Shown: positions 1 through 64,000 of the stretch, piece by piece
Layout: each line of letters starts with the position of its first letter
Position numbering within the stretch: position 1 is the first letter of the stretch
Source of the DNA: a virus
Length of the DNA stretch: 64,000 nucleotides
Reading direction: 5' to 3' (one strand)
Virus record (IMG/VR): IMGVR_UViG_3300014720_000016
Notes under the pieces: model-generated
Seen by the model: only the letters and a program-made list of their open reading frames with translations
Databases searched by the model: none
What the model was told of the DNA's origin: nothing
Made by a program: the position numbers and the translations under genes

Positions 1-207
1 CGCCTGCTGCTCGTCAGTTGTAGCGTTTTTGCGGCCAGTGTTTTTGCCGTGACAGACAGTCCACTCGGAAGTTATCTTTTTGCCATCTACCTGGCCCGAG
101 ATTGTTCTAAAGCGTGGTCCCTGGACTTCGGCGATCCATACTTGGACGGCTCCTGTCTCGGTGCGTGCATACAGGGGAGCGAGCTGCGTAATATCGCAAT
201 CTGACAT
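1..207 (-). CDS. ATP-dependent DNA ligase, N-terminal part (runs off the left edge; not in the ORF track)
   Basis: Manual translation from ATG 207 with AAGGA SD: MSDCDITQLAPLYARTETGAVQVWIAEVQGPRFRTISGQVDGKKITSEWTVCHGKNTGRKNATTDEQQA. The GQxxGK and GKNxGRxNxTT motifs are typical of large-phage/NCLDV ligase N-termini. Confidence 0.75.
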   Translation of the reverse strand, partial: MSDCDITQLAPLYARTETGAVQVWIAEVQGPRFRTISGQVDGKKITSEWTVCHGKNTGRKNATTDEQQA

Positions 208-233
208 TTTTTTGTTTCCTTTGGTGATTTTTT

Positions 234-316
234 CCGGCGCGGCGCGGCGGACCGGATCGGGCGGCGCGGGGCGCGGCGGCGGCCCCCGCCCGGGCGCGCG
301 GGCGCGGGCGCGCGCG
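234..316. repeat. Almost pure-GC tract containing a degenerate copy of the GGATC element (254)
   Basis: 83 nt with only 3 A/T. GGATCGGGCGG at 254, but no TTTAGG half. Confidence 0.7.
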
Positions 317-327
317 TTACCCGTGGT

Positions 328-834
328 CTATTTGCGCGTTCGTTTATAGAAAGCAGCTGCAATAGCGCTGCCTTTTTCCTTAAGTCCATCTGTGATCAGT
401 ATTGCTGGCACAAGAAACGGGGCGGCTGCAAAGAAAGCAACTACATTCGCCCGTTCCCTTGGATTATGCCAGGCGCCTACCGTCAGAGACCTAGAAGTAC
501 TAGGTTCCATCCAATAGCCTGTTCGAAAAAAGATATTGACTTGCCAGAATATAAACTTAAATGTGCTGTACTTTGAAAGATGGTGAGGTACGAGTGTTCC
601 ATCGGGTCGCGAGTACACGAAGGCACCTTGCTCGGTTACTATATCTACTCTGTATGTTTTCTTTTCAAAGCCATTTCTGCTGTGTGTCTCGTTGACATAA
701 GGAGTTGCCTCAGTGACCATGCCCCTTATCTCAGGAGGCAGAGCCAAGATGGCATGAATTGCCTCTGCAGAATGACCCTCAGCCGCGAGGTCTTCCTCTG
801 TCCCATATCGGAGAATATAGGATTCTAGCTTCAT
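328..834 (-). CDS. hypothetical protein, MKL-start family
   Basis: 168 aa ORF starting MKLESYILR; possible C-terminal TM segment. Confidence 0.7.
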   Translation of the reverse strand: MKLESYILRYGTEEDLAAEGHSAEAIHAILALPPEIRGMVTEATPYVNETHSRNGFEKKTYRVDIVTEQGAFVYSRPDGTLVPHHLSKYSTFKFIFWQVNIFFRTGYWMEPSTSRSLTVGAWHNPRERANVVAFFAAAPFLVPAILITDGLKEKGSAIAAAFYKRTRK

Positions 835-836
835 AT

Positions 837-1388
837 TTATTTTGAAATAATCTTTTCGACATAGCCGAGGCGGGCGAGGCGCTTCTTGTGGCGAGCTAGA
901 TCATAGGCAGTTATGGATTTAGGGTAGAATCTGTTAAGAGCCTTTCCACTCATACCCTCAACATACATCATCGACTTAGCCTTATCAGAAGGCCTGTGAA
1001 CAAGTACGAACTTATAGTTCCCGCTAGCCATCCTCTTTTCGCAGAAAAAGTCAACATGTGGCAGAATATTAACGTGCTTTAGATCGGACTGAATATCATC
1101 AGGCTGGGCCGCCACGGTCTGCTTAACCAGTACAAAGTCCCCGATCTTTGATGGCAGAGCAGGGATAAAGACAGTCTTGTCCATGTCCGTCCAGAAACTC
1201 AGTGTCTTGATTTTTTCAGGCTCAAGGAAGCTGCGACAGATAAGCAGCCCGCAGCGGTTGTTGTTTTCAGCAGTTTTAGTAATCACTTCGTGTAGCTCGA
1301 AAGCGCCGTCCCTTTCAAGACCGATTAGACAGTTCTCTTCGACTTTGTCGGCATCTAGTTCGCCAAAGGTTACGACGCTTCCGTTCAT
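837..1388 (-). CDS. hypothetical protein
   Basis: 183 aa ORF packed in the operon. Confidence 0.7.
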   Translation of the reverse strand: MNGSVVTFGELDADKVEENCLIGLERDGAFELHEVITKTAENNNRCGLLICRSFLEPEKIKTLSFWTDMDKTVFIPALPSKIGDFVLVKQTVAAQPDDIQSDLKHVNILPHVDFFCEKRMASGNYKFVLVHRPSDKAKSMMYVEGMSGKALNRFYPKSITAYDLARHKKRLARLGYVEKIISK

Positions 1389-1389
1389 A

Positions 1390-2085
1390 TCATTCCTCGA
1401 TCTTAAATTCCTGTGGAGGGCCGTTCCACATAGGATTTGCTACGTACATAGCATCGTCTCGGTGGGCGCGATAATGCGTACCGCCTTCCCGGCCAATGTG
1501 ATGCGAGCGTGAGATTCGTGGCTGCAAAACACGCAGACCAGAAGCGATCAGGCCGGTAATGCTAAAATCCCAACCGCGTGCATCGCGTTTCCAAGCTGGC
1601 TCAAAATGCGTCGCCCATTGCTCTTTTGTAATAGCGAAGCCTAGAGCAGAAAATTTAGATCCTGCAAAGGTAGCGGCTGGATCAGCGTCAGCCCGGCTAT
1701 CATGATTATAAAGATTCATGCACAGGAATTCATTGCGCCGTGGGTGATTCAGATACCAGGTAGCTAAACCGACGGCATCGGTGGAGATCACGATATCATC
1801 CTCTAGGTAAAGGACACCATCTACTCCGCTGTTAAATGTGCGCTTTAGCAATTCATAAGGGTTATCTCGAACACCGAGCTGGCGAGAATTTACTACTGCG
1901 TTGCTCTGCATGAAGCTTACGCTTTTGCAAATCTTTATGACTTCTTCATTACCTGGCTCAATACCGAAATTAAGTACATAGTCATCTAGATCGCCGTTCT
2001 TGCTCAGGCTATCTAGCGCAGTCTGTAGATACTTGGGTCGCTTAAAAGCGGTCATAGTCATTGCAAATTTCAAGCTATACTCCAT
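1390..2085 (-). CDS. glycosyltransferase, GT-A fold
   Basis: TAFKRPKYL N-terminus, YLEDD (DxD-like) motif, PRISRSHHIG. Confidence 0.75.
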   Translation of the reverse strand: MEYSLKFAMTMTAFKRPKYLQTALDSLSKNGDLDDYVLNFGIEPGNEEVIKICKSVSFMQSNAVVNSRQLGVRDNPYELLKRTFNSGVDGVLYLEDDIVISTDAVGLATWYLNHPRRNEFLCMNLYNHDSRADADPAATFAGSKFSALGFAITKEQWATHFEPAWKRDARGWDFSITGLIASGLRVLQPRISRSHHIGREGGTHYRAHRDDAMYVANPMWNGPPQEFKIEE

Positions 2086-3166
2086 GCAGGCTGCGGTTTA
2101 TTGCGCTAAATGTACTTTCCTCTGTATAGGTCTCTAGTATTTCCGTGCGCCGGGCTTCTGCTACCTGACACGCATCAGAATAATTATTGAAAACGTATCG
2201 CAGCTTATCTATCGCATCATCCAAGTGAGGTTCGGCCCAGTTCATTTCGGCATTGAAGAACGGCGAAATCTTCGGATTAACGCCGGCAACTGGGGTCATG
2301 TTATGCTTAACCAGAAATGGATAACCAGATCCTAGCCACTCAGCAGGCGCAGACCAGCCAGTGGTAATTACCGGTCTGCCTGCGATAGCTGCCTCCCATG
2401 GCGGCAGACCCCAGCCCTCCCCATGCGTAAGGCTTATGTGGGCGTGCGATGATTCATTTAGCTTGTGAATATCGGCAGTGGAGGAAATCTTTGCCACTAG
2501 TTGAATGTCAGGAGCCCTGCGTAGCTTCATGCCGCCAACAATCCCAGCTATTTCTTTGCTAATGATTGCAGCAGACTCGTTAGCATTAGCAGTAACGTGG
2601 CTTTTTAGTACCAGCTGTACGTCGGGATTGCCGTTAAAAGCGGCACAGAAAGCGCGAACAAGGGCAGATGGATTCTTGCGCTCGCTCCACTGAAACGACG
2701 AAAGAAAGCGGAATTTTCCAGACCTTGGGGCTTGCTTAAGATGCCCAGTGCTTTTCGCAATAGGCATGACAGCGTGCACTGGAACGGTAACGCCAGAACT
2801 GATCATTACCTCTTTGTTCCAGTGAGAAGTGGTCCAGCAGGCATCATACTCGTTAATCTTCTTTGCCCAGCCATCTGGCAAGCGATCAGCTTCAAAAGTA
2901 GTGTAGCCAATATTCCTACTGCTGCCTCTTATCCCGTCCCATAGAATCGGGACCATGTTTATCACAGTGGCATCCGGCGCATCGAATGGCTTGGCAGCGA
3001 GCATTTCCTTGGCTACCTGGCCCATGTCTGCGCTATTGCTCTGTAGTCTTATATCTAAGCAGCCGACATTCCCCGCCCGCCGCAGGGCGGGCCATATCAG
3101 CCGACCCATCTCGGCATAGCCCATGTGGGTAGATATGGGGCTAGCAAAGTTTATATTACTAGCCAT
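2075..3166 (-). CDS. glycosyltransferase family 4 (GT-B)
   Basis: IGYTTFEAD, QWSERKN, HGEGWGLPPWEAAIAGRPVITT (EX7E motif). Confidence 0.85.
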   Translation of the reverse strand: MASNINFASPISTHMGYAEMGRLIWPALRRAGNVGCLDIRLQSNSADMGQVAKEMLAAKPFDAPDATVINMVPILWDGIRGSSRNIGYTTFEADRLPDGWAKKINEYDACWTTSHWNKEVMISSGVTVPVHAVMPIAKSTGHLKQAPRSGKFRFLSSFQWSERKNPSALVRAFCAAFNGNPDVQLVLKSHVTANANESAAIISKEIAGIVGGMKLRRAPDIQLVAKISSTADIHKLNESSHAHISLTHGEGWGLPPWEAAIAGRPVITTGWSAPAEWLGSGYPFLVKHNMTPVAGVNPKISPFFNAEMNWAEPHLDDAIDKLRYVFNNYSDACQVAEARRTEILETYTEESTFSAINRSLHGV

Positions 3167-4550
3167 CAGTGCTAAACCCTTTGCGCTTTACTTTCTTGCT
3201 TACCGTAGCAGGTTTTGCTCGCTTTGTCCTCGTTGCTCTGCGTGGCTTAGGCCCTGCTTCATCAGCCGGATAATCGCCTACGATGGGATCACTTTCTATA
3301 TCCGCAGATTCGGCATCATCCTCGTCTGGATGAAATGCCCGCAAATCATCAAGAATATCCCGGATATTTGAGGTCGGGCGCAGCTTTAGACGAAGGACTA
3401 CTTCCTTGCATTCTGCCGGAGTAAACCTGCGACCAGCCATTGCAGCTTTTACGTCGCTGCTGCTAATCTGGACATCCATGCTCTTGGCGTAAGACTGCAT
3501 GATCTCCAAGCATGAATCGGCGCTAGGCAGCGAGAACTGGAATTTCTCATCAAACCTGCCCGGTCGCAGCAGGGCTTCCCCAAGCTCCTCTGTGTCGTTA
3601 ACTGTGGCGAAGAAGGAAATCTTTGGGTACTTGCGCTTTAGATTTTCCGTAATGTAGAGGAACTTGCCCTCGTATTCGTCAAAGTCTACGCGGTCAAAAT
3701 CATCGAAAAGCACGATCTCGGGCTTAAGAATCGATAGTATCTGCTCAATCTCCTTGTTGTCAACGCTCTCTAGGAATGAGGCATCAACCTTTACCAGCCT
3801 ATTGCCAAATTCTTGCGAGATGCGCTCGCACCAGCTGGTCTTGCCGGTGCCAGGCTTGCCGTACAGCAAAAAGCTGCGGCTAATAGACATGCTCTTGGAA
3901 AGGTTGAGGTATGCAACCATGTCTGCAATAGGATGCGTGGACATGTCAGTATACTGGTTTGAGCCGGGCAGCGCAGAGATCTCTACCTCTACTTTGGAGT
4001 CACCAGAGCTTTTACCATACGAGAGATTGATGCCTGTTGGGTATTTGTTCCAAAAGAAATCGTGGATAAGCGCGTGGTCAAAATCTGGCGATAGCCAGTA
4101 TTGACTTACGATCTCTTCGGGGCTGGCAAAGACATCAAAGCGATCTACTTGTGCAGCCCTGTGAATCCAATACATTTCCGAGTTGTCCGCAACAGTCATG
4201 CGGATCATGCTCATGTTGTCCAGCTTCATAACTGTACCAACAGAGAAGACTGACTCTGCTCCAGACTTAATTAGGAGCTTGTGCAGTTCGCCGTTATGGA
4301 CTTTCAAGTTATGCTTCTCAACATAGAAGTTGATTGGATTCACAAACTCGATATTCAGGGCATCCGCAATTACGTTAGCACCAGCCATAACAGCTGATCC
4401 GATACTAAGCGGGTTGCGATTGTGGGCGAGGCTGGCAGTAATGTTAAGGACTTCCTGCCCCAGAGAAGAGGCCTGCTGAACATAAGGATGCCCGAGAACT
4501 TCGCCGGCCTTCTTCTTAAACTTGTCAAAAAAGCTCTTCTCTGACATCAT
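3159..4550 (-). CDS. AAA+ ATPase
   Basis: Walker A GKPGTGKT, Walker B VLFDDFD, SRH ALLRPGRFD. Confidence 0.9.
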   Translation of the reverse strand: MMSEKSFFDKFKKKAGEVLGHPYVQQASSLGQEVLNITASLAHNRNPLSIGSAVMAGANVIADALNIEFVNPINFYVEKHNLKVHNGELHKLLIKSGAESVFSVGTVMKLDNMSMIRMTVADNSEMYWIHRAAQVDRFDVFASPEEIVSQYWLSPDFDHALIHDFFWNKYPTGINLSYGKSSGDSKVEVEISALPGSNQYTDMSTHPIADMVAYLNLSKSMSISRSFLLYGKPGTGKTSWCERISQEFGNRLVKVDASFLESVDNKEIEQILSILKPEIVLFDDFDRVDFDEYEGKFLYITENLKRKYPKISFFATVNDTEELGEALLRPGRFDEKFQFSLPSADSCLEIMQSYAKSMDVQISSSDVKAAMAGRRFTPAECKEVVLRLKLRPTSNIRDILDDLRAFHPDEDDAESADIESDPIVGDYPADEAGPKPRRATRTKRAKPATVSKKVKRKGFSTDG

Positions 4551-6118
4551 TCCTCCGACTTCACTGCGATCTCGCCACCGATTGCGCCTGATTGCAGAGC
4601 GGCCTTTAGTTTTTCCCAGGCGCCCATCCTGACAGCTTTTGCAAAATACGAGTCAATACTTTCTAGCATAAAACGCAAACTACCATCGAGCACATAGGTG
4701 TGAGCCCAGTCCTTATCTGATCTTACCGCTCGTCCATAGGCTTGTACAAGAGAATTTCTTGTTGCCATTTCATACAGCCCAGGCATAGCGCTATTTAGAG
4801 CTTCCATGTATTCAGACTTTGCCGGGAATGGTACCTTCATAATTACCTGGAAGCGACCCAGATCATCAGCCAAGTCCACGCCCTCCATCATAGATGGGCT
4901 TACTAGTATTGAGTCTGCTTGCTGCTTGTGATGCGCAAGTGCAATGCTTTTATTGGCGCCCTGCTCTACCCAGGTAAACCGGGGATTCTTGCCGTATATT
5001 GTCTGAAGGGCGCTGAAAACCCTGTAGTTAGAAGTGTGAATAATCCCACGCTGATTCCGATGCCGCTGCACAATGGCGTCAAGCAGCTGAATCGCCGGCA
5101 TATCCCTGCCGAATTTTGTAGCGTAATTTATCGTAGGAATATCTTTCGGAAAATAGATCGGCCTGTGCTCAACCGGGAAAGAACTCTCTAGATTGAATTC
5201 GACAGTCTTATCTGGATCTAATCCCAGGATCTTGGCAAAATTAACATCAATCGTAGCCGATAGGAAGTAAATCTTGCGGAATCGCGAAAGAAACTTGTGA
5301 GCCATCGTGGCAGGGTAGATGGGCTTGATCTGGACCTTTTCGTTTTCGGTATCGACATAGAAGTCGCCGGGCAACCGTGCCTCCTGGAGAATGGCGCCTA
5401 CCCGATCAGAGATCTGCTTGCACTGCTCCAGAGTCTTAGAGTCTGAAGACGATTCAGCCCGCATGCCTGCAGCAGTCTTAACCCGCTTGAGCCAATCAAC
5501 GTAGTTTGTTTGATTGGGCAAGTCGCGGATTTTCAGAAGGTTGAAGATTCGTTTTGTGGGAATTTCTAGAGAATAGAAATCCAGAACCTTGTCGATGAAG
5601 TTGTGGGCCTCGTCAAGCACAATAGCGCCGCTCGTAAAGCCGCTAGAGAAAGCCAGATCGTAGTTAAGAATACCGCCAGATGTATGTGGCAGGGCGTACT
5701 TCTTTTTGTAGTATTCGCACTTGTTATTCTTGGCACAGCTCTGCCGCAACTCTGGCGGAGTTTTCTCAGGGATGTCGTACTTAGACTTGGCGATTTGTAA
5801 CAGCTTCCTGCTGGCACAAGGCGCATCTCCGGTAGATCCACCGGAGATCGAACAGCTGTAGTTACTCTTGCCTTTTAGTACAAACTCAGAATTAAATTGG
5901 GAGGTTGAGGCGTACTGATCTTGCAGCAACTTTGTGGCAGTAAGGACGTGGGTATGGTGCTTGCGCGAAAGTGCCACTGCCAGTCCGCTTTTCCCTAGCC
6001 CTGTAGGCGCCCGTATAATGAAGTACTGCTTATCTTCATTCTCATCCAGCTTGTCCAGCAAATCCTCGATACCTGGCCGATAGCTAGGAAACGGGTAGTG
6101 ACTTTTGAGCGGTTCCAT
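4547..6118 (-). CDS. DinG/Rad3-like SF2 helicase
   Basis: APTGLGKS, LKGKSNYSC with Cys cluster, DEAH, LSAT, EGVD, QAYGRAVRS. Confidence 0.9.
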   Translation of the reverse strand: MEPLKSHYPFPSYRPGIEDLLDKLDENEDKQYFIIRAPTGLGKSGLAVALSRKHHTHVLTATKLLQDQYASTSQFNSEFVLKGKSNYSCSISGGSTGDAPCASRKLLQIAKSKYDIPEKTPPELRQSCAKNNKCEYYKKKYALPHTSGGILNYDLAFSSGFTSGAIVLDEAHNFIDKVLDFYSLEIPTKRIFNLLKIRDLPNQTNYVDWLKRVKTAAGMRAESSSDSKTLEQCKQISDRVGAILQEARLPGDFYVDTENEKVQIKPIYPATMAHKFLSRFRKIYFLSATIDVNFAKILGLDPDKTVEFNLESSFPVEHRPIYFPKDIPTINYATKFGRDMPAIQLLDAIVQRHRNQRGIIHTSNYRVFSALQTIYGKNPRFTWVEQGANKSIALAHHKQQADSILVSPSMMEGVDLADDLGRFQVIMKVPFPAKSEYMEALNSAMPGLYEMATRNSLVQAYGRAVRSDKDWAHTYVLDGSLRFMLESIDSYFAKAVRMGAWEKLKAALQSGAIGGEIAVKSEE

Positions 6119-6173
6119 TTGCTTCCTTTTGCGCCACTAGCGCCGCGATAAATAACTGGACAAGCTGGCTGAA

Positions 6174-6680
6174 TCAGATGCCGCTGCTGCCAAAGCCGCC
6201 TGTGCCACGGGTATTGTGCCGGGCCTTGCTTTGGTTATCAAACTCTTCATCAGAAACCCAGAAGCAATCCATCTGCTCTAGGCGCATTGGAATAAGCTGA
6301 CCAACCCGGTCGCCATGGTTGATGGTAATCGTCGCTTCATTTGGCGGAAGATACTTGCCGGCCAACATCATGGCGCCCTCATAACCATTGTCTACTACTC
6401 CTACTAGGCATACTAGATGTAGCTTAGCAAAGGTGCTGCTGCGGGGATTCAGCTGTAGCCACCAGCCCGGGGGCGCAATGGTGCGAATTCCTAGGTCAAT
6501 CTTGAAGGCCTGATCAGGATGCAGGGTGATAGAGCTCGGCTGGCCCTGATCATCTAGGATGCACGCCTTTACGTCATAGCCGGTATCATTAGCGTTCTGC
6601 TTGCTTGGCAGGAAGCTGCCATCAACGTGGTCGCTTAGGACTGAGCGGCAAAAGATAAATTGTGGTACTAGCTGGCTCAA
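6174..6680 (-). CDS. dut: dUTPase (trimeric)
   Basis: GYDV, PRSS, GVVDNGYEG, GDRVGQL, RGTGGFGSSG. Confidence 0.93.
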   Translation of the reverse strand: MSQLVPQFIFCRSVLSDHVDGSFLPSKQNANDTGYDVKACILDDQGQPSSITLHPDQAFKIDLGIRTIAPPGWWLQLNPRSSTFAKLHLVCLVGVVDNGYEGAMMLAGKYLPPNEATITINHGDRVGQLIPMRLEQMDCFWVSDEEFDNQSKARHNTRGTGGFGSSGI

Positions 6681-7138
6681 ATCAAACTCCTATCTAACAT
6701 CATGGTGAAATACAAAACGCTGCTGTTGTCGTAAAATGAGTTATGGCCTACTAGATTGCCTAGGACAACTACGCTCGCCCCATCTAGTGTGCCCAGGCGA
6801 ATAGAGTCGAATGCATCTTGTACTGGAGATAGCCTTAGCAGCTTGCCTTCATCAGTGCGAAGCCAGCATGTATGTTTTCTGCTTGCGCCTTCGCCATGGC
6901 TGTGAACTTCGACCTTGCCAAGATATGCTCGGGCAAGCTTGGGCTCGGACTCTGAGTTCCAATGATCAAATGCTTCTTTCGAGCCGTATAGTGGGCAAGC
7001 GGGATCATGCCACAGGTGTTTCTCGTAAACATCTTCTTCGCTTAGTGGCGCGTTCCACGTATCCTTGCTGCACAGATCGCAGCAAATAGCCATGTCGGCT
7101 ACGTATAGCCATCGGCTTAGATATTTTACATTTAGCAT
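6677..7138 (-). CDS. hypothetical protein (Cys/His-containing)
   Basis: 153 aa ORF with CDLC and HDPACP. Confidence 0.6.
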   Translation of the reverse strand: MLNVKYLSRWLYVADMAICCDLCSKDTWNAPLSEEDVYEKHLWHDPACPLYGSKEAFDHWNSESEPKLARAYLGKVEVHSHGEGASRKHTCWLRTDEGKLLRLSPVQDAFDSIRLGTLDGASVVVLGNLVGHNSFYDNSSVLYFTMMLDRSLI

Positions 7139-7153
7139 GTTTTTAATTCTGTG

Positions 7154-7492
7154 TCACTCTGGTGCGTCGAACGGATCAACCCAGGTGTCATTCTCGTAAA
7201 AGGTATTCTTCATCTTCTCGTCGCCTACAAGATTCTGAAGAGTGTTGACATCGCCATTAACCATTTCTGTGCCGATCTTTTCGTAAGTGCGCATTACAGC
7301 TGGATCGATCTCATGCTCCATGATCTCTTCCATGGTCTGGTAGTTGACGTGTGTATTAAATGTGCCGATCTTCCGCGTATAGCCTTCTACTTCTCCGCAG
7401 CGGGCACAGGACAGGGACCGTTTGCCATCTGGGTTAAAGTAGTGCTTCTTCTTGAAACCGCACTTTTCGCAAGCATATAGGAACTGTGGCAT
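7154..7492 (-). CDS. FmdB-like zinc-ribbon protein
   Basis: MPQFLYACEKCG...CARCG. Confidence 0.7.
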   Translation of the reverse strand: MPQFLYACEKCGFKKKHYFNPDGKRSLSCARCGEVEGYTRKIGTFNTHVNYQTMEEIMEHEIDPAVMRTYEKIGTEMVNGDVNTLQNLVGDEKMKNTFYENDTWVDPFDAPE

Positions 7493-7683
7493 TAGGCATC
7501 CTCGTCTGGAAGTTCTGCTTCTAGTCGCTCTCCAATTAAATTGAGGGCGATATCTTCTCTGCCGGCTACCCGGAGTGCAAAGTCCTTGTACTTGTTATCA
7601 AATACTTCAAACTTTAGAAACACTTTGTCTGATTCTTTGTCCCATTCGACGCAGACGAGACTCGCAATCTGTACGTTCTTCAT
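7492..7683 (-). CDS. hypothetical protein
   Basis: Likely start MKNVQ at 7683 (ATGA overlap). Confidence 0.6.
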   Translation of the reverse strand: MKNVQIASLVCVEWDKESDKVFLKFEVFDNKYKDFALRVAGREDIALNLIGERLEAELPDEDA

Positions 7684-8054
7684 TCTTCGTCCTCTGGCAA
7701 ATCTGGCAGTACATTGCGCAGTGCGCAAAACAGCCGGCAACTAACTCGCTCTTTAATTTCTTTTACAAGAGGATCAGCTATGAGATCCATATCAGACACG
7801 AGAATTTCTGACAAGAAGTCTATTACCGAATCGCGAACATCCTCTATCGAGGAATGCTGGTTAACATTCAGGTGAAGCAGCCAGCTTAGTTTTGAATTGC
7901 TGTCCTTTTCCAGACACGAAGTGGGGCCAGAGCTGCCAACCCTTACGCTAAACCGCAACAGGGGGTCGATTACAAGCACCCCGCGATAAGCGTCTAGGTA
8001 GGTGTTGGCTATATTTATAATGTCCGCTTCGCTTAGCATCTTCGCTCCTGCCAT
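7680..8054 (-). CDS. hypothetical protein
   Basis: 124 aa; ATG lies 8 nt after the GATCC of the repeat element. Confidence 0.65.
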   Translation of the reverse strand: MAGAKMLSEADIINIANTYLDAYRGVLVIDPLLRFSVRVGSSGPTSCLEKDSNSKLSWLLHLNVNQHSSIEDVRDSVIDFLSEILVSDMDLIADPLVKEIKERVSCRLFCALRNVLPDLPEDEE

Positions 8055-8062
8055 GCACCACC

Positions 8063-8095
8063 GGATCGGGGCAACCCGGCTTTAGGCCAGGCCCG
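8063..8095 (-). promoter_or_regulatory. CCTAAA-N13-GATCC intergenic element, copy 1
   Basis: + strand ggatc-ggggcaacccggc-tttaggccaggcccg. Confidence 0.75.
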
Positions 8096-8333
8096 TGCTG
8101 CCTGGTGCCTGTCGAAACTCAACCTCTGGACGCAGCCTCTCTACAAGGGCCTGCAAGTACTCTCTTTTCTTATCCATCATCAGCGCCTTGTTCAGGTGTG
8201 CGCGAACAGCCTCGATCTGCTCCGCAGAAGGGATCGGCTTGGCTGCCTTGCCCGTGCCCTGTGTCCAGCCATCTGGAGCTACTGCATTGGCAATGGTACG
8301 GAATTCTTTTTCGCTTAGTCCCAGGTAGTTCAT
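8082..8333 (-). CDS. hypothetical protein
   Basis: 83 aa; its stop codon is the TAA of the element's TAAA. Confidence 0.6.
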   Translation of the reverse strand: MNYLGLSEKEFRTIANAVAPDGWTQGTGKAAKPIPSAEQIEAVRAHLNKALMMDKKREYLQALVERLRPEVEFRQAPGSTGLA

Positions 8334-9202
8334 CGCTTATCCTTTCCAAGTTTCATTCGCGGAATCCTCTTCTGGAGGCCACCCTGGTAGCCAAAGAAGT
8401 AGCGGTACATTCGACGCTGGATAGCCATGCCAGCATGGCTAAGGCAGATGTCCGAAATCCGGCTGGCTACTGCGGGTGACTGCTCGGCAAGGGCAGCCTG
8501 AGACATGTAGAAGAGGACTCGAGGCGTAAGCATATCTCGAAATTCAGAGTCGAAATAGTTCTTGTTGTGTTCGCATCCGATATAGGGAATGACAGGATCG
8601 CTGTGCCAGAACTGGCCAAGATTTAGCAGGGATAGGCGAAGAGCCTCAAGAAACGCCACGTTTGCTAGGTCAACGGCGAGGACCGCTCCGCGCTTTGCTT
8701 TTTCAAGGTCAGCGCATACGACGGCTAGCAGATCAGGGATATTGCCTGAGTCAGAAACCGTGTCTGCTGCTGGTGGAACCACTCCGCACAGATAATCTTC
8801 CATGCTGGAGTTGCCTTCTTCGCCGCCATTGCCAGCGGAAGATTTTTCTACGATATCGGCGATATAGCGCGTTCGCTTGCGGGATGAATACTCGCGATTG
8901 AGATCATTCTTGAAGGAAATCTTCAGATAAGACTTGAATACTTTTAGAAAATCAATATCTGCGTCGGCGACTTCGACAAGCCCCTTGATAGTCTCGTCCG
9001 CTAGCTGCTTCGTATGGAGCACCCCGTCATCAAACTTCTTGGAGATAAAGAAAGCTTTGGCCTGCCATTCGTCTACGCACGCCCGCGCATCAGGCACCCG
9101 GTAGCCAAGGGCAATCTTGATCAGGGCTGGTCGGATAGATTCGAAGATGTTTGGAATCTCTTCCGCCAAGCGGATGCCGTTGTTCTTTGAGCTTACTGTC
9201 AT
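8330..9202 (-). CDS. putative sigma70-region-2-like transcription factor
   Basis: IRPALIKIALGY...DE...FKSYLKISFKNDLNREYSSRKR resembles ECF/sigma region 2.1-2.4; no clear region 4. Confidence 0.4.
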   Translation of the reverse strand: MTVSSKNNGIRLAEEIPNIFESIRPALIKIALGYRVPDARACVDEWQAKAFFISKKFDDGVLHTKQLADETIKGLVEVADADIDFLKVFKSYLKISFKNDLNREYSSRKRTRYIADIVEKSSAGNGGEEGNSSMEDYLCGVVPPAADTVSDSGNIPDLLAVVCADLEKAKRGAVLAVDLANVAFLEALRLSLLNLGQFWHSDPVIPYIGCEHNKNYFDSEFRDMLTPRVLFYMSQAALAEQSPAVASRISDICLSHAGMAIQRRMYRYFFGYQGGLQKRIPRMKLGKDKR

Positions 9203-9441
9203 TTTTCCTCATTCATTTTAACTGATTTCAGATAGAAGTTAATAATTCCTTCTTCTAGAAAGGCATCATCGGAGCCTCGAGTAATAGCGGATTTCCTGCT
9301 GGCGAGCGCAGACACCACTTCTTCATCAGAAGCAGCGAGCGCTACTAGCTCAGCTAGTGACTGCACTATGGCCGCACTCCTGAGCGCATGATTTTTGGCA
9401 AACCCGGCGTCAGCGGCAATAGTCTGTTTTAGTTCGCTCAC
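9199..9441 (-). CDS. hypothetical protein
   Basis: 80 aa, overlap-coupled. Confidence 0.6.
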   Translation of the reverse strand: MSELKQTIAADAGFAKNHALRSAAIVQSLAELVALAASDEEVVSALASRKSAITRGSDDAFLEEGIINFYLKSVKMNEEK

Positions 9442-9737
9442 ACCAAGCCGCCTTCCCGCAAATCATCCAGCACGCCGCTTACCTTTAACGCTGCGTCCGT
9501 TCCGCCATCTTCTATAACGCAGCCTTGCGCCTCCATCCAAAGGAAGGCATATTCTGCCGCCAGCAGCGCATCGGTAGTCGCCTGCAGTGTGTTTGCCAGT
9601 GACGCAATTAGCGAGGCTTGCTGGATATTACCGGATTGCAACGGCACCGAGCCGCCATTTGCATCTGTTATGCGAGCCTGGCTGCCATCAGATACAGCAT
9701 TCCACGGCAGTGGGTGATTTACGAAAATTCCCATCAT
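9438..9737 (-). CDS. hypothetical protein
   Basis: 99 aa with HPLPW motif. Confidence 0.6.
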
Positions 9738-9982
9738 TTTGCGTGCCGGTATACGATCCTACCCTTGGTAAGGTCGTAAGGGCTAACCTCTACGTCTACC
9801 GTATCTCCTAGGGTAATCATGATTGAGTTCTTGCGTAGCTTGCCGCCAGGATAAGCGGTGATACTAAATTGGCTATCCCCGTGCTTAACGTCAACGAAAA
9901 TGATCGAGTTGTTGACGTTTGTTACGGTTCCTGTTAGGCGTACTTTATCGCTATTGCTATTGTCCATTGATCTCTCTTTCAT
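9734..9982 (-). CDS. infA: translation initiation factor IF-1
   Basis: [33 protein letters not shown] is the IF-1 signature. Confidence 0.93.
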
Positions 9983-10335
9983 ACGAAAATCTTGTTATTT
10001 ACAAGCCTGGCAAAGCTAGCGGCTGTGATTGGTTCCGCGTTTTCTGCCAGACAAAAGCAGTCCATTTTATACGGGTTGTAGCTGACTTGCCGGCTAGCCG
10101 CGGGGGCGCTGCCGGTAACGGTACCCACTACAAAGGCGTGTACATTCTTCCTCTTCTCTGCCAACACCTTTAGCCGGCCCGCTTGGCGAACAACAAATTG
10201 GACATTTGCCAGCTCGATGCTCGCCACCAGGGCAATTACTAGCCCGGTTTTGCAGCACTGTACAGAGAAATTGCCGGTGTGCAGGTTTCTATAAACCCGA
10301 ACTCGGGTGCCAGGCTGTACGGGGTCAGTCGTCAT
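9979..10335 (-). CDS. conserved phage hypothetical protein
   Basis: [26 protein letters not shown]; start adjusted to MTTDP. Confidence 0.7.
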
Positions 10336-10672
10336 GGATTTCCTCGGCTGTAATTTCATCACTATCGCCTTCGGAGTCTGAATCATCCTCCGAGGATTCT
10401 TCTGGCAGGGAAGCGAAATACTGATCTAGCAGCTCTACCGCTCGCAGGAATTTTTTTGCATGCTGTACGGTATTGGGGGTAAATACCGAGTGCAGAGGGT
10501 TTAGCCCGTTTTCACCGCCATCGTCTTGTTCGAGGAGTCTGGCAAAATTAATGATATCAAACCCAGGATCCGATACTTGACGAATAATTCCCTCAAGCAG
10601 GATCTTTTTGCTCAATTCTTTAGCAGAGGAGTAAAGAGTCAGCTCTTCTTTGTCATCTAACTTGTTTTCCAT
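10325..10672 (-). CDS. hypothetical protein with acidic tail
   Basis: 115 aa ORF. Confidence 0.65.
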   Translation of the reverse strand: MENKLDDKEELTLYSSAKELSKKILLEGIIRQVSDPGFDIINFARLLEQDDGGENGLNPLHSVFTPNTVQHAKKFLRAVELLDQYFASLPEESSEDDSDSEGDSDEITAEEIHDD

Positions 10673-10683
10673 AATGAGGCCCT

Positions 10684-10977
10684 ATGTTGAATTTTAAACT
10701 GTTTGTCAAAGCCGATGATGAAGCTGCCGCTCCGGCACCCGAGGCTCCTGCTGATTTACCGCTTGCTGATCCTGCCGCAGAAGCTGGTTTACCGCCCGAC
10801 ATGGCAGCTGGGATGCCGCCTATGCCACCTGGAGCTGCTGTACCTGAGGTGCCAGAGAAAGATCCTATCGAGGCGATCAGGGCTCGTTTAAAGGGAGCGC
10901 TTGGCAAAGAGGCAGAAGATGAAGATCTGGATATTGCATCTGAAGACGTAACTGAAAGCGGGGTTTTCAACGGTTAG
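10684..10977 (+). CDS. Pro/Ala/acidic low-complexity protein (opposite strand)
   Basis: GAGG SD; starts MLNFKLFVKA. Confidence 0.65.
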   Translation: MLNFKLFVKADDEAAAPAPEAPADLPLADPAAEAGLPPDMAAGMPPMPPGAAVPEVPEKDPIEAIRARLKGALGKEAEDEDLDIASEDVTESGVFNG

Positions 10978-11389
10978 AAATCTCCTCCTGGCACATTTTT
11001 AGCAGCCGACTGAGCACCGGAATACGGTGCTCTGTTTTTTGCTCCGCGACATGCAGCATCCCGATGCCGGCGCTTTTCAGCATGTCAAGTGCATTACTTA
11101 CTGCTTGATTTTCTAGTAAGCCTTCGATTGCAGGCGACCGCATGGCCAACTGGCCAGTAAGGGCCGGAGTGGTTATCAGTAGCCGGGCCACGTCACGCAG
11201 AACCTGCTCATTCTCTAGCGAGATATCACTAAGTAGCGCCGCGATTCGCTGCGCGTCCTCTCTCATGCTTGCAGGAGGTTCCTCGTCCGCAGACTCAAGA
11301 GCAGCAACAATACGCGGGAGAGGAAACTCTTTCATAAGGGCATATGCAATCTTCAAACTCACGACTTTCGTTCCTTTATCATTTGCCAA
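10967..11389 (-). CDS. hypothetical protein
   Basis: 140 aa ORF. Confidence 0.65.
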   Translation of the reverse strand: MANDKGTKVVSLKIAYALMKEFPLPRIVAALESADEEPPASMREDAQRIAALLSDISLENEQVLRDVARLLITTPALTGQLAMRSPAIEGLLENQAVSNALDMLKSAGIGMLHVAEQKTEHRIPVLSRLLKMCQEEISNR

Positions 11390-12375
11390 ATCGACTTGGG
11401 TGCGACCTCAATCGCACCTGAATTCATCATGTAGCCACGGAATCGCAGGCTTTCGCCTGACTCAGAAATACAAATTCCATCGCCCATCCCAGATAGATTT
11501 TCTGCTCCAGCAGTATCTAAGATAACCCGACTTGCGACAGCACTAGCTGTTCTAAATGCAACCCTGACAGGGAAGTTGGCTTTAAGTTCGCCGTTAAGCA
11601 GTTTGGCGGTTGGCGTCTGGGTTGCGCATATGGTATGGATCCCTGCTGCCCGCCCCTTCTGAGCCAGCCGCTGCATTGGTTCAAGGAACCGCTCTTTGTG
11701 TCGCCCAACTAGGTCAGCCAGCTCGTCCACTACCAGTACGACTGGATCCATTTTTTTGCCGGTTGTTTCATTCAGCCGGATTATGTCGGCTACACCAAGT
11801 TCAGCCATTTTCTGATACCGCAACTCCATGCGACCTACCAGGTCGTTCATTGCAGTAAGCACCTGGGCATCGGTCGTCAAGTGCTGGAACTTGCCGTTAC
11901 CTTTGTAGCCAGCGAACTCGCCCCATTTTGGGTCAATAGCAATAACGCTCATCTGCTGCTTAAGCGCCCACCGGATTGCCCCATTCATCCAATAGGTCTT
12001 GCCGCTGCCAGTGGTGCCCGCGACCATAATATGCGGAGCCTTGGGCAGATAGATGTTGCGATGAGTGCCGTTGGTCGCGACTCCCAGCGGAACGCAATAA
12101 AACGAAGGCCGGATCGGCAGCAGCATGCTGCTAATTCCGGTATGAAGCCAGCTGATCTTTATCTTGCCTTCGCTATAGACTGGAGATACCTGAGCCACGC
12201 CGACGCTGCTGACGAACAGTGAAAAGTCTTTTGCAATACGCTCGACTGAGGCCAGCTTGGTGCCGACGTCAGGGCAAAAGGTAAGAGTATTTTCGTATTT
12301 TTCCTGTACCAGATTGAAGTCCCGCCCCTGTATCTTATTTAGCCTCAAAAAGGCAATCAGTTTATCCATTGACAC
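11359..12375 (-). CDS. FtsK/SpoIIIE-family ATPase
   Basis: PHIMVAGTTGSGKT, IDPK, VVDELADL, LAQKGRAAGIH..ATQ, GAENLSGMGD; no TM domain. Confidence 0.92.
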   Translation of the reverse strand: MSMDKLIAFLRLNKIQGRDFNLVQEKYENTLTFCPDVGTKLASVERIAKDFSLFVSSVGVAQVSPVYSEGKIKISWLHTGISSMLLPIRPSFYCVPLGVATNGTHRNIYLPKAPHIMVAGTTGSGKTYWMNGAIRWALKQQMSVIAIDPKWGEFAGYKGNGKFQHLTTDAQVLTAMNDLVGRMELRYQKMAELGVADIIRLNETTGKKMDPVVLVVDELADLVGRHKERFLEPMQRLAQKGRAAGIHTICATQTPTAKLLNGELKANFPVRVAFRTASAVASRVILDTAGAENLSGMGDGICISESGESLRFRGYMMNSGAIEVAPKSIWQMIKERKS

Positions 12376-12532
12376 CTTGAACGCACCAAGTGCGCATCTC
12401 TAACACTGAGATTATTCTCCAGATAAAGTCGCCGTTAATCGTAAAAGCCCTTTGCAAAGCCATTTGGTGACTTGCTGGTTTTCATTCAATAGAATGACAA
12501 TCGGTAAAATCTCATTCCAAGGCGGAGTCGCA

Positions 12533-13699
12533 ATGTTTACTCTATTTAAAAAAGCAAATGATGCCACGAATCCTGGGCGAACAAATATTAAGCGCACTCC
12601 GTATGTAGACGAAGAAAAACAAGAGATCCGTAGTATACTATCTGAATACTCCGCCTCTGACGCACAAATAGGTAGCCCGTCATCTTTTGGAAAACTTTAC
12701 TCCGGCACAAAAAATGGCAATCAGGTGGCCATAAAAATAGAACCGCGCGACACTGATTCTCATGAGCACGACACACTAAAGCTTGTTCAGCATTTGCGCA
12801 CAATAGCACCAGAGAACATTAAAAAGCATCTGCCCATAGTCTATAAAGTTGCCGGCGGCAAGCGTTTCACATGGTATGTCATGGAGCTGCTACAAAAACT
12901 GCCAGAAGGCATACAGGAAGAACTGGCCGGAATAGAGTACGAGCTTAACCACTCTGGCATACAAATTAGAAAAAAACCGAACGAGAGCGAGGACGATTTC
13001 TTAAAAAGACTCGAGCAATACAAGCAAGACATACACGATGCATTGCACGCTGGCCCCGAAGAGATAAATGTTAATTCCGATTCTATCAACATCAACCTGG
13101 CCGACCCACGCTTGGCCGATGTCAGACTGGTCGAAGCAGCATTTGACAAGTGGTATACTACAAACGAGCAGCGCAGAGAGGTGTTTGATTCTGTTTGGTT
13201 TGAGCAGGATCCCGATGATTATACCTCGGCCTCCACTACCGGTGCTGACAAGGAAGGCGTGTTCCGTGACAAAATAAAAAAGGCAATCGTTGCCGATCTA
13301 ACTAATCATAGCACAAGCGGAATGATCAGTATCAAGGCTTTTGCAAAGCGGGTAACTGATGCTGTGGCGGCTACGATGAGTGGGCCGGTAGAAGCTGAAG
13401 CATGGGAAGAGATCCGATCAACAATTCCAGAGCTAATATTCGCGATAGTTAGGACCAACTGGATTCCTAGGTTCGACCCTAGCCATAATGCAGGTGGCAG
13501 GTACGAGTCGCTAGGTCGATCCATGGATCATTTACCCGAAGACGATCTTAAATCTAGGCTTCTCACTACACTTATGTGGCTGTCCGGGCACGGCTTAAAA
13601 TGGGGCGATGTTCACTCCGGCAATATAATGATGAGACCATCAACTGGTGATGTAGTAATCATTGATTACGGCCTGTATCGATTTGTCGTTCCAGGTTAA
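12533..13699 (+). CDS. protein-kinase-like protein with large insertion
   Basis: Gly-loop GSPSSFGKLY, VAIK, YVMELL; C-terminal DVHSGN and IIDYG; start MFTLFKKA with GGAG SD. Confidence 0.75.
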   Translation: MFTLFKKANDATNPGRTNIKRTPYVDEEKQEIRSILSEYSASDAQIGSPSSFGKLYSGTKNGNQVAIKIEPRDTDSHEHDTLKLVQHLRTIAPENIKKHLPIVYKVAGGKRFTWYVMELLQKLPEGIQEELAGIEYELNHSGIQIRKKPNESEDDFLKRLEQYKQDIHDALHAGPEEINVNSDSININLADPRLADVRLVEAAFDKWYTTNEQRREVFDSVWFEQDPDDYTSASTTGADKEGVFRDKIKKAIVADLTNHSTSGMISIKAFAKRVTDAVAATMSGPVEAEAWEEIRSTIPELIFAIVRTNWIPRFDPSHNAGGRYESLGRSMDHLPEDDLKSRLLTTLMWLSGHGLKWGDVHSGNIMMRPSTGDVVIIDYGLYRFVVPG

Positions 13700-13715
13700 A
13701 AGGCGCCGCCCACCT

Positions 13716-14432
13716 TTAATACAGATAAAAAGCCGTGCAGCTAGTTATGCGCATCCCATCAGGCCCGTCACCGGACGTACAGGACCAGACAACAAAACAA
13801 CCGTCTGTGCAATAAACATTAACTAGCTTTACCTGCTCTCCGGGAAATTTCTCTTTTGCAAGACGACCTAGATTATAGATATAGGTCTTGCTTATCTTCC
13901 CAGGATACTGCTTTGCGCTAATAAGCAGGATGCAGTCTTTTCCGTTATCGTCGTGACCGGATGCTAGACCATCAATCTCAACCTGTCCAAAGCTACAAGT
14001 AGTTCGCCAGTGATCCTGTAGCCGCTGGACATTCTTTAATCCAGGCAACATGTTAAAGCAACCACTGCTCATTAGTCGGGTCATCGCCGACTGCTCATCA
14101 TTAGATAGGTACTTCTTTGCAAACTCTGGCGTCTTGTCCTGTGCCGCAATAGCAGCATCTATCTGCGGCATCTCGATCAGGTTTTGATCAACTGGGACGA
14201 ACGCATATTTGCCCTTACCCACTTGCAATATGCCGTAGTCGGAAGAAAAAGGCAGCTGCTCCCGCGAGTCAAACGTATAGCGTATATCTGCGATGTTCTT
14301 GATCGACAGTCCCAGCTCAGAGCATGAGTTCTCGAGGTCAGCTTTTGAGAAGAAATAGGAGCCTCCGGTTGGAGCGTGCCCTCCGATTAGCTTTTCCCAG
14401 CAGTGCTGAATCACTCGAGAATAATGACTCAT
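13716..14432 (-). CDS. putative PD-(D/E)xK endonuclease
   Basis: KNIADIRYTF, GKGKYAF, NDEQ, QVEIDG...ISAK resemble a restriction-like nuclease with a degenerate ExK. Confidence 0.55.
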   Translation of the reverse strand: MSHYSRVIQHCWEKLIGGHAPTGGSYFFSKADLENSCSELGLSIKNIADIRYTFDSREQLPFSSDYGILQVGKGKYAFVPVDQNLIEMPQIDAAIAAQDKTPEFAKKYLSNDEQSAMTRLMSSGCFNMLPGLKNVQRLQDHWRTTCSFGQVEIDGLASGHDDNGKDCILLISAKQYPGKISKTYIYNLGRLAKEKFPGEQVKLVNVYCTDGCFVVWSCTSGDGPDGMRITSCTAFYLY

Positions 14433-14836
14433 GTTGGATCTACACCTTTCTGCGAACCGGGCCAGATTGCTGATGCGCCAGATGGTGTGCCAGCAATTTC
14501 TACGATTGAATCCCAGCTAATATAGACAAAATGCAATTTCGAGCTAAAGCTCAGGCTGCCGTATACTCCAGACTCGTCAATGCCAAAGTCTGGTATGGAG
14601 TATTTCTTGTTCCACTTCAGAGTGCCTACGCCATATTGCATCATGCTATCTGGCATTTTATTGCGTGGGTGATCGGTACGAAAGACTGTTACAACAGTGT
14701 CGCCCTTCATCAATAGGCGTTCAAACATCACGCCTTGTGGCGGCATCTCGTGAGTTTCTTCTAGCAGGAATTCTATGCTAGACAGCACCCGCCGATCCCA
14801 ATCAACATGATATACACGAGTGCCATCTTTAGTCAT
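14429..14836 (-). CDS. sspB: ClpXP adaptor SspB-like protein
   Basis: IPDFGIDESGVYGSLSFS..HFVYISWDSIVEI...IWP fits the SspB family pattern (IPDL.VD..GI..TLSF...VPW). Confidence 0.75.
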   Translation of the reverse strand: MTKDGTRVYHVDWDRRVLSSIEFLLEETHEMPPQGVMFERLLMKGDTVVTVFRTDHPRNKMPDSMMQYGVGTLKWNKKYSIPDFGIDESGVYGSLSFSSKLHFVYISWDSIVEIAGTPSGASAIWPGSQKGVDPT

Positions 14837-14839
14837 TCT

Positions 14840-15277
14840 TCACTTCACCAGATCTGAAATAGCGCCTGTTGGCTTAAGTTTTACCTGACGTCTCCAGGCC
14901 TGCGTTCCGTTGACAGTAATTGCAATCTTTAATCCGCTGACATAAGGTAACAATCCGGCCACTGCACCAAGATCGCTTACAGCGGCGTCTGTCAACTCGC
15001 GACTGACTTCGTAAGATAGGCTCTCTCTCTGAGTGGCACGCCAAGGCGAGTAATAAGTCACCCCGATACTTACCTGGACAGAGGTGATGTCCCGCGGCTT
15101 ATTTACCTGCCACCTATTGTGGCGGGCGCGGGTCATCGCATACTTCATGCGTTCGTCAAAGTCTTTTTGTGACCGCAGCTTAATTTTAAGCTTGCTGGCA
15201 ATGCCGCTCACTGCGGCATATGCTAGCTTTACTGTTTCTTCTGGTTCCTGGTTGTACAGGAAGTCTTTCATCTTCAT
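14840..15277 (-). CDS. hypothetical protein
   Basis: 145 aa, starts MKMKDFL. Confidence 0.65.
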   Translation of the reverse strand: MKMKDFLYNQEPEETVKLAYAAVSGIASKLKIKLRSQKDFDERMKYAMTRARHNRWQVNKPRDITSVQVSIGVTYYSPWRATQRESLSYEVSRELTDAAVSDLGAVAGLLPYVSGLKIAITVNGTQAWRRQVKLKPTGAISDLVK

Positions 15278-15765
15278 CAGCAGATACCGACTTTCTTGCC
15301 CGAAGCTTTCCAGCTCTCTTCATAGGCTTCCTGCGAGTGCTCGCCATGGAGCGCAAACCACGCATCCTCAGCTTCCTTGGCCTCTTTGTCGGCTACGAGG
15401 TTGCTAAGCAGGTCTGTGGCCTCCTGCTTATCTACCAGGATATTGCAGATTTCTGACTCTAGAACTGACAAGCCTTCGCTCCCAGCAGCCAGGCGCAATT
15501 GGAACTCCAAGGCAGTGCGGTCGCAAACAAGGTACTTTAGATGCACTTCGCCCGCTTTTAGATCTAGTCGGAGCAGGGGGTCGATGATCGGGTTGCTCTC
15601 ATCGAATACTGGATTTGCATCGAAGTATTTTGCGGATTCTTCAATCTTTGGCACATCGTGAAAGTGCTCAAGCAGAGCTTCCTTTTTAAAGGCCGCCCAG
15701 ACAACTCCATTGTACTTTACGGCATAGCAGCCTGGCAACTTCTCATCTGTTTCCGAAGAATGCAT
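15277..15765 (-). CDS. hypothetical protein
   Basis: 162 aa ORF. Confidence 0.65.
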   Translation of the reverse strand: MHSSETDEKLPGCYAVKYNGVVWAAFKKEALLEHFHDVPKIEESAKYFDANPVFDESNPIIDPLLRLDLKAGEVHLKYLVCDRTALEFQLRLAAGSEGLSVLESEICNILVDKQEATDLLSNLVADKEAKEAEDAWFALHGEHSQEAYEESWKASGKKVGIC

Positions 15766-16162
15766 TCATTACTCCTTTGTTCAGGTCACTTGATTTATCT
15801 GAAAGCCAAATCCACTCTCCCCTGAGCGATACGCCGGGCATAGTTTTCGCTTGGCATAAATACTGATCGCTAGGGTCAATTAAACTTCTGCAAAACCACA
15901 GGCCAAGATAGTACTGACTGCCCGTACGAGATTGTCGTATAACATGTTTAGGCCTGCCTTTGGGATCTAGGAACCAGGTATATATGTGTTTGCAATGACT
16001 GGCTGACGGCGAGAAGCCGTAGCCTATGCTCATCTGGAATTTAGGAAATCTTCGGCGGCTAGACAATCCGACTTTTGCAAGCTCTAGCATCTCTGTGCTG
16101 CATCCCGATTGAGATAGCACTAGCAGAGGATCATGCCTCAGCAGGTAATCATCTAGCTTCAT
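15743..16162 (-). CDS. hypothetical protein, MKL-start family
   Basis: MKLDDYLLR; ATGA overlap. Confidence 0.65.
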   Translation of the reverse strand: MKLDDYLLRHDPLLVLSQSGCSTEMLELAKVGLSSRRRFPKFQMSIGYGFSPSASHCKHIYTWFLDPKGRPKHVIRQSRTGSQYYLGLWFCRSLIDPSDQYLCQAKTMPGVSLRGEWIWLSDKSSDLNKGVMNAFFGNR

Positions 16163-16635
16163 TCTACACGCTCTATATATACTTTTGCAGACTCGATGTC
16201 GAGTATCCAGTCGAATCGACTTAGATGCTCGAATACTGCATTGGCCGCTGTTATCTCTGCAAGAGCAGTAGTGCGACCTATCTTACGCACACGCATCATG
16301 TGCGCCAGAGCTACTTCAAACTTGCCTTGCAGCGACCAAAAGCCGATGTGGCAAACCATGTGACAGCTCTTGCACAGTGGTAAAACTTTTACCAAGCTTT
16401 GCCTGCCAGTCGTCTCGCCGCTCTCTATCGAGTAGTTCCATATCTCATGGCAATCGAGCGACTTAGGGCGTGCTCCGCAAAAGGCACAGGCATGCCCGTG
16501 CTTTGCAAATACTGACTGCCTAAAATCCCGCCAGCGGGCAGCAGACAGTACTGCGCGAAGATTTGAGTTCCATGCCGAGGCAGGAACTAGCTGTGGACCG
16601 CAGTGATCTGGAAAATCAAAGGTACTTGCGGACAT
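16159..16635 (-). CDS. HNH-family endonuclease
   Basis: LVP..W..NLR, CAFCG, LDCHEIW, LCKSCHMVCH. Confidence 0.75.
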   Translation of the reverse strand: MSASTFDFPDHCGPQLVPASAWNSNLRAVLSAARWRDFRQSVFAKHGHACAFCGARPKSLDCHEIWNYSIESGETTGRQSLVKVLPLCKSCHMVCHIGFWSLQGKFEVALAHMMRVRKIGRTTALAEITAANAVFEHLSRFDWILDIESAKVYIERVE

Positions 16636-16942
16636 AGATGATCATAGCCTTTGCCAGAGCAATATGCTGCTGCTCGGCTTTGATCTTTACCTTCTTCTTT
16701 GTATCAGCACCGCCCAGATCAATGCTCCACATACCATCACGGAATTCTAGACGACAATCCTCACCGAGGATAGAAACAGCCTCTAGAACCTTGTCTGGAG
16801 CCAGGACTGGGCCGTTCTTTTCAACAGACTCCATGCGCTTGTGAGCTAGTACATCAAGCACATAGCGACGCTCTAGCTCCTCCTGGTCCTGCAACTTGAT
16901 AACAAATTGTTGTTCTGCGCTACTGATCATTCTTCCACCCAC
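16616..16942 (-). CDS. hypothetical protein
   Basis: 108 aa ORF. Confidence 0.6.
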   Translation of the reverse strand: MGGRMISSAEQQFVIKLQDQEELERRYVLDVLAHKRMESVEKNGPVLAPDKVLEAVSILGEDCRLEFRDGMWSIDLGGADTKKKVKIKAEQQHIALAKAMIIYVRKYL

Positions 16943-16999
16943 TCGTTATTCTGATGTTTACTCTGTATTCGCCTCCGCCTTCAAAGGCGCAGGAGGCAG

Positions 17000-17407
17000 T
17001 CACTCAGACAGAAAGCTGATGAAGTCTGGCATCAGCTCTGGGCCGACTTCTTCCTCTAGGCGAGCAAAGAGCGCTGGATCAAAAAGGTATCCCATGTGGT
17101 TTGTTTGACCACAGTGTACGTTGTACTTCTGGGAGCGCGAGCTGAGGCTTACCTTAAGTACCTTCTGCGACTCATCTTTTGAAATTGCCAGGTAGTGTAC
17201 CTGATCTGGAACTGCGTCAACAAATGATTTGACATCAGCCAGTGACATTACCCGGAGGGTTGTTGGTTCAGCGTATGGATTCTGCTTATCGCGAATGACG
17301 AATGCTGCGCGAAGCTGGCCGTCCTTTACTGAGAGTTCGGCCATAACACCTGACAGAGCTTCGTTTGCTGACTTCTCACCGTGGTTCATATCTACAATCC
17401 TTTTCAT
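17000..17407 (-). CDS. hypothetical protein
   Basis: 135 aa, downstream of the repeat element. Confidence 0.65.
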   Translation of the reverse strand: MKRIVDMNHGEKSANEALSGVMAELSVKDGQLRAAFVIRDKQNPYAEPTTLRVMSLADVKSFVDAVPDQVHYLAISKDESQKVLKVSLSSRSQKYNVHCGQTNHMGYLFDPALFARLEEEVGPELMPDFISFLSE

Positions 17408-17442
17408 TCAGTCGTGGTTTGCTGCGGGCTTACGCCTCCACC

Positions 17443-17475
17443 GGATCGGCGGGGGCCGGCCTTAGCCCCGGCCCG
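17443..17475 (-). promoter_or_regulatory. CCTAAA-N13-GATCC element, copy 2 (variant GCTAAG)
   Basis: ggatc-ggcgggggccggc-cttagccccggcccg. Confidence 0.7.
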
Positions 17476-17480
17476 TTCTG

Positions 17481-17720
17481 CTACTCTTCCTCTTCGCAGG
17501 TGCCACCGTCAATTGACGGTATCCAACGCCACCACTGAGTTTTATTACGAATGTCTACTTGCATGCCCATGCTGCCGCCGCCATCGAAAAGCTCTACGAC
17601 TTCTCCATCTATATGGCCGCAATCGGTGCGGAATATTTCGTTAACTCTTGGGCACTTTATTCTAATGCGCCTGCCTACTTGCAGTTCGGAGGGATCGATA
17701 GGACGCAGTGTTTTTCGCAT
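17481..17720 (-). CDS. small SH3-like hypothetical protein
   Basis: 79 aa, LQVGRRIRI. Confidence 0.6.
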   Translation of the reverse strand: MRKTLRPIDPSELQVGRRIRIKCPRVNEIFRTDCGHIDGEVVELFDGGGSMGMQVDIRNKTQWWRWIPSIDGGTCEEEE

Positions 17721-17762
17721 TAGAGCCTCTAAAAAATAGCCAAATATTAATCGAGCGCCGCT

Positions 17763-18092
17763 TTATTTCTTGGTGAACGTAAACGCAGAACCCTTCTGGG
17801 AAAAGCCCCAGTCACGGAATTTAAGGGCCTGTTCGCCACCGCGGGTGTGGGCAATGATCCTACATCCTTTGAAAGAGAACTTGAACATATCTTCCTTCAA
17901 CCAGGCAGGACGAACAAGCTCGGGCGCTAGGCGCAGCGCAATAAGATCGTCCTTCGTGCGCACTTCGATCAGGATACGATTCTCTTTGGCGTACTCGACA
18001 ATCTCGTTAATATTCTCATGAACAGGGAAGTCTTTAAGAGCAGATACAATCGTCTCGGTGTCCTTGTCCATGAACCAATCTACAATCTTCAT
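17763..18092 (-). CDS. hypothetical protein
   Basis: Likely start MKIVDWF with AGGA SD. Confidence 0.6.
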   Translation of the reverse strand: MKIVDWFMDKDTETIVSALKDFPVHENINEIVEYAKENRILIEVRTKDDLIALRLAPELVRPAWLKEDMFKFSFKGCRIIAHTRGGEQALKFRDWGFSQKGSAFTFTKK

Positions 18093-18126
18093 CGTCCTAC
18101 CTATCCTAAAGTATTTTGAATGCCTG

Positions 18127-19590
18127 TCACTGAGCCGGAGCCCAAATAGTCTTGCGCTCAAGAAGATCTGGATATTCCGACTTTACCCAGCTCATAAAGC
18201 TTTTGATTTGCTTAGAAATAAAAATATCGACATTATTCAGATCGCTTACTGTTGTAGCCTTCTCTGCTTCCATGCCCGTTATCCGGGCTCGCACCGCATC
18301 AGCTGACGTCTTCTTAAGCGCCTCTACCCGCATATCGCAGATGATGCTTGCCTCGTAATCATCAAGACCGGCCAGGGCTTTTAGGTTGGCGTGGAAATCG
18401 CCTTCAGCCTTAAGCGCGGCAAATACCGCATCTAGATTGTCGCAAGCCTTTAGCTTGGCCCGCTCCCTCTTTAGTGCTTCATCCTGCTGCTTAATACTGG
18501 CGGTAAGAGTCGCGCAAACAATCCGACGACGGATGGCTACCCAGTCTCGGATTACGTCCGGTACGCCTACTGCCCGAGGAACGAGCGACTCCCCTTCCTC
18601 GTAAAGGCAGTTCATGCGGTAGCTAACCTTTTTGCGTAGAAGTTTGCGGATTTTTTCGTAAGCCGAGTCGTCCTTGTATTCAATGACGATCCGATCACCA
18701 TTCGCGCCAGAAGTCTCATTACGAGTGGCTTCGATTACTCCTTCATCCTGTAACTCTGCGCATTTGCTTAGGAAGCCTGATACGCTAAACTCTGGAGCAT
18801 AGCCAGTTACCAGCAGCAGCTTGCGATCACCCTTCTTCTCAAGGCGATGTGCACATTCATAAGTAAGCTGGCCGATGCCGGTTTTCAGCAGGGCTTCTAC
18901 ATCACTCTTGGAGCTAAGTAGATTGCAGCCGAAGCCGTCTGGCGCCCGAATATGCTTAGTAGCCTTGCCCTCATCTCCTTTTGCTAGATAATCAAGAACT
19001 GCTGCGGCAACCTCTAGGATATTAAATCCCGGAAACTTGCTGGTAATCGCCATGGCAATACCGGTGCTTGAGTTGAGCAGGAGCATCGGCAGCACGCTCG
19101 GCAGGTAACGCGGCTGATCCTTTGTATCGTCGTAATTCTTCTCGTATGGAACGCTTGCAAGATCCGGCAGATCGGTGATCATGCGTCGAGCCAGAGGATG
19201 TACCCGGCTCTCAGTATAACGAGCACTGGCCGCCTCTGTAGTTGCTCCGCCAAAGTTGCCCTGACCCTCGATAAGAGGGTGGCGCTCGTTGACCATGCCC
19301 ACTAGGGAGCCGTAGGCGGCAACCTCGCCGTGTGGTGAGTAGGAGGCGATACAGTGACCGGTAATCTTCGCGGACTTAATAAACTTCGCAGTATTCAGGT
19401 CAATGCAGCTCCAGAGCAGCAGGCGCTGGATTGGCTTTAGACCATCCTCTAGCCGGGGCAGAGCGCGGTTTTGGATTACCTCGTCGCCATAGTGCTTCAT
19501 GGCGCGCTTGACGAAGTCAACCGCTGATTGTCCCACTACCACCGACTGACTAGGGGCGGCTGCACGTTGTTCTTTTTTCTTTGTAGCCAT
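18127..19590 (-). CDS. type IIA DNA topoisomerase subunit A (GyrA/ParC-like, no CTD)
   Basis: RALPRLEDGLKPIQR, KSAKITG, PHGE, GQGNFG, catalytic AASARYTE; only 487 aa. Confidence 0.93.
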   Translation of the reverse strand: MATKKKEQRAAAPSQSVVVGQSAVDFVKRAMKHYGDEVIQNRALPRLEDGLKPIQRLLLWSCIDLNTAKFIKSAKITGHCIASYSPHGEVAAYGSLVGMVNERHPLIEGQGNFGGATTEAASARYTESRVHPLARRMITDLPDLASVPYEKNYDDTKDQPRYLPSVLPMLLLNSSTGIAMAITSKFPGFNILEVAAAVLDYLAKGDEGKATKHIRAPDGFGCNLLSSKSDVEALLKTGIGQLTYECAHRLEKKGDRKLLLVTGYAPEFSVSGFLSKCAELQDEGVIEATRNETSGANGDRIVIEYKDDSAYEKIRKLLRKKVSYRMNCLYEEGESLVPRAVGVPDVIRDWVAIRRRIVCATLTASIKQQDEALKRERAKLKACDNLDAVFAALKAEGDFHANLKALAGLDDYEASIICDMRVEALKKTSADAVRARITGMEAEKATTVSDLNNVDIFISKQIKSFMSWVKSEYPDLLERKTIWAPAQ

Positions 19591-19592
19591 TT

Positions 19593-21437
19593 TCAGATCC
19601 CCAGCAGTTCTTTGCGGCCCGCAATATCATCGCCCATGATTCTAAGGATTTCTTCTACGTCGGTCTTGCTCCAGTTCAGCTGGATAAGGCGGCGAGTGCT
19701 GCTCATTGCGTATTCTCCAACTTCATCAGGATTAGCTTCGCCGTGGCCCTTTAGTCTTGTCACGTCGCATTTGCTGAAGTGTTTGCCGGCCTTTGCCCGC
19801 ACATCGTCCATTGTATGTCCAAACCAGCGTTGCCGCGTACCTGGCAGCGAAGCCTTGAAAAGTGGCGCGTCTACGGAGTAGATCATTCCACGCTCAAGCA
19901 GTCCTGGCATATACTTGGCAAATAGTCCGATGATCAGACTACTGATATGATGACCGTCGTGATCAGAGTCAGATAGGATTATGAGCTTGCCTATGCGCAC
20001 ATCCCCGATATTAAACTTAGAGCCAAAGCCACCGCCTACGGATGCAACAATTGCGGCGATCTCGTCATTGGCGATTGCATCAGCCTCGGAAGCCTTGAAG
20101 ACGTTAAGGATCTTGCCCTTTAGGGGCAGGATTTCCTGGTAAGATGCGTCCCTGCCCTTAACGGCAGAACCGGCTGCGCTGTCGCCCTCCACTAAATAAA
20201 GCTCGCGGAGATATGGCTTGCAGTCCGCCTCGAATAACTTGTCAGGCAAAATGCCGCGGCTAGAACGCTTAGTGGTCTTAAGATCTTTGAGTGCGGCCTT
20301 TAGATCTTTCTGAGCCTGACGCTGCTCGTATGCGGTGACTGCATTAGCCAGAAAAGCATCAACAGTTGCGGCATTTTTCCGCGCCCAGCTCTTAAGCTGT
20401 GGGACCGCTGCATCAGCAATGCTCTTGCCCAGTCCCTTGTTAATCAGCTTCTCTTTTGTCTGTGAGGAAAACTGTGGGTTCGGGTGGGAGATGTGCAGGG
20501 CGTACTGCAAGTTTTCAGTGATTTCTTTGGCCGAGCACTTGTTTTTGCAGCGTTCGAGCAGGAAGTCTACTAGCGCGCTTTCCCAGCCCGATGCATGTTG
20601 ACCGCCATCGGCTGTACGACTAAGATTGACCAGAGAAACCGAACGACCTTCGTTGGCCCATTTCCAAGCCACTGAAACGCTTGCAGTCTTCTTTTCCCCG
20701 CCTACATCGACCTCTACATCAAAGGCAGTAGAGTAAGCGCTTTCGTCGCCAAGGATGCCGGCCACGCCCTTGCAAGGAAAATCTTCGAGCGTACCACCGT
20801 GCGATAGCGAGATCTTTGTTTTGGGCAACAGGTGTGCCGCATCAGTCAGGCGACCACGAACTTCAGCGAGATTAAAACCAGATACGTCCTTGAATACCTC
20901 TCGATAATCAGGGGTAAAGCGAACAAGCGTGCCGTGCTTTATTTTTGTCGGATTATCGCCTATTTTTGCATCACGGCCCAGCATCTTGCCGCGAGAGAAC
21001 TCTACCGATGCCATTTTTCGACCACGGTATGATTCTGCATAAAAGCTCTCAGACAGAGCGTTTGTGGCAGTAGAGCCTACACCGTGTGTGCCTACCGATG
21101 TACCATAGGTGTCGTTATCAAACTTGCCGCCCGACTTGGCTGTGCCAAATACGGTAGCAAGGGTGCTCAGGCCGGTCTTGGGATGCTTCTCGTGTGGGAT
21201 TCCGCGACCGTTATCAAACACCTCTGCGCTGCGGCAGTCATCAGAGATCTTTACTGAAATGCGATCAGCATGGCCACCTATGGCCTCATCGATGCCATTG
21301 TCGATGATTTCCTTTAAGATGATGAAATGCCCGGTGGCATTCGCACCCCCTACGTACAGGCCTGGCCGCAGTCGGATGTGTGCGATATCATCTAGGACCT
21401 GAATGGAATTTGAGTTGTACTCTTTGCTTTTAGCCAT
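19593..21437 (-). CDS. type IIA DNA topoisomerase subunit B (GyrB/ParE-like)
   Basis: HIRLRPGLYVG, EIIDNGIDE, DNGRGIP, GTHGVG, EGDSA, PLKGK, DSDHDG; start MAKSKEY. Confidence 0.95.
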   Translation of the reverse strand: MAKSKEYNSNSIQVLDDIAHIRLRPGLYVGGANATGHFIILKEIIDNGIDEAIGGHADRISVKISDDCRSAEVFDNGRGIPHEKHPKTGLSTLATVFGTAKSGGKFDNDTYGTSVGTHGVGSTATNALSESFYAESYRGRKMASVEFSRGKMLGRDAKIGDNPTKIKHGTLVRFTPDYREVFKDVSGFNLAEVRGRLTDAAHLLPKTKISLSHGGTLEDFPCKGVAGILGDESAYSTAFDVEVDVGGEKKTASVSVAWKWANEGRSVSLVNLSRTADGGQHASGWESALVDFLLERCKNKCSAKEITENLQYALHISHPNPQFSSQTKEKLINKGLGKSIADAAVPQLKSWARKNAATVDAFLANAVTAYEQRQAQKDLKAALKDLKTTKRSSRGILPDKLFEADCKPYLRELYLVEGDSAAGSAVKGRDASYQEILPLKGKILNVFKASEADAIANDEIAAIVASVGGGFGSKFNIGDVRIGKLIILSDSDHDGHHISSLIIGLFAKYMPGLLERGMIYSVDAPLFKASLPGTRQRWFGHTMDDVRAKAGKHFSKCDVTRLKGHGEANPDEVGEYAMSSTRRLIQLNWSKTDVEEILRIMGDDIAGRKELLGI

Positions 21438-21520
21438 TTTTGTTGTGCTCCGCATTGCTGTGTGCACAGGCTTTACACCGGGCAGCATTTAAGCCAGACG
21501 ACAGTGCAGATAATCCAGGC

Positions 21521-21976
21521 ATGAAAATAGAGAAGGTTGTGAAGCTTAGCAATCTTGGCATCCGTTTGAATATTGCTTGTGCGGGCCAGGGGGCTGCATT
21601 TATAACCAAGTTTCGCAACTACAGCTACTGGATGGACGGGGATAAGCCAGTCGATGGCAGCAAGATCATGGTGCTGGAAATCTGGGTTAACAACCGCCGG
21701 ATCATCCGCTGCCTCCAAAACGCCAACAGCCGACTGCTTTTCTGCGAAGTTGCCAGCTGGCCCAATGGCAATAAACAACAGATCACAATGGCTGATTTTT
21801 GTAGCGAAGGGGAAATGCTACCCACTGGGACTGTGTTGGAAGTTTACGAGTTCGTACTGCGCCTTTTTGAAGCACAGGCAGCTGCTCTCAAACGTCCGGG
21901 GCGTATACTTAATATAATCAAGAAGATACGCAGTTACGAAAGCCCACTATTTGCCGGCAGCCTTGATCAGTTCTAG
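21521..21976 (+). CDS. hypothetical protein (opposite strand)
   Basis: Likely start MKIEKVV; fills the gap between - strand genes. Confidence 0.5.
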   Translation: MKIEKVVKLSNLGIRLNIACAGQGAAFITKFRNYSYWMDGDKPVDGSKIMVLEIWVNNRRIIRCLQNANSRLLFCEVASWPNGNKQQITMADFCSEGEMLPTGTVLEVYEFVLRLFEAQAAALKRPGRILNIIKKIRSYESPLFAGSLDQF

Positions 21977-22342
21977 CCTACCGTCATCTAACCGTAGCGG
22001 TACCTCTATGCCAGAATTAACTGTTCCTTCGTAGTTCGAGGCCCAGTAAAACGCCGGAAAAGACAGGGTAACTTTCGCCAAGTCTGGGTTATCGCCGTTG
22101 CTAAAAAAAGAGAAAAATACTACCCAGGTAGATGGCTCTGACTTGATGAAGTTGGGAGTGACTATTGTGCCATCTTTATCTACCCCGATGGCGATCCTGC
22201 CGCCCTCTCCGGGCTCAGCCACTCCCCACCTATTCATCTGAGCACCGCTTACTGCCGCGTACAGCTCATCTGCGTGTTCTGGGGCAGTAAATGTGTCGAT
22301 AAATAGCTTAAGATCCCTGAACAGCAGGTCTGCCAGCTTCAT
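21947..22342 (-). CDS. hypothetical protein, MKL-start family
   Basis: MKLADLLFR. Confidence 0.65.
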   Translation of the reverse strand: MKLADLLFRDLKLFIDTFTAPEHADELYAAVSGAQMNRWGVAEPGEGGRIAIGVDKDGTIVTPNFIKSEPSTWVVFFSFFSNGDNPDLAKVTLSFPAFYWASNYEGTVNSGIEVPLRLDDGRLELIKAAGK

Positions 22343-23268
22343 ATACGAATACCTAGCTTATCAAGATGGGGGATAAATCCGAGATTTTTGCCTTTGCATT
22401 CCATTTCGATGTCGCACTTTCCAGCGGCATAATAAGCCTTCTGGTAATCGGGGATCGTATGGATCGCCCAACTATGTGCTCGGCGCTCGGTAAAGTTGCC
22501 GCCTTCAAGGCCTGGCTCTGTGTTGCTAAGATGTTGTAGCGGAAGTATGCCAGCCGGCCAGGTAGAGGCCGCTGCAAGCATTGCCTCCTCGCCACTCATA
22601 CCGCCGTCATTGAATACATGATGATGAGAATCAAAAAGGATGGGTACCCCAGATGCTGCGCTAATTGGCATCAGGTCTGCTACTGACCAGCAGTTCTCAT
22701 CATTTTCGAGGGTCAAGCGTGATCGCACATTGTGTGGCAGAGCGTCAATGCCACGAAGTAGGCGATCTGGAGAGCCGCGTTTGCCGCCGTGAATATTTAT
22801 TGCAAAATTGGTACTAAGGGCAGCGCCAAGATTGTCCATAACCATGGCGTGATAAGTCAGTTCCCTGATAGAATTTTGTACTACGGTATCAGAATCGGAA
22901 TTAAGCACTACAAACTGGCCGGGATGCATAGTTAGGCGCAGGCCTGCGAAAGCAGATTGGGCTGATTGCAGAGCGGTGATTGCTTCGCCTACCAGTTCAC
23001 TGTAGCGCGCATCTTCTGCAACCTTATCGAACAGGGGCAGGAGCGTGCTGCCTACTCGAAACAGCCCCACTCCTGAATCCCGCAAGTCGCGCGTAATTGC
23101 AGAAATGCCAGCGATATTACCAAGCCAAACACTGCGAATATGCTCGGCGCTATACTCTCCGGCCTGGAATCGCCCTAGCTGCAAAGCTCGCTCGCCAATT
23201 TTGTTAACGAACTTTGAGCCAGTTTTAGTCTTCTTTTCTTCAAGCCACTGACAGCATACTCCGAGCAT
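22339..23268 (-). CDS. uvsE: UV damage endonuclease
   Basis: RLTMHPGQFVVLNS, INIHGG, RLTLENDE, FDSHHH, RAHS, DIEMECKGK. Confidence 0.93.
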   Translation of the reverse strand: MLGVCCQWLEEKKTKTGSKFVNKIGERALQLGRFQAGEYSAEHIRSVWLGNIAGISAITRDLRDSGVGLFRVGSTLLPLFDKVAEDARYSELVGEAITALQSAQSAFAGLRLTMHPGQFVVLNSDSDTVVQNSIRELTYHAMVMDNLGAALSTNFAINIHGGKRGSPDRLLRGIDALPHNVRSRLTLENDENCWSVADLMPISAASGVPILFDSHHHVFNDGGMSGEEAMLAAASTWPAGILPLQHLSNTEPGLEGGNFTERRAHSWAIHTIPDYQKAYYAAGKCDIEMECKGKNLGFIPHLDKLGIRI

Positions 23269-23277
23269 TCTTGCCTT

Positions 23278-23577
23278 TCATGCGACTTCAATACGGTATT
23301 TTGACCGCGAAGTTTCGCTTAGCTTAAGTACCAGCACGCCATTTTCTACCTTGGCAGAAACTTCGGGGTTGCCAAGGCGGTGCGTAAAGCGCCACTTGCG
23401 CTTGCTTAGAAATGGGAACTTCCTATTTGCCGTCACCCGAATATCCAGGGATGCTGGACCGGCCTCTATTTCTAGATCTTCTTTTGTGACACCCGGCAGC
23501 GGGATGCTTATAACAGTGGTGCCGTCGATGTTTTCTACGAGATAGTTGTTGTCAAAACCAGAAACAAAGTCAAACAT
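23278..23577 (-). CDS. small heat-shock protein (Hsp20)
   Basis: PLPGVTKEDLEI and AKVENGVLVL alpha-crystallin motifs. Confidence 0.85.
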   Translation of the reverse strand: MFDFVSGFDNNYLVENIDGTTVISIPLPGVTKEDLEIEAGPASLDIRVTANRKFPFLSKRKWRFTHRLGNPEVSAKVENGVLVLKLSETSRSKYRIEVA

Positions 23578-23578
23578 A

Positions 23579-23640
23579 AATCCTCCTAGTGCAGCTGCCT
23601 GCTGCTAGGAGGATTATATTCCCGAGTTTTTATCGGTAAA
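23579..23640 (-). promoter_or_regulatory. sigma70-like promoter overlapping an anti-SD hairpin for hsp20
   Basis: TTTACC-N16-TATAAT (23640-23613); AATCCTCCTAG/CTAGGAGGATT 11-bp inverted repeat that includes the SD. Confidence 0.65.
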
Positions 23641-23670
23641 GGAGCCCTGTAAAAAAAACTACAGGGCTCC
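23641..23670 (-). terminator. putative intrinsic terminator hairpin
   Basis: GGAGCCCTGTA-N8-TACAGGGCTCC followed by a short T run. Confidence 0.6.
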
Positions 23671-23677
23671 GCCGGCC

Positions 23678-23911
23678 TCACTCAGCGACGCCAGCATCAG
23701 TCCCGGCAGCAGTCTCGCCCTCGCCTTCACCGGCAGTCCCAGCAGCAGCCTCGGCAGCAGGCTCAGTAGCAGGAGCGTCGCCAGCGACATCCTCCTCTAC
23801 AACTACGGGATCAGAGCCAAGATCCTGCACAACGTTAAAGAGAGTAACGCCGACGACAGCTGCAACAACGACACCGGCAGCAACAAGAAGATTCTTTTTA
23901 GACAGTTCCAT
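23678..23911 (-). CDS. membrane-anchored acidic small protein
   Basis: N-terminal TM segment, Ala/Glu-rich tail. Confidence 0.65.
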   Translation of the reverse strand: MELSKKNLLVAAGVVVAAVVGVTLFNVVQDLGSDPVVVEEDVAGDAPATEPAAEAAAGTAGEGEGETAAGTDAGVAE

Positions 23912-23941
23912 GCTTATTTCCTTTCAAATGGGCTAATGCCC

Positions 23942-24301
23942 TCAATCACCAAAAACAACCGCAGCCGGTGATGCCTGAGCGGCCTCATCATCATTGGCAG
24001 GCGGCGGTACAGTTGTTACAACTACCGGAGCAGCAGTAACTGAACGAGTGCGGGCTGATGCACGAGCAGCTCGCAGAGTATTGCGCCGATCCTCGTAGGC
24101 CGCGATAGCAGCAAGGAATTCTGCGCGGTCAAAAAGACGGGGCGGCTTGCCAACCCGACCAGTACGCACATGGCCAGCTGATACAAGACCAGCGTCCTTA
24201 AGAGCCTTGTTCACAAGGAGAACTGGCTTGCCGGTAAGGGCAACGATGTCCTCTACGGTAGCAAGCTTGTCACGATCATAGTTACCATCAAACTGTGTCA
24301 T
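23942..24301 (-). CDS. putative small DNA-binding protein
   Basis: TVEDIVALTG..VNKAL..GRVGKPPRLF, wHTH-like. Confidence 0.5.
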   Translation of the reverse strand: MTQFDGNYDRDKLATVEDIVALTGKPVLLVNKALKDAGLVSAGHVRTGRVGKPPRLFDRAEFLAAIAAYEDRRNTLRAARASARTRSVTAAPVVVTTVPPPANDDEAAQASPAAVVFGD

Positions 24302-24335
24302 ATCTCGGTCTTTCTGCCATTAAGGCATGAACATT

Positions 24336-24632
24336 TTATGAATGCCAAGAAGCAGTGATTTTCTTGGATCCAGTATCTGTGATAATCATAACGTCAAACA
24401 GCTCGAGCTTAATTGCCTCGGCAATGCGCTGGAGTTGCTCAACGGTGCAGCTGCCAAATGACCAATCGATCTCCCAAAGGCCTTCTTTAGCTGCTTCATA
24501 AACCAGGGCTACGAACTGGCTGACATGAATACCAAGCTCAGGAAACTCTTCCTCTGTGGCAGCCTGATGCCTTCCAGCGACTGCTGCTTGGGCAGCATCT
24601 CTCAATTCTCGTAATACAGACTTGTTTTGCAA
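24336..24632 (-). CDS. hypothetical protein
   Basis: 98 aa ORF. Confidence 0.6.
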   Translation of the reverse strand: MQNKSVLRELRDAAQAAVAGRHQAATEEEFPELGIHVSQFVALVYEAAKEGLWEIDWSFGSCTVEQLQRIAEAIKLELFDVMIITDTGSKKITASWHS

Positions 24633-24634
24633 AG

Positions 24635-24877
24635 CTATACTTCCTGGTTTATAATTGCTTCCATTACTGTTTCAGGTACTAGGTCAATCAATTCATCTTC
24701 TTCATCCTTTGAAAAGTTGTTGTAGCGGCACAGGAACCTCGCTCGATGAGGCGGCTGCGCATAGAACAGGAATACGGCTCCGTCGGGGTAAACCACCGTA
24801 TATGGATCAGCGACGTCTGAGTCCGTGCTCTGGTATACAATAAAGCGCTGCGGGATAGAAATCCACTTTTCTTCCAA
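24635..24877 (-). CDS. hypothetical protein
   Basis: 80 aa with GGAGG SD. Confidence 0.6.
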   Translation of the reverse strand: MEEKWISIPQRFIVYQSTDSDVADPYTVVYPDGAVFLFYAQPPHRARFLCRYNNFSKDEEDELIDLVPETVMEAIINQEV

Positions 24878-24889
24878 GACATCCTCCTG

Positions 24890-25138
24890 TTACTTTACCT
24901 GTATTTCGGCAAGAAGGCCTTCTGGCCAAAAAGCAAAACGCACCTCAAAGCCTGCGGCTTGTAGTTGCGCTTGAGTATTTCTTTTGCTCAGAGCATCCTC
25001 AAACCGGATGTAGCAATAACTGCCGCCATCACTACGGGTTTCCCAAGTTACCCTCGGGTGTGATGCCATCGAGCAATATCCCGGAATTAGATTGTCTTCT
25101 ATCCAGTTGCGAAGCGAGCGTTTCGTTCGCATCGTCAC
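24890..25138 (-). CDS. hypothetical protein
   Basis: 82 aa, just downstream of the element. Confidence 0.6.
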   Translation of the reverse strand: MTMRTKRSLRNWIEDNLIPGYCSMASHPRVTWETRSDGGSYCYIRFEDALSKRNTQAQLQAAGFEVRFAFWPEGLLAEIQVK

Positions 25139-25154
25139 CTCGTCGCTTTCCTCA

Positions 25155-25187
25155 GGATCGGCGGGGGCCGGCTTTAGGCCCGACCCG
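25155..25187 (-). promoter_or_regulatory. CCTAAA-N13-GATCC element, copy 3
   Basis: ggatc-ggcgggggccggc-tttaggcccgacccg. Confidence 0.8.
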
Positions 25188-25194
25188 TCCTGAC

Positions 25195-25665
25195 TTACTC
25201 TGATTCTTTAAATGCAAAATGTAGAGTATCGATTAGGCATTTGCCAGACGGCAAATTATCGCTATACTCCGCCCCTCGCGGGAGATAACGTAGGGTAGCG
25301 TGTGGTACGAAGTTGGGGAATTTATCATTAATTGAAATATCAAGGTTCGATAAAACTTCTTTGATCACCTCTCGCAGCTCGTGCAGGCGCGGGCTTTCAA
25401 TGTGAACGAACCAAGGCACGCTATCGTCTTTGCCTTTAAAACAGTCAAGTTCTCCGATTTCGGCTGAAAAAGGCTTCAGACGCTGAGCAATCATTTCAAT
25501 AGCCGCTGCTGCACGCAACACTTCGCCTTCCTCTAGGTCAGGCAAGTATATGACAGATACATGCGGAGGAGTAAAGTCGTCATTCCCAATACGGCCAAAG
25601 CGCGGAAAGGCCGCCTCTATCTCCGGCGGAAAGGTACAGTATACAAAGGCATCATACTTCTTCAT
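25195..25665 (-). CDS. 2H phosphoesterase (2'-5' RNA ligase/LigT superfamily)
   Basis: Two HxS/T motifs, PHVSV and PHATL; start MKKYDAF. Confidence 0.85.
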   Translation of the reverse strand: MKKYDAFVYCTFPPEIEAAFPRFGRIGNDDFTPPHVSVIYLPDLEEGEVLRAAAAIEMIAQRLKPFSAEIGELDCFKGKDDSVPWFVHIESPRLHELREVIKEVLSNLDISINDKFPNFVPHATLRYLPRGAEYSDNLPSGKCLIDTLHFAFKESE

Positions 25666-25767
25666 AGTTACTCTTTTTAAATACTGTTGAGCTACCTTTC
25701 CTAGCGGCGCGGCTTCGCGCCCGGCTCCGGGCATGGGAACATAAATAGCATTTATTAATCGGAAGGA

Positions 25768-26094
25768 TCAGGCTGATCCTAGTCCTTTGGGCAGAATTGT
25801 TGCAAACCTTGCCTCGAAATTCCTTTTATTTATCACATCTTCATCACTAAGAGACCACCTGCCAGAGTCAATAGAAACGATATTTAGATTTAGATCTAGT
25901 TCAGCTCTTACTGGTCGCCCATCGAACTTCATAGATATATCAAAATGGTGTGGATGCTTTGTGATGATAATCATCTTGCCTGGCCCTGACAGCACATGGA
26001 CCCGCTGGCCATTTAGCTTTTCAGAACTAATATGATTTTCCATGTCCTGATTTTCAAGTAGGCTGTTTATCAGGTGCATTTCATGTAGTTTCAT
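25768..26094 (-). CDS. hypothetical protein, MKL-start family
   Basis: MKLHEMHLI. Confidence 0.65.
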   Translation of the reverse strand: MKLHEMHLINSLLENQDMENHISSEKLNGQRVHVLSGPGKMIIITKHPHHFDISMKFDGRPVRAELDLNLNIVSIDSGRWSLSDEDVINKRNFEARFATILPKGLGSA

Positions 26095-26586
26095 TCAGTC
26101 ATCCGTAAAGCTAGAAAAGCTAGCTGCAATCAGTTCTTCTACGTCAATAGTATTTGCTTCACGCGATCTCATAGCCCTTGAGACCTGATTGTAGATAGCT
26201 ACAAATAGCTCGCAAACTGTATGATACTCGGTCTTAGATAGGAAGCGCAGCACACGCTTAAAGATGTGGTCATTAGCGCTTTCAAGAGCGCGAATATAAT
26301 TGTCATCGGGCTCAACGCCGTTTTCCGTCGCATTTTTAACGGACTCAGACAGCGCAGCCCAAGATGCATAAAGGTAGCAGCAAATTGCCGGAGCGTAAAT
26401 CTTTTTCCTAAAAGAGGCAAGTGCTCCAGCCTTGCGCAGCATTGTCCTGGAGATAGGATTGCCGCCAGAGTTGTCAGTGGCTCTCGAAAGAAGTAGCGAA
26501 GCCCGTTCGCACTCATCCCAGAAAGCTGGATCAGAGGCGTGAGAAAAGAGTGACGCAAGGCGCATCATTGGCGATACTTTAAGCAA
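26095..26586 (-). CDS. hypothetical protein
   Basis: TTG start after GAGGAG; the longer track ORF merely reads through the element. Confidence 0.6.
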   Translation of the reverse strand: MLKVSPMMRLASLFSHASDPAFWDECERASLLLSRATDNSGGNPISRTMLRKAGALASFRKKIYAPAICCYLYASWAALSESVKNATENGVEPDDNYIRALESANDHIFKRVLRFLSKTEYHTVCELFVAIYNQVSRAMRSREANTIDVEELIAASFSSFTDD

Positions 26587-26620
26587 GTGACTCCTCTTTG
26601 TTCGCGTTGAACGGTCTGGA

Positions 26621-26653
26621 GGATCGGGCGGAGCCGGGTTTAGGCCCGGCCCG
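26621..26653 (-). promoter_or_regulatory. CCTAAA-N13-GATCC element, copy 4
   Basis: ggatc-gggcggagccggg-tttaggcccggcccg. Confidence 0.8.
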
Positions 26654-26664
26654 CCCTGGCACAT

Positions 26665-27408
26665 TCAGAATAGCGATTCTCCAGTACTGCCATCATGTAC
26701 GTTGCCCAGCAGCTGAATATCAGCTTCACGGATCACTGTATAACGGCATGTAACAAGCTCTCCTACCGGGCTGCTATAAGCTCCTACAACGTCCGCAGGA
26801 TTTACCTTGACAATCCCAGCCTTTCCTACGAAAGTACTATTGTGATCTACATAGCTCCTGCTGCCAGCAGAAAATCCCTTCTCTGCCCCGCGTCTTGCAT
26901 TCAGATAAATCTTCTCGCGCGGAAACTCGACCGTTGCTCCGGGCTTCGCCAGATAGGTGCCGGTATCTGAATCTACCCAGTCATTGGTGAACAGCTTTAG
27001 AGCCAGTAGGCAGCCGTCCGTTGTAATAGGCAGCCGCTCACATGCCATGAAAGTGTCCAAGCCATTCCTAGCACGGGCCGAAGGATTCCGAGCCCTATTC
27101 CGAACAAAGGCAGATAGCGGACCCCACGGCATCTTCTTGCTGTGAAACAAATTCACCAAATCTGTGCAGTGCTGTCCGATTGGCGAGCCGTCTACCGCAT
27201 AAGATCCATCCGGCTGGAAGGAGATTTCTTCATTTGAGAACTTGCGCAATGAAGCCCTAGGATCCATTAGGAGCCTAAGGCGTTCGATGTCCTGCTCGGC
27301 AAGTGCGGCCAGCGCCTCTGCATACGCAGGAGAACTCTTGTGGATCATCCTGGGACCGTCGCTGAAAACAACGGTTAGCCCAGAATTTGATACGATATTT
27401 GTGATCAT
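26665..27408 (-). CDS. rIIB: rIIB-like protein
   Basis: NPSARA..L..F...LPITTDGCLLALK, VKVNPADVV, CRYTV; adjacent to rIIA. Confidence 0.85.
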   Translation of the reverse strand: MITNIVSNSGLTVVFSDGPRMIHKSSPAYAEALAALAEQDIERLRLLMDPRASLRKFSNEEISFQPDGSYAVDGSPIGQHCTDLVNLFHSKKMPWGPLSAFVRNRARNPSARARNGLDTFMACERLPITTDGCLLALKLFTNDWVDSDTGTYLAKPGATVEFPREKIYLNARRGAEKGFSAGSRSYVDHNSTFVGKAGIVKVNPADVVGAYSSPVGELVTCRYTVIREADIQLLGNVHDGSTGESLF

Positions 27409-27409
27409 A

Positions 27410-29542
27410 TCACACCTTGCTTTTGTTTACAAGAGACATGTAGTCGATAATATCTTTGCCAAGCGAGCCGCGATCAACCTGCCAAAGATTCATTAGCTTT
27501 AGCAGTGGGAATAGATTGCGGCAGGCTTCGTAGGTTTCTTCCGGTACATTAGAGGCGTGCTCCTTGCTTCCCAGACCAAGGTTTCGGCCCAACCTTGATC
27601 GACGCAGTGTAGCATAGGCAACTGCCTCGGTCTTGCCCTCGGTGCTCTCTGGATCAAAGAACATTGGAGTACCAGCCTTCTTTGCCCAGACCAGAACACG
27701 ACGGCGCTCATCACTGGCATTAATGCCATCGAAAAGAGCGGCTGCTTCGCCGAGCTTTTTTGCTGCCTCTTGGAGCTCTGTTGACAGCAGCCTGCAGCCA
27801 GCCTCCATAGCTTCCTTGATGTCAGATGTACGTACCGCCAGCAAGCGGGCATTCGCCGGAAGAACACCAGCAGTTACTAGAGACGTAAACTCGTTGGCGA
27901 TTGTCCGTGGCTCCATGTTCTCTACGAAATCCTTTGGTGCAAAACTCTCCATCGGGATAATAAGGTTAAGCTTGTTTTCTTCAAACTCTGCTGGCGTCCA
28001 GTTCTTGGACTTGGCAGAACGCTCGTGCGGCCCGCCAGAGGCAGTGAAGTAGATCGCAGCACGCTTGGCGGCATCTACTTTAGTGGGAGCCTTGCGGGGG
28101 CGAACGAGTGGTCGATCATCGTCCTCAGTAGCGTCAGGCATTGCCGGATCTGGCAGAGTACTAGCTAGAACCCAAAGATCTTCTGGCATGGTCTTGCTGA
28201 GCCATGACTTCGACTCCTCCACCTTCGTAGGAGCCGGCACCAGCATGGTAACGCCCGTCCGCAACTCCGCTGCTAGGTTTTTTGCACGGGCTACGCCAGT
28301 CGCCCGGTCTACGTCCAGTAGAACAATAGTATTCTGTACTGGAGAAATTTTTTCCTTGCCAAGTACATCAGCGGGACGTGCAGCATAGCGGCTGCCCGAA
28401 CGGTAAACCTCTACAACGGAGCTGAAGTAGAAGTCGTCAATTGTCGGACGGGTTTCCCACTCTTTGCCCTGCCACTTGATCTTGTCGCCAGTAACAACGC
28501 ACTCGATGCCATCATTAGAGATGTAGCCCAGCTCATGTGCCTTGCGAATAGCCTGGCGCAGATTTGTTTGAGCCAGTACCTCGGTCGTGACTTTTGCGGT
28601 AGCGCGATCCCTGATGCCAGTCAGCTTCTTGATGATTGCCTTAACCGTCGAGTCCTTGTACTCGAGGGCTTCGCGGCTGGCAGCCATCTGTAGCTCGCCG
28701 ATCTCAAAGTTCATAATAAGATTTGAGCAGCGCCATCGCAGCCAGTCACTGTCGGCTGCGTTGAGCCGATTAGCATTGCCCTTCGAGTCATAAGAGTCGT
28801 AGAGCAGCTTGCTGATGTCTACAGGGTATCCGACGTTGCCCATGATAGCAATAGGGTCATCAAGGCGATGCCTTGCGATCTTGACATCGTCCAGATCGAT
28901 GTGGATCTCGGGAATATCAAGGGCAACGGCAGCACCTAGGATGGTGGGCTTGACACGGAACCAGCGGTAGAGATTGCGCGCACGATTGTGGAAGTCATGC
29001 ACATCGCTTGAATCGACCGGGATAACAATCTCGATGCCGGTTTCGGTGGTTGGCTCGCGAGAAAGCTCGCTTACCTCACCCAGACCGCTTTCGTCAAGGA
29101 AGATGCTATAGCAAGTCTTGGTACCGTTACAGTGCGAGTTGATCTGCCAGAAATCCGTGTAGGCAAACGCAGACTTGCTGCCGAAACCCATCTGGCCGTT
29201 GAATGCATTTGAATTACGCTTCGTAGAAGCGCCATACATGCAGTACACTTCGCGAATGCCATCCTCATCCAGGCCGCGACCAAAGTCACGGACTCGGAAG
29301 AATAGATCGCTGTGATTGGGGAGGGTGATCTGGATGGGGGTATCTGGGATGCCGGCATCAATATGGGCATCGCAGGCATTCGTGGCGTACTCGCGGCAAA
29401 CGGCCAATACCTTGTCCGAGTATAGCTTGCTGCGAAGTACTGAGAAGATGTGCACCATATCTGATGCAGTCTTAATACCAAACTTCGATGACTTGAAATC
29501 ACCGTTGCGCTCTACATCAAAACCGATCTCATCTTGCTTCAT
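27410..29542 (-). CDS. rIIA: rIIA-like protein (GHKL ATPase N-domain)
   Basis: LYSDKVLAVCREYATNACDAH, RDFGRGL, YGASTKRNSN...GFGSKSAFAYTD, SREALEY. Confidence 0.9.
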   Translation of the reverse strand: MKQDEIGFDVERNGDFKSSKFGIKTASDMVHIFSVLRSKLYSDKVLAVCREYATNACDAHIDAGIPDTPIQITLPNHSDLFFRVRDFGRGLDEDGIREVYCMYGASTKRNSNAFNGQMGFGSKSAFAYTDFWQINSHCNGTKTCYSIFLDESGLGEVSELSREPTTETGIEIVIPVDSSDVHDFHNRARNLYRWFRVKPTILGAAVALDIPEIHIDLDDVKIARHRLDDPIAIMGNVGYPVDISKLLYDSYDSKGNANRLNAADSDWLRWRCSNLIMNFEIGELQMAASREALEYKDSTVKAIIKKLTGIRDRATAKVTTEVLAQTNLRQAIRKAHELGYISNDGIECVVTGDKIKWQGKEWETRPTIDDFYFSSVVEVYRSGSRYAARPADVLGKEKISPVQNTIVLLDVDRATGVARAKNLAAELRTGVTMLVPAPTKVEESKSWLSKTMPEDLWVLASTLPDPAMPDATEDDDRPLVRPRKAPTKVDAAKRAAIYFTASGGPHERSAKSKNWTPAEFEENKLNLIIPMESFAPKDFVENMEPRTIANEFTSLVTAGVLPANARLLAVRTSDIKEAMEAGCRLLSTELQEAAKKLGEAAALFDGINASDERRRVLVWAKKAGTPMFFDPESTEGKTEAVAYATLRRSRLGRNLGLGSKEHASNVPEETYEACRNLFPLLKLMNLWQVDRGSLGKDIIDYMSLVNKSKV

Positions 29543-29554
29543 TAGGATATCCTG

Positions 29555-29884
29555 TCAAAAATAAATCGAAACGAATCGTTCGTAAGTGATTGAATTACCG
29601 GCGGGGTCAAACCATTCTTCATTTACCCAACCGGCGGAAACTGTTGTTATTTGCCCTACCCGACCATCGGAATAGAACAAGTGCTGCACATAGCCATAAT
29701 CGCTTGGATCCTTATTCCATTTTCTCAGGAGATTAAAATCTGGATAGTAGGCAGCGGCCAGCCGGTCGGGGCCAGCAGGCCGCTGAATAACTGACTCGCC
29801 AACTGGAGAGCTGCCGCATGATGTCGGTGATATACCGTACTCTTCAGATACAGACAGTATCAGCTCTGCTAACCAGAGCTTCAT
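29555..29884 (-). CDS. hypothetical protein, MKL-start family
   Basis: MKLWLAELI. Confidence 0.65.
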   Translation of the reverse strand: MKLWLAELILSVSEEYGISPTSCGSSPVGESVIQRPAGPDRLAAAYYPDFNLLRKWNKDPSDYGYVQHLFYSDGRVGQITTVSAGWVNEEWFDPAGNSITYERFVSIYF

Positions 29885-29885
29885 G

Positions 29886-30590
29886 TCAGTGAGCCCTGAA
29901 TGCTACATGCTTTGTTGTGCGGGAATCCGTACATAGCCGGCACTTCTCGCAGGCACCAGCGGTTTCCAGCTTGCCTACTGTGGCGGGACAGAAGAAGCTG
30001 CCTTCTGGCTTTTCCTCGTTCTTGGCAATCGGGCCATAGGCATGGCGGAAAAAGCTGTGGTTTTTAACAAAGGCCAGTGCCTCGCTCTCATTAGCCGAGT
30101 CTGTACTGGCCCAGCATGTTACATTGCGCAGGCTCTGCATACCGGAGAAATCCAGAGTAAATGACCGGGTGTAGAACCAGAACTTTGTATTTGGCCGGGC
30201 GGCGATAGCCTCCGCCCAAACATCGACGTACCATTGCGAGAAGAAGTCACCTGACTCGTGAATACGGAAAAGCTCTGCTTTCTCTGGGATCATTTCCAGG
30301 AGAGCCCGGACAGCGCCCTCGTTATCAGCATTGGCCTCGAAGTGCTTGAGCAGCTTCCAGTTGCGGGCGAGCAGATTCTGTACGGCAGGCCAGGTGTGAT
30401 TGCCCTTCTTGGCATAACACTTGCTGGCACATACGTCGGTTTCGCCGATACAGCCGAAGTTCTTGCCAGCCGGGATGGCAAAAGCATTATTCTTTTTCAC
30501 CGAGATCTTGGCAGGGCTAGAAGCCCGCAGTCCTTCTGGGAGATCTCCGTTGTCAAGAATCTTGAGGATGTTCGATACGTACTTTGACAT
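29886..30590 (-). CDS. phage gene-product-88-like Cys-rich protein
   Basis: C..C...CYAKKG, FRIHESGDFFS, FWFYTRS, C-terminal CP..C..CRLC. Confidence 0.75.
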   Translation of the reverse strand: MSKYVSNILKILDNGDLPEGLRASSPAKISVKKNNAFAIPAGKNFGCIGETDVCASKCYAKKGNHTWPAVQNLLARNWKLLKHFEANADNEGAVRALLEMIPEKAELFRIHESGDFFSQWYVDVWAEAIAARPNTKFWFYTRSFTLDFSGMQSLRNVTCWASTDSANESEALAFVKNHSFFRHAYGPIAKNEEKPEGSFFCPATVGKLETAGACEKCRLCTDSRTTKHVAFRAH

Positions 30591-30668
30591 TTGCTATTCC
30601 TAGGGATAAAAGGTAAGTGGTTACAGGCGGATGGAAGTGGTTGGCTAGCAATAAAGCGGATTTAGCAT

Positions 30669-31328
30669 ATGGAATTCAATCTGTTTAAGATTGCCAAAAA
30701 AGAGCTGGAGTGTCCTCAGTGCGGGGTGACATTTGTCCCTCGGCATTCAGCCGTGTGGAAGTTGAAAAATGGCTTGACCAAGAAGCTGTTCTGTTCGCGC
30801 GCCTGCCGAGTAAAGAACTACCAGCGGCGCATTACAATGCCGTGTAAGATCTGCGGCAAGTCGGTTACTCGCTTGCTTTCGGAACACCGCAAGTCAAAAA
30901 GCGGGAATATATTCTGCTCTCCAGAATGTGGTACGATTTGGTCTAACTACATGGGAAAGAAGTTCCATACTCGCTCTGCACTAGAAGTTGCTGTCGAGGA
31001 GCAGCTACATCAGGACTTCCCAGATCTAGAAGTCATTTGCGGCTCTAACTCTGCAATCGGCGCTGAGCTGGATATCTACTTCCCAAGCAAGAAGATTGCT
31101 ATTGAAATTCATGGCGCCTATCACTACTACCCTGTTCGGGGTGACTGGGCCAAGTTCATGAAAACGCTGCGGAATGATGCCCGCAAGCTGCGAATGGCTA
31201 AAGACGCTGGCATCAAGCTATATGTGCTTAATGCCAGCAAGCTGCGTGGCAAGCGTGCCTTTAGCAGCTATTATAAGCAGATAGCCGATCTAGTAAGAAA
31301 GGCCATCCTAGAGAGCGACTCTAAATAA
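30669..31328 (+). CDS. zinc-finger + Vsr/DUF559-like endonuclease (homing-endonuclease-like)
   Basis: CPQC, FCSRAC, CKIC, FCSPEC, then ELDIYFPSKKIAIEIHGAYHY. Confidence 0.75.
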   Translation: MEFNLFKIAKKELECPQCGVTFVPRHSAVWKLKNGLTKKLFCSRACRVKNYQRRITMPCKICGKSVTRLLSEHRKSKSGNIFCSPECGTIWSNYMGKKFHTRSALEVAVEEQLHQDFPDLEVICGSNSAIGAELDIYFPSKKIAIEIHGAYHYYPVRGDWAKFMKTLRNDARKLRMAKDAGIKLYVLNASKLRGKRAFSSYYKQIADLVRKAILESDSK

Positions 31329-31363
31329 AAAGCCACCCGTTTTACTGAGTGGCTCTTGATGCG

Positions 31364-31393
31364 AAAAAGGCGGCGCAGTAGCGCCGTTTTTTT
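31364..31393. terminator. bidirectional intrinsic terminator between convergent genes
   Basis: AAAAAGG-CGGCGC-AGTA-GCGCCG-TTTTTTT. Confidence 0.75.
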
Positions 31394-31983
31394 CACTTTA
31401 CGGCAGGCGGTACCGGAGCACCCTTAGTGCCAGTGCTCAAGGTACCCGAACCACTACCAGCAGTTGGCGTAGGAATTGAAGCAACCTGCCCATCGGTATC
31501 ACGGCGTTCAATCTTGGCGTCCTGAGGAGAGGCCGCCGGAGCAGAGCCACCAAATGGGCTAGGTGTACCGACTGCAAAGTGCGCAGATGTCTGCGCCTTG
31601 ATGTTGTTAAGGCGCTTCATCAGGTCGTGCCATCCTGTGAGTGGAGCGCCCTGGCCTGCCATCTTTAGAAATTCCAGTATCTGTGGTCCGGTAATCTTGC
31701 TAGCAGGAACAGCCATAGGCGGCTGTTCACCCGCGGCCTTGAACATCTGAACGATCTCTTGCATAACAAGACGAGCGCGCTCATGCATCTTTTCTATTTC
31801 TGCTTTTTTATCGGCTGGAACCGTGACTGCGAGCGGCTCCATAGAGATCTCTTCAGGCTCAGCATGCTCGTCATAAGCTGCAATAACCTTGATCAGATTA
31901 TCAATCTGGTCTGCTACGCGGATGTTACCTTCGGCGTCTGCCTCGTTGGCTAGCGCTGCCAGGCCGTCTAGAATCTTTTTCAT
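31393..31983 (-). CDS. hypothetical protein with LAxxANExDxxG...AD.ID motif
   Basis: N-terminus paralogous to that of 57476..57760. Confidence 0.7.
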   Translation of the reverse strand: MKKILDGLAALANEADAEGNIRVADQIDNLIKVIAAYDEHAEPEEISMEPLAVTVPADKKAEIEKMHERARLVMQEIVQMFKAAGEQPPMAVPASKITGPQILEFLKMAGQGAPLTGWHDLMKRLNNIKAQTSAHFAVGTPSPFGGSAPAASPQDAKIERRDTDGQVASIPTPTAGSGSGTLSTGTKGAPVPPAVK

Positions 31984-32354
31984 AATTACCTCTAAGAAAA
32001 TACTTACTCAAATCGTGGGCTTATTAGTAGCGACCAGCACGTAAAAGACTACGCCCTCCAGCGGGCTGCTTACCCTGATAACTTCCCACGGCTGCCTTGC
32101 CTGCTCTTTTGTTTTATTTTCCGTAGCTTTAGGCCAAATTCCCCCTAGAAAGGATATCAAGTAGCTCATTAATTACCTTGCGGCTTCCCAGGTTTTTTAA
32201 GTTTTGCATGTGCATAGATCACTCTGGTCGTAGGCCTTACCGGCTGAAAAGTGCGCATTCTAGCCGCCCAAACCGTTGGACTAAGTCTGACTAGCCTAGA
32301 AGGTGGAAGGCTCTCCATTGCTATCACCAGTCCTTTGTGTAGATTTTTGCCGAT

Positions 32355-32387
32355 AATAAAAAGCGGGCCGCTACGGTAGCGGCCCGC
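32355..32387 (-). terminator. intrinsic terminator
   Basis: Perfect 11-bp stem GCGGGCCGCTA/TAGCGGCCCGC plus TTTTT on the - strand. Confidence 0.8.
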
Positions 32388-32394
32388 CGCGCCG

Positions 32395-32607
32395 TCAGTT
32401 ACGCCGTACGTCTTCCATTTTCTCCTGGAGGCACTTCTGCACCCAAGCAATATCACGCTGGATGGCAACAGTGTGATCTGCCCCAGCGCTGCGCAGCTCC
32501 GCAAACAGATCCTTCTCAAGACGCTTAAGCTCGTTAAACTGTAGGCTGCGAAGTAGTGAAGTCTTCATGCTTTTTTCCATATTGCTATTGCCTGCATCCG
32601 CAAGCAA
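32395..32607 (-). CDS. small coiled-coil hypothetical protein
   Basis: Sole gene between element copy 5 and a terminator. Confidence 0.6.
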   Translation of the reverse strand: MLADAGNSNMEKSMKTSLLRSLQFNELKRLEKDLFAELRSAGADHTVAIQRDIAWVQKCLQEKMEDVRRN

Positions 32608-32678
32608 GGACCACTAAAGCAGCGGCAGCAGAATTACTGCCATCTGCCCCGGTCGGTGGTCCCGCCGACCGTCCACCG

Positions 32679-32711
32679 GGATCGGGCGGCGCCGGGTTTA
32701 GGCCCGGCCCG
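32679..32711 (-). promoter_or_regulatory. CCTAAA-N13-GATCC element, copy 5
   Basis: ggatc-gggcggcgccggg-tttaggcccggcccg. Confidence 0.8.
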
Positions 32712-32714
32712 TCC

Positions 32715-34043
32715 TCACTCGAAATCAGAAAGCTTGTGTACATGCGAATCGGCAGGGATACCATAATCCCTAGAGCCGCCCGCTGTCAGGAACCAGTGCC
32801 AGCGTTTTGGCTTTTCTGGATGCACATCGTTGCCATAGCCGTCACTCAACACCCATACCGCGTGCGGGTAAGCGGAGTCTTTCTCGGCCATCTCTGCCTG
32901 AATACGTCGCTCGATAATGCTAAAGCTGGTTCCTCCTCCCCCGTAAACTTTTGCAGTTTTTAGATCTGTCTCATATACGCGGGTATCAAAGCAGTACAGC
33001 TTGACATCAAACCGGCGTGGGTCAAGTGTGCGTGCAGCCTTGAAAAACCGCTCTGCATAGCTAATGCAGCTGCCACTTGTATCAAGAAAGAATGAAACTC
33101 TAATCCGCTTTTTCTCGTCGCCCTCGCTCTCGCCGAGCGCAGGTAGCATACAATCGCCCATCATTGACGGATCAATTCGGCGGCTCTGCTGTGTCCAAAC
33201 AGGGGCTTCTGCAAACTCATCTGCGGCACGCAGTGCCCATTTCTTGACTACGCTTTCCCAACGGGGTTTAGGTCGAATCCATTTCGCAGATGCAATCTCG
33301 AGAACCGTATCACCCGGATGCTTACCAGCACGCAGCCCCTTGGCTGCGGCAGCTGCACTCTTCTCCATCTCTGGAGTTGCGTCAGATCCGGCCATTTCAG
33401 CCAGTTCTTCCGTATTGCCAGAGTCAAGTGTGCGCTTAAGCATGTCGGCCAGATCACCCCCGCCGAATCCTGCGAGATCCCTGTGATCATCTACGGTTTG
33501 TGGCCTGCCACCTCCTTCGCCAGATTCCCGGTTAGGGCTAGCCTTGTTCTTTAGCTTTGCCTCGGGATTTTTACTCAGCAGAGCGTTGGCATAATATTCA
33601 AAACTTTTACCAGCTGGCTCGCCAGGCAGGACTTCATCTAGCCAGATATACCGCACGCCATCTGGCTCAACCTCGTCACGACGAAAACCATAGTGGCTTT
33701 CAAGATGCGAGTTGACCGCAATATCCATCGCAGCATTCAGTGTGCCTGGATCTACAGTCTTAAGCAGCTCAGTAGAGCGAATGCCGTGACTAAAGATGAC
33801 GTGCATACACTCGTGGGCAATGGCAAAAAGCTTGCCCTTTTCTGACAGGGTGCCCCAGAAATCTGGATTGACTGACCACATGATCTGCTGTCCGGCCTTG
33901 TCAAAGGCTACGGCGCACGTCGGGATCTCCCGCGTTACAGTCGGCTTTCCCATCGACCAGAATTTAGAAAAAACCGAGTGGTAGTCCTCTAGCTGTTTTG
34001 CTAGACTCGACCACTCGTCATCTGATAGGCACTCAGTCGACAT
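32715..34043 (-). CDS. DUF2201-type metallopeptidase-like + VWA domain protein
   Basis: AHECMH (HExxH), NAAMDIAVN, DTSGS MIDAS, GGGGTSF, LSDG. Confidence 0.85.
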   Translation of the reverse strand: MSTECLSDDEWSSLAKQLEDYHSVFSKFWSMGKPTVTREIPTCAVAFDKAGQQIMWSVNPDFWGTLSEKGKLFAIAHECMHVIFSHGIRSTELLKTVDPGTLNAAMDIAVNSHLESHYGFRRDEVEPDGVRYIWLDEVLPGEPAGKSFEYYANALLSKNPEAKLKNKASPNRESGEGGGRPQTVDDHRDLAGFGGGDLADMLKRTLDSGNTEELAEMAGSDATPEMEKSAAAAAKGLRAGKHPGDTVLEIASAKWIRPKPRWESVVKKWALRAADEFAEAPVWTQQSRRIDPSMMGDCMLPALGESEGDEKKRIRVSFFLDTSGSCISYAERFFKAARTLDPRRFDVKLYCFDTRVYETDLKTAKVYGGGGTSFSIIERRIQAEMAEKDSAYPHAVWVLSDGYGNDVHPEKPKRWHWFLTAGGSRDYGIPADSHVHKLSDFE

Positions 34044-34053
34044 TGCTACTCCG

Positions 34054-35328
34054 TCAGATAATCTTTAGCTCGCGGGCAACCTCGGAGATCAGCTCTCGAT
34101 TAATCGCAATCTGCGTTGCCTTGACAATAAGCTGACGCATTACTTCGTCAGCAGAGATGGCCTTGCGATTGGTCTTTAGCAGTTCCTGCAACTCCTCGCG
34201 ACCGAGCGTAGGCTGAAAAAGCACGCCTAGCTGGCGCTTCAGGGTTTCGCTGTTTACGCCATCCTGTCTGGCCTTGGCAGTAATCTTTTTCTGCGCTTCT
34301 TTCTTAGCCTTCTCGATTGCCGAGGCGAATGCCTTAATCGAATCTGCCACGCCCTTGTCAGCGGTCTTGGAAGGCGGACTCTTTGAAATCTCCGCAGCTA
34401 GTGATGTGAATCGGGAATCGCCAGTCATGATACGCTCGACAATAAAACCACGAACGCTAGCCACACTGCACTTGTTTACGATCTCCTCGTCGGTCATGGC
34501 TTCGATCATTGCCACGGGGAACTTGCCCTCTAGGATCTCGCCCATGACAAGATCCCGCAGATTCCCGTTGCCCTGGATCTCTTTGCGCAGGCCATTCACG
34601 TCCAGCTTGCGGAGCTGTGGAAGCCGGCTCATTAGCCCAGACTTGTTAAGCTCGGCTTTTAGATCTTTTACGTTAACTTCCTTGGGCAGTACGTAGTCAA
34701 TGTCAAGACCAGCTTGGTAGGCCTGGATTGCATACTCTAGACGGCGGGGCGAAACAACGCTTTTCTTTCGCAGCTTCTCGTCAATCTTGCCCCACCAGCG
34801 GTGAGCAATCTCGCCCAGTACGCCATAGGTATCCTTGAAATATTTAAGGGAAGGGCCGTTGGGTAGGACAACCTTGATCTGAAAGCGATCTTCTTGAGCG
34901 GGATCAAGCCGGTCAACATCATAGGTATCCTCCTCATCGTGAGGATTGACCATCGCCCAGATCATCTTGAGATTGGGCATTGGCACGCCATTGATCGACT
35001 TGAACTGGATCGCTTCCATCAGGGCATTGCGCACCTTCTTTGGAGCACGATTGAACTCGTCTACAACGATAACCTGGATGTCGTTGTTGGCGAATACCTT
35101 GGGCTTGATAAAGTCAAGCCAGCGACCGTTCTCGTCTTCAACTACCCTAGGAACGCCTACAAAATCTACGAACGGGTCCATGGTTGATGCTGAGAAGTAG
35201 GCATACTTAATGCCATTGCGCTTCATGGCAGCCAGCACTTGCTCGGTCTTGCCAATCCCATGAGGGCCGACAAGGAGGACATTCTGCGATGTCCGAATCC
35301 AATCATCTAGCAGTTTCTCGGTAAGCAT
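34054..35328 (-). CDS. MoxR-like AAA ATPase
   Basis: GPHGIGKT, VVDEFNRA, LDPAQEDRF, SPRR; paired with the VWA gene. Confidence 0.85.
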   Translation of the reverse strand: MLTEKLLDDWIRTSQNVLLVGPHGIGKTEQVLAAMKRNGIKYAYFSASTMDPFVDFVGVPRVVEDENGRWLDFIKPKVFANNDIQVIVVDEFNRAPKKVRNALMEAIQFKSINGVPMPNLKMIWAMVNPHDEEDTYDVDRLDPAQEDRFQIKVVLPNGPSLKYFKDTYGVLGEIAHRWWGKIDEKLRKKSVVSPRRLEYAIQAYQAGLDIDYVLPKEVNVKDLKAELNKSGLMSRLPQLRKLDVNGLRKEIQGNGNLRDLVMGEILEGKFPVAMIEAMTDEEIVNKCSVASVRGFIVERIMTGDSRFTSLAAEISKSPPSKTADKGVADSIKAFASAIEKAKKEAQKKITAKARQDGVNSETLKRQLGVLFQPTLGREELQELLKTNRKAISADEVMRQLIVKATQIAINRELISEVARELKII

Positions 35329-35361
35329 TTGCGTTGTCCTTTGCGGGGTCGTCGTCGGAGG

Positions 35362-35394
35362 GGATCGGGCGGGACCGGGTTTAGGCCCGACCCG
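35362..35394 (-). promoter_or_regulatory. CCTAAA-N13-GATCC element, copy 6
   Basis: ggatc-gggcgggaccggg-tttaggcccgacccg. Confidence 0.8.
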
Positions 35395-35396
35395 GC

Positions 35397-35897
35397 CTAG
35401 CGGGCGAGAGCAGGCAGAATAAAGTCCGTATTAAATTGACCAAATGAACCCGTGCAGATCTGCTCAGGCTTTACCCATTTTACGAGTGCGCCTTCAGAAT
35501 TGACATGATCCCGTACGTCTCCAAAGATCTCAGCGCGGTAGATAAAAACTTTGATGGTGCCTACGTCAGCAATCCCAACTAGGAAAGGGTTGCATAACGT
35601 AGCACCTGTTTCCTCTACAGCCTCACGACATGCGGCTGTCAGCGGTGTCTCGCCCGCTTCGATCTTGCCGCCTGGCAAACCTAGATCAGAGTGATCATCC
35701 TTCCTGCTAACCGCTAGGATCAAGCCATCCTGCTCTACGATAATAACAGAAGCACTGCCGTCAGGAAAAGAGCTGTTGTAATTTTGCTTTTTTCTCATTC
35801 CGCTGGCTTTCATTGGTGGCAGAGCTGACCAGATTAATTGCTCGCTAGCAGCTCGCTGCTTCAGCTTTGTTGTGCTTACACTGTCACAATTGATCAT
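35397..35897 (-). CDS. NUDIX hydrolase
   Basis: GLPGGKIEAGETPLTAACREAVEETG Nudix box. Confidence 0.9.
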   Translation of the reverse strand: MINCDSVSTTKLKQRAASEQLIWSALPPMKASGMRKKQNYNSSFPDGSASVIIVEQDGLILAVSRKDDHSDLGLPGGKIEAGETPLTAACREAVEETGATLCNPFLVGIADVGTIKVFIYRAEIFGDVRDHVNSEGALVKWVKPEQICTGSFGQFNTDFILPALAR

Positions 35898-36712
35898 TCT
35901 TCCGCCTCCGCGTTTACCAGCGCCCGTTCCGATATGTATGCCGCAGCATTGCGGTGCCCGCCACCGCCAAACTTTTCAGCTATTTCTGCTACATCCATTC
36001 CTTCTGGCGAAGACCGCAGGCTAATATACCAGCGACCTTCAGAGCCGCTGAATATTGCGGCGAAGTCATGCCCCTTGCAAAGGCGCCGGCCTATCTCAGA
36101 TTTGAAATCTGCTGAGTTGACTGCCGGCACAAGGCGACCTGCAATCTCCGTAAGAAAGCTCTTTTCCAGGATGCGGTTGATTTTCTCTGAGCGCCATAAT
36201 GAAATAGCTTCGGCGTGCTTGATCTGGCCCTCGAGGTCTGACTCAACACGCATTAAGAGTTCCAGCCACCGCTCTGCCTCAAACGGCAGAACTTCGGCCA
36301 TAACCATTAGCGAACGGGTAAATGGCAGATCGCTGCGGCCACGATCAGCCTCGCCCACTGCCTGTAGGAGCAGCGGCTGGCTCTGACCGGGAAAAAAGAA
36401 ATCCCAACAAACCTGAGCGCCTGACTTGTCTTTTTCGAAAATACAATACGGCAGATGACCTAGTGCCTTCTCGGCAGTCTGATGGTGATCCAGTAGAACA
36501 AGGCTTCGCGCCCGGCTGTGAATATCCTTGATGACATCCAGAGGATAGCTGAAGTCTGCAATAACAACTTCTTTGCCATCAATCAGCTCAGCAGGGGGCG
36601 GATTGACCCGGTCGCTAGCAGCGTACAGAGTAATGCCGGGGTTTGCGAGCGCGCAGACTACCGCGCTCATAATGCCATCTGCGCAGTTAGCGTGATATAT
36701 ACAGGTATCCAT
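35894..36712 (-). CDS. DHH/DHHA1 phosphoesterase
   Basis: YHANCADG, ADFS, LDHH, SLRS, GGGGHRNAA. Confidence 0.9.
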   Translation of the reverse strand: MDTCIYHANCADGIMSAVVCALANPGITLYAASDRVNPPPAELIDGKEVVIADFSYPLDVIKDIHSRARSLVLLDHHQTAEKALGHLPYCIFEKDKSGAQVCWDFFFPGQSQPLLLQAVGEADRGRSDLPFTRSLMVMAEVLPFEAERWLELLMRVESDLEGQIKHAEAISLWRSEKINRILEKSFLTEIAGRLVPAVNSADFKSEIGRRLCKGHDFAAIFSGSEGRWYISLRSSPEGMDVAEIAEKFGGGGHRNAAAYISERALVNAEAEE

Positions 36713-36888
36713 CTGCCTGCCGTTCTGTCCTGCCGGACTGGTTATTTTCCATTAGAAAGGATGGCCGCAAAAACAAGCGGCCACATTAGTACTATCATAG
36801 CGGCATCGGCCATTCCTAGCCTGTCATCGCTATTGCTAACAATCCAGCCCGAAGTAGCTAGGCCAACTATCAGATATGCTGCCATGCT

Positions 36889-38232
36889 TCACTCTGCGCT
36901 GCTTGTTTCTTCTGCGGCAGCGCGCTTAACGATTACAGCGGAATCACATAGCCAGTCTGCAACCTTCTGCCGCTGACTGCGCTGTAGCCATGCAGCATAC
37001 ACAGCAGGCTTGCTCTTCTTGGCTTGCAACTCCTCCTCGGGTGCTACGCCCGGCTGAGCATCGGCGGCTGCATACTTAAGAATATCTTCTTCTTTTAGAA
37101 GCAGCTCTCCGGCGTGAAGATCAAATACGCGATCAAGGATGTCGTTATAGATAAGGACCTCCTTCTGCTCTTCCCGGATGGATTCTGCCAGCTTTGCCGT
37201 CTCGGGCTGAAGCAGCAGATCACTATACTTGACGCCAAACTGCTGGGCAGCAGACTCGCAGAAGCGCAGCAGCTCGGCCTCGTCTACGGGCAGAGGGTTA
37301 GCGGCAACAACCCCCTTGCGTACCTGGATGCGCTTTTGCTGCCTTACATTTGCAGCATTACCACGATCCCACTCTTGGCCGATCTTTTCCCTCAGTGCAT
37401 CGAGGCTGTCGTAACCAGCAGTCTTGGCAAACTCCTCATCAATATCCGGCACAACAGACTCGCATACTTCCTTGACCGTGCAGGTAAAGTTTACTTTTTG
37501 CCCACGGAGATAGCGGTCGTGATGCTTGTCATCATAGGTCTCTTCGAAAGTTACCTGGTCGCCGGCCTTGGCACCAATAACAACCTGGTTGAGCTTGTCG
37601 CTAATTTGGCGACCGCCTTTCATCTTGGGCCGGAATACAAGGTCATTAAACCGGGCACCGTGGATCTCATTGCCATCGCTGTCACTGCCAACAAGATCAA
37701 CAACAACCACATCCTCTGGAGTGACCTCCCGCTCAACAGGCTTGTTTGACGAAGTCTTAAGCTGAAGCACTCGCAGCTGATTTGCAATCGCCGCGTCACG
37801 GTCGCCTTCGTCGACCTCTACAGTAATGCCAAAGTAATCCTTTAGTTCGACCGTTGCTGGGCGGGGCCACGAAACACTGAATTCAAGACAGCCATCCTCT
37901 GCGAACACCCCAAGCCACTTCTTGTCTGGGCGCACGCGATATGCCTCATCTAGCTGTGGGTCTGCACCTGTACGCAGACCGAGAGAATAGATGGCCTCAC
38001 CGGTAGCCTTCATGATCAGCTTCTCGGTTACACCGGAGCGGAACTGAGAACCAAACCGCTTCATAATGAGGTCAAGAGGAACCTGACCTTTTGGGTGAGG
38101 CGGTAGAGCCATGACAGCTTGAAGTCCGCGAGCGGCTTCTTCCATAGCGCCATTGACTGCGTCAGCACCAATCCTGATGAAAACGCGGTGATGAGTGGTG
38201 TCGCTGCGGAGATCAAACGTTGTCATTTTCAT
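36889..38232 (-). CDS. tig: trigger factor-like chaperone
   Basis: Three-domain TF layout, VELKDYFGITVE, FKBP-like core, DIDEEFAK..GYDSLDALREKI; ribosome-binding GFRxGxxP is degenerate (PPHPKGQVP). Confidence 0.8.
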   Translation of the reverse strand: MKMTTFDLRSDTTHHRVFIRIGADAVNGAMEEAARGLQAVMALPPHPKGQVPLDLIMKRFGSQFRSGVTEKLIMKATGEAIYSLGLRTGADPQLDEAYRVRPDKKWLGVFAEDGCLEFSVSWPRPATVELKDYFGITVEVDEGDRDAAIANQLRVLQLKTSSNKPVEREVTPEDVVVVDLVGSDSDGNEIHGARFNDLVFRPKMKGGRQISDKLNQVVIGAKAGDQVTFEETYDDKHHDRYLRGQKVNFTCTVKEVCESVVPDIDEEFAKTAGYDSLDALREKIGQEWDRGNAANVRQQKRIQVRKGVVAANPLPVDEAELLRFCESAAQQFGVKYSDLLLQPETAKLAESIREEQKEVLIYNDILDRVFDLHAGELLLKEEDILKYAAADAQPGVAPEEELQAKKSKPAVYAAWLQRSQRQKVADWLCDSAVIVKRAAAEETSSAE

Positions 38233-38467
38233 TCCTTTTGATTACACGTAGAACATAGCCAGCATGTGGGATACTGGCACACCTAAAGCGGCCTTCGTCG
38301 AAATTCTTGCAAAAGGCAGCCCACTTGTTAGCGGCAGCAAGCTCCCTGTACCAGTTTACAATCGTGCGGTCAGTCAGGCCCAGAATGGCATCTGGCAGAT
38401 CGCTAATCGCCAGAACTACTTCACCCTTGCACCAAACTTCAGTAGAGTATGATTCCATGTATATCAC
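38213..38467 (-). CDS. hypothetical protein
   Basis: 84 aa ORF. Confidence 0.55.
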   Translation of the reverse strand: MIYMESYSTEVWCKGEVVLAISDLPDAILGLTDRTIVNWYRELAAANKWAAFCKNFDEGRFRCASIPHAGYVLRVIKRNENDNV

Positions 38468-38470
38468 CTT

Positions 38471-38668
38471 TTAGTCAGGGATTTTTTCACATCCAGCGGC
38501 ACCTTCGCAGGGGTCACCGTCTACTTCGCCTTCTTCGTCATCGTCATCATCGTCATCATCGTCATCATCAAGGCATGATTCGATGCAGGAGAATAGCGCG
38601 CCAAGGCTGATCAGCGTCACTGCTGCCAGACGGGGGCGTAGTGCCAATAGCTTTAGAAATGCCAACAT
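38471..38668 (-). CDS. small membrane protein with poly-Asp tract
   Basis: Hydrophobic N-terminus followed by about 11 consecutive Asp. Confidence 0.55.
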   Translation of the reverse strand: MLAFLKLLALRPRLAAVTLISLGALFSCIESCLDDDDDDDDDDDEEGEVDGDPCEGAAGCEKIPD

Positions 38669-38779
38669 AGTTCCTCGCAGGTAATTAGCTTTTGCTTTTA
38701 GAGGCAGATTCTACGGCAAATCCATAAATCGCCAGTAGCACATAGAGTGCGTGCACAAAGGCACCAATACAGCGGCGCC

Positions 38780-39349
38780 TCATTCCAGAATCTTTCTGAT
38801 TTCCCTGTCGTTTAAGTACGACTTGCGATACAGCGCCTTGCCTAGTTCCCGTACCTTGGCGTGGTCCCGGTGGATACAGTGGATAGCAGAGTCAACTGCT
38901 GATGCAATCACCTTTCGGGTATTATCGTTGACGCTTGGCGGCAGCATCCTCTGAACAGAGCTGAGCTTATAAGAAAGCAATTCGTTGTCTACATATGCCA
39001 TCATCGGGGCTTCTCTGCCGGTAACAAGCTCGATGCCATTAGAAACATCTGCCCATGTGCCGTACTTAGAGTATGCGCCGAAAAAGTATTGTTCTGCTAC
39101 GGCTCCCGCCAGAACCATGCGGAGAATCAGCCAGCCAGCTTCTGCGTCTGAGAATGCAGAACGATTGCCGTACTCCGAGTGAGCAAGGCCGCCAGTGGCG
39201 TTGAGCCTGATATTGATGTTTTTCCAGAGCTGAGACTTAGACATGAAGTAGGCGTGGCCAGCTTCATGGTAGGCTGTGCGGAGCCTCACCTTGGGAGGCA
39301 TACCGGCAGATGAATACTGCCAATGCAATCTCTTGACGAAATCGAGCAT
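38780..39349 (-). CDS. peptidase M41 (FtsH protease-domain-like), stand-alone
   Basis: RTAYHEAGHA, LAGAVAE, G..AD; start MLDFV with GGAGG SD. Confidence 0.75.
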   Translation of the reverse strand: MLDFVKRLHWQYSSAGMPPKVRLRTAYHEAGHAYFMSKSQLWKNINIRLNATGGLAHSEYGNRSAFSDAEAGWLILRMVLAGAVAEQYFFGAYSKYGTWADVSNGIELVTGREAPMMAYVDNELLSYKLSSVQRMLPPSVNDNTRKVIASAVDSAIHCIHRDHAKVRELGKALYRKSYLNDREIRKILE

Positions 39350-39379
39350 ATTGCCTCCGGTGGTGCGGTACGCCGAGGG

Positions 39380-39412
39380 GGATCGGGCGGGGCCGGGTTT
39401 AGGCCGGCCCCG
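39380..39412 (-). promoter_or_regulatory. CCTAAA-N13-GATCC element, copy 7
   Basis: ggatc-gggcggggccggg-tttaggccggccccg; perfect 12-bp stem. Confidence 0.8.
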
Positions 39413-39422
39413 CCCTGCGACT

Positions 39423-39788
39423 TCAGGTTTTGAAGGTTGAAGTGCGCTTGCTGCGACGGGTATCACGAGCCGGTACGCCAGTAACAACTACGGCAGTAAC
39501 AGCAGACGAGCGGGTAGCGCGCAGAGCTGGAACAAGCGAGCGGCGAGCGCCAGCTGAAAGCGTAAAGAGTACGCCATCAGCAGTCTTGCGCTCAAGGACA
39601 AGACCACGATCTACGAGCGAGCGCAGCGAGCGACGGGCACGAGCATGAACCTGTGTAAGCTCCTGAAGTGAGCGGTCACGAGTAACAAGCGAGCGAAGCA
39701 GGAGCGTAGCTACAGGCCCTAGAGTGCGGCGCGAATCAAACGCGCTGGCCTTACGAGATACACGGCGGGAATCATTGTTCTTTGACAT
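39423..39788 (-). CDS. Arg-rich winged-helix-like DNA-binding protein
   Basis: SLQELT..ARRSLRSLVDRGLVLE..GVLFTLS. Confidence 0.55.
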   Translation of the reverse strand: MSKNNDSRRVSRKASAFDSRRTLGPVATLLLRSLVTRDRSLQELTQVHARARRSLRSLVDRGLVLERKTADGVLFTLSAGARRSLVPALRATRSSAVTAVVVTGVPARDTRRSKRTSTFKT

Positions 39789-39887
39789 TATAATCTATCC
39801 TTTTGGCCGAGTGTTAAACAATGCTTTGGCCAAGCAGCATTGCATTGCGTTTTCCAGCAGAACCACTCTGCTGGAGTAAATCTTCAA

Positions 39888-40544
39888 TCACCTACCCAGC
39901 AGATGCTTGAAATTATCAATCCAATAACGAGAATCATGAAATTTTGCAGCTTCGGTTTCGGTTATATGATTGCCTGCGATTGCTGCACTACGGCAGGCTT
40001 TGCCGAATCCAACCTGACGCTGGCTAACTCCGCTTAGGTTGGGTAGCCCAGTAGATGTTTGTGTGCTACTCTTGGGCGCCAACTTCAGGGCACGAATGCT
40101 GTCCTCGATAGCAGCTTTTTGTAGCCGCAGGTTGTGCGTAGCGTTAGCTGCTGCGATCTTTTCTCGTTCCCTAGCAGGAGTCCAGAAAGGAACCATTTTC
40201 CACTTTTTATTTGTTTGTCGATAATGGTTTGCCACAGCATCCGCAAGGCTATAGTTGGGCTCGGTGAAGTAAGGGGAATCGACGTTGCTGTTCGTGCTGA
40301 CACACGAAAGACTATACGCTGGCGAAGTGCCATCGCACGCCGGACAGTCAATGGTGTCCAGGCAATCCTTCCACGGAAAGGCTACACCCGTGCCATTGCA
40401 CTCCAGACATCCACCCTCTTGCAACCACTTGTAGATATCTTCCGAGATAAAGCGAAACCGCAATTCGATTTCGGTTTTGACTGCCTCGTCTATCTTTGTA
40501 ACGATCACTGCCAGGTCGGATTGAAGCTCTTCTATGCTTTTCAT
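39888..40544 (-). CDS. hypothetical protein with DnaJ-like CxxCxGxG motifs
   Basis: CLECNGTG, CPACDGT. Confidence 0.65.
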   Translation of the reverse strand: MKSIEELQSDLAVIVTKIDEAVKTEIELRFRFISEDIYKWLQEGGCLECNGTGVAFPWKDCLDTIDCPACDGTSPAYSLSCVSTNSNVDSPYFTEPNYSLADAVANHYRQTNKKWKMVPFWTPAREREKIAAANATHNLRLQKAAIEDSIRALKLAPKSSTQTSTGLPNLSGVSQRQVGFGKACRSAAIAGNHITETEAAKFHDSRYWIDNFKHLLGR

Positions 40545-40996
40545 TTCCGCTCCGTAATATAAAACTTGTCGGTTAACTCAAGTCCAAATTCGCCTAGATT
40601 GACTACCTGCTCCAAAGCAACAATGGGCGGGCTTCCGGGACGGAGAGCTTGCCAGTCAATGCTTAGATGCCAATCCGTGCCCCCTTCTACCCACATACGA
40701 CCAGGCGCAAAATAAATATCTTCGCCGCGGTGGTTTGCAGACAGCTTGTAGGTCTGGGCGTAGCTGGGTACCAGCGGACATTGTCCCTTGGAATTGAGCG
40801 TAAAAAATCTTACGTCTACTTTGTCTGAGGCACTGCCTTCGCTATAGCGCAGATCTACTGCACATGTCCCGGGTGGATTTATACAGATCCAGTCTAGACA
40901 GCAGTTGAATGTATCTGCATACCTCTTTAATTTCTGCCTGTTAAATACGGTCAAGTCCTGAACATCTAGAATGGTTCTTGCTTTTTCAAGCTTCAT
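40541..40996 (-). CDS. hypothetical protein, MKL-start family
   Basis: MKLEKARTIL. Confidence 0.65.
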   Translation of the reverse strand: MKLEKARTILDVQDLTVFNRQKLKRYADTFNCCLDWICINPPGTCAVDLRYSEGSASDKVDVRFFTLNSKGQCPLVPSYAQTYKLSANHRGEDIYFAPGRMWVEGGTDWHLSIDWQALRPGSPPIVALEQVVNLGEFGLELTDKFYITERK

Positions 40997-41198
40997 CGGC
41001 AGCCTCCGCTTTATCGACTGGCTGCAAGCTCAAGCACAGAACCCAGAACGTAGGCTGTCCTAACCACGCGATGCTCGAATATTCTAGATTCAGGAACTGA
41101 TTAAAAACACTATTCTTGGCCTGTGCAAGAGTATCTGCGCGAATCAGTGCAGTTCCCGTTGCCTCGCCAGATCTAAGACTGGCTTTCCATAGCGCCAT
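40986..41198 (-). CDS. hypothetical protein
   Basis: 70 aa ORF. Confidence 0.55.
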   Translation of the reverse strand: MALWKASLRSGEATGTALIRADTLAQAKNSVFNQFLNLEYSSIAWLGQPTFWVLCLSLQPVDKAEAADEA

Positions 41199-41242
41199 TC
41201 AACGCTCTCGCTTTCTGCTCTTGCAGTTATACTTTGCGTTTT

Positions 41243-41671
41243 TCAGTGAATTGATTTAGCTGGCTGCCAAAATTCCTCTACTAGCAGCACGTCTGAAGAG
41301 CTAACCAGCACTAGAAAGCTATTGCGGTCGGCGCAGTAGTAGGAAGAGGCATACCCTAGTTCAGACAGGTGCGCGTGAGTACTAGGCATCTCGGGCAAAT
41401 TCTTGCAACCCAAAGAGTAGTCTAGGTATGCAGTGAATACGTCTGGATCATCGCTTCTGATTGCTACCAGTTTGCCGCGAGACAAAAAAGCCGTCACGGC
41501 AGCACCCGATGGACACAAATAAGATCCCTGCTTAACTGCCTTGCCCAGGTAATCGGCCGGCTGGAGACTGTACCTGGTGAAATCACAGGCAACACCTGGC
41601 AGCTCTATATTCGTTGGCGGTGAATAGCAAGAAGTCAACAAGAAAAGAAAAAGACTACTCAGCTTCTTCAT
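41243..41671 (-). CDS. putative lipoprotein
   Basis: MKKLSSLFLFLLTSC lipobox. Confidence 0.65.
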   Translation of the reverse strand: MKKLSSLFLFLLTSCYSPPTNIELPGVACDFTRYSLQPADYLGKAVKQGSYLCPSGAAVTAFLSRGKLVAIRSDDPDVFTAYLDYSLGCKNLPEMPSTHAHLSELGYASSYYCADRNSFLVLVSSSDVLLVEEFWQPAKSIH

Positions 41672-41852
41672 ATAATCCTGGGAATGAACCAAACAGCATG
41701 GCGATTGCAGAGGTAAACGTAAAGTGGACGAGGTATATACTGCAACCTAGGGCGACAAAGGAGCCCAGCAAATTAGGTGATTCCACCGTGCGTAGATATA
41801 CCTCCCACCACGATAACACAGCGACGTATAACACAAAAATCAATAAATCCAT
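41655..41852 (-). CDS. small membrane protein (2 TM)
   Basis: Start MDLLIF after AAGGA. Confidence 0.55.
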   Translation of the reverse strand: MDLLIFVLYVAVLSWWEVYLRTVESPNLLGSFVALGCSIYLVHFTFTSAIAMLFGSFPGLYEEAE

Positions 41853-41894
41853 TTGCATCCTTGTTGCTGTATGGCGACCCCGCATCGGCGGACG

Positions 41895-41927
41895 GGATCG
41901 GCGGGGGCCGGGTTTAGGCCCGGCCCG
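41895..41927 (-). promoter_or_regulatory. CCTAAA-N13-GATCC element, copy 8
   Basis: ggatc-ggcgggggccggg-tttaggcccggcccg. Confidence 0.8.
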
Positions 41928-41932
41928 TGATG

Positions 41933-43123
41933 TTAGTCGCAATTTCCTGCGAATCTAGAGGTAAGACTGTTTACCATTTGCTCTGGACGAACGGAGAGGT
42001 CGTCAAGCCATCCGTTGCAACCAGCAGCTATATTTGCAAAAGAGTTATGGAAATGGCGTAGCGTGTAAACACCGACTGTATAATCGTTTTCTTCACAGCT
42101 CTCAATCAGGCGAGGGGTGTCACTAGGCGCATACACTTGGTAATACTCGTCAGTAAAGATTATGACTGCTCTTTCCTCCGTTAGCCAGCTCTCTTCTTCC
42201 AGGAATCTAAGCGTGGCATTCGCTGCGTACTCCAAACCTCCCGCATGATAGGTAAGACCCAGCATGTCTGCGCAGGCATCAGTGGCTGAAGAAAATGGAG
42301 AGATCATGAGGTACTCCTCCCTTCTGCCAGAAATACCAAAGGCCGCTACGCCAAATATATCCTGCGGTCTAGAAAGTGACCAGTTACAGAGGGCGGTTTC
42401 TACACTGTCGATGTATACGTCCATTGACCCGCTGTAGTCAATAACAAGCAAAAACGAGCGGGGTTCAGAGTCATCGCTGGCTTCATCCACAAGCCCATCG
42501 CAATCATCGTCAAGCCTGTTACCACACTCCTCATCCCGAGGGGTAATCATACCCTCGTATACTTGGATGCCGTCTACACATCGAGCTACGCCAGCACGGC
42601 AGATGCCTACATTGACGGTTGAAATATCGCCATCATATACAAATGGCGGAACCGTTAAAGTCATGCTCGGATCCATGCCATTTACCAGCCCATCGCAGTC
42701 CTCGTCCTCGAACTGGGCATCACATATCTCTGGCCTGGAAAAGCCTGGGTCGCATACTAGCTCGCCATCAATGCAGATGGTATTTGCATTCTTGCATGCG
42801 CCTTGTTCCGTATAGCGGCAGCGATTTCTTGAATCGCCCGGATGAATAACTATATTCGCCTCTGTTGTCGAGGGGTCGCAGTCGTCGTCCTCGAAGAAAC
42901 CGCATATCTCTTGTGTTGTTGGCGGGATGTAGTCCGGGCAAGAGGGAACGCCGTCAGCATCACATACTGATACCGATGGCCTACATGTAGCTGCAAGCGC
43001 CTCCTCGTTCAGCAGAAGCTCTCTTAGACGCACGGCACATGGCACACCGCACTTGTTTTCTGGAACCAGGATCTCATCAGAGCAGGCGGAAACCAGCAGA
43101 CACAACAGCAATAAATTGCGCAT
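41933..43123 (-). CDS. Cys-rich lipoprotein with E.C...DDDCDG..DE repeats and C-terminal VWA domain
   Basis: MRNLLLLCLLVSAC lipobox; EIC..EDDDCD, EICD..DEDCDGLVN, EECGNRLDDDCDGLVDE; DYSGSM and IFTDE. Confidence 0.8.
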   Translation of the reverse strand: MRNLLLLCLLVSACSDEILVPENKCGVPCAVRLRELLLNEEALAATCRPSVSVCDADGVPSCPDYIPPTTQEICGFFEDDDCDPSTTEANIVIHPGDSRNRCRYTEQGACKNANTICIDGELVCDPGFSRPEICDAQFEDEDCDGLVNGMDPSMTLTVPPFVYDGDISTVNVGICRAGVARCVDGIQVYEGMITPRDEECGNRLDDDCDGLVDEASDDSEPRSFLLVIDYSGSMDVYIDSVETALCNWSLSRPQDIFGVAAFGISGRREEYLMISPFSSATDACADMLGLTYHAGGLEYAANATLRFLEEESWLTEERAVIIFTDEYYQVYAPSDTPRLIESCEENDYTVGVYTLRHFHNSFANIAAGCNGWLDDLSVRPEQMVNSLTSRFAGNCD

Positions 43124-43133
43124 ACGGCCTTTC

Positions 43134-43547
43134 TTAGGCGGAAAATGATTCGCCAATTTTTCGCAGTAGACTGTTGTTACAGCAGGAGCGCTTCCTGCTG
43201 CCAACTGCAACCTCAAGGCTTTTGCCGCACGCCTTGCAGGAAAGAAGATCAAATACTAACAGCCTGCCTACAGCTACAAGAGCATCAAGCTGTCGCTTTA
43301 CATCAGCAGCGCTGCCAAGGACAAGTAGATCACTTAGGCGGCTATTGCCAAGACCAAGGCCGGATCGCTCCAATACAAGCGCGGCAATGGCATTACCCAG
43401 CTCATCTGGCGGCGCTGCGCCGCCATCCTCTAAGTGATCGTTCTTGCCTTTAGCGTATTTGCGCTCGGCAGAAGCGTGTCTGCCCGCACCGCGACCCCCG
43501 GCAAGGTGAGAGGCCAGAGCCGTATTCCTAGCTTTTAGCTTGCTCAT
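43134..43547 (-). CDS. hypothetical protein with C-terminal Cys motifs
   Basis: 137 aa, CKAC...CC. Confidence 0.55.
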   Translation of the reverse strand: MSKLKARNTALASHLAGGRGAGRHASAERKYAKGKNDHLEDGGAAPPDELGNAIAALVLERSGLGLGNSRLSDLLVLGSAADVKRQLDALVAVGRLLVFDLLSCKACGKSLEVAVGSRKRSCCNNSLLRKIGESFSA

Positions 43548-43551
43548 TGCG

Positions 43552-43773
43552 CTAACCCTTTAGCTTCTTTTTTATTTCAACTACTTCGTCAGCCAACCGG
43601 CTGATTTCGTCCTTGTTAGCGTGAAAGGCAGATTCTTGTAGCCTGGCAATACGGGCGCGAACTTCTTCTTCACAAGTACGCTCCAACAGTAGGCCAAGGG
43701 TGTTTAATGCGGTTTTCCTTAGGATATCTTCTACGTTCTTCATCAAGGTACCCTCCGGAAATATGTAGGTCAA
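43552..43773 (-). CDS. hypothetical protein
   Basis: Small helical ORF. Confidence 0.55.
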   Translation of the reverse strand: MTYIFPEGTLMKNVEDILRKTALNTLGLLLERTCEEEVRARIARLQESAFHANKDEISRLADEVVEIKKKLKG

Positions 43774-43791
43774 TGTGTTACATAATTTGCG

Positions 43792-44034
43792 TTAACTGTC
43801 ACTGTTATTAGCAGAATTACCATCTGTACCTTTTAGGATATCTTCTATTGGTCCCTGAATCGAACTGTGAGGTACTAGCTCGCCTCTCATCCACTTGGCT
43901 ACGGTTTTAGTGTCTACCCCGATAAGCTCGGCGACTGCTCCTAGGTTTAAGGAGTTTGAGGTCGCAAAGCGAATAATAATACGGCGAAACAGTTCTTGCT
44001 GGGTCAAATGACTTCTCCGATCTGGCCAGGCCAT
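43792..44034 (-). CDS. XRE/Cro-like HTH protein
   Basis: LGAVAELIGVDTKTVAKWMRGELVP. Confidence 0.75.
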   Translation of the reverse strand: MAWPDRRSHLTQQELFRRIIIRFATSNSLNLGAVAELIGVDTKTVAKWMRGELVPHSSIQGPIEDILKGTDGNSANNSDS

Positions 44035-44438
44035 GGATTTTTTTCGCCTACATAATAGGTGCTCTCAAAACCAAATCCACCCCAAGGGGCTACTTGAGAC
44101 CTAGAAAACTCCCACATAGTTTCGTCTAGCTTACATAACAAGGGATGTTTTTCTAGTGGCTCGAGGCTACCTCTAAGCTTTACTAAGAACAACTCTTCCT
44201 TGCTTACATGACAAGACAGCTGTACTGTTTTGTACATCCTCTCTACCAGACTTCCATTTCCTATACACCAGTCGGTATCCCCGTAGCGGGGGCGGAATCT
44301 AACACCTATTCGCTTCCGGTTGCCTTCCCTTAGTTTTGCAAGCGCAACTCTCCAGGTGGAATCTAGATCCTGCCTATCCGACGCAGACATCAGATCCTCT
44401 ATGTCACATGCTATTAGGGCAGCGAGCAATAACTTCAT
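44004..44438 (-). CDS. hypothetical protein, MKL-start family
   Basis: MKLLLAALI. Confidence 0.65.
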   Translation of the reverse strand: MKLLLAALIACDIEDLMSASDRQDLDSTWRVALAKLREGNRKRIGVRFRPRYGDTDWCIGNGSLVERMYKTVQLSCHVSKEELFLVKLRGSLEPLEKHPLLCKLDETMWEFSRSQVAPWGGFGFESTYYVGEKNPWPGQIGEVI

Positions 44439-44950
44439 AGCAGCGACGGGTTGTATGATAGCGTTTTCATGTAGTGCCGTGCAGCTTCTAGTGCGGCCTT
44501 TGCATCGTCTGGAGCCCGGTGTGTGCCTGCCCTGTGCCTTATTGAAGACCCAAGGTCTTCAAGTACCATGTCTATGGTAGTCAGGTCAAACATCCTGTGG
44601 TTGAGCTTTGAGGCAAAATGCGGTAGGTAGCAGGCAATCCACTCTCGATCTACGTACACAGATTGGCCTGCAAGGATAATATCACCGGGGAAAGAGCGGA
44701 CAAAGGAGCATAATTCAGCGTCAACTTGCTCCGCCTCTTTGCCATCGACAATCAGGTCCATTAGACCGCTGTTGGCATGGACTCGCTCACTCCAGTCACT
44801 AAACTCGATTTCATCCCAGTAAAAAGCTGCGTGATATTTGCCCAGTTGCTTTAGACGTGGATCTGCTGCAATCGCAGCAATCTCTAACGGCCTATGAACG
44901 CGCGGATCTAGCCCGCTAAACTCCATGTCTAAAAAAAGGAATGTTTTCAC
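44435..44950 (-). CDS. orn: oligoribonuclease (DEDDh)
   Basis: LDMEFSGLDP, LEIA, H..SGL, LAGQSVYVDR, HRAPDD. Confidence 0.85.
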   Translation of the reverse strand: MKTFLFLDMEFSGLDPRVHRPLEIAAIAADPRLKQLGKYHAAFYWDEIEFSDWSERVHANSGLMDLIVDGKEAEQVDAELCSFVRSFPGDIILAGQSVYVDREWIACYLPHFASKLNHRMFDLTTIDMVLEDLGSSIRHRAGTHRAPDDAKAALEAARHYMKTLSYNPSLL

Positions 44951-45696
44951 TTGGCTTCTTTCTTGTAAGGCGCGGCATACTGCGCACCCGGAACGGATGC
45001 ATAATGTACCTTACCACCTTCAAGAACTGCGGCGGCCAAGCGCCCGCCTACTACGCAACCAAGATCAAGGCCCGAGGTATTGCTTGTCAAGCGTGGCTCT
45101 TCTTGCAACCAGGGCTGATGACCATAGAATACATGGCCCCATCTCCCATCGTAAATATCCGCCCAAAACTGGCAGGTGTCATCTTCGCCGCCAAGCCTAA
45201 CCATTCGGCCATTCTTGACATACCGGCAGTAGATTAGCGCACTGGCGCCTTCAATATCTGAATCTTCCATTGCGCCAGCCGGAGGCAGGTGCTGCATTCC
45301 CGGCTCAAAGCCGGCATGAACAACAATACCATTGTACTGACTGAGCGGAGCCCACAGGGCCGCCCGAGAAAGCCATTCTACGTCCGAGTCATCCAGTGCT
45401 CGTAGGGTCTTTAGCATATGCGCAGCGTACCTGTGCTCAAGTGCTCGCTGCGGGTCTTTCTTGTACTTCCTGGCAAACTTTACGAATTTAACTTCGTGAT
45501 TTCCTTTGATACGAACCAACTGACCATCGCTCTCCAACTGGCGTAGAAACCGGACAACCTGAGCTGACTCTGGCCCCTTGTCTACCGCGTCGGAAGCTCC
45601 AACTACAATGTCTCCACGACCGAAGCCAACTTCCTTTAGAAGCGACCGCAGCTCGTCATAGCATCCGTGAATGTCGGTCAGTATAATTTCTCTCAT
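44947..45696 (-). CDS. calcineurin-like metallophosphoesterase (ApaH/PrpE-like)
   Basis: DIHGC, DAVDKGP, GNHE, VHAG, YGHQ, LDLGCV.GG. Confidence 0.88.
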   Translation of the reverse strand: MREIILTDIHGCYDELRSLLKEVGFGRGDIVVGASDAVDKGPESAQVVRFLRQLESDGQLVRIKGNHEVKFVKFARKYKKDPQRALEHRYAAHMLKTLRALDDSDVEWLSRAALWAPLSQYNGIVVHAGFEPGMQHLPPAGAMEDSDIEGASALIYCRYVKNGRMVRLGGEDDTCQFWADIYDGRWGHVFYGHQPWLQEEPRLTSNTSGLDLGCVVGGRLAAAVLEGGKVHYASVPGAQYAAPYKKEAK

Positions 45697-45702
45697 CGCT
45701 AC

Positions 45703-46155
45703 TTACTTTTTAATTAGCTCAGGAACGGAAAGAATTGGCATTCCCATGTGAGCTAAGATGCCGTGATCATTGAGGATTTTTACGAAGGCGGCGCTTTCGG
45801 GTAGAGCACCGACATTAAACACTGGCGCGAGGCGCTTCTCTTTGCTAGATACAATAGGATGCCATTGATCTTTTCTCTGGATAAGCGTGAAGCCGAAACT
45901 CCGCTTGCTTCTCTCCTCCATTCTTGGCACACAGAGAGCATGGTGATAAAGCCACATATCTGGTTTACCGTTCGACCCAATAGAGGCCCAGCCGACACAG
46001 ATACTTCTGCCTGTTTTTGACTCGGAGGTCAGCGGGATGGCCCTGTCAGCAGCGTCAAGTACGCTATCCAGTAGTGGCCACTTGTGCGCCTCACTCATGT
46101 AGTTGCGATTAAGCTCTAGCGTAAAGAACTTATTGTTCCAGTATTCAAGCTTCAT
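45703..46155 (-). CDS. hypothetical protein, MKL-start family
   Basis: MKLEYW. Confidence 0.65.
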   Translation of the reverse strand: MKLEYWNNKFFTLELNRNYMSEAHKWPLLDSVLDAADRAIPLTSESKTGRSICVGWASIGSNGKPDMWLYHHALCVPRMEERSKRSFGFTLIQRKDQWHPIVSSKEKRLAPVFNVGALPESAAFVKILNDHGILAHMGMPILSVPELIKK

Positions 46156-46390
46156 ATGGTGCTACGCTCGTTGCCGGCACTTCTACCGCCAGCTTTGTAC
46201 GGTGGAAAGCGCAGAGCAGGCTATCACCAGAGGTGGAAAGCACGCGGGCCACATCTCCCTTCTCTGCGGCAACATATTCATACGCAGAGCCATGCCTAAT
46301 GAAGTCAGCTACCGGGCCTGAGTCGTCGGAGATTACAATGCGATTCAGAGCGACCACGAGATTAGGATCTGTCTTGGATTTCTTTTTCAT
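46145..46390 (-). CDS. hypothetical protein
   Basis: 81 aa ORF. Confidence 0.55.
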   Translation of the reverse strand: MKKKSKTDPNLVVALNRIVISDDSGPVADFIRHGSAYEYVAAEKGDVARVLSTSGDSLLCAFHRTKLAVEVPATSVAPYEA

Positions 46391-47086
46391 TTAGCTATCT
46401 TTTGAAGAGAGTTTTTGATTACGGTGCTCGGCGCCAATTAAATAGATTGACTTAAGCGTTGTCGCACCAAAGAAGATGCCAAGCAGAATTGTGATTGCGG
46501 CAGCAGCGTCAAACGAAAAGCTCTTTACATGGAGATGCGCGATAACAAGCAGCATACCACATGCTAGCAGGGAATAGCCGGCTACAAATTGCTTTGCGCT
46601 AAAAAGCAGCAGATGCAAGCCTTCGATAAAGGTTAAGTAGTAGCTATGTTCCCTCTGAAAAAACAAGCCGGGATAATCCACGGGGCGCATATCGATCTGG
46701 GTGCGCCTAAATAAACGCCATTCACGAGGCGGGCTTTTAAACAGCCAGCCCTCAAGGGGCGTAGATCCGGTGGCAGCCTCAAAAGAATCTACAAGATGCG
46801 GCAGAAATATGCCGTTGTAATTCTCGATTCTTTTAACCAGGTCAATAAGGATGTCCGCCGTTGGCTTGCCTGCGTCCCTGGCCTTTTCCAGATCTGAAAA
46901 GCCGGAGCGAATGCCATTGACAATATGCTTACGGCGATTTACCCATGCTTCCATCGCGGCTGCCATGTGATTTTCGCTGACATCGAGCGGCTCAGGATTA
47001 TATCCATCATGAAGATCTTGCAGGTATTGCAAAGCGCTATTAAGCTGAAATAGTCCCTCAGGGCTGCTGACAAGTCGCATGTCCAT
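46391..47086 (-). CDS. membrane protein (C-terminal TMs)
   Basis: 231 aa with a hydrophobic C-terminus. Confidence 0.6.
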   Translation of the reverse strand: MDMRLVSSPEGLFQLNSALQYLQDLHDGYNPEPLDVSENHMAAAMEAWVNRRKHIVNGIRSGFSDLEKARDAGKPTADILIDLVKRIENYNGIFLPHLVDSFEAATGSTPLEGWLFKSPPREWRLFRRTQIDMRPVDYPGLFFQREHSYYLTFIEGLHLLLFSAKQFVAGYSLLACGMLLVIAHLHVKSFSFDAAAAITILLGIFFGATTLKSIYLIGAEHRNQKLSSKDS

Positions 47087-47378
47087 TGCTGCTCCTTAGC
47101 ACTTGGATTCGAGCGGTGCTCTTCTTGTAAGTAAAAAGAGCGACTTTTACGTCTGGGCAACCAGAGATGCCGTGATCGGCAGCATTGTTAAGTATCCCGT
47201 CTCTTGAGATTGCAAAATACTTACCATCGGCATTAGCTAAGAGCAGTCCGGCTTCCTTGGCATCTAGGAATTTCTGTACCATGCCGAGCGGCACCTTAGC
47301 CCCAATCTGGGCCAGGATTGCAGAAGCTACCAGATCAGCATCCCCAAAAGAGACCGCAGAAGTTATATTTAGCTTCAT
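47058..47378 (-). CDS. hypothetical protein, MKL-start family
   Basis: MKLNITSAV. Confidence 0.55.
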   Translation of the reverse strand: MKLNITSAVSFGDADLVASAILAQIGAKVPLGMVQKFLDAKEAGLLLANADGKYFAISRDGILNNAADHGISGCPDVKVALFTYKKSTARIQVLRSSNGHATCQQP

Positions 47379-47383
47379 TGCTT

Positions 47384-47542
47384 TTATTCGCTTTCTTTTA
47401 GTGCATGATCTACGGTGCCATATGCTATACCCATCGCTGCGATAGTAAGCAAGATATCGCTCTGAGCCTCTGGAAGAAAGAAGAGAAGTGAGCTTATTCC
47501 AAGCATTCCAATAAGATAGGCAACGGCTACAAACCTGTGCAT
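47384..47542 (-). CDS. small 2-TM protein (below ORF-track cutoff)
   Basis: MHRFVAVAYLIGMLGISSLLFFLPEAQSDILLTIAAMGIAYG..., 52 aa, fills the gap. Confidence 0.5.
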   Translation of the reverse strand: MHRFVAVAYLIGMLGISSLLFFLPEAQSDILLTIAAMGIAYGTVDHALKESE

Positions 47543-47549
47543 CGACGCG

Positions 47550-47888
47550 CTAAATCCTAATGGAGACGTATAGATAATCTATCACGATCATGCCTGGATT
47601 AGCTTCTTGTAGCTCATACAATCTATTCTCAGGCATTGCGCTGAAGTGAAATGTTATATATTGCGGCTTTACAAGCTTGTTCGAGTAAACCAACCCGCTT
47701 ATTCGATCTACATAGGCGTAATCAAAGAGACTCAGATCGTGTGGATTATGCTCCCAGAATATTGAGTTGCCGCTGCCTATTACGTCGAAAATATCCTGTT
47801 CTGTTAGCACATCTGGAAAGGCCAGATTGGGATCAAGCTCAGCGAGCCTTTTCGGTGCATTTAGGGCTACCCAGCTGATTAACTTCAC
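47550..47888 (-). CDS. hypothetical protein, MKL-start family
   Basis: GTG start, MKLISWVAL. Confidence 0.6.
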   Translation of the reverse strand: MKLISWVALNAPKRLAELDPNLAFPDVLTEQDIFDVIGSGNSIFWEHNPHDLSLFDYAYVDRISGLVYSNKLVKPQYITFHFSAMPENRLYELQEANPGMIVIDYLYVSIRI

Positions 47889-48061
47889 TGGAATATGGTG
47901 AAGTATTCAATGACGCGCTGTACAATCCTACCGGCTCAGTATAAAGACCCTTGCACTCAGTCCATGAACCCAGCTCTGCGCTTTCTGTGGCCAGGGGAAT
48001 GTCCTCGAAACCAACCACAACTTCGTCGATACAAAACAACATGGGTTTTCTCCTCTTAGAT

Positions 48062-48457
48062 TTAGCGAATCTTCCAAACTAAGTACTTGCAGGACAGCAT
48101 CGTGCACGAGAAAAGACTTGCCTGTCGCAGGCTGTTCGTCATGCTGGCGCTTACTCTGGTAGATGGATCTGATAACCAGAAGCACTCCGGCAACTTGTCA
48201 GATTCAAAAGAAATACTCTTCATATACAGACAGTTAGTTGAACTATCTTCACTGCCGGAATTGAATATAAAAGCTCCTGCATAAGTAGCTTGCAGCTTTC
48301 CGGCATCGTCAAAGTTACCCCAGCCCACACATATCGAGCCATCACTGGCTAACAAGCTGTTCCAGACCTGACAAACCTCTTTCGGTATTACCAGTCCGCT
48401 GTCTAGTGCGGCAGCAGCCTCAGGGTGATAGAGCAAAGCGGCATCTATTAGCTTCAA
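48062..48457 (-). CDS. hypothetical protein, MKL-start family
   Basis: TTG start 7 nt after AAGGAG gives MKLIDAALL. Confidence 0.6.
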   Translation of the reverse strand: MKLIDAALLYHPEAAAALDSGLVIPKEVCQVWNSLLASDGSICVGWGNFDDAGKLQATYAGAFIFNSGSEDSSTNCLYMKSISFESDKLPECFWLSDPSTRVSASMTNSLRQASLFSCTMLSCKYLVWKIR

Positions 48458-48530
48458 ACCGCTACTCCTTGCCTGCAAGCAGTGGCTTGCAGCTTGCCTT
48501 GCAGCCGGTAGCGGCGCGGTACGCCGCTGT

Positions 48531-48563
48531 GGATCGGGCGGGACCGGGTTTAGGCCCGGCCCG
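48531..48563 (-). promoter_or_regulatory. CCTAAA-N13-GATCC element, copy 9
   Basis: ggatc-gggcgggaccggg-tttaggcccggcccg. Confidence 0.8.
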
Positions 48564-48625
48564 TCCTGCTATTCGCCTATCCTAGCGCGGGAGCCGAGCT
48601 CGCAGCCGTGAACCTAGGATAGCAC

Positions 48626-48811
48626 CTAGGAAAGTGATCCAAGAGTAGAAATGCCAAAAATAGAATATAGCAGACCCAAGATAAACACAATAACAGTGCT
48701 AGTGTATCCGCCAGGCGTGGCGCCTTCATCAGAGTTCATCTTTGCAAGCATATCACTGGCTGCCAGTGCCATGCAAATTGTACCCGCTGCGATAATAAGT
48801 GCGCTAATCAT
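48626..48811 (-). CDS. small 2-TM protein
   Basis: 61 aa, hydrophobic. Confidence 0.6.
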   Translation of the reverse strand: MISALIIAAGTICMALAASDMLAKMNSDEGATPGGYTSTVIVFILGLLYSIFGISTLGSLS

Positions 48812-49105
48812 TTCTTAGGTCCATAAATTATGATCTGTCTTTTATAAAGAGTATGGTGAGCCAGCTCTTTTGAAGTATTTGCTAGCCTCCACTGCCAAGT
48901 AACCCAGCCGTCATGTGATATTTTGTATGTGGTAAGGCTATAGCCTATACAGATAGCAACCTCTTCCCATCCATCCATCCGGCAGTAGCTTGATTTCGTA
49001 TTGCCTGTCTATCTCTATGTTAAACTGGCTCTCTACGAGTCCGAGGATTGCTTCTGAATCATTTTCCCTGAAAGCGGATCGGGCGACGAACCAATCTAGC
49101 TTCAT
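48808..49105 (-). pseudogene. frameshifted MKL-family gene (extra 4-bp unit in a GGAT repeat)
   Basis: MKLDWFVAR...; removing one ATGG at ~48967-48980 restores a 97-aa ORF with ATGA overlaps at both ends. Confidence 0.7.
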
Positions 49106-49893
49106 CGCTGATCCCAATCCTCAATTTTAATTCTTTTAACACGCCCCCATGTAAAGCCATTGGCAAGCGCCATGGTGCGATAAAAGTCGTTTAAGTTGTT
49201 AGTGCCCCAGTTGGATCGAATCATTCCGGGCAGGTGTGGCACAGTGCTGGTATCGCAAATCACGTCTATTATCTCAGGTTTCGCCCTGATAAAAGTTCTT
49301 TTCATGGCAGGTTTTATTCCGTTCTGTAGCAGCCGGATCACAAACCGCTGACGCTGTGCCGGGCGCATGGCACCTAGAATAGAGCTGTATTTATATAGAT
49401 GCAATGCGCGGTCACGGGCATTATCAGGGTTGCTCTCTACAAGCCTCAAGAACTGGGGCATGGCAAATCCACATGCTAAAGCAGCACCGTGCTCAAACCT
49501 GTCATCTCCACCTAGCTTAGCGGCAGCCTGCTTAACCAAGTCCTTAATCGCACCTAGTTTGCGGCTGGCGATCTTTTTCCAGGTTAATGTTGCGTAGCCT
49601 AGAGCCTTGCGGTTCTGATTGTGCAGCTTGCCAGGATGACAATCACCGTGAAGCGCGTAGACTATATTAGGCAAAGGAAAGCGAATCGTCTTGCCTTTGC
49701 GATCCACTACTTCCCTGGGTGCTAAATGGTGCAGGGTGTAGGGTTGCCATGTTGTTGTTTTAGATTTTTTTAGATAGTGCCATACACCGGTATATTTACC
49801 AAAAGGCACGATGACAAGGGTTTCCTTGTGCATGTTGTAGAGAAAGGCTTCCCCGCTCTTAGCAAGGTTCCAAAGAATTTTGCTAAAGTGCAT
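49102..49893 (-). CDS. hypothetical basic protein
   Basis: 263 aa ORF. Confidence 0.65.
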   Translation of the reverse strand: MHFSKILWNLAKSGEAFLYNMHKETLVIVPFGKYTGVWHYLKKSKTTTWQPYTLHHLAPREVVDRKGKTIRFPLPNIVYALHGDCHPGKLHNQNRKALGYATLTWKKIASRKLGAIKDLVKQAAAKLGGDDRFEHGAALACGFAMPQFLRLVESNPDNARDRALHLYKYSSILGAMRPAQRQRFVIRLLQNGIKPAMKRTFIRAKPEIIDVICDTSTVPHLPGMIRSNWGTNNLNDFYRTMALANGFTWGRVKRIKIEDWDQR

Positions 49894-49908
49894 AAGCCCT
49901 TTCTGGTT

Positions 49909-50427
49909 CTAGTTAATGGAAGAGAGTGCCGACTCAATGTTGGAGAGGATTGTCTCGGTCGTGGAATCTAGCCGCACCCGTATGACTGGCCGACCCAGGG
50001 CAGAGGCAATGCGCAGGCTATGCGCAGTACCGCCGCTGCCTTCCGACTTTTGAAACGCTACTACGACATCCGATGTCTGTACTATACTCGCGTTACGGGT
50101 CATTAGCTTTTTACTACCTTGGCCAAGGTGTGACCAGGCTGGATGAGCCGATTTAGCCAGCTGCATTAGCTGCTCGTTAAGCGCATCATGCAAAACATTT
50201 CCGGCCACTATTTGCTCTGCGTTGTAGGAAGGCCACGGCAAATGCAAGTGAACTAATTCTGGCCTAAAATTTCCTCCTGCGGCAAAAGCCGCATCAGACC
50301 CATTTGCATTACCGCTATGCAGCTCCCAGTCGCGCCGTACAATTTCTGCGCCAATGGCTCGCAGTAGGGCAGGGACCTGTTCTGAAATGTCCCGGCTGCC
50401 TACGCAGGCGATCTTGCTAACAGGCAT
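49909..50427 (-). CDS. SLOG/DprA-Smf-like protein
   Basis: ACVGSR, LHSGNANGSDAAF, HPAW, RNASIV, SGGTAHSLRIA. Confidence 0.8.
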   Translation of the reverse strand: MPVSKIACVGSRDISEQVPALLRAIGAEIVRRDWELHSGNANGSDAAFAAGGNFRPELVHLHLPWPSYNAEQIVAGNVLHDALNEQLMQLAKSAHPAWSHLGQGSKKLMTRNASIVQTSDVVVAFQKSEGSGGTAHSLRIASALGRPVIRVRLDSTTETILSNIESALSSIN

Positions 50428-51103
50428 AATTCGTGCCTTCTTTCTCCAGCACATAGCTCCAGTACCTGGGATTTGGCTTGCTCTGTAGCTGGTCCCAAAA
50501 GATACACCGCGCTACATATGGTGAAACTCCGGCCTTGCGCGAGCTGGTAACCCAGTGGTTTTCCATCTTGCGATAGGTTGCTCGCCCAGTAGGCGATGAG
50601 TTGTACTCCAAGCCCTCGATGCCATAAAGCCGTAGCTGGTGGACATCGCCGCAAACTACACGGGCCTCGCTGGGATGAATCATTTCAAGAGCGAATGAAA
50701 CCTTAGCTACACCAAGGCCATAGATCTTGCTGGTGATCTCATCGCGCTTTGCGATGTGCCGCTTCTTGGTCGTAAAGCGGAAATCGCTAGGCCGGTCCCA
50801 GTAGAGATTGGAAAAGTGCTGGATATACTTGGCGCGACTGTTATGCAACCCGGCCCTAGACTCCTTAAGGTTCTCTAGAAGAACCTCTGGCTTACCAGCC
50901 CAGTTATTGTAGTTCTTGATTGCTTGGTACCCGTTGACGTTACCACGAAATGTGGTATGCACACTGCAAAACGCAAACAGATACCTCTGGAAAATTTCCA
51001 TATCGTCCTGTGGACGAAGGGACTCCCAATAGTCCGTGTAGCGCTTGGCAATATCGGGGTTGATGGTTTTGAAAAAGTCGCGAGCCTTGCTGTAGTCGAT
51101 CAA
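50417..51103 (-). CDS. HhH-superfamily DNA glycosylase/AP lyase-like protein
   Basis: GLHNSRAKYI, IYGLGVAKVSF (HhH), CGDVH. Confidence 0.65.
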   Translation of the reverse strand: MIDYSKARDFFKTINPDIAKRYTDYWESLRPQDDMEIFQRYLFAFCSVHTTFRGNVNGYQAIKNYNNWAGKPEVLLENLKESRAGLHNSRAKYIQHFSNLYWDRPSDFRFTTKKRHIAKRDEITSKIYGLGVAKVSFALEMIHPSEARVVCGDVHQLRLYGIEGLEYNSSPTGRATYRKMENHWVTSSRKAGVSPYVARCIFWDQLQSKPNPRYWSYVLEKEGTNYAC

Positions 51104-51193
51104 GTGAAGAAACCTTGAAAAAAGAGGTCTACGAAAAAAAGCGTCGGGGGTATAACTAGCGCAGCCGACGCCGCCGAGGGGGAGAACTACCTT

Positions 51194-51226
51194 TATATAC
51201 GGGTATATACAGGTATATACGGGTAT
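51194..51226. repeat. 10-bp tandem repeat (TATATACRGG)x3.3
   Basis: tatatacggg tatatacagg tatatacggg tat, intergenic. Confidence 0.85.
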
Positions 51227-51557
51227 TAGAGACCAATAAACTTTCGTAATTTTCCTAAAAAAGACTTGACATCTGTACCGCAGTCTTCTTGTTTTAAGTA
51301 TGGAGGAAACTTACTTATCTCAACAACTAGCCCACTGGGATGAAGATTTCTGTAAAACATTCCATAGGGAGCAGATACCAGTCGGGTATAGTCAAGATAT
51401 GTTAATTCAGTTGCTTCGAAAAGCGTTAGGTTGCAATTACTAGCTAGATAGCGGCCTGGTGTTTCCGTCTCATTTACAGACTCGAACCATTTACAAAGGT
51501 ACCAGGGATGCTCAGCGGTAGCAATTGCAGCAGCGATTTGAAGCGGGGTAAACTTAT
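51226..51557 (-). CDS. hypothetical protein
   Basis: Likely GTG start overlapping the upstream stop. Confidence 0.55.
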
Positions 51558-51907
51558 TCACCAGAAAACATCTTTCTGAAAATCTCGTCTCGCTTGGCTT
51601 TAGCAGCAGCTTCGGCTCTTGCAAGTTCTTTTAGTCCGCTATCTTGGAACTGTTTTCCTTTGATTGGAGCCTCGGCATAATAGTCGTCTATCGGCGACAG
51701 CCAACCGGCTTCGTACCACCAGCTGGCGATAACATTTGCCTTAGATTTAGATCTAACTGCATAGACGATTGCTCCGAAGCTATCGTCAATACTGATGACT
51801 TCGCCGATCTGACCGCAGTGGTCATCCATACCTAGCTCCCAAGCGATAACAGTATGAGTGGGTGGATAGGCGCAGATTTTTACATTGTCGCCAACTTTGT
51901 ATTTCAT
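51554..51907 (-). CDS. SH3/KOW-like phage protein
   Basis: MKYKVGDNVKI...CGQIGEV. Confidence 0.6.
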   Translation of the reverse strand: MKYKVGDNVKICAYPPTHTVIAWELGMDDHCGQIGEVISIDDSFGAIVYAVRSKSKANVIASWWYEAGWLSPIDDYYAEAPIKGKQFQDSGLKELARAEAAAKAKRDEIFRKMFSGE

Positions 51908-51916
51908 GACTCACCA

Positions 51917-52228
51917 CTAATCAGTTACTATGATATAGTTTCTATAGGAAAAGCTGGAGTTTTCAAGTCGAGGAGGTCCGCCGCTCCGAGTGAAACGGTA
52001 GTGCAGGCTATCTGTCCAGTTTACGGGAATGTATATCGACCACTCATTGCAAAGCATGATTGTTTTAATTATCACAGATTCATTTTTCTCTGTATAAAAT
52101 TTCCAAGGAGCAGAAGGCAATCGAGCACCATAGTCTCTTCCAATAAGAGTTGCTACCCTGTCTCGTAGGGCTTCGGCATTACCCTCTTGCCATGCGAACC
52201 AAAGATCTACGCTGGCATCAAGTTTCAT
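51917..52228 (-). CDS. hypothetical protein, MKL-start family
   Basis: MKLDASVDLW. Confidence 0.6.
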   Translation of the reverse strand: MKLDASVDLWFAWQEGNAEALRDRVATLIGRDYGARLPSAPWKFYTEKNESVIIKTIMLCNEWSIYIPVNWTDSLHYRFTRSGGPPRLENSSFSYRNYIIVTD

Positions 52229-52671
52229 TTGCTGCCTTGTTTAGCATTTGCTTCGTAAGCAGATAGTCGAAGCATATAGGCTTCGTGCTGTTTCCGATAA
52301 TACTCTTGCACGTCTAGCTGCGTCATCAGCTGCTTGCTGAGCACATCAAGAACATAAGCCAACGATATGTTTCTTGGAACTGCTTTTTGTTTTTCTGCTT
52401 TTGGATCACTGACTACGATATGAAAAGAAAAAATCTTACCAGAGTACAAGAACTCATTCTTGCGAGGCCATATGCGTGCGACGCCGGCCCGTGGAACGTG
52501 GACACTGTGTATATTTAGCCCGTGGATATTGTAAGATACAATCTTTCGTGTTAGGATGCTCAGATCTCTTTTGTGCAGAAAAGGAATTACTTCGGGAGCA
52601 GAAGCTGCCAGGATCGCTTCTGCTTCCGCGCAAGTATATGCGTAGTTAAGGGCGATATCGAGAAGCTTCAT
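52225..52671 (-). CDS. hypothetical protein, MKL-start family
   Basis: MKLLDIALN. Confidence 0.65.
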   Translation of the reverse strand: MKLLDIALNYAYTCAEAEAILAASAPEVIPFLHKRDLSILTRKIVSYNIHGLNIHSVHVPRAGVARIWPRKNEFLYSGKIFSFHIVVSDPKAEKQKAVPRNISLAYVLDVLSKQLMTQLDVQEYYRKQHEAYMLRLSAYEANAKQGSK

Positions 52672-52676
52672 ATTTA

Positions 52677-53009
52677 TTAGATGCCGTCGCGATTCTTATA
52701 ATTAAATGTTTCCGCAGTCTGATGGCAACCTGTTGTGCGCACAGACATCTTGGCAGACATCTTTAGATTTTCACCCAGATTAGATCCTTTGTTTTTCAAA
52801 CGCGTGGCAGCATTAATATACTCTGTCAAGCGCGAATCGGTATTGATCTGAATTGATGCGCCGCCTTTGTGCGAGTAGATCATGTTGCCTGTGTACTGGG
52901 CCACATCCTGTTCCTCTTCAGCGCACTCCTCGCACACAGTTGCCCGCCCAGGCTTGCCGAGACGGGCACGCTTATCATACTCGCTTCCACAGCTTACACA
53001 GATGCTCAT
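52677..53009 (-). CDS. zinc-finger hypothetical protein
   Basis: CVSC...CEEC; AAGGA SD. Confidence 0.65.
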   Translation of the reverse strand: MSICVSCGSEYDKRARLGKPGRATVCEECAEEEQDVAQYTGNMIYSHKGGASIQINTDSRLTEYINAATRLKNKGSNLGENLKMSAKMSVRTTGCHQTAETFNYKNRDGI

Positions 53010-53095
53010 GTGTATTCCTTTCTTTTATGCTTCACTGAAACTAAGCTCCCGCCTGCGCGCTGGACTTATTCACCGGGCGGGCCGGTCGCCCGACA

Positions 53096-53128
53096 GGATC
53101 GCCCCCGCCCGGCTTTAGGCCCGCCTCG
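53096..53128 (-). promoter_or_regulatory. CCTAAA-N13-GATCC element, copy 10 (divergent spacer)
   Basis: ggatc-gcccccgcccggc-tttaggcccgcctcg; spacing kept, hairpin lost. Confidence 0.75.
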
Positions 53129-53135
53129 GCTAGCA

Positions 53136-53348
53136 TTACTTGATAGCAGTAAAATCCCAGTTATATGCAAAATCTTTAACAAAGCCTATTTTAACTAATC
53201 TGGCTTCTAGCTCAGTCAGTCTATTCCCGGCAGTATCAGGCTTTAACCACAACGTAATTTTTGGGCGTTCCTCGTAAGAGGTGGCAGATAGACCAGAGTT
53301 TATCCTGACGACATCCTCTGCGCAAACAGGGAAAGAAATCTGAGACAA
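53136..53348 (-). CDS. hypothetical protein
   Basis: 70 aa ORF. Confidence 0.5.
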   Translation of the reverse strand: MSQISFPVCAEDVVRINSGLSATSYEERPKITLWLKPDTAGNRLTELEARLVKIGFVKDFAYNWDFTAIK

Positions 53349-53351
53349 ACC

Positions 53352-53564
53352 CTAGGATGCGCTAAGCCCACCTCGGTTGATCTTTAATATCGACACGAGC
53401 CCAACATGATCAAACCAGACACCTAGTGTTTGGACTTCTTCCGTGTCCATGAGAACCTGAAAATCTTCTCTGGATGGAATATTTAGATTTCTTACTTTCT
53501 TAAACCACAGGAGCAGATCATATGCATCTTTGCAGAACATTATCTCTAAAGAGGCAAGCTTCAT
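53352..53564 (-). CDS. hypothetical protein, MKL-start family
   Basis: MKLASLEIM. Confidence 0.6.
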   Translation of the reverse strand: MKLASLEIMFCKDAYDLLLWFKKVRNLNIPSREDFQVLMDTEEVQTLGVWFDHVGLVSILKINRGGLSAS

Positions 53565-53589
53565 TATCTATAGCTTACCTCTTCCGCAG

Positions 53590-53907
53590 CTATTCTCCGT
53601 AGTAGGCCAGCTGAGCCAGGCGCCTAATTCCTTTCAGGCACAGCAGAGGTAGTCCGAGAATAGGAAAGCCTACGATCCCAGCGACGCCTGCGATATAGGA
53701 TTCGCTGTCTTTTTTGCGGGCTGTAAAGCTAGCCAGGTCGCTGCTAAAGCCAAGCGTAAGATAGTGAGTCCAGTAAATAAACGGAGACTCTTGGCCAGCG
53801 GCAGCTTCACGTCGCTCGCGATTAGCGCGCTGCCAGCTACGGATCAGGCCTGTTTCGCTGTCGCTCTTTGCAAGGGCAGAAACCGGATTGGATGGAATAT
53901 TGTTCAT
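53590..53907 (-). CDS. membrane protein
   Basis: Start MNNIPS after AAGGAG; C-terminal TM. Confidence 0.55.
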   Translation of the reverse strand: MNNIPSNPVSALAKSDSETGLIRSWQRANRERREAAAGQESPFIYWTHYLTLGFSSDLASFTARKKDSESYIAGVAGIVGFPILGLPLLCLKGIRRLAQLAYYGE

Positions 53908-53923
53908 ACTTTCTCCTTGAGCT

Positions 53924-54523
53924 TTAAGTGTGAAATTCAAACGGCTCGAACTTAGCCTCAAGCGGTATGCACTCCCGATCACTGTCTTCATCATCGGGAT
54001 CTAGCAACTCGCCCTCGCTGAATGACTGCTCTAAATTGCACAACACTTTGCCATTCAGCACAACAAACTGTCCCTCGAAGTCGCAGCCAGGTTCTTCGTA
54101 GCGCAGATCAAATTGAACGTCTGGAAAAAACTCTGAGATGGCCACAATGCCCGCAATAGGAGGTGCCCATGCAGACTTAAACGATGCTACTAAGCAATCA
54201 CCCTCTTTGTCAAAACCTACCCCATCTTCCATGACATCCCACTTAGTGCCCCAGTTTTTATTTCGCCAATCATACCAGTCGCTAGCTCCATACTGTGCAA
54301 TCAGGTGCTCATTTAAGCTACCGGCACTAGGAGCTATCGCAGGCTGATCAATCAGCTCGGGAGGGGTCGGTACAAACGCACTTAGCAGCCCAACCTTTAC
54401 CGGAACTCGAGCAGGTTCGTCTGGATCGACAATAACCGCCCGCGATTCAAATTTTTCTTGGAAGTTTGCTAGTGCTGCGGGACTGCCAGATAGCAGGAGT
54501 AAGTTGTTGCACCAATTAGGCAT
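53924..54523 (-). CDS. DUF1281/YubB ferredoxin-like domain protein
   Basis: MPNWCNN, WYDWRNKNWGTKWD, F.SAWAPP, YEEPGCDF.G. Confidence 0.8.
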   Translation of the reverse strand: MPNWCNNLLLLSGSPAALANFQEKFESRAVIVDPDEPARVPVKVGLLSAFVPTPPELIDQPAIAPSAGSLNEHLIAQYGASDWYDWRNKNWGTKWDVMEDGVGFDKEGDCLVASFKSAWAPPIAGIVAISEFFPDVQFDLRYEEPGCDFEGQFVVLNGKVLCNLEQSFSEGELLDPDDEDSDRECIPLEAKFEPFEFHT

Positions 54524-54537
54524 ATCCCTCTCCTTGT

Positions 54538-54711
54538 TCAGCCGAACACAGCACTGAGTAGGCCAATGGTCCCGGCAGCTACAACGCCTAGGAAGATCAG
54601 CCCGCCCAGAAACATGGCAATGCCCTCGAAGAAGAAGTTACCAAACTTAAGAGCATAACCAAATGCAGCGGGAACAACAAGTACGCCGAGAAGAATCAGA
54701 ATAAAAGACAT
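54538..54711 (-). CDS. small 2-TM protein (below track cutoff)
   Basis: MSFILILLGVLVVPAAFG..., 57 aa with AAGGA SD. Confidence 0.55.
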   Translation of the reverse strand: MSFILILLGVLVVPAAFGYALKFGNFFFEGIAMFLGGLIFLGVVAAGTIGLLSAVFG

Positions 54712-54737
54712 GTGCTTTCCTTTGTAGTATAAGCCGT

Positions 54738-55043
54738 TCAGGCCTCAGGGTGACATTCAATTACGAGTGGATGACCGGCAGAACGTGCTCTGATTATTGC
54801 TTTCTCAGTCTTGGTCTCTGCAATATCTCGAGTGTATGTGCCGACTACGCCGGCCCCTTTCTGGTGGACGGCTAGAGTGATAGAGGTAGCTTCTGTAGCC
54901 CCCTTTTTAAAAATGGTGGTTAGAATATCTACGACAAACTCCATCGGAGTAAAGTCGTCATTCATTATGATAACCTTAAACATGCGGGGCGGATCGTTGC
55001 CAATCTTTGATCGCGTGTCCTTTAGCGTATCATTATCACTCAT
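54738..55043 (-). CDS. clpS: ClpAP adaptor ClpS
   Basis: PPRMFKVIIMNDDFTPMEFVV..L..IF, VHQKGAGVVGTYTRDIAETK, GHPL. Confidence 0.95.
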   Translation of the reverse strand: MSDNDTLKDTRSKIGNDPPRMFKVIIMNDDFTPMEFVVDILTTIFKKGATEATSITLAVHQKGAGVVGTYTRDIAETKTEKAIIRARSAGHPLVIECHPEA

Positions 55044-55605
55044 GATGTAGCTCGTCTATTGGTTTTTGTGCAATCAAGAAAGATGATCTATCAGGATAGG
55101 CTTCCGGTATGCCTTCCAGGTGATCGCTTTCGATTACGACTTCCTTGCAAAAGGAATCTGCATCAGGACAGCGAGCAGGCACCAGATCTATATCTTTTAA
55201 GCGGAAACCACCGGCTATCAGTGCAGAACAAAAAGGTTGCGCATCAAAGCCGCGCCAGTAATGCTGCCTAAATACAGATCGAATATATACTGATCCACCT
55301 GGAACAAGAGCGCGATAGATACTGGCAAAAAGTGTTTCGCTTTCGCCAGCTAGGATGATTCCGCTACCCCATTCCCCTATGACATAATGCAGTAGTACTG
55401 CCTGTACCGAGGCGTCAGGAAAACCAATGCCTTTCCTGGCATCCCGGTAGAAGTGGGGGTCGGCAGGAAAGTGGTGGTTTAACCTGCCTTGTGAATCCCG
55501 GTATTCATGCGCAGTTGCTGGATGGTTGATTGTTAAAGCATCTGGGTATCTAAATAGGAACGGATTTCTTCCAGATCCTATATCAAGAAAGGGCGCGGGT
55601 TTCAC
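55036..55605 (-). CDS. class I SAM-dependent methyltransferase-like protein
   Basis: FLDIGSG, FPDASV, YRALVPGG. Confidence 0.65.
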   Translation of the reverse strand: MKPAPFLDIGSGRNPFLFRYPDALTINHPATAHEYRDSQGRLNHHFPADPHFYRDARKGIGFPDASVQAVLLHYVIGEWGSGIILAGESETLFASIYRALVPGGSVYIRSVFRQHYWRGFDAQPFCSALIAGGFRLKDIDLVPARCPDADSFCKEVVIESDHLEGIPEAYPDRSSFLIAQKPIDELHHE

Positions 55606-55611
55606 GGCGTA

Positions 55612-56220
55612 TCAGTAGCGATGTAGCCTACGACCGGACTCTGGGCCATAGTAGGCAGTGATGTAATTACTGCCACCACCTTCGTAGTCATTGTCACGGT
55701 TATACTCATCGTTGCCAACAATCGTGCCGCCTGTTCCGCGAACCCACTCGATGGCATTTAGCTTTTTGAATAGCTCCCGCGCAATCGGATGGGCGCGGGC
55801 GTGCTCCCGAGCGTGGTTGTTTTCTGAGACTGCCCAAGTTACCGAGCAAGCCTTGTCATCAAAATAGACCTGTGCGTCTTCGATATCAAGGGCACACCCA
55901 ACGGACACTTTACGAGTGCTCAGATCGCCTTTGCGAGGCGCACGCAGCTTGACAGCGTTAGTAGGCGTCCTAGCGACAAGCATATCGAAAACTCTATAGT
56001 AGTCGGAGTCGCTCGCTTTTGAATGCACCAGTCGCCTGACGGCATCCTCTAGCTCTGCACTTTTAATCGGCTTGGCCTTAAGCTCTTTAAAGCAAGCCGT
56101 GGCGATGTTAAAAAGCCGCAGCTCATTATTATTCCAAGCCGTCAGCATCTCTTTGCGAAAACGTGGATAATCCTTGGAAGGCAGCTTGATGGTGCCGCGC
56201 TCCCACTCGTAACAGCTCAT
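55612..56220 (-). CDS. conserved phage hypothetical protein
   Basis: MSCYEWERGTI...W.RGTGG..GNDEYN. Confidence 0.65.
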   Translation of the reverse strand: MSCYEWERGTIKLPSKDYPRFRKEMLTAWNNNELRLFNIATACFKELKAKPIKSAELEDAVRRLVHSKASDSDYYRVFDMLVARTPTNAVKLRAPRKGDLSTRKVSVGCALDIEDAQVYFDDKACSVTWAVSENNHAREHARAHPIARELFKKLNAIEWVRGTGGTIVGNDEYNRDNDYEGGGSNYITAYYGPESGRRLHRY

Positions 56221-56256
56221 TGCTATGTCCTATATGCCTACAGGCATTTTAGAGAT

Positions 56257-56403
56257 TTATTCTTCTACTTCAGGCTCAACTACTTGAAGCCCAAGCTCGG
56301 GAAGGGGCATGTTGTCTGCCTTCCGTTCTGGGAGCACCGCCTCTTCCGCGTTCTGAATCACTACCACTTCACCGGGAGAAATATCAAAAACTACGATTGG
56401 CAT
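56257..56403 (-). CDS. small acidic protein (48 aa)
   Basis: GGAGG SD, MPIVVFDISPGE...; follows the degenerate element. Confidence 0.5.
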   Translation of the reverse strand: MPIVVFDISPGEVVVIQNAEEAVLPERKADNMPLPELGLQVVEPEVEE

Positions 56404-56434
56404 GGCTGCCTCCGTGGTGCGGTTGTGCCCGACT

Positions 56435-56467
56435 GGATCGGGGCGGCCCGGCCCGCTCTGGCATTCT
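56435..56467 (-). promoter_or_regulatory. degenerate copy of the GATCC element (no TAAA half)
   Basis: ggatc-ggggcggcccggc-ccgctc, intergenic, same orientation. Confidence 0.5.
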
Positions 56468-56504
56468 ACCTAATATATTACATAATATTTAGCATCAGAT
56501 GCCT

Positions 56505-57059
56505 TCAGTACCTGCACTCGGGATGACGCAAGAATAGAGGGCGATAACCAACGAGCTTGCCATGAAGCGCTTCTGAGGTTGTCCTTCCAACATAGACCCA
56601 ATGCCACGGTTCCTTGGGCGCGGTATTCACCCAGCCTAATTCTGGTCCGACGCGAGCAAGCCACCTATAGGTTTCTGATCGGGACCTCTTTCGGCGCTTC
56701 TTGCCGCAACGCACGGAGGTATTGGACAGATCAAGCGCAATTCCAGCCTGATGAGAGCTCAGTCCTAATGGAGCTGCCCATCGTCGCCGCTGTCGTAACA
56801 TGCGCCTCTGCTCACTAGAGCTGCGATAGGCAGAATTGATTTCCCAGTGAATGCCGTCAGTTTCCGCCCGCGCTACTAATTCCTGGTAAGCATCTGCGGC
56901 ATCTTGCCGCAGTATGTAGTCCTGGCCATCTGGACCTGTTCCTATTTTCTTTCCCCAGAATGGAGCCTTGTAACCATCGCTATAAGCATCTTCGACATAG
57001 CGCAGGTTGTAACCTAGGTCTGCGTAAAACGAAAAGACAAGGACAAGATGAAATATCAT
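56505..57059 (-). CDS. peptidase M15B (VanY-like D,D-carboxypeptidase / cell-wall hydrolase)
   Basis: INSAYRS, SSHQAGIALD, EPWHW; hydrophobic N-terminus. Confidence 0.88.
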   Translation of the reverse strand: MIFHLVLVFSFYADLGYNLRYVEDAYSDGYKAPFWGKKIGTGPDGQDYILRQDAADAYQELVARAETDGIHWEINSAYRSSSEQRRMLRQRRRWAAPLGLSSHQAGIALDLSNTSVRCGKKRRKRSRSETYRWLARVGPELGWVNTAPKEPWHWVYVGRTTSEALHGKLVGYRPLFLRHPECRY

Positions 57060-57061
57060 AA

Positions 57062-57433
57062 CTAGCTCGTAGATGACGAGCCGCCATCTTTGTTAGGAGA
57101 TAGAGCAGGATTCACAATGAACTGTGATCTTGTTATGTTCCCTAGCTCATCAAAATGAATGATTGCAGGCCCATCGGTGCGGTGGCACTTGCCATTCACG
57201 TAGTACTCAAGAGCGCGAACCGTTCCGTTAGGCCAGAACCACGCAGCAGCAGGCCCATGCGTATTCGTTATAAAACCAGTATTAGTTCGCCAGTGAGCAG
57301 ACTGTATAGTGCCGCGCTCTTTGTAAACAACTAGATATGCGCCCTCTTTGGCAGAGTACAGCCTTCCCCAATCCGGGTTCCATACCGCATCAGGAGGCCC
57401 GCTTGCTAGGAATTCCAAGAATGCAAGTTTCAT
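57062..57433 (-). CDS. MKL-start protein with HRxDGPA repeats
   Basis: MKLAFLEFL; HGPAA, HRTDGPAII. Confidence 0.65.
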   Translation of the reverse strand: MKLAFLEFLASGPPDAVWNPDWGRLYSAKEGAYLVVYKERGTIQSAHWRTNTGFITNTHGPAAAWFWPNGTVRALEYYVNGKCHRTDGPAIIHFDELGNITRSQFIVNPALSPNKDGGSSSTS

Positions 57434-57475
57434 AAATTACTGTAAGCCTTACTACTAAAAGGCCTGGAGAAATAC

Positions 57476-57760
57476 ATGATAAAGAAACTTGCAGAAATCG
57501 CAAATGAACTGGATGCAGCTGGCGAGATGGCTGCGGCGGACAGGGTAGACGCCATAATCGACAACCTACGCCAAGCAGCTGCCGGCGACATGAAGCGTCA
57601 CCCCGATTGGGTGGCGGCAGCCAGCCGGGCCTTACCAATGCTGGATTCAGCGATGGATTGTTTTACCGACAAGAATGTCACCCCTCCGGGCGATCTAGTA
57701 TGGGCAATCGAAGATCTCCGCAAGATTGTGGAGTTCAATAAAAAGAACCCCGCTAAGTAG
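57476..57760 (+). CDS. hypothetical protein with LAxxANExDxxG...AD.VD motif (opposite strand)
   Basis: GGAG SD; paralogous N-terminus with 31393..31983. Confidence 0.7.
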   Translation: MIKKLAEIANELDAAGEMAAADRVDAIIDNLRQAAAGDMKRHPDWVAAASRALPMLDSAMDCFTDKNVTPPGDLVWAIEDLRKIVEFNKKNPAK

Positions 57761-58031
57761 ATTTTTTGATTGCAGCTTCTGCAAGCTGTACGGCATCGCA
57801 GTAGATGCCAAAGCCTCGAGAATCGGACTCGGCACTAAGTCGGTTCGACTCAAGCAGCGCACGACAAGCATCTAGAGCCGTATCGCGTTGCCTGCGCATT
57901 ACGCAGAGGCCGCAAGGTCGATCTGCTGCACACTCATAGGTAAGCTCACCCGGACCAGCTACCGCGCAACCACCGATCTCAATCTGCCACATTAGGGCCT
58001 GGTAGGCCGCCTTCCAGTCTTTGTCTCTCAC
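57753..58031 (-). CDS. hypothetical protein
   Basis: 92 aa with Cys motifs. Confidence 0.55.
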   Translation of the reverse strand: MRDKDWKAAYQALMWQIEIGGCAVAGPGELTYECAADRPCGLCVMRRQRDTALDACRALLESNRLSAESDSRGFGIYCDAVQLAEAAIKKST

Positions 58032-58042
58032 AAGATCAGTAC

Positions 58043-58579
58043 CTACTCTTCCCAGTATACCTTCTCTCCCCTTCTATAAAGCCGTAGCTCAGGAGGAGGG
58101 CTGTCCAGATTGACAGTAAAGTGCTTATCATAAATAGTAAAATAGTTATTTGGTAGCAGCCCAAAGTTACCGGCTTCAAGTGCAATCAAGGAAAGGGGCT
58201 TGTGTTCCTGAGGGTACCTAGAGAAGCCATCGCTCCAATCTATGATAATCCCGGTATGACGAAATAGAAAATTTTCTTTTATTGTCTTTCCAGTTAACCC
58301 ATCTAGGTACGGAAAATGAGTAGCAGTTATATCGCTGCCCATGCAACCCCATGGCTCAATTGCCGGCAAGGTATCGGGCACAGCTTTATCCCTCAAAACT
58401 GAAAGAGGTAGACCGCTCCAGTGAGCCCCGCTTTGCAACTGAACATGAGTAAGCATAAGCTGACCCGGTCTAGCAAATACTCCATGAAGAATTCCCTGGG
58501 TCAGTCCAGGTTGCATATCATGGCCGAGATGCTCGTTGTCTACCCATACGTAGAAATGATGTGGCAGAGCTATATGCAT
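58043..58579 (-). CDS. conserved phage hypothetical protein
   Basis: SGAHWSGLP, PWGCMG, PQEHK, G.F..LPNN. Confidence 0.65.
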   Translation of the reverse strand: MHIALPHHFYVWVDNEHLGHDMQPGLTQGILHGVFARPGQLMLTHVQLQSGAHWSGLPLSVLRDKAVPDTLPAIEPWGCMGSDITATHFPYLDGLTGKTIKENFLFRHTGIIIDWSDGFSRYPQEHKPLSLIALEAGNFGLLPNNYFTIYDKHFTVNLDSPPPELRLYRRGEKVYWEE

Positions 58580-58584
58580 CGGGA

Positions 58585-58845
58585 CTACCTCACAACAAAT
58601 GCGTAGTTACCAGGAGGATACCCGGCTGGTGGGTGGGAGCGATGGTTCCATACTCCATCGCACCAATAATTCCATGACTCATGACCTTTGACTATTGAGA
58701 TGCACAACCAATCGCTACTTATCTCTGGATTAGCAGTTATCCTCTCAGGTGGCTCAATCCCAATTTCTCGCGAAACTATTCGTACTACCTCGCGCCAATC
58801 GCGCGAGGCGGCAGCAGATTGCAAAGCCCAGTCATGGAGTTTCAT
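58585..58845 (-). CDS. hypothetical protein, MKL-start family
   Basis: MKLHDWALQ. Confidence 0.6.
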   Translation of the reverse strand: MKLHDWALQSAAASRDWREVVRIVSREIGIEPPERITANPEISSDWLCISIVKGHESWNYWCDGVWNHRSHPPAGYPPGNYAFVVR

Positions 58846-58878
58846 TATTTGCCTGCATCATTACAGCAGGCTAGATCG

Positions 58879-59355
58879 TCAACTTCCTAGCTGAGCTTCT
58901 AGTTCAGCAGTGCGCTTGCGTAGGCGCTCAAGTTCATCTAGAGCATCTTTGTGCCGCTTAGCTTCCTCTGCCTGCTTGCGCTCTACGTCAGCCTTCTGCT
59001 GGCGCGCTAGCTTGTTTGTAAGCTGGCGCCGGAACAAAGGGCGACTAGGAAACGGAGGAGTTACGAAAACTTCATTATCATACAGCGTATTACCATTAAA
59101 CACAAACGCAGTATAGTTGACATCGCCCCGGCATTGTACGCGAAAGATAACTTCAGGGAATGCCTTGGATAGTGCAAGGGTCACACTGTGGCCTCCCGAC
59201 CACTTTGTTTCCGGGCTAAAGCGCCGCCAGCACCATGCAACGAAATTGCCGTCCTGCCTAAAATCAGTAAGCGCATTAGCTTCTGCCGCAATCTGCGCTT
59301 CAAGGGTTGGATTCGAATCGGCAATGTCAATGCAAAAAGAGTAATAACTTCCCAT
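58879..59355 (-). CDS. hypothetical protein
   Basis: MGSYYSF...KW...LSKAFPEVIF...GD; coiled-coil tail. Confidence 0.65.
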   Translation of the reverse strand: MGSYYSFCIDIADSNPTLEAQIAAEANALTDFRQDGNFVAWCWRRFSPETKWSGGHSVTLALSKAFPEVIFRVQCRGDVNYTAFVFNGNTLYDNEVFVTPPFPSRPLFRRQLTNKLARQQKADVERKQAEEAKRHKDALDELERLRKRTAELEAQLGS

Positions 59356-59813
59356 TATTTTTCCTCGGCTTTTGCAGCCTTTGTGTTATAACCTGACAGT
59401 AGGGCGAAGCCCTCGTGACGGGTCCATGTAACAGATGATGGCAGTCCGTATAGCGCCTCGGCTTCGCATCGCCCACAGCTAGCCGCGACTGCGGTACAGT
59501 CGCCAGAATGATGCGCGGATAGTTGCAGCTTGTGATGCGACACGAAGGCGCTAAATCCTCCCGGCCAAAGCGCATCCCAGCAATCGCCGTATTCATGCGT
59601 ATCACTAAATAGTTTCTTCATAAGGCCGGCTACAATTCCCTCGTAGCGCACCTGAGCATCTCGCGCACTAGCGGAGCCAAGCCCACCCTTTAGATGCATA
59701 TCAGCAGTAAGCAGCCGGTCATGAACAATGTATTCCAAGCACCAGCGATAATATGCAGCTCTATGAGCGTCCTCACTAATGTCCGCTGGCGGTGGGCATA
59801 TGTCGTGGCTCAT
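59355..59813 (-). CDS. hypothetical protein
   Basis: HSGDCT...CGRC motif. Confidence 0.6.
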   Translation of the reverse strand: MSHDICPPPADISEDAHRAAYYRWCLEYIVHDRLLTADMHLKGGLGSASARDAQVRYEGIVAGLMKKLFSDTHEYGDCWDALWPGGFSAFVSHHKLQLSAHHSGDCTAVAASCGRCEAEALYGLPSSVTWTRHEGFALLSGYNTKAAKAEEK

Positions 59814-59930
59814 GTATCACCTTGGTTTTCGCACGGATTCTGCCATGGTAGCCATGGCTATCGCAATAATCCAAAAAGGAGCACTGAGGATAAAAGCAGC
59901 AAAGATAATAGCTATTTCCAAGTACTTTTC

Positions 59931-60317
59931 CTAGGTTAAGTGATTCTTGTATACACAATAGCCGCTTGAGAGCGAGCTTCTTGCAAAACCAGCGGCCTCT
60001 GCCGCAGCTATTGCCTCTAGAGCCCCTGCGCTCGCAGGCATATTAAAATTAAGATAAATGGCACCTAACAAACTAGGTGCATCCCACTCGGTATCGCCAC
60101 CCATAGCAGAAATACCATCTTCTGAAACACCAAGCCTGTATATCATGAAGGCGCGCCGCGACACCCACTCTATCAGCAGGCTGTCCTCGCGAGCGAGTTG
60201 CAGCAGCATGTTAAATGGCACCCCGCATATTTCCTTAGGAACCGGCAAACCATAATCTGCAATTGATGCGCGGATATACTCATCGCTACCGGCCCACCAG
60301 ACATTTGCTAATTTCAT
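59931..60317 (-). CDS. hypothetical protein, MKL-start family
   Basis: Start MKLANVWW at an ATGA overlap. Confidence 0.6.
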   Translation of the reverse strand: MKLANVWWAGSDEYIRASIADYGLPVPKEICGVPFNMLLQLAREDSLLIEWVSRRAFMIYRLGVSEDGISAMGGDTEWDAPSLLGAIYLNFNMPASAGALEAIAAAEAAGFARSSLSSGYCVYKNHLT

Positions 60318-60853
60318 TTGCCTGCACAGCCGACGCAAAGCGATTTGATCCATCCAGAATTGACTTCGGCGTCCGCTCGCCCGCCACACTTTTCACAGAC
60401 ATGGCGGGAGACGCCCTCTGCCATGCGCACAAGACCGTCGATATATCTGTCGCCTCCTACATAGTAAAAGCACAGTACGCCGAACTTTTCTTTTACCTGG
60501 GTACACTGTACCTGATATATAGGCTCATGGGGCGTAAGAAAAGCAGCCTTGGCAATTACTTCATCTACGCGGTCGGCTACTTTAGGGCTGACCTTGAAAG
60601 TCGGCACGCCCCAATTAAAATGCTTTTCTAGCGGCCGTTTATTACCGGAGATGCCTGCTCGCAAGGCGCGATTATACCGCAGGTCTCGAGCACGGATGCT
60701 TCGCGAGCCACTGATATGATGTTGAATATTGGTACAGAGAACGTCAATGATGTTGTACCAGCCATCGCCGCAGCTGATGCCAATAAAGTCATTACCCCTG
60801 CGAAAGATGCGCGGGTGATCACGATATAGTTTTTCTTCCAGCCCAGGCGACAT
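60314..60853 (-). CDS. conserved phage protein (QVKEKFG family)
   Basis: CGDGWYNII, QVKEKFGVLCFY, CEKCG, GWIKSLC. Confidence 0.7.
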   Translation of the reverse strand: MSPGLEEKLYRDHPRIFRRGNDFIGISCGDGWYNIIDVLCTNIQHHISGSRSIRARDLRYNRALRAGISGNKRPLEKHFNWGVPTFKVSPKVADRVDEVIAKAAFLTPHEPIYQVQCTQVKEKFGVLCFYYVGGDRYIDGLVRMAEGVSRHVCEKCGGRADAEVNSGWIKSLCVGCAGK

Positions 60854-60854
60854 A

Positions 60855-61883
60855 CTACTCTCCTATCTTCAACAGGAACGCATTGTTAATTACCTTGAAG
60901 GAAGCCCTGGCTAATCCGGTTCCCAAGTAGCTCGCGATAACAGCGGAGTTGCGCTCTCGCGTAGGTCGGATAACAATACCCTCTCGTGGATGCCCGCTAT
61001 CATAGTTGCCCTCGGCAGCCGCTAAGGCTGTCTCAAGCGTAATATCAAGCTGCCTGACCCAAAGGATAGGTACTGTTGGAATTGAATAGCGGCTGCAAAA
61101 TTCTTGGAAATCTTCGAAGTCAAGGTACGCTTGCCCAGAGATGTCAAACACCTGGAAAGCATAAAATGCCTTGCCACGAATACCCAGACGGTTCCCCTGG
61201 ATGCTCTCGCCAACAAATTCTCCTTGGACGGCAAACCCGGCAGGCATATTTTCAAATATACCCAGCTGACGAGCCATGGTCCAGTGAGGAGATCCTTCAA
61301 TGTCTTTTAGTGCATAATTACGGGTGCAGACAAATTGCGTCTCGCCCTCGGCGTCACGATGCTTTGCAAAGGTAAGGGACTGGCCATCTAGCTTGACAGC
61401 TGCATAGCACTCTACGCCACGCAACTCGTCTAGTACCTCGGGTACTGATTGCAAGCGAATCTCATCTGTTTTGTTAAACAGGTGAGTGGGAAAATTGCCG
61501 GCAATTTCGCGAGCCCCGCTGGTAGATGCAGGCTCCCACTTTGTTACGCCAAGCTGGGCAGTGACATCGCTGCCTTCCGCAATAGGGCAGGACTCAGGAA
61601 GAACTGATACCGGCAGGGCTAGGCCCTGCGAAAGTACCCCTCGCATACGCTTGCTGCGCAGCCTAAAATTATCAGGTCGCTTGCCATCTGGCCACAAGAA
61701 AGAAAAGATGCTCCTATCAGGCAGGACGGAATCAATCTCGAAGTAAACGCAACAGTCGCCTGCCTGGAACTCTCCCTTGCGAGATACGAGCTGCCATCCA
61801 AGAACCTGGATCTTTTCGACCCTGTCTGCGCCAGGGATCGGGGATACTGATATTACCTTCTGGATGCTTGCCAGCTTGCGCAT
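60855..61883 (-). CDS. RNA ligase (DRB0094/Rnl2-like)
   Basis: MRKLASIQ, PIPGADR, YFEIDS, SQGL, KTDE, KLDG, QGE, REGIV, SFKVINN. Confidence 0.9.
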   Translation of the reverse strand: MRKLASIQKVISVSPIPGADRVEKIQVLGWQLVSRKGEFQAGDCCVYFEIDSVLPDRSIFSFLWPDGKRPDNFRLRSKRMRGVLSQGLALPVSVLPESCPIAEGSDVTAQLGVTKWEPASTSGAREIAGNFPTHLFNKTDEIRLQSVPEVLDELRGVECYAAVKLDGQSLTFAKHRDAEGETQFVCTRNYALKDIEGSPHWTMARQLGIFENMPAGFAVQGEFVGESIQGNRLGIRGKAFYAFQVFDISGQAYLDFEDFQEFCSRYSIPTVPILWVRQLDITLETALAAAEGNYDSGHPREGIVIRPTRERNSAVIASYLGTGLARASFKVINNAFLLKIGE

Positions 61884-61884
61884 G

Positions 61885-62106
61885 TCAGCCCTCCCCCTTG
61901 CCGTCCTCCGCGGCAGCGGCCTCAGCATCTTTTTCTTCAATATACTTGTGGAGAGAATCTGATACAAACCGCGAAAGGACATCAGGAGTGATTTCCGTCA
62001 CTCCATAAAAAAACTTAATATGTTCAGCTGCTTCATCATCATAATTGATGTCAGCTTTTAGGGAGCCGTCCGGCATTTCTTTAAGAGAAAGGATCTCGAT
62101 CTTCAT
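61885..62106 (-). CDS. hypothetical protein
   Basis: Start MKIEIL...EMPDGS. Confidence 0.6.
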   Translation of the reverse strand: MKIEILSLKEMPDGSLKADINYDDEAAEHIKFFYGVTEITPDVLSRFVSDSLHKYIEEKDAEAAAAEDGKGEG

Positions 62107-62224
62107 ATTTTTACCTTCATCCCGCCTCGCAATCCGAAACGGGCTCTGTCTGGAAGTATTTTGCGGGCGCATAGCACGCGGAGTGCTGTATCTTACTGCT
62201 TTTCTGCCCGCCTTCGCCACTAAG

Positions 62225-62257
62225 GGATCAGGCGGGACCGGGTTTAGGCCCGACCCG
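62225..62257 (-). promoter_or_regulatory. CCTAAA-N13-GATCC element, copy 11
   Basis: ggatc-aggcgggaccggg-tttaggcccgacccg. Confidence 0.8.
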
Positions 62258-62280
62258 TGCTGATATAGGGGCGCAAACCG

Positions 62281-62811
62281 CTATCCTAGCCCCTGAGCCG
62301 ACTGCGCTGCTTGGCGTGTATATTCGTACAGGATTACGTTGGCAGCTTGCGCGGCATTGATACAAAAGCCCACTCCGGGCATAGGAATGGCAATTATCTC
62401 GCTATTAAGTAGAATATCAGGGGGCACGCCAGTCTTTTCATTGCCAATAACAATACAGGTAGGCGTTTTCATATCAAAGGCATAGCTATGCAAGCTGGCT
62501 GCATCGGGATGCAGCTCTGCTGATAGCACCCGCATATCATGCGCGGCACAATGCTCTAATAGATCGTGAGGATTAGAAAACTTCCTGATAGTTAGGAAGT
62601 CGCTTGTTGATCCTGATAGTTCTCGGAGTACCGCTGGCGGCGGGCAATCACCGATTATATTAACGGCTCGCGCGCCAAAGCAAGCCGCCGCCCGAATTAG
62701 ATAGCCTATGTTTTCTTCACAACGGAAATTGACAGTAGCTACTTCTAGTGGATAGCATATGGCATTGGAAACTTTGGCAGAATATCTTTGTTTGCGAGTT
62801 TCACTTCGCAT
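62281..62811 (-). CDS. SpoU/TrmH-family RNA methyltransferase
   Basis: ENIGYLIRAAACFG, IGNEKTGV, IPMPG..CINAAQA. Confidence 0.9.
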   Translation of the reverse strand: MRSETRKQRYSAKVSNAICYPLEVATVNFRCEENIGYLIRAAACFGARAVNIIGDCPPPAVLRELSGSTSDFLTIRKFSNPHDLLEHCAAHDMRVLSAELHPDAASLHSYAFDMKTPTCIVIGNEKTGVPPDILLNSEIIAIPMPGVGFCINAAQAANVILYEYTRQAAQSAQGLG

Positions 62812-62824
62812 TAGTTAAGCGCCT

Positions 62825-63115
62825 TTACTTATCATTGGTACGCAATGGCGAGCCATTGAGATAATAGAATTCGTTGATTATATTTCCTGCTTCATCATGA
62901 ACCGTAACCGCCGGCCCATCTTCCCGGTGCAGTAATCCATTCTCTAGATAATCGCGATAGCGCAAGACACCGTTTTTAAACGTGAAAATGATTTGCCTGT
63001 ATTTTGTGGCTGGTGGGTTTTCGTCAATGTAAATAACCACATCGCCGTTAACCTTGCAGCGCCAGCCAGGCGGGCAGTTTACTATATAGTCGGCATGATA
63101 CATCTTCATCGCCAT
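62825..63115 (-). CDS. protein with LHREDGPA repeat
   Basis: NGLLHREDGPAV...YYLNG. Confidence 0.65.
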   Translation of the reverse strand: MAMKMYHADYIVNCPPGWRCKVNGDVVIYIDENPPATKYRQIIFTFKNGVLRYRDYLENGLLHREDGPAVTVHDEAGNIINEFYYLNGSPLRTNDK

Positions 63116-63345
63116 AGTAGTACCTTGTTTTTAATAGTACCATATGGCGGGCCTAGCTTGCTAGTTCACATAAGCGGCCTGATGAACAATAACGATCTCA
63201 TCCTCAGGAACAGATACCTGAATAGAAATTTCATTTCGGGCAGACCCTGCGGGTGCATTATCAGCGCATGAAGCAATTAGCACAAATGCAATGGCAATAA
63301 AAATCTTGATCAAGATACAAACCCTTTCTGTAGAAAATGGAGAAA

Positions 63346-63741
63346 TTACCACCACGAAGTATAGAACACAGCCTGCCCGTTGCTAAGTAGCTCACGAGCG
63401 GTTGCAATAAAACGCAAATCTTCCTGATCCTGATCATAGGTATCACGCATGGCCCCAAAGAAAAAGCCATCTGTTTTCGGCAGACAACTGCGCAGGATAA
63501 CATCTTCTAGCGCCGCCAAATCTTCTTCAGTAAGCCTTACTGCTGCGCAGTTGAATTCTTCTTGTCCGCCTTTTGAAATATAAAGGCGCTCCATCCAGCC
63601 CTGAAGGCCAGGGTGCTTGCGCCAGTAGGCGAACTCCTTGGAGTTATCTACTACCAAGTCTTCGAAACCAATCTGCTTGTCACCAAGCAGTTCAGCGGGA
63701 CAATGACGAGCGTACTGATCCAATCCCATGCTAGTCTCCAA
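63346..63741 (-). CDS. conserved phage hypothetical protein
   Basis: MGLDQY, YWRKHP.LQGWM, FNC, GFFFG, YTSWW. Confidence 0.75.
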   Translation of the reverse strand: METSMGLDQYARHCPAELLGDKQIGFEDLVVDNSKEFAYWRKHPGLQGWMERLYISKGGQEEFNCAAVRLTEEDLAALEDVILRSCLPKTDGFFFGAMRDTYDQDQEDLRFIATARELLSNGQAVFYTSWW

Positions 63742-63954
63742 TCAATCTTTGATGTAGCCCTGCTCAAGAAGCTGGACAGCGGTACGACCGTACCAGCCCT
63801 GAAGGTTATACGCAGCTCCAGAGTCGTGGAGGTACTGCCAGGCAGCGATTACCTCTTCCTCGTTATCAACTTCCCGGTCGCCTTCGATAATTGAAACTGC
63901 CGAAAAAAGATCCATCTTAGATTCCACTGACACGCTATTCTCCTGGTCCTTCAA
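63742..63954 (-). CDS. conserved phage hypothetical protein
   Basis: AWQYLHDSG...LQGWYGRTA..L. Confidence 0.7.
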   Translation of the reverse strand: MKDQENSVSVESKMDLFSAVSIIEGDREVDNEEEVIAAWQYLHDSGAAYNLQGWYGRTAVQLLEQGYIKD

Positions 63955-64000
63955 GATATTCGAATTGAATTTCTAGCTGTTCGCACTTGGCGCGCAGATC

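Follow-up and report, generated by a model that had tools for sequence, protein, structure and literature searches.

Why do eighteen short genes in one stretch of viral DNA, most of them unrelated to one another by sequence, begin with the same three residues, Met-Lys-Leu (MKL)? The question was raised by an initial annotation of 64,000 nucleotides (hereafter, the window) from the IMG/VR record IMGVR_UViG_3300014720_000016, which read the common start as a docking or targeting module on variable proteins. For comparison we employed G001, a complete 372-kb relative genome with ~520 ORFs.

Start codons, gene calls and orthologues of the MKL genes

A start codon followed by Lys-Leu was confirmed at all 18 coordinates, so that each product begins M/V/L-Lys-Leu as originally described, and all 18 genes lie on the minus strand (they are denoted here by their start coordinate). 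Sixteen start with ATG, 47888 with GTG and 48457 with TTG. In 14 of the 18 genes, no other start codon lies between the preceding in-frame stop and the proposed start, and the start of 52228, too, is the first in its ORF; 48457, 49105 and 60317 are internal start candidates. Metagenome gene calls agreed with 14 of the 18 starts, the three internal ones among them, which is in line with the starts as proposed. The JGI calls on the window's own contig gave 131 aa for 48457 and 55 aa for 49105, exactly as expected; the latter falls below the size range of 70–170 aa given initially.

The first gene (328–834; MKLESYILRY...) encodes 168 aa from the first start of its ORF and matches no Pfam or PHROG family; its orthologue in G001, g130278, has 29% identity and also starts MKL. 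The same holds for the G001 orthologue (g116698; 30% identity) of the 139-aa gene at 15743–16162, which is likewise read from the first start of its ORF, overlaps its upstream gene at an ATGA and is uncalled in L050, which stems from a different sample. Orthologues with an MKL start were also present in G001 for 25768–26094 (108 aa; 66% identity) and 40541–40996 (151 aa; 25% identity), both read from the first start of the ORF, and for 51917–52228 (103 aa, with an ATGA overlap; 37% identity); in all three, the JGI call has the same length. The 109-aa gene at 29555–29884, directly upstream of a rIIA-like gene, was called at that length by JGI from the first start of its ORF, and its G001 orthologue begins MKLWLAELI. 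Two genes with the same support from the first start of the ORF and the JGI call are 52225–52671 (148 aa), for which both of two homologues in G001 start MKL, and 44004–44438 (144 aa, with an ATGA overlap), for which a homologue was sought in G001 and none was found. The GTG start of 47550–47888 (112 aa, first start of the ORF, JGI call of 112 aa) is kept in G001, where the orthologue reads GTG-AAG-CTG at 52% identity.

Three genes showed weak mutual kinship. The 131-aa TTG gene (48062–48457), an internal start within the ORF 48062–48478, is related to 60317 (phmmer E 8e-4) and, through a common SICVGW motif, weakly to 46155 (phmmer E 0.075); HHalign probabilities for these two links were 31% and 53%, respectively, the latter obtained with MKL stripped. 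The gene 46155 (45703–46155) encodes 150 aa and has in G001 an orthologue starting MKL and a paralogue starting MKI, and 60317 (59931–60317), with an ATGA overlap, lies within the ORF 59931–60389 and was called at exactly 128 aa by both JGI and Logan.

The gene that starts at 53564 is split into a 5' half of 70 aa (53352–53564) and a 3' half at 53136–53348, which lies on the same strand and has g78101 as its best G001 match; intact versions of 142–143 aa (L001 18962–19390 and G001 g78101) span both halves. The 123-aa gene at 57062–57433 has a body of MORN-like repeats, matches MKL family B of G001 and further MKL genes, and is paralogous to 62825–63115 (E 3e-9). The latter ORF, likewise on the minus strand, starts MAMKM, its internal MKM aligning by eye with the MKL of its homologues, of which the best in G001 (g61928) starts MKL, and it is probably a variant member of the class, as judged from this alignment. 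The four remaining genes are 21947–22342 (131 aa), 47058–47378 (106 aa, with an MKL start also in its G001 orthologue), 48938–49105 (55 aa) and 58585–58845 (86 aa).

Abundance of the class and conservation of its first residues

MKL occurred at 15 of the 117 longest-ORF starts in the window, whereas Lys-Leu followed approximately 3 of 360 internal in-frame ATG codons (~0.8%), and MKL occurred at 9 of 481 ORF starts (1.9%) in 18 unrelated viral loci. At the same longest-ORF starts, Leu3 was found in 15 of 28 genes with Lys2 and in only 4 of 89 without it (Fisher 3e-8). In G001, only 9 of 3754 internal start codons precede Lys-Leu. The annotation had argued that ATGA overlaps could favour Lys2 but not Leu3; such overlaps indeed fail to explain the pattern, as 6 of 10 genes that combine an ATGA overlap with Lys2 carry Lys-Leu. 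The enrichment is thus confirmed, and is stronger than first stated.

G001 contains 88–92 MKL genes among its ~520 ORFs, and the class makes up about one sixth (~17%) of the genes in this phage and its relatives. The 18 genes are a local sample of a small-protein class that is specific to the phage clade and numbers ~90 genes per genome. All MKL proteins of G001 are 203 aa or shorter (sizes in the class range from 55 to 203 aa) and they fall into ~42 sequence clusters, whereas none of the 137 G001 proteins above 205 aa starts MKL (2e-17). They are rich in aromatic residues, as had been noticed in the window: 11–13% vs. 8% in G001 (6e-17), and 11.2% in the 18 vs. 8.3% in the other small proteins of the window (p 0.002). 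In agreement with the earlier observation that no recognisable enzyme gene starts MKL, none of the window genes with a Pfam family does so, and the sole Pfam matches among MKL proteins were DUF6745 and MORN_2, in family B. The genes sit in tandem arrays in the accessory arms of the 372-kb phage. Also encoded in these arms are an M16 peptidase, MoxR-type AAA proteins together with their DUF2201 partners, and a protein that weakly resembles FtsH.

Conservation was analyzed in 12 window/G001 orthologue pairs with 20–66% identity. Lys2 and Leu3 were identical in 24 of 24 cases, while identity was 43% at positions 4–13 and 36% elsewhere (P about 2e-9). By contrast, codon 2 differed synonymously in 6 and codon 3 in 9 of the 12 pairs, so that the synonymous sites show no conserved DNA repeat or RNA motif at the start. 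AAG and AAA encode Lys2 at their bulk ratio, five Leu codons are used at Leu3 in the window and six in G001, and codon usage at positions 2 and 3 of G001 tracks the bulk, with CTG at 33% of Leu3. Shine-Dalgarno (SD) strength is that of other genes. From the synonymous variation and the ordinary SD strength it follows that selection acts on the residues, as had been proposed; the first residues are held at Met-Lys-Leu by purifying selection on amino acids. This selection is strict in the choice of residue. Among 115 family A representatives, Lys2 is present in 100% and Leu3 in 96%, the remainder being Ile, whereas L, I, V, M and F interchange freely at ordinary core positions of that family. 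G001 has 92 MKL starts vs. one MRL, though AGR makes up 22% of Arg codons; AGR may be avoided at codon 2 for a codon-level reason, since such a codon would place an SD-like GAGG next to the start.

These data also bear on a translational explanation, in which AUG-AAR-CUN or the nascent fMet-Lys-Leu would aid initiation or early elongation of coupled small genes, possibly assisted by a phage IF1-like protein. Lys is generally the commonest second residue, 14 of the 18 genes either overlap the preceding stop codon or are no more than 5 nt away from it, the phage encodes an IF1/eIF-1A-like protein, and in the window Leu codons that end in G are rare at codon 3 (1 of 18). However, codon 3 follows bulk usage in G001, and Val, Met and Phe are nearly absent at residue 3 despite having the same U at the second codon position. 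Further, MKL is absent from long genes, including all the long ORFs in the gene-sparse 120–320 kb stretch of G001. A DNA or translation signal fails to account for the pattern, and we regard a translational benefit as improbable.

Relatedness and predicted structure of the N-terminus

The class consists of one very large family A, of which G001 has 34 members and the database 123 small clusters (at 50% identity), and ~40 other clusters that could not be linked to it by sequence. A family A HMM that omits residues 1–3 detected 2 of the 18 window proteins: 58845, a clear member (E 7e-8 to 2e-9), and 49105, a truncated member consisting of the N-terminal module alone (E 1e-5 to 3e-5, residues 6–40). 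A third, 47378, has a borderline family A-like N-terminal module, in register but with E values of only 0.36–1.8 and an HHalign probability of 6.7%, and the other 15 went undetected, although 53564 aligned with family A in register at an HHalign probability of 30%. The description of the 18 as unrelated thus holds for most of them, but neither for the two family A members nor for 46155, 48457 and 60317. In family A, whose α-α-β proteins are ~90 aa long, a constant helical hairpin of ~33 residues is followed by a hypervariable body, with consensus motifs D16-W17, H27-F28-G29 and Y-x-W-x4-G-F. Non-A proteins have about nine N-terminal residues in common and nothing beyond, a pattern that reaches approximately residue 9 across ~42 clusters.

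The N-terminus had been described as a hydrophobic helix. The first turns instead carry acidic residues at positions 4–5 and hydrophobic ones at 6 and 8, which makes the helix amphipathic; position 4 is acidic in 36–38% of MKL proteins and position 5 is hydrophobic in only 0–27%. Two members were modelled with AlphaFold, namely 58845 from family A, with an input alignment of 113 sequences, and 22342 from outside it, one of the models being of moderate confidence. The model of 58845 (pLDDT 85) comprises helices 3–13 and 17–28 and five strands, and a search for a matching fold found none. Both models have the same layout, in which helix 1 begins at Leu3 and pairs with a second helix ahead of a variable, β-rich body that forms a sheet. 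The N-terminal helices were modelled within the folded domain, with a pLDDT of about 79–93, unlike a floppy peptide, and helices built into the domain would fit a structural role equally well.

The α-α-β layout of both models and the weak profile links therefore make one ancient fold possible, with Leu3 as a core residue. According to this explanation, a single ancestral small α-α-β gene underwent massive duplication and divergence, Leu3 packing into the core and Lys2 capping helix 1, with no external reader. The tandem arrays and the size of family A would be expected from such a history, as would the small size and aromatic richness of A and non-A proteins alike, the common succession of elements in the two models, where residue 3 opens helix 1, and the confident placement of the helices within the domain. 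Weak in-register profile links, which join family A to 53564 and to 47378, and 46155, 48457 and 60317 to one another, point the same way, and single-linkage clustering joins 40 G001 proteins. Nevertheless, MKL-stripped profiles scored no better between MKL proteins (median 11.6) than between MKL and non-MKL proteins (11.0), the family A HMM recovers so few of the 18, and in one or more member types the body is of another kind, built of MORN-like repeats. Moreover, residue 2 is rarely structural, yet Lys is invariant there and Arg excluded, and Leu3 varies far less than do the true core positions in that alignment. Common descent with fold constraint alone thus seems rather unlikely to us.

Possible roles of the MKL start

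The reading that we prefer, at somewhat short of an even chance, is that the MKL start is a putative common recognition or docking element. Lys2-Leu3 and the amphipathic first turns would be read by one common partner, of phage or host, which could be involved in sorting, packaging, processing or chaperoning, while the diversifying bodies would bind differing targets. The MKL N-terminus was probably passed down from a small ancestral gene that duplicated repeatedly, and would then have been retained for its recognition function. A more specific version, which we hold with appreciable doubt, is that MKL and the first helical turns form an address label carried by ~90 fast-evolving effectors per genome and read by a dedicated machine, phage-encoded or host. 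Its task might be to bring the effectors into the capsid for co-injection; alternatively, it might be a protease or chaperone specific to them, such as the M16 peptidase, the MoxR/DUF2201 pairs or a trigger-factor-like protein, all of which are encoded nearby.

Among the closest known parallels is the capsid-targeting sequence (CTS) of T4. The internal proteins of T4, a varied set of defence inhibitors, have only a 10-residue N-terminal CTS in common (PMC3012670, PMC9026906), the processing of which requires residues 8 and 10. A T4-type mechanism would send the small MKL proteins into the prohead, to be co-injected as ready-made counter-defence. IPI, IPII, IPIII and the CTS-bearing T-even ORFs are likewise small and diverse with a short common N-terminus, and the MKL class also has a short N-terminal sequence common to otherwise unrelated, fast-evolving small proteins, in ~42 clusters; the phage has a rIIA-like gene as well. 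About half of family A reads [M/I]8-x-E10, which resembles the T4 residues, but a T4-type cleavage site, (L/I)-x-E or (L/I/M)-x-E near residue 10, is not general: 51% of family A and 17% of MKL proteins outside it have one, vs. a background of 10% in other small proteins. The gp21-type prohead protease profile PF03420 matched nothing in G001, but neither did it in the control genomes. The MKL class shares three residues and a physico-chemical pattern rather than a near-identical decapeptide, and its proteins are not basic, their median pI of ~6 matching that of other small proteins. Their genes lie in arms with DNA-metabolism genes, away from the structural genes, and ~90 different cargo proteins per genome would be unprecedented, where T4 has a handful. 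Capsid targeting of the T4 type is accordingly a long shot in our estimate.

A degron had also been proposed, on the grounds that the E. coli ClpX N-motif 2 is Met-basic-hydrophobic and that the window encodes SspB and ClpS. A ClpS gene is present among the MKL genes (54738–55043), conserved in G001 and with the usual NDD-T-PM-H pocket residues, but no match to the SspB family is on record among the window genes or in G001. On this view, ClpS/ClpAP or ClpXP would bring about a timed destruction of the marked proteins, recognising the N-terminus as it stands or, once Met-Lys had been taken off, the Leu N-degron so exposed; the peptidase and AAA genes of the same arms might be seen in this light. 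ClpX N-motif 2 reads NH2-Met-basic-φ-φ-φ-x5-φ, and the usual ClpS pocket recognises Leu, Phe, Tyr or Trp at the N-terminus. The MKL proteins resemble the former in their Met-basic-hydrophobic start, but their acidic or polar positions 4–5 do not fit the hydrophobic residues that N-motif 2 requires at 3–5. As encoded, they also lack the free N-terminal residue of ClpS N-degron substrates, since Lys2 blocks methionine aminopeptidase, so that Met1 is retained, any processing being hypothetical. Moreover, acidic residues just behind an N-terminal Leu would be poor for ClpS binding. Timed degradation is thus the least probable of the explanations considered.

The suggestion of adaptors in the style of F-box proteins was partly accurate, as the constant helical hairpin and hypervariable body of family A are of that kind; the F-box family itself (Pfam) was matched by none of the 18 window proteins and none of the 52 non-A MKL proteins of G001, nor did a Skp1-like hub emerge, and the non-A members share only their short N-terminal pattern. 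Multigene families of jumbo phages and large DNA viruses also have tandem arrays, rapid divergence, an N-terminal module better conserved than the body and gene content that varies between strains. The MKL class differs from them in spanning ~40 clusters unlinked by any sequence method, and in that residues 2 and 3 themselves are the most conserved positions.

Huge phages hold hundreds of small genes without known function, and the MKL start provides a simple, selection-backed criterion that groups ~17% of the genes of one huge-phage clade and hints at one common step for all their proteins. If the MKL start is a recognition element with a reader, it would offer a handle on phage takeover or counter-defence proteins and a portable signal akin to the T4 CTS. 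Should the address-label version be true, no tag-defined effector repertoire described in a phage would be larger. If it instead derives from one ancient fold, it would represent an extreme divergence of paralogues, past sequence recognition, with residues 2 and 3 fixed.

MKL starts in the window and in related genomes

The source of the window is a huge, uncultured phage. Minus-strand genes fill nearly all of the stretch (116 of 124 greedy ORFs), which carries a rIIA-like gene, gyrase/topoisomerase genes and RNA ligases, together with genes for a trigger-factor-like protein of 447 aa (36889-38232, minus strand; Trigger_N ribosome-binding domain, E 5e-12) and an IF1/eIF-1A-like protein of 82 aa (9734-9982, minus strand; PF01176, E 2e-11). 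A DNA search of the phage collection gave no near match to the window; its exact proteins are carried by JGI contig 3300013132 Ga0172372_10000119 (115,740 bp). This contig, close relatives in Logan and a complete relative genome, G001, provided the sequence context for the genome-wide view.

All 18 genes that the initial annotation had named as beginning with Met-Lys-Leu (MKL) read start-Lys-Leu (18/18). In 14 of them this is the first start codon of the ORF, 52228 (genes are named by start coordinate) likewise being a first start, and the internal starts of 48457, 49105 and 60317 coincide with metagenome gene calls of 131, 55 and 128 aa, made by JGI for the first two and by both JGI and Logan for the third. 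The lengths originally assigned also match the JGI products for 53564, 52671, 52228, 47888, 47378, 46155, 44438, 40996, 29884, 26094 and 22342. A start at 10359, within ORF 9979-10386, was left out of the count because the 118-aa JGI call begins elsewhere.

The proposed excess of MKL over chance was borne out. Among 117 longest-ORF starts in the window, Leu3 was present in 15/28 Lys2 genes vs. 4/89 of the others (Fisher 3e-8). Of 360 truly internal in-frame ATG codons, about three continue with Lys-Leu, and 18 unrelated viral loci showed MKL at 9/481 ORFs (1.9%), MKK being their commonest start tripeptide (3.3%). ATGA start/stop overlaps, which favour an A-initial codon 2, were rejected as the cause of MKL, since 6/10 Lys2 genes having such an overlap still continue with Leu.

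MKL genes are also dense in L005, a locus on the same contig just past the window, and in the close relatives L001-L004 and L006. The whole of G001 (IMGVR_UViG_3300035212_003113; 371,675 bp, direct terminal repeats), which was reached via a metallophosphatase anchor, was then used. An M-K-L start ≤40 codons from the ORF 5' end was present in 92 of ~520 greedy ORFs, and Lys-Leu followed internal start-type codons in only 9/3754 cases. The credible set, restricted to plus-strand genes encoding ≥55 aa, comprised 88 members: 34 belong to family A, a large family of ~90-aa MKL proteins with an α-α-β layout, and 54 do not (non-A). All 88 proteins measured 65-203 aa, and an MKL start occurred in 0/137 G001 proteins >205 aa (Fisher 2e-17). 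The MKL sets had an aromatic content of 12.7% and 11.4%, the remaining small proteins one of 8.2% (p 6e-17); pI was ordinary. Taken together, MKL, small size and aromatic richness define one protein class.

In G001 these genes occupy 0-120 kb and 320-340 kb, and the 120-320 kb stretch is nearly free of them. The first 11 kb past the terminal repeat (484-11484) encode at least eight paralogues starting MKLDxWEAISS, which contain MORN-like 'HREDGPA' repeats (DUF6745/MORN_2 matches). Inside or adjoining MKL arrays (L005 2446-6954; window 32715-35328, minus strand), a MoxR-type AAA gene is twice paired with a DUF2201 (metallopeptidase/VWA-like) gene, and there is also a gene for an M16 peptidase, whose own start is MKI. 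Around the M16 peptidase gene, closely related strains differ in which family A genes they carry and in how these are ordered (L001 1-4500 vs. L002, L005 and L006); an orthologue of 58845 is present in L002, and none turned up in L001.

Relatedness and predicted structure of the MKL proteins

The description of the 18 as unrelated stood for part of the set only. All-against-all BLASTP and phmmer comparisons gave few links. A family A HMM from which MKL had been removed recovered 58845 and 49105, only two of the 18, with 47378 borderline; 48457, 60317 and 46155 showed a weak mutual relationship; and 57433, with a MORN-like body, is a paralogue of 62825-63115, in which an internal MKM lines up with the homologues' MKL. 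No method linked the remaining genes. Pfam and PHROGs searches assigned the 18 proteins to no family, and HHalign of MKL-stripped orthologue profiles revealed no general excess, MKL-to-MKL scores being no better than MKL-to-non-MKL scores. The 88 G001 proteins formed ~42 clusters, some joined by a few weak edges, and a Pfam search of 52 non-A proteins gave matches only to DUF6745 (8 proteins) and MORN_2 (1 protein). Beyond MKL, non-A proteins have in common acidic residues at positions 4-5 and hydrophobic ones at 6 and 8. Gene 53564 corresponds to the 5' half of a longer gene that relatives carry unbroken: the window has two 70-aa ORFs at 53136-53564 (minus strand), and a single ORF of 142-143 aa occurs in L001 (18962-19390) and G001 (g78101).

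For family A, a search of 1.84 billion representatives with aligned members from flanking DNA as the query retrieved 210 matches. The best 150 included 123 small proteins aligning from residue 1, with 109 starting MKL and 5 MKI; in most other small matches the N-terminus was mis-called and such a start lies a few residues further in. The non-small matches are giant Ig/PKD-repeat proteins, aligned only at a short Y-x-W-x4-G hairpin motif. Many repeats of such giants (P0006, P0007, P0015 and others; 1,100-5,100 aa) match the family A profile at positions 54-85 only (Y-x-W-x4-G-F hairpin), which probably reflects similarity of a motif rather than homology. A GTG-start ORF at 57753-58031 (minus strand), beginning RDKDWKAAYQAL, matches profile positions 12-24 and may represent what is left of a family A gene truncated at the N-terminus. 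In the 128-aa database protein P0022, an MKL fragment comprising the N-terminal module only continues by read-through into a full family A unit, an arrangement that suggests decay and fusion inside MKL arrays.

Structure models were obtained for 58845 (family A; 113 sequences; pLDDT 85), in which two helices (3-13 and 17-28) precede five strands, and for 22342 (non-A; 11 sequences; pLDDT 72), with helices at 3-18 and 21-32 followed by strands and a C-terminal helix. In both, helix 1 starts at Leu3 and is modelled within the domain. Searches of PDB and BFVD with these two models gave no convincing match, and the ESM Atlas had no usable match for 52671. The layout common to the two models and their confidently modelled N-terminal helices favour the main alternative to the reading preferred below, in which all members would be one ancient fold and MKL purely structural; we regard it as somewhat less likely than that reading, the pattern of constraint at residues 2 and 3 speaking against it.

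Selection on residues 2 and 3

The evidence pointed to selection on the protein and not on DNA, as had been proposed. Lys2 codons in the window (AAG 13, AAA 5) compare with a 64/36 ratio in gene bodies, the counts in G001 (58 and 34) again gave the bulk ratio, and all six Leu codons are used at position 3 in G001. Avoidance of G-ending Leu codons at this position, present in the window, was not reproduced in G001. In 12 window-G001 orthologue pairs of 20-66% identity, Lys2 and Leu3 were identical in 24/24 cases (P ~2e-9), compared with identities of 43% at positions 4-13 and 36% elsewhere. The same pairs differed synonymously at codon 2 in 6/12 and at codon 3 in 9/12, CTN/TTA changes included. 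Shine-Dalgarno (SD) compensation was rejected, since at JGI starts neither duplex energy (-4.65 vs. -4.82) nor motif frequency (50% vs. 59%) differed significantly between MKL genes and the rest. A translation effect of the MKL codons is therefore disfavoured, because of both the synonymous-site and the SD data.

At the residue level, MRL occurs once and MKL 92 times in G001, where AGR makes up 22% of Arg codons. Among 115 family A representatives at ≤50% mutual identity, Lys2 was found in 100% and Leu3 in 96%, the rest being Ile, whereas L, I, V, M and F interchange freely at genuine core positions of the family. Residues 2 and 3 are kept by amino-acid-level purifying selection. Exclusion of Arg from position 2, and a Leu3 more constant than the true core, argue against the purely structural role that a single ancient fold would imply.

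Possible roles of the MKL start

The reading we prefer, albeit tentatively, is that MKL would act as a common recognition or docking element that opens an N-terminal helical module and was retained through repeated duplication, and that the variable bodies would be the working parts of the proteins. The closest known analogy is T4 CTS-like packaging (PMC3012670, PMC9026906), but MKL proteins are not basic and by no means all of them have the (L/I)-x-E site. A T4 prohead protease profile (PF03420) had 0 matches on G001, control genomes being equally silent.

A degron had also been considered. MKL N-termini do not match ClpX N-motif 2, positions 4-5 being acidic or polar, and the SspB reported earlier failed to appear in a PF04386 search of G001 in which the controls were positive. 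ClpS, by contrast with SspB, is indeed encoded among the MKL genes of the window (54738-55043, minus strand) and is kept in G001 at 75167-75403; G001 has a further, weaker ClpS-like stretch in a 279-aa ORF, at 65210-65356. The NDD-T-PM-H residues of phage ClpS are the usual pocket residues, as in E. coli ClpS. Recognition of MKL proteins by this pocket would need a processed N-terminus.

A full-text literature search on families of small hypervariable paralogues in huge phages gave nothing relevant, and no account of a start-defined class like this one was found. The MKL class is best described as a variation on two known themes, CTS-type shared N-termini and virus multigene families, from which it stands out by its scale and by the fixed state of residues 2 and 3.

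Follow-up and report, generated by a model that had tools for sequence, protein, structure and literature searches.

In a T4-related, uncultured jumbo phage from fresh water, intergenic regions at the start of early gene blocks carry a two-block signal, CCGGnCCTAAA-N13-GATCC, which is in many copies fused to a GC-rich hairpin. The signal matches no known sigma-factor consensus and, judged from its sequence and arrangement, most likely represents a phage promoter of a new kind. We assign a probability of about 60% to the reading that the element would be a lineage-specific promoter for the host RNA polymerase with a sigma-like factor, and that its build would resemble that of the composite stem-loop and promoter cassettes (PeSL) of T4-type phages. 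A promoter had been proposed in an earlier, sequence-only reading of the 64-kb window (i.e., the whole stretch of 64,000 nucleotides that was analysed). Architecture and comparison with relatives make this the best supported interpretation, whereas the cruciform requirement and the phage RNA polymerase that had been considered with it are unsupported.

Exact matches to CCTAAA-N13-GATCC occurred ten times in the window, where chance would give 0.04, and each of them is on the - strand. With a weight matrix derived from the full set of copies and a cut-off of 14 bits, 11 sites were detected at 22-38 bits, including a variant at 17443, while the next-best site on the - strand scored 1.6 bits and the + strand of the window held no match above the cut-off. 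This confirms the 11 co-oriented copies of the sequence-only reading. All 11 copies are intergenic and on the coding (-) strand, at 11-32 nt from the preceding stop codon in 10 cases and at 71 nt in one. Their siting at gene boundaries behind a stop had thus been recognised correctly, but the distance to the next plausible start (8-174 nt) reaches further than had been described. The earlier consensus was also correct, and it extends further (CAGG..CGGGcCGGG-CCTAAA-cCCGG..CCCGATCC).

Ten of the 11 window copies lie at junctions orthologous to those in a complete relative genome of 371 kb (G001), with the core conserved and the flanks at random identity. Copy 1 (8063..8103, - strand as in all following copies; 29.3 bits; orthologue G001 123237) comprises the core at 8063-8086 and an upstream GC arm, and has no stem across CCTAAA. 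In copy 2 (17443..17483; 22.3 bits; G001 115475) GCTAAG replaces CCTAAA, and the spacing and CGATCC are retained; the earlier listing counts it as a full copy, even though its two mismatches are both located in the CCTAAA block. Copies 3 (25155..25195; 38.4 bits; G001 107665) and 4 (26621..26661; -28.0 kcal/mol; G001 106181) belong to the hairpin class, and copy 4 differs from its orthologue in both arms with pairing preserved. Copy 5 (32679..32719; G001 99581) heads a unit that consists of a 61-aa ORF (32395-32580) and a canonical intrinsic terminator (32362..32388, - strand; 12-bp stem and TTTTATT), which is an example of the genuine terminator form in this phage. Copy 6 (35362..35402; G001 96221) is located 33 nt upstream of an AAA-ATPase gene (34054-35328) and shows compensatory changes in its arms relative to its orthologue. 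A perfect 12-bp stem with a CCTAAAC loop characterises copy 7 (39380..39420; -30.8 kcal/mol; G001 92207), an 8-bp stem copy 8 (41895..41935; G001 89731), and an extended stem, in which the TCC of GATCC is paired with GGA, copy 9 (48531..48571; G001 83741). Copy 10 (53096..53136; -13.0 kcal/mol, interrupted; G001 79336) has intact blocks and spacing and has essentially lost its stem. Both the perfect stem at 39380 and the lost stem at 53096 are as previously described. Copy 11 (62225..62265) is a TGATCC variant with ATCAG/CTGAT at the base of its stem, and G001 has no copy at the same junction.

Two further sites had been put forward as degenerate copies. The site at 254 scored -8.5 and is a GC-rich low-complexity tract that happens to end in CGATCC, so this claim fails. 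The site at 56435..56458 (- strand) likewise does not score as a copy (-30 bits), since its CTAAA part is lost and a CGGGCCGGGCC..CCCCGATCC remnant without TAAA is left; it is nonetheless a decayed copy, because an intact G001 copy (72581) occupies the orthologous junction.

The element recurs in G001 in about 80 co-oriented copies (81 forward vs 3 reverse motif matches), restricted to one arm of ~145 kb that runs from 350.8 kb round to 123 kb and contains small ORFs and nucleotide-metabolism genes. The motif-free arm encodes the DNA polymerase, an SbcC-like protein, a head protease, a tail-fibre-like protein and structural genes, and its enriched intergenic word is CTATTAA. Coding is almost wholly on the + strand, the motif-free arm included. 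Antisense TTTAGG is depleted genome-wide, which is explained by codon and stop content.

The spacer between the two blocks measured exactly 13 nt in all 65 sense copies of G001 and in all 10 exact window copies, as the sequence-only reading had noted for the window, and spacers of 12 or 14 nt did not occur. Spacer composition varied from AT-rich to GC-rich. A rigid gap combined with a free spacer sequence points to one rigid protein that contacts both blocks. In G001, the signal continues beyond GATCC with TG. The window and G001 are collinear at 50-70% protein identity; since the core was kept while the flanks were randomised, purifying selection on a function is indicated.

Multiple copies of the motif were also found in 46 metagenome loci, and within each locus all or all but one of the copies were on one strand. 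The majority coding strand agreed in 38 of 56 metagenome loci, although this count is unreliable because of spurious antisense ORFs in high-GC regions. One copy runs in the reverse direction and converges towards a short unit; it is conserved both in G001 and in five relatives' loci. The multi-copy motif was absent from 185,579 bacterial and archaeal genomes, where one pattern gave 0 matches and the other 13 scattered singletons; therefore, it is no multi-copy host element, and the matches pointed to no named host. Megablast and tblastn retrieved no close isolate relatives among GenBank phages (best identities 27-34%), and a literature search with the motif words found nothing relevant. Host inference from a GroEL-like gene yielded one uninformative match.

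The hairpin is maintained copy by copy, yet it is dispensable for the shared signal. Among 200 hairpin-class copies, 83% had at least 8 pairs across CCTAAA, and own arms folded better than swapped arms (-17.35 vs -15.75±0.18 kcal/mol, z = -8.8). G001 also contains 30 hairpin-free copies, with AT-rich spacers, the same blocks and the exact spacing, of which the mean MFE (-6.5) equalled that of the swapped control. These copies, and some orthologous window copies without a hairpin, argue against cruciform assistance as a requirement. A column-pair mutual information analysis revealed no covariation in a fixed register, with top pairs that reflect subfamilies. The antisense strand folded slightly better, with more G-U pairs than the sense strand, and hence there was no sign of selection on the sense RNA. 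Rfam gave no match on the window nor on the G001 array region. In the intrinsic-terminator test none of the window copies was terminator-like, as GATCC and GC-rich sequence follow each of them.

Most of the hairpin-free copies (24 of 30; G001, 350.8-361 kb) head small-gene cassettes that recur every 250-600 bp. A GC stem-loop lies 15-40 nt upstream of 23 of these 24 copies, with a T-run in 11-12 cases, while GGAGG and ATG follow at 18-60 nt downstream (median 46, minimum 18). Between the upstream stem-loop and the Shine-Dalgarno sequence (SD), the cassettes contained no further conserved sequence to act as promoter. This layout suggests that the units are promoter-gene-terminator cassettes. 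The median distance from element to SD+ATG was 36-46 nt, and the shortest gap from GATCC to SD was 8 nt, which bounds the position of the transcription start.

In the mechanism that we propose, double-stranded DNA would be read as two rigidly spaced blocks (CCGGnCCTAAA, 13 bp, (C/T)GATCC), with transcription expected to start inside GATCC or at most ~8 nt beyond it. The element would drive an 'early arm' of small ORFs, rIIA, topoisomerase II, helicase and RNA ligase. A GC-rich stem-loop, at which the preceding unit ends, would accompany each promoter. This stem-loop would lie 15-40 nt upstream of the promoter in the hairpin-free class, while the window class would represent a fusion of both, in which the loop contains CCTAAA and the stem has GATCC at its foot. 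Such a fused hairpin may then act on upstream read-through RNA as a 3'-end, pause or attenuator structure.

We rejected two other assignments of the blocks and do not favour a third. With an extended -10 (TGnTA after GATCC), short-leader copies would have their start within the SD or past it, and the window copies have no such sequence. Taking TTGATC as a -35 leaves no space for a -10 ahead of the SD. A T4-late-like -10 in CCTAAA is the one not favoured, as it would give no reason for the rigid 13-nt link to GATCC, and CTATTAA is the word that belongs to the late arm. Neither block resembles a melting element; most window copies have no T at -7 in GATCC(n), and their spacers are GC-rich. Taken by themselves, the window copies (all hairpin class, tight to the stop and variable to the start) fit a 3'-end element equally.

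It seems unlikely to us that the element acts on RNA. In that case the hairpin, with CCUAAA looped out and GAUCC at its foot, would be a site on long polycistronic transcripts where a phage RNA-binding protein binds and serves processing, stabilisation or factor-dependent termination, much like the RNase III sites in the early region of T7. Such a role would account for window elements that sit tightly after stops (mostly 11-32 nt) and loosely before starts (8-174 nt), for the frequent pairing across CCTAAA (83% of 200 hairpin-class copies), for own arms that outfit swapped arms (z = -8.8) and for orthologues altered in both arms with pairing retained. It would not account for the 30 hairpin-free G001 copies that retain the blocks and the exact spacing. 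Many of these are located downstream of canonical terminators and would therefore seldom be transcribed from upstream. Furthermore, the window copies at 8063 and 53096 have no stem, the stems, at 8-12 bp, are on the short side for RNase III, and the slightly better antisense folding, the lack of fixed-register covariation and the empty Rfam search speak against an RNA site as well. The rigid blocks with their free spacer could also form the DNA-binding site of a phage regulator or genome organiser (operator, roadblock, or partition/iteron-like), in which case the true promoters would be weak and unrecognised. Dense ORF-free motif arrays in G001 (361.6-362.4 and 363.3-363.7 kb), beside a second repeated box, indeed look iteron-like, and G001 encodes HTH proteins with sigma region 4 only (191 and 130 aa). 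We nevertheless consider this doubtful: strict co-orientation with genes and a narrow distance to SD+ATG across ~80 copies suit a promoter, not a nucleoid or partition site, the cassettes show no other promoter consensus between upstream stem-loop and SD, and sites of an operator class would usually overlap promoters that can be recognised as such.

The recombination site that the sequence-only reading had named as an alternative is not favoured. A mobile or recombinogenic cassette boundary, of which the repeats persist via gene-module shuffling and not via expression, would fit the dozens of near-identical ~45-bp repeats among small ORFan genes, the copies without a partner at the matching junction (62225 in the window and at least one in G001, 69427) and the decay at 56435. 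Yet 10 of the 11 copies are at orthologous collinear junctions despite 50-70% protein identity, the conserved core amid randomised flanks indicates purifying selection, and genes without a homologue adjoin 4 of the 11 window copies, which is not above the ~38% of genes overall (window-G001 pair only). We therefore regard this explanation as very improbable, although gene-module shuffling could be a side effect of the element.

Since no phage RNA polymerase was detectable, the promoter would most likely be read by the core polymerase of the host, guided by a sigma-like or appropriating factor other than the housekeeping sigma. The phage enzyme suggested earlier left no T7-like, beta-like or DxDGD signature: a scan with PF00562 and D[FY]D[GI]D was negative, the giant ORFs matched no RNA polymerase family, and a search with PF00940 was negative too, a weak result as the controls also gave nothing. 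MotA_activ had no match in G001. The factor would be phage-encoded (possibly virion-delivered) or a host alternative sigma; a phage-encoded factor would have to arrive with the DNA for the very first genes.

The 290-aa protein encoded at 8330..9202 (- strand) is a candidate divergent sigma-like protein, which the sequence-only reading had put forward as the factor. It had no sequence match in Pfam, PHROG or PDB, and Foldseek against PDB, a PDB-sequence profile search and Pfam scans of all 13 homologues returned nothing. Its AF2 model has a pLDDT of 66. Residues ~5-115 resemble sigma region-2 domains, with Z up to 6.5, which is below the tool's reliable level for helical proteins; no match to sigma region 4 was found. 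Its language-model neighbour cluster is named 'sigma-70 family' (0.95). A phage sigma is possible as the factor; the N-terminal domain of this protein has a predicted fold like ECF sigma region 2 (Z 6.5), and we treat the protein as a lead only. The HTH proteins of G001 mentioned above are weak sigma-like candidates. It is conceivable, though we put it forward tentatively, that the phage has a hitherto undescribed transcription system. In it, a divergent sigma-like factor of the phage, perhaps the 8330-9202 protein or one that comes with the virion, would redirect the host RNA polymerase to a bipartite promoter of unusually short and rigid geometry, and the same ~45 nt, when transcribed from upstream, would double as the 3'-end hairpin of the preceding unit. 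If so, a fused promoter/terminator-like module would serve >140 kb of early genes without the host housekeeping sigma.

If the element is a promoter, it would define the early regulon (~80 transcription units in each genome) of a lineage of freshwater jumbo phages that is widespread and uncultured, and provide a simple sequence handle to annotate metagenomic phage genomes for operons and temporal classes. It would also point to a specificity factor for bacterial RNA polymerase with a promoter geometry outside the described sigma classes. The fused hairpin/promoter design would carry the PeSL idea past sigma70 promoters and, if the factor is found, could offer a compact orthogonal promoter/insulator part.

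PeSL and PmSL are composite stem-loop and promoter cassettes of T4-type phages, with a promoter part that is sigma70-like (TTGACA-N17-TATAAT variants) or a Mot box with a -10; PeSLs flank indels, and gene-module shuffling has been proposed as their evolutionary role (Arbiol et al. 2010, PMC2839356; Comeau et al. 2014, PMC4122927). Like PeSLs, the element occurs in T4-related genomes as dozens of conserved, co-oriented intergenic cassettes that join a stem-loop and a promoter, with SD and start codon behind them; like PeSLs, too, it is found mainly among small early ORFs and seldom in structural modules. The stem-loop is upstream in 23 of the 24 G001 cassettes and overlaps the upstream block in the window copies. 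In contrast to PeSLs, the element has neither sigma70-like hexamers nor a Mot box. Sigma70-type matches were at chance level: 35 on the + vs 28 on the - strand across G001 (not enriched), and 25 vs 16.4±4.3 expected in the window at 20-40 kb. Moreover, the stem-loop of the window class is fused to the promoter, with CCTAAA in the loop, whereas that of PeSLs lies upstream. The copies are mostly at conserved junctions, whereas PeSLs flank indels; this comparison covered one genome pair at ~60% protein identity (10 of 11 junctions orthologous).

T4 middle promoters combine a MotA box at -30 with a sigma70 -10, and depend on sigma appropriation by AsiA/MotA. They are likewise bipartite, with an upstream block that replaces the -35 at ~12-13 bp from the downstream block, and likewise serve early-region genes of a T4-like phage. 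The element differs in that it has no TGCTT box and no TAnnnT -10, and MotA was not found in G001. A layout of Mot box and -10 is also given in PMC4122927.

The resemblance to sigma28 promoters noted earlier does not extend to the spacing. TAAA upstream and (G)CCGAT downstream are present in many hairpin-class copies, but TAAA and GCCGAT are invariantly 10 nt apart, i.e., 5 nt closer than the 15 nt of sigma28, and hairpin-free copies carry TTTTGATCC instead of GCCGAT. The sigma28 (FliA) promoter reads TAAA-N15-GCCGATAA, with a separation of 15 (±1) nt. The early promoters of the phage N4 virion RNA polymerase are hairpin promoters, in 3 copies with stems of 5-7 bp. They share with the element a hairpin with conserved sequence ahead of early genes; in contrast, the hairpin of the element is dispensable (30 copies without), its stems are 8-12 bp and its copies number ~80, while no giant or T7-like polymerase was recognised in G001. 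In the early region of T7, RNase III sites lie between the early genes, and these too are co-oriented hairpins at gene boundaries. The stems of the element are too short for such sites, however, its hairpin-free copies share the signal, and its conserved part consists of two blocks at fixed spacing, not of a helix.

The motif CCTAAA-N13-GATCC had 10 exact matches in the window, all on the − strand, compared with a chance expectation of 0.04. We built a weight matrix from all copies, with a cut-off of 14 bits. It recovered 11 window sites at 22-38 bits, one of them (17443) with the variant block GCTAAG, whereas the next best sequence scored 1.6 and the + strand had no site above the cut-off. 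All 11 copies were located between genes, with a stop codon 11-32 nt upstream (71 nt in one copy) and the next plausible start 8-174 nt downstream. They represent a hairpin class, in which a GC-rich spacer is complementary to a likewise GC-rich upstream flank, the loop holds CCTAAA and the foot of the stem holds GATCC. The stem is a perfect 12 bp at 39380, and is not worth naming at 53096 and 8063. None of the stems was followed by a T-run, while true T-run terminators were present elsewhere in the window. The dispersed, co-oriented and intergenic element described in the sequence-only reading, with its perfect stem at 39380 and lost stem at 53096, is real and stronger than that reading knew. 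Its two degenerate copies did not score on the matrix: the one at 254 is part of a GC-rich low-complexity tract, and the one at 56435 is a remnant without the TAAA part. The GC-only tract (CGCGCCCG-type; window 200-330, − strand) precedes a gene start, and its position is kept at 130,880-130,925 in G001, a relative from IMG/VR.

Nearly all window genes are carried by the − strand. They encode a helicase (4547-6118), both subunits of topoisomerase II (18127-21488), rIIA (27410-29542), an RNA ligase (60855-61982), an FtsK-like ATPase, a DHH phosphoesterase and a glycosyltransferase. The window belongs to the early or auxiliary part of the genome of a T4-related phage; GenBank contained no close isolate, and protein identities were ~27-34%. 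A single HNH homing endonuclease gene (30669-31328) breaks the co-oriented block from the + strand. It is flanked on both sides by terminator-like hairpins and has no motif copy of its own.

A pattern scan of IMG/VR for the motif yielded G001, a complete contig of 371,675 bp, of which 58-131 kb is collinear with the window at 64-80% nucleotide identity. With at most one mismatch, G001 contained 81 forward and 3 reverse matches. The two blocks were always 13 nt apart, in 65 of 65 sense copies of G001 and in 10 of 10 window copies, and never 12 or 14 nt. The copies of G001 were confined to a stretch that runs from 350.8 kb across the contig end and on to 123 kb, although the + strand codes for almost the whole genome. 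The remaining 227-kb arm holds the DNA polymerase, an SbcC-like nuclease, the head protease and a tail-fibre-like giant, and its intergenic DNA is enriched in a different word, CTATTAA. Because of this confinement and the separate word of the other arm, the element marks a region or temporal class, beyond mere gene orientation. CTATTAA(T) was ~8-fold enriched between genes at 125-350 kb, often directly 3' of a hairpin with a T-run (e.g., at 170,790, 175,860, 194,030, 208,575, 235,800 and 238,470). It may be a separate, possibly late, promoter element with a faint likeness to T4 late promoters (TATAAATA).

At 350.8-363.7 kb, G001 carries a second class of 30 copies with an AT-rich spacer (e.g., CCTAAAAACATTATCTTTTGATCCTG). 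These copies have no hairpin; their mean minimum free energy of -6.5 kcal/mol equals that of the swapped control. Both classes share the extended consensus CCGGnCCTAAA ... (C/T)GATCC(TG). In total, 24 of the 30 hairpin-free copies head small genes and recur every 250-600 bp, and 23 of these 24 cassettes have a GC stem-loop 15-40 nt upstream, with a canonical-terminator-like T-run on 11-12 of the stem-loops. GGAGG and ATG follow downstream (median 46 nt, minimum 18 nt). No other conserved sequence was found between stem-loop and Shine-Dalgarno (SD) sequence, and sigma70-type hexamer pairs occurred at chance level throughout G001. Judged by this layout, the units would be promoter-gene-terminator cassettes with the motif as the sole promoter candidate. 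SD starts were found as near as 8 nt past GATCC; transcription has to start within GATCC or at most ~8 nt beyond it.

The cassette region itself (350-361 kb) is 64% G+C, compared with ~50% in the remaining genome, and every one of its ~24 small genes is preceded by a stem-loop and a motif copy of its own. Beyond it, at 361,600-363,750 (L106:100-2250; also L029:1600-3720), 13 copies lie 59-310 bp apart with almost no open reading frames. About 12 nt beyond several of these copies comes another repeated box, CAACGGGACAACCGGGGGCGGG (4 copies), and T-runs follow as well. This array, for which Rfam gave no match, resembles either an iteron-like control region or a series of short transcription units without coding capacity. 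A single copy in reverse orientation converges on a short unit of this kind, an arrangement kept in five relative loci (L062, L071, L077, L094 and L100).

Selection on the hairpin was assessed in 200 distinct copies of the hairpin class, taken from the window, G001 and 46 metagenome loci. At least 8 pairs spanned CCTAAA in 83% of these copies, and native arms folded at -17.35 kcal/mol versus -15.75±0.18 kcal/mol for arms swapped between copies (z = -8.8). Among orthologues, changes in both arms preserved the pairing (e.g., window/G001 copies 35362/96221 and 26621/106181). Together, these three results indicate that the stem is maintained. However, it is unnecessary for the common signal, since that signal is kept without a stem in two window copies and throughout the hairpin-free class; the proposed cruciform assistance is therefore unsupported. 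Covariation, suggested earlier as a check, was not found in a fixed register, and the antisense strand folded slightly better than the sense strand, with more G-U pairs. For these two reasons, the fold does not tell whether the structure acts in RNA or in DNA.

Based on architecture and comparison, a promoter is the best-supported reading of the element (probability about 0.6). The PeSL/PmSL cassette is the closest known counterpart; in T4-type phages, PeSL elements combine a stem-loop with a promoter (PMC4122927). The architecture is the same but the promoter differs. Since the element lacks a sigma70 promoter, it would be a variant rather than a standard PeSL, that is, a new form of such cassettes with a putative non-sigma70 promoter; our literature search found no paper describing it. 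Each cassette would consist of a stem-loop closing the upstream unit and a promoter for the next unit, which stand apart in the hairpin-free class and are fused in the hairpin class. This pairing is the simplest view that unifies both classes.

Alternatively, the copies could be recombination boundaries between gene modules. In 10 of the 11 cases, window copies occupied junctions orthologous to those of G001 copies, and the decayed copy at 56435 corresponds to an intact G001 copy at 72581. Within such pairs the core was conserved, while the flanks fell to random identity. Genes adjoining the copies were no more often unique than genes overall, and therefore a recombination boundary is not favoured, though shuffling may occur as a side effect.

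The promoter reading raises the question of which factor recognizes the motif. We know of no consensus that it fits. Its spacing is 5 nt too short for the sigma28 promoter mentioned in the sequence-only reading, and it lacks the TAnnnT of a housekeeping -10. Reading GATCC as part of such a -10 also fails, because the following base varies among window copies. As a multi-copy element, the motif was absent from 185,579 bacterial and archaeal genomes. A phage polymerase, as proposed earlier, gained no support: neither a T7-like nor a multisubunit RNA polymerase was detectable in G001, and MotA was not found. The giant open reading frames of G001 (178,711-186,807, 2698 aa; 272,837-279,007, 2056 aa) had no informative family match in Pfam or PHROG. 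The former directly follows a gene for a 262-aa protein (177957-178745) in the motif-free arm, which has a weak full-length sigma-like match; in two other proteins of G001 (22499-23074, 191 aa; 205986-206378, 130 aa), sigma region 4 was the only domain detected.

The 290-aa protein encoded at 8330-9202 (− strand), proposed earlier as the factor, is an ORFan limited to this phage lineage (13 clusters). It had no sequence-family match, and Foldseek with its AlphaFold model (pLDDT 66) gave no matches. Another structure search, against PDB representatives, matched residues ~5-115 to ECF sigma region-2 domains in 11 of the 21 top rows; Z reached 6.5 at best, which is below the tool's stated reliability level for helical folds. 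For that reason the sigma likeness is a lead only. The C-terminal half had no informative match, and the language-model neighbour cluster of the protein is named sigma-70 family. The protein is a candidate sigma-like factor, and none of the results linked it to the motif.

Some further features were observed. The intergenic gap at 23578-23677 (− strand) of the window contains an 11-bp hairpin followed by TTT and then TTTACC-16-TATAAT. It is among the few good sigma70-type promoter candidates, and also has a stem-loop and putative promoter layout. The non-coding gap at 51104-51225 (− strand) has three tandem CC(C/T)GTATATA(C/A) repeats, then a T-run hairpin, and no motif copy. The sole perfect TTGACA-17-TATAAT of G001 (138,951-138,979) lies directly upstream of a 582-aa gene (139,026-140,774), whose N-terminus, read by eye, is chaperonin (GroEL)-like.
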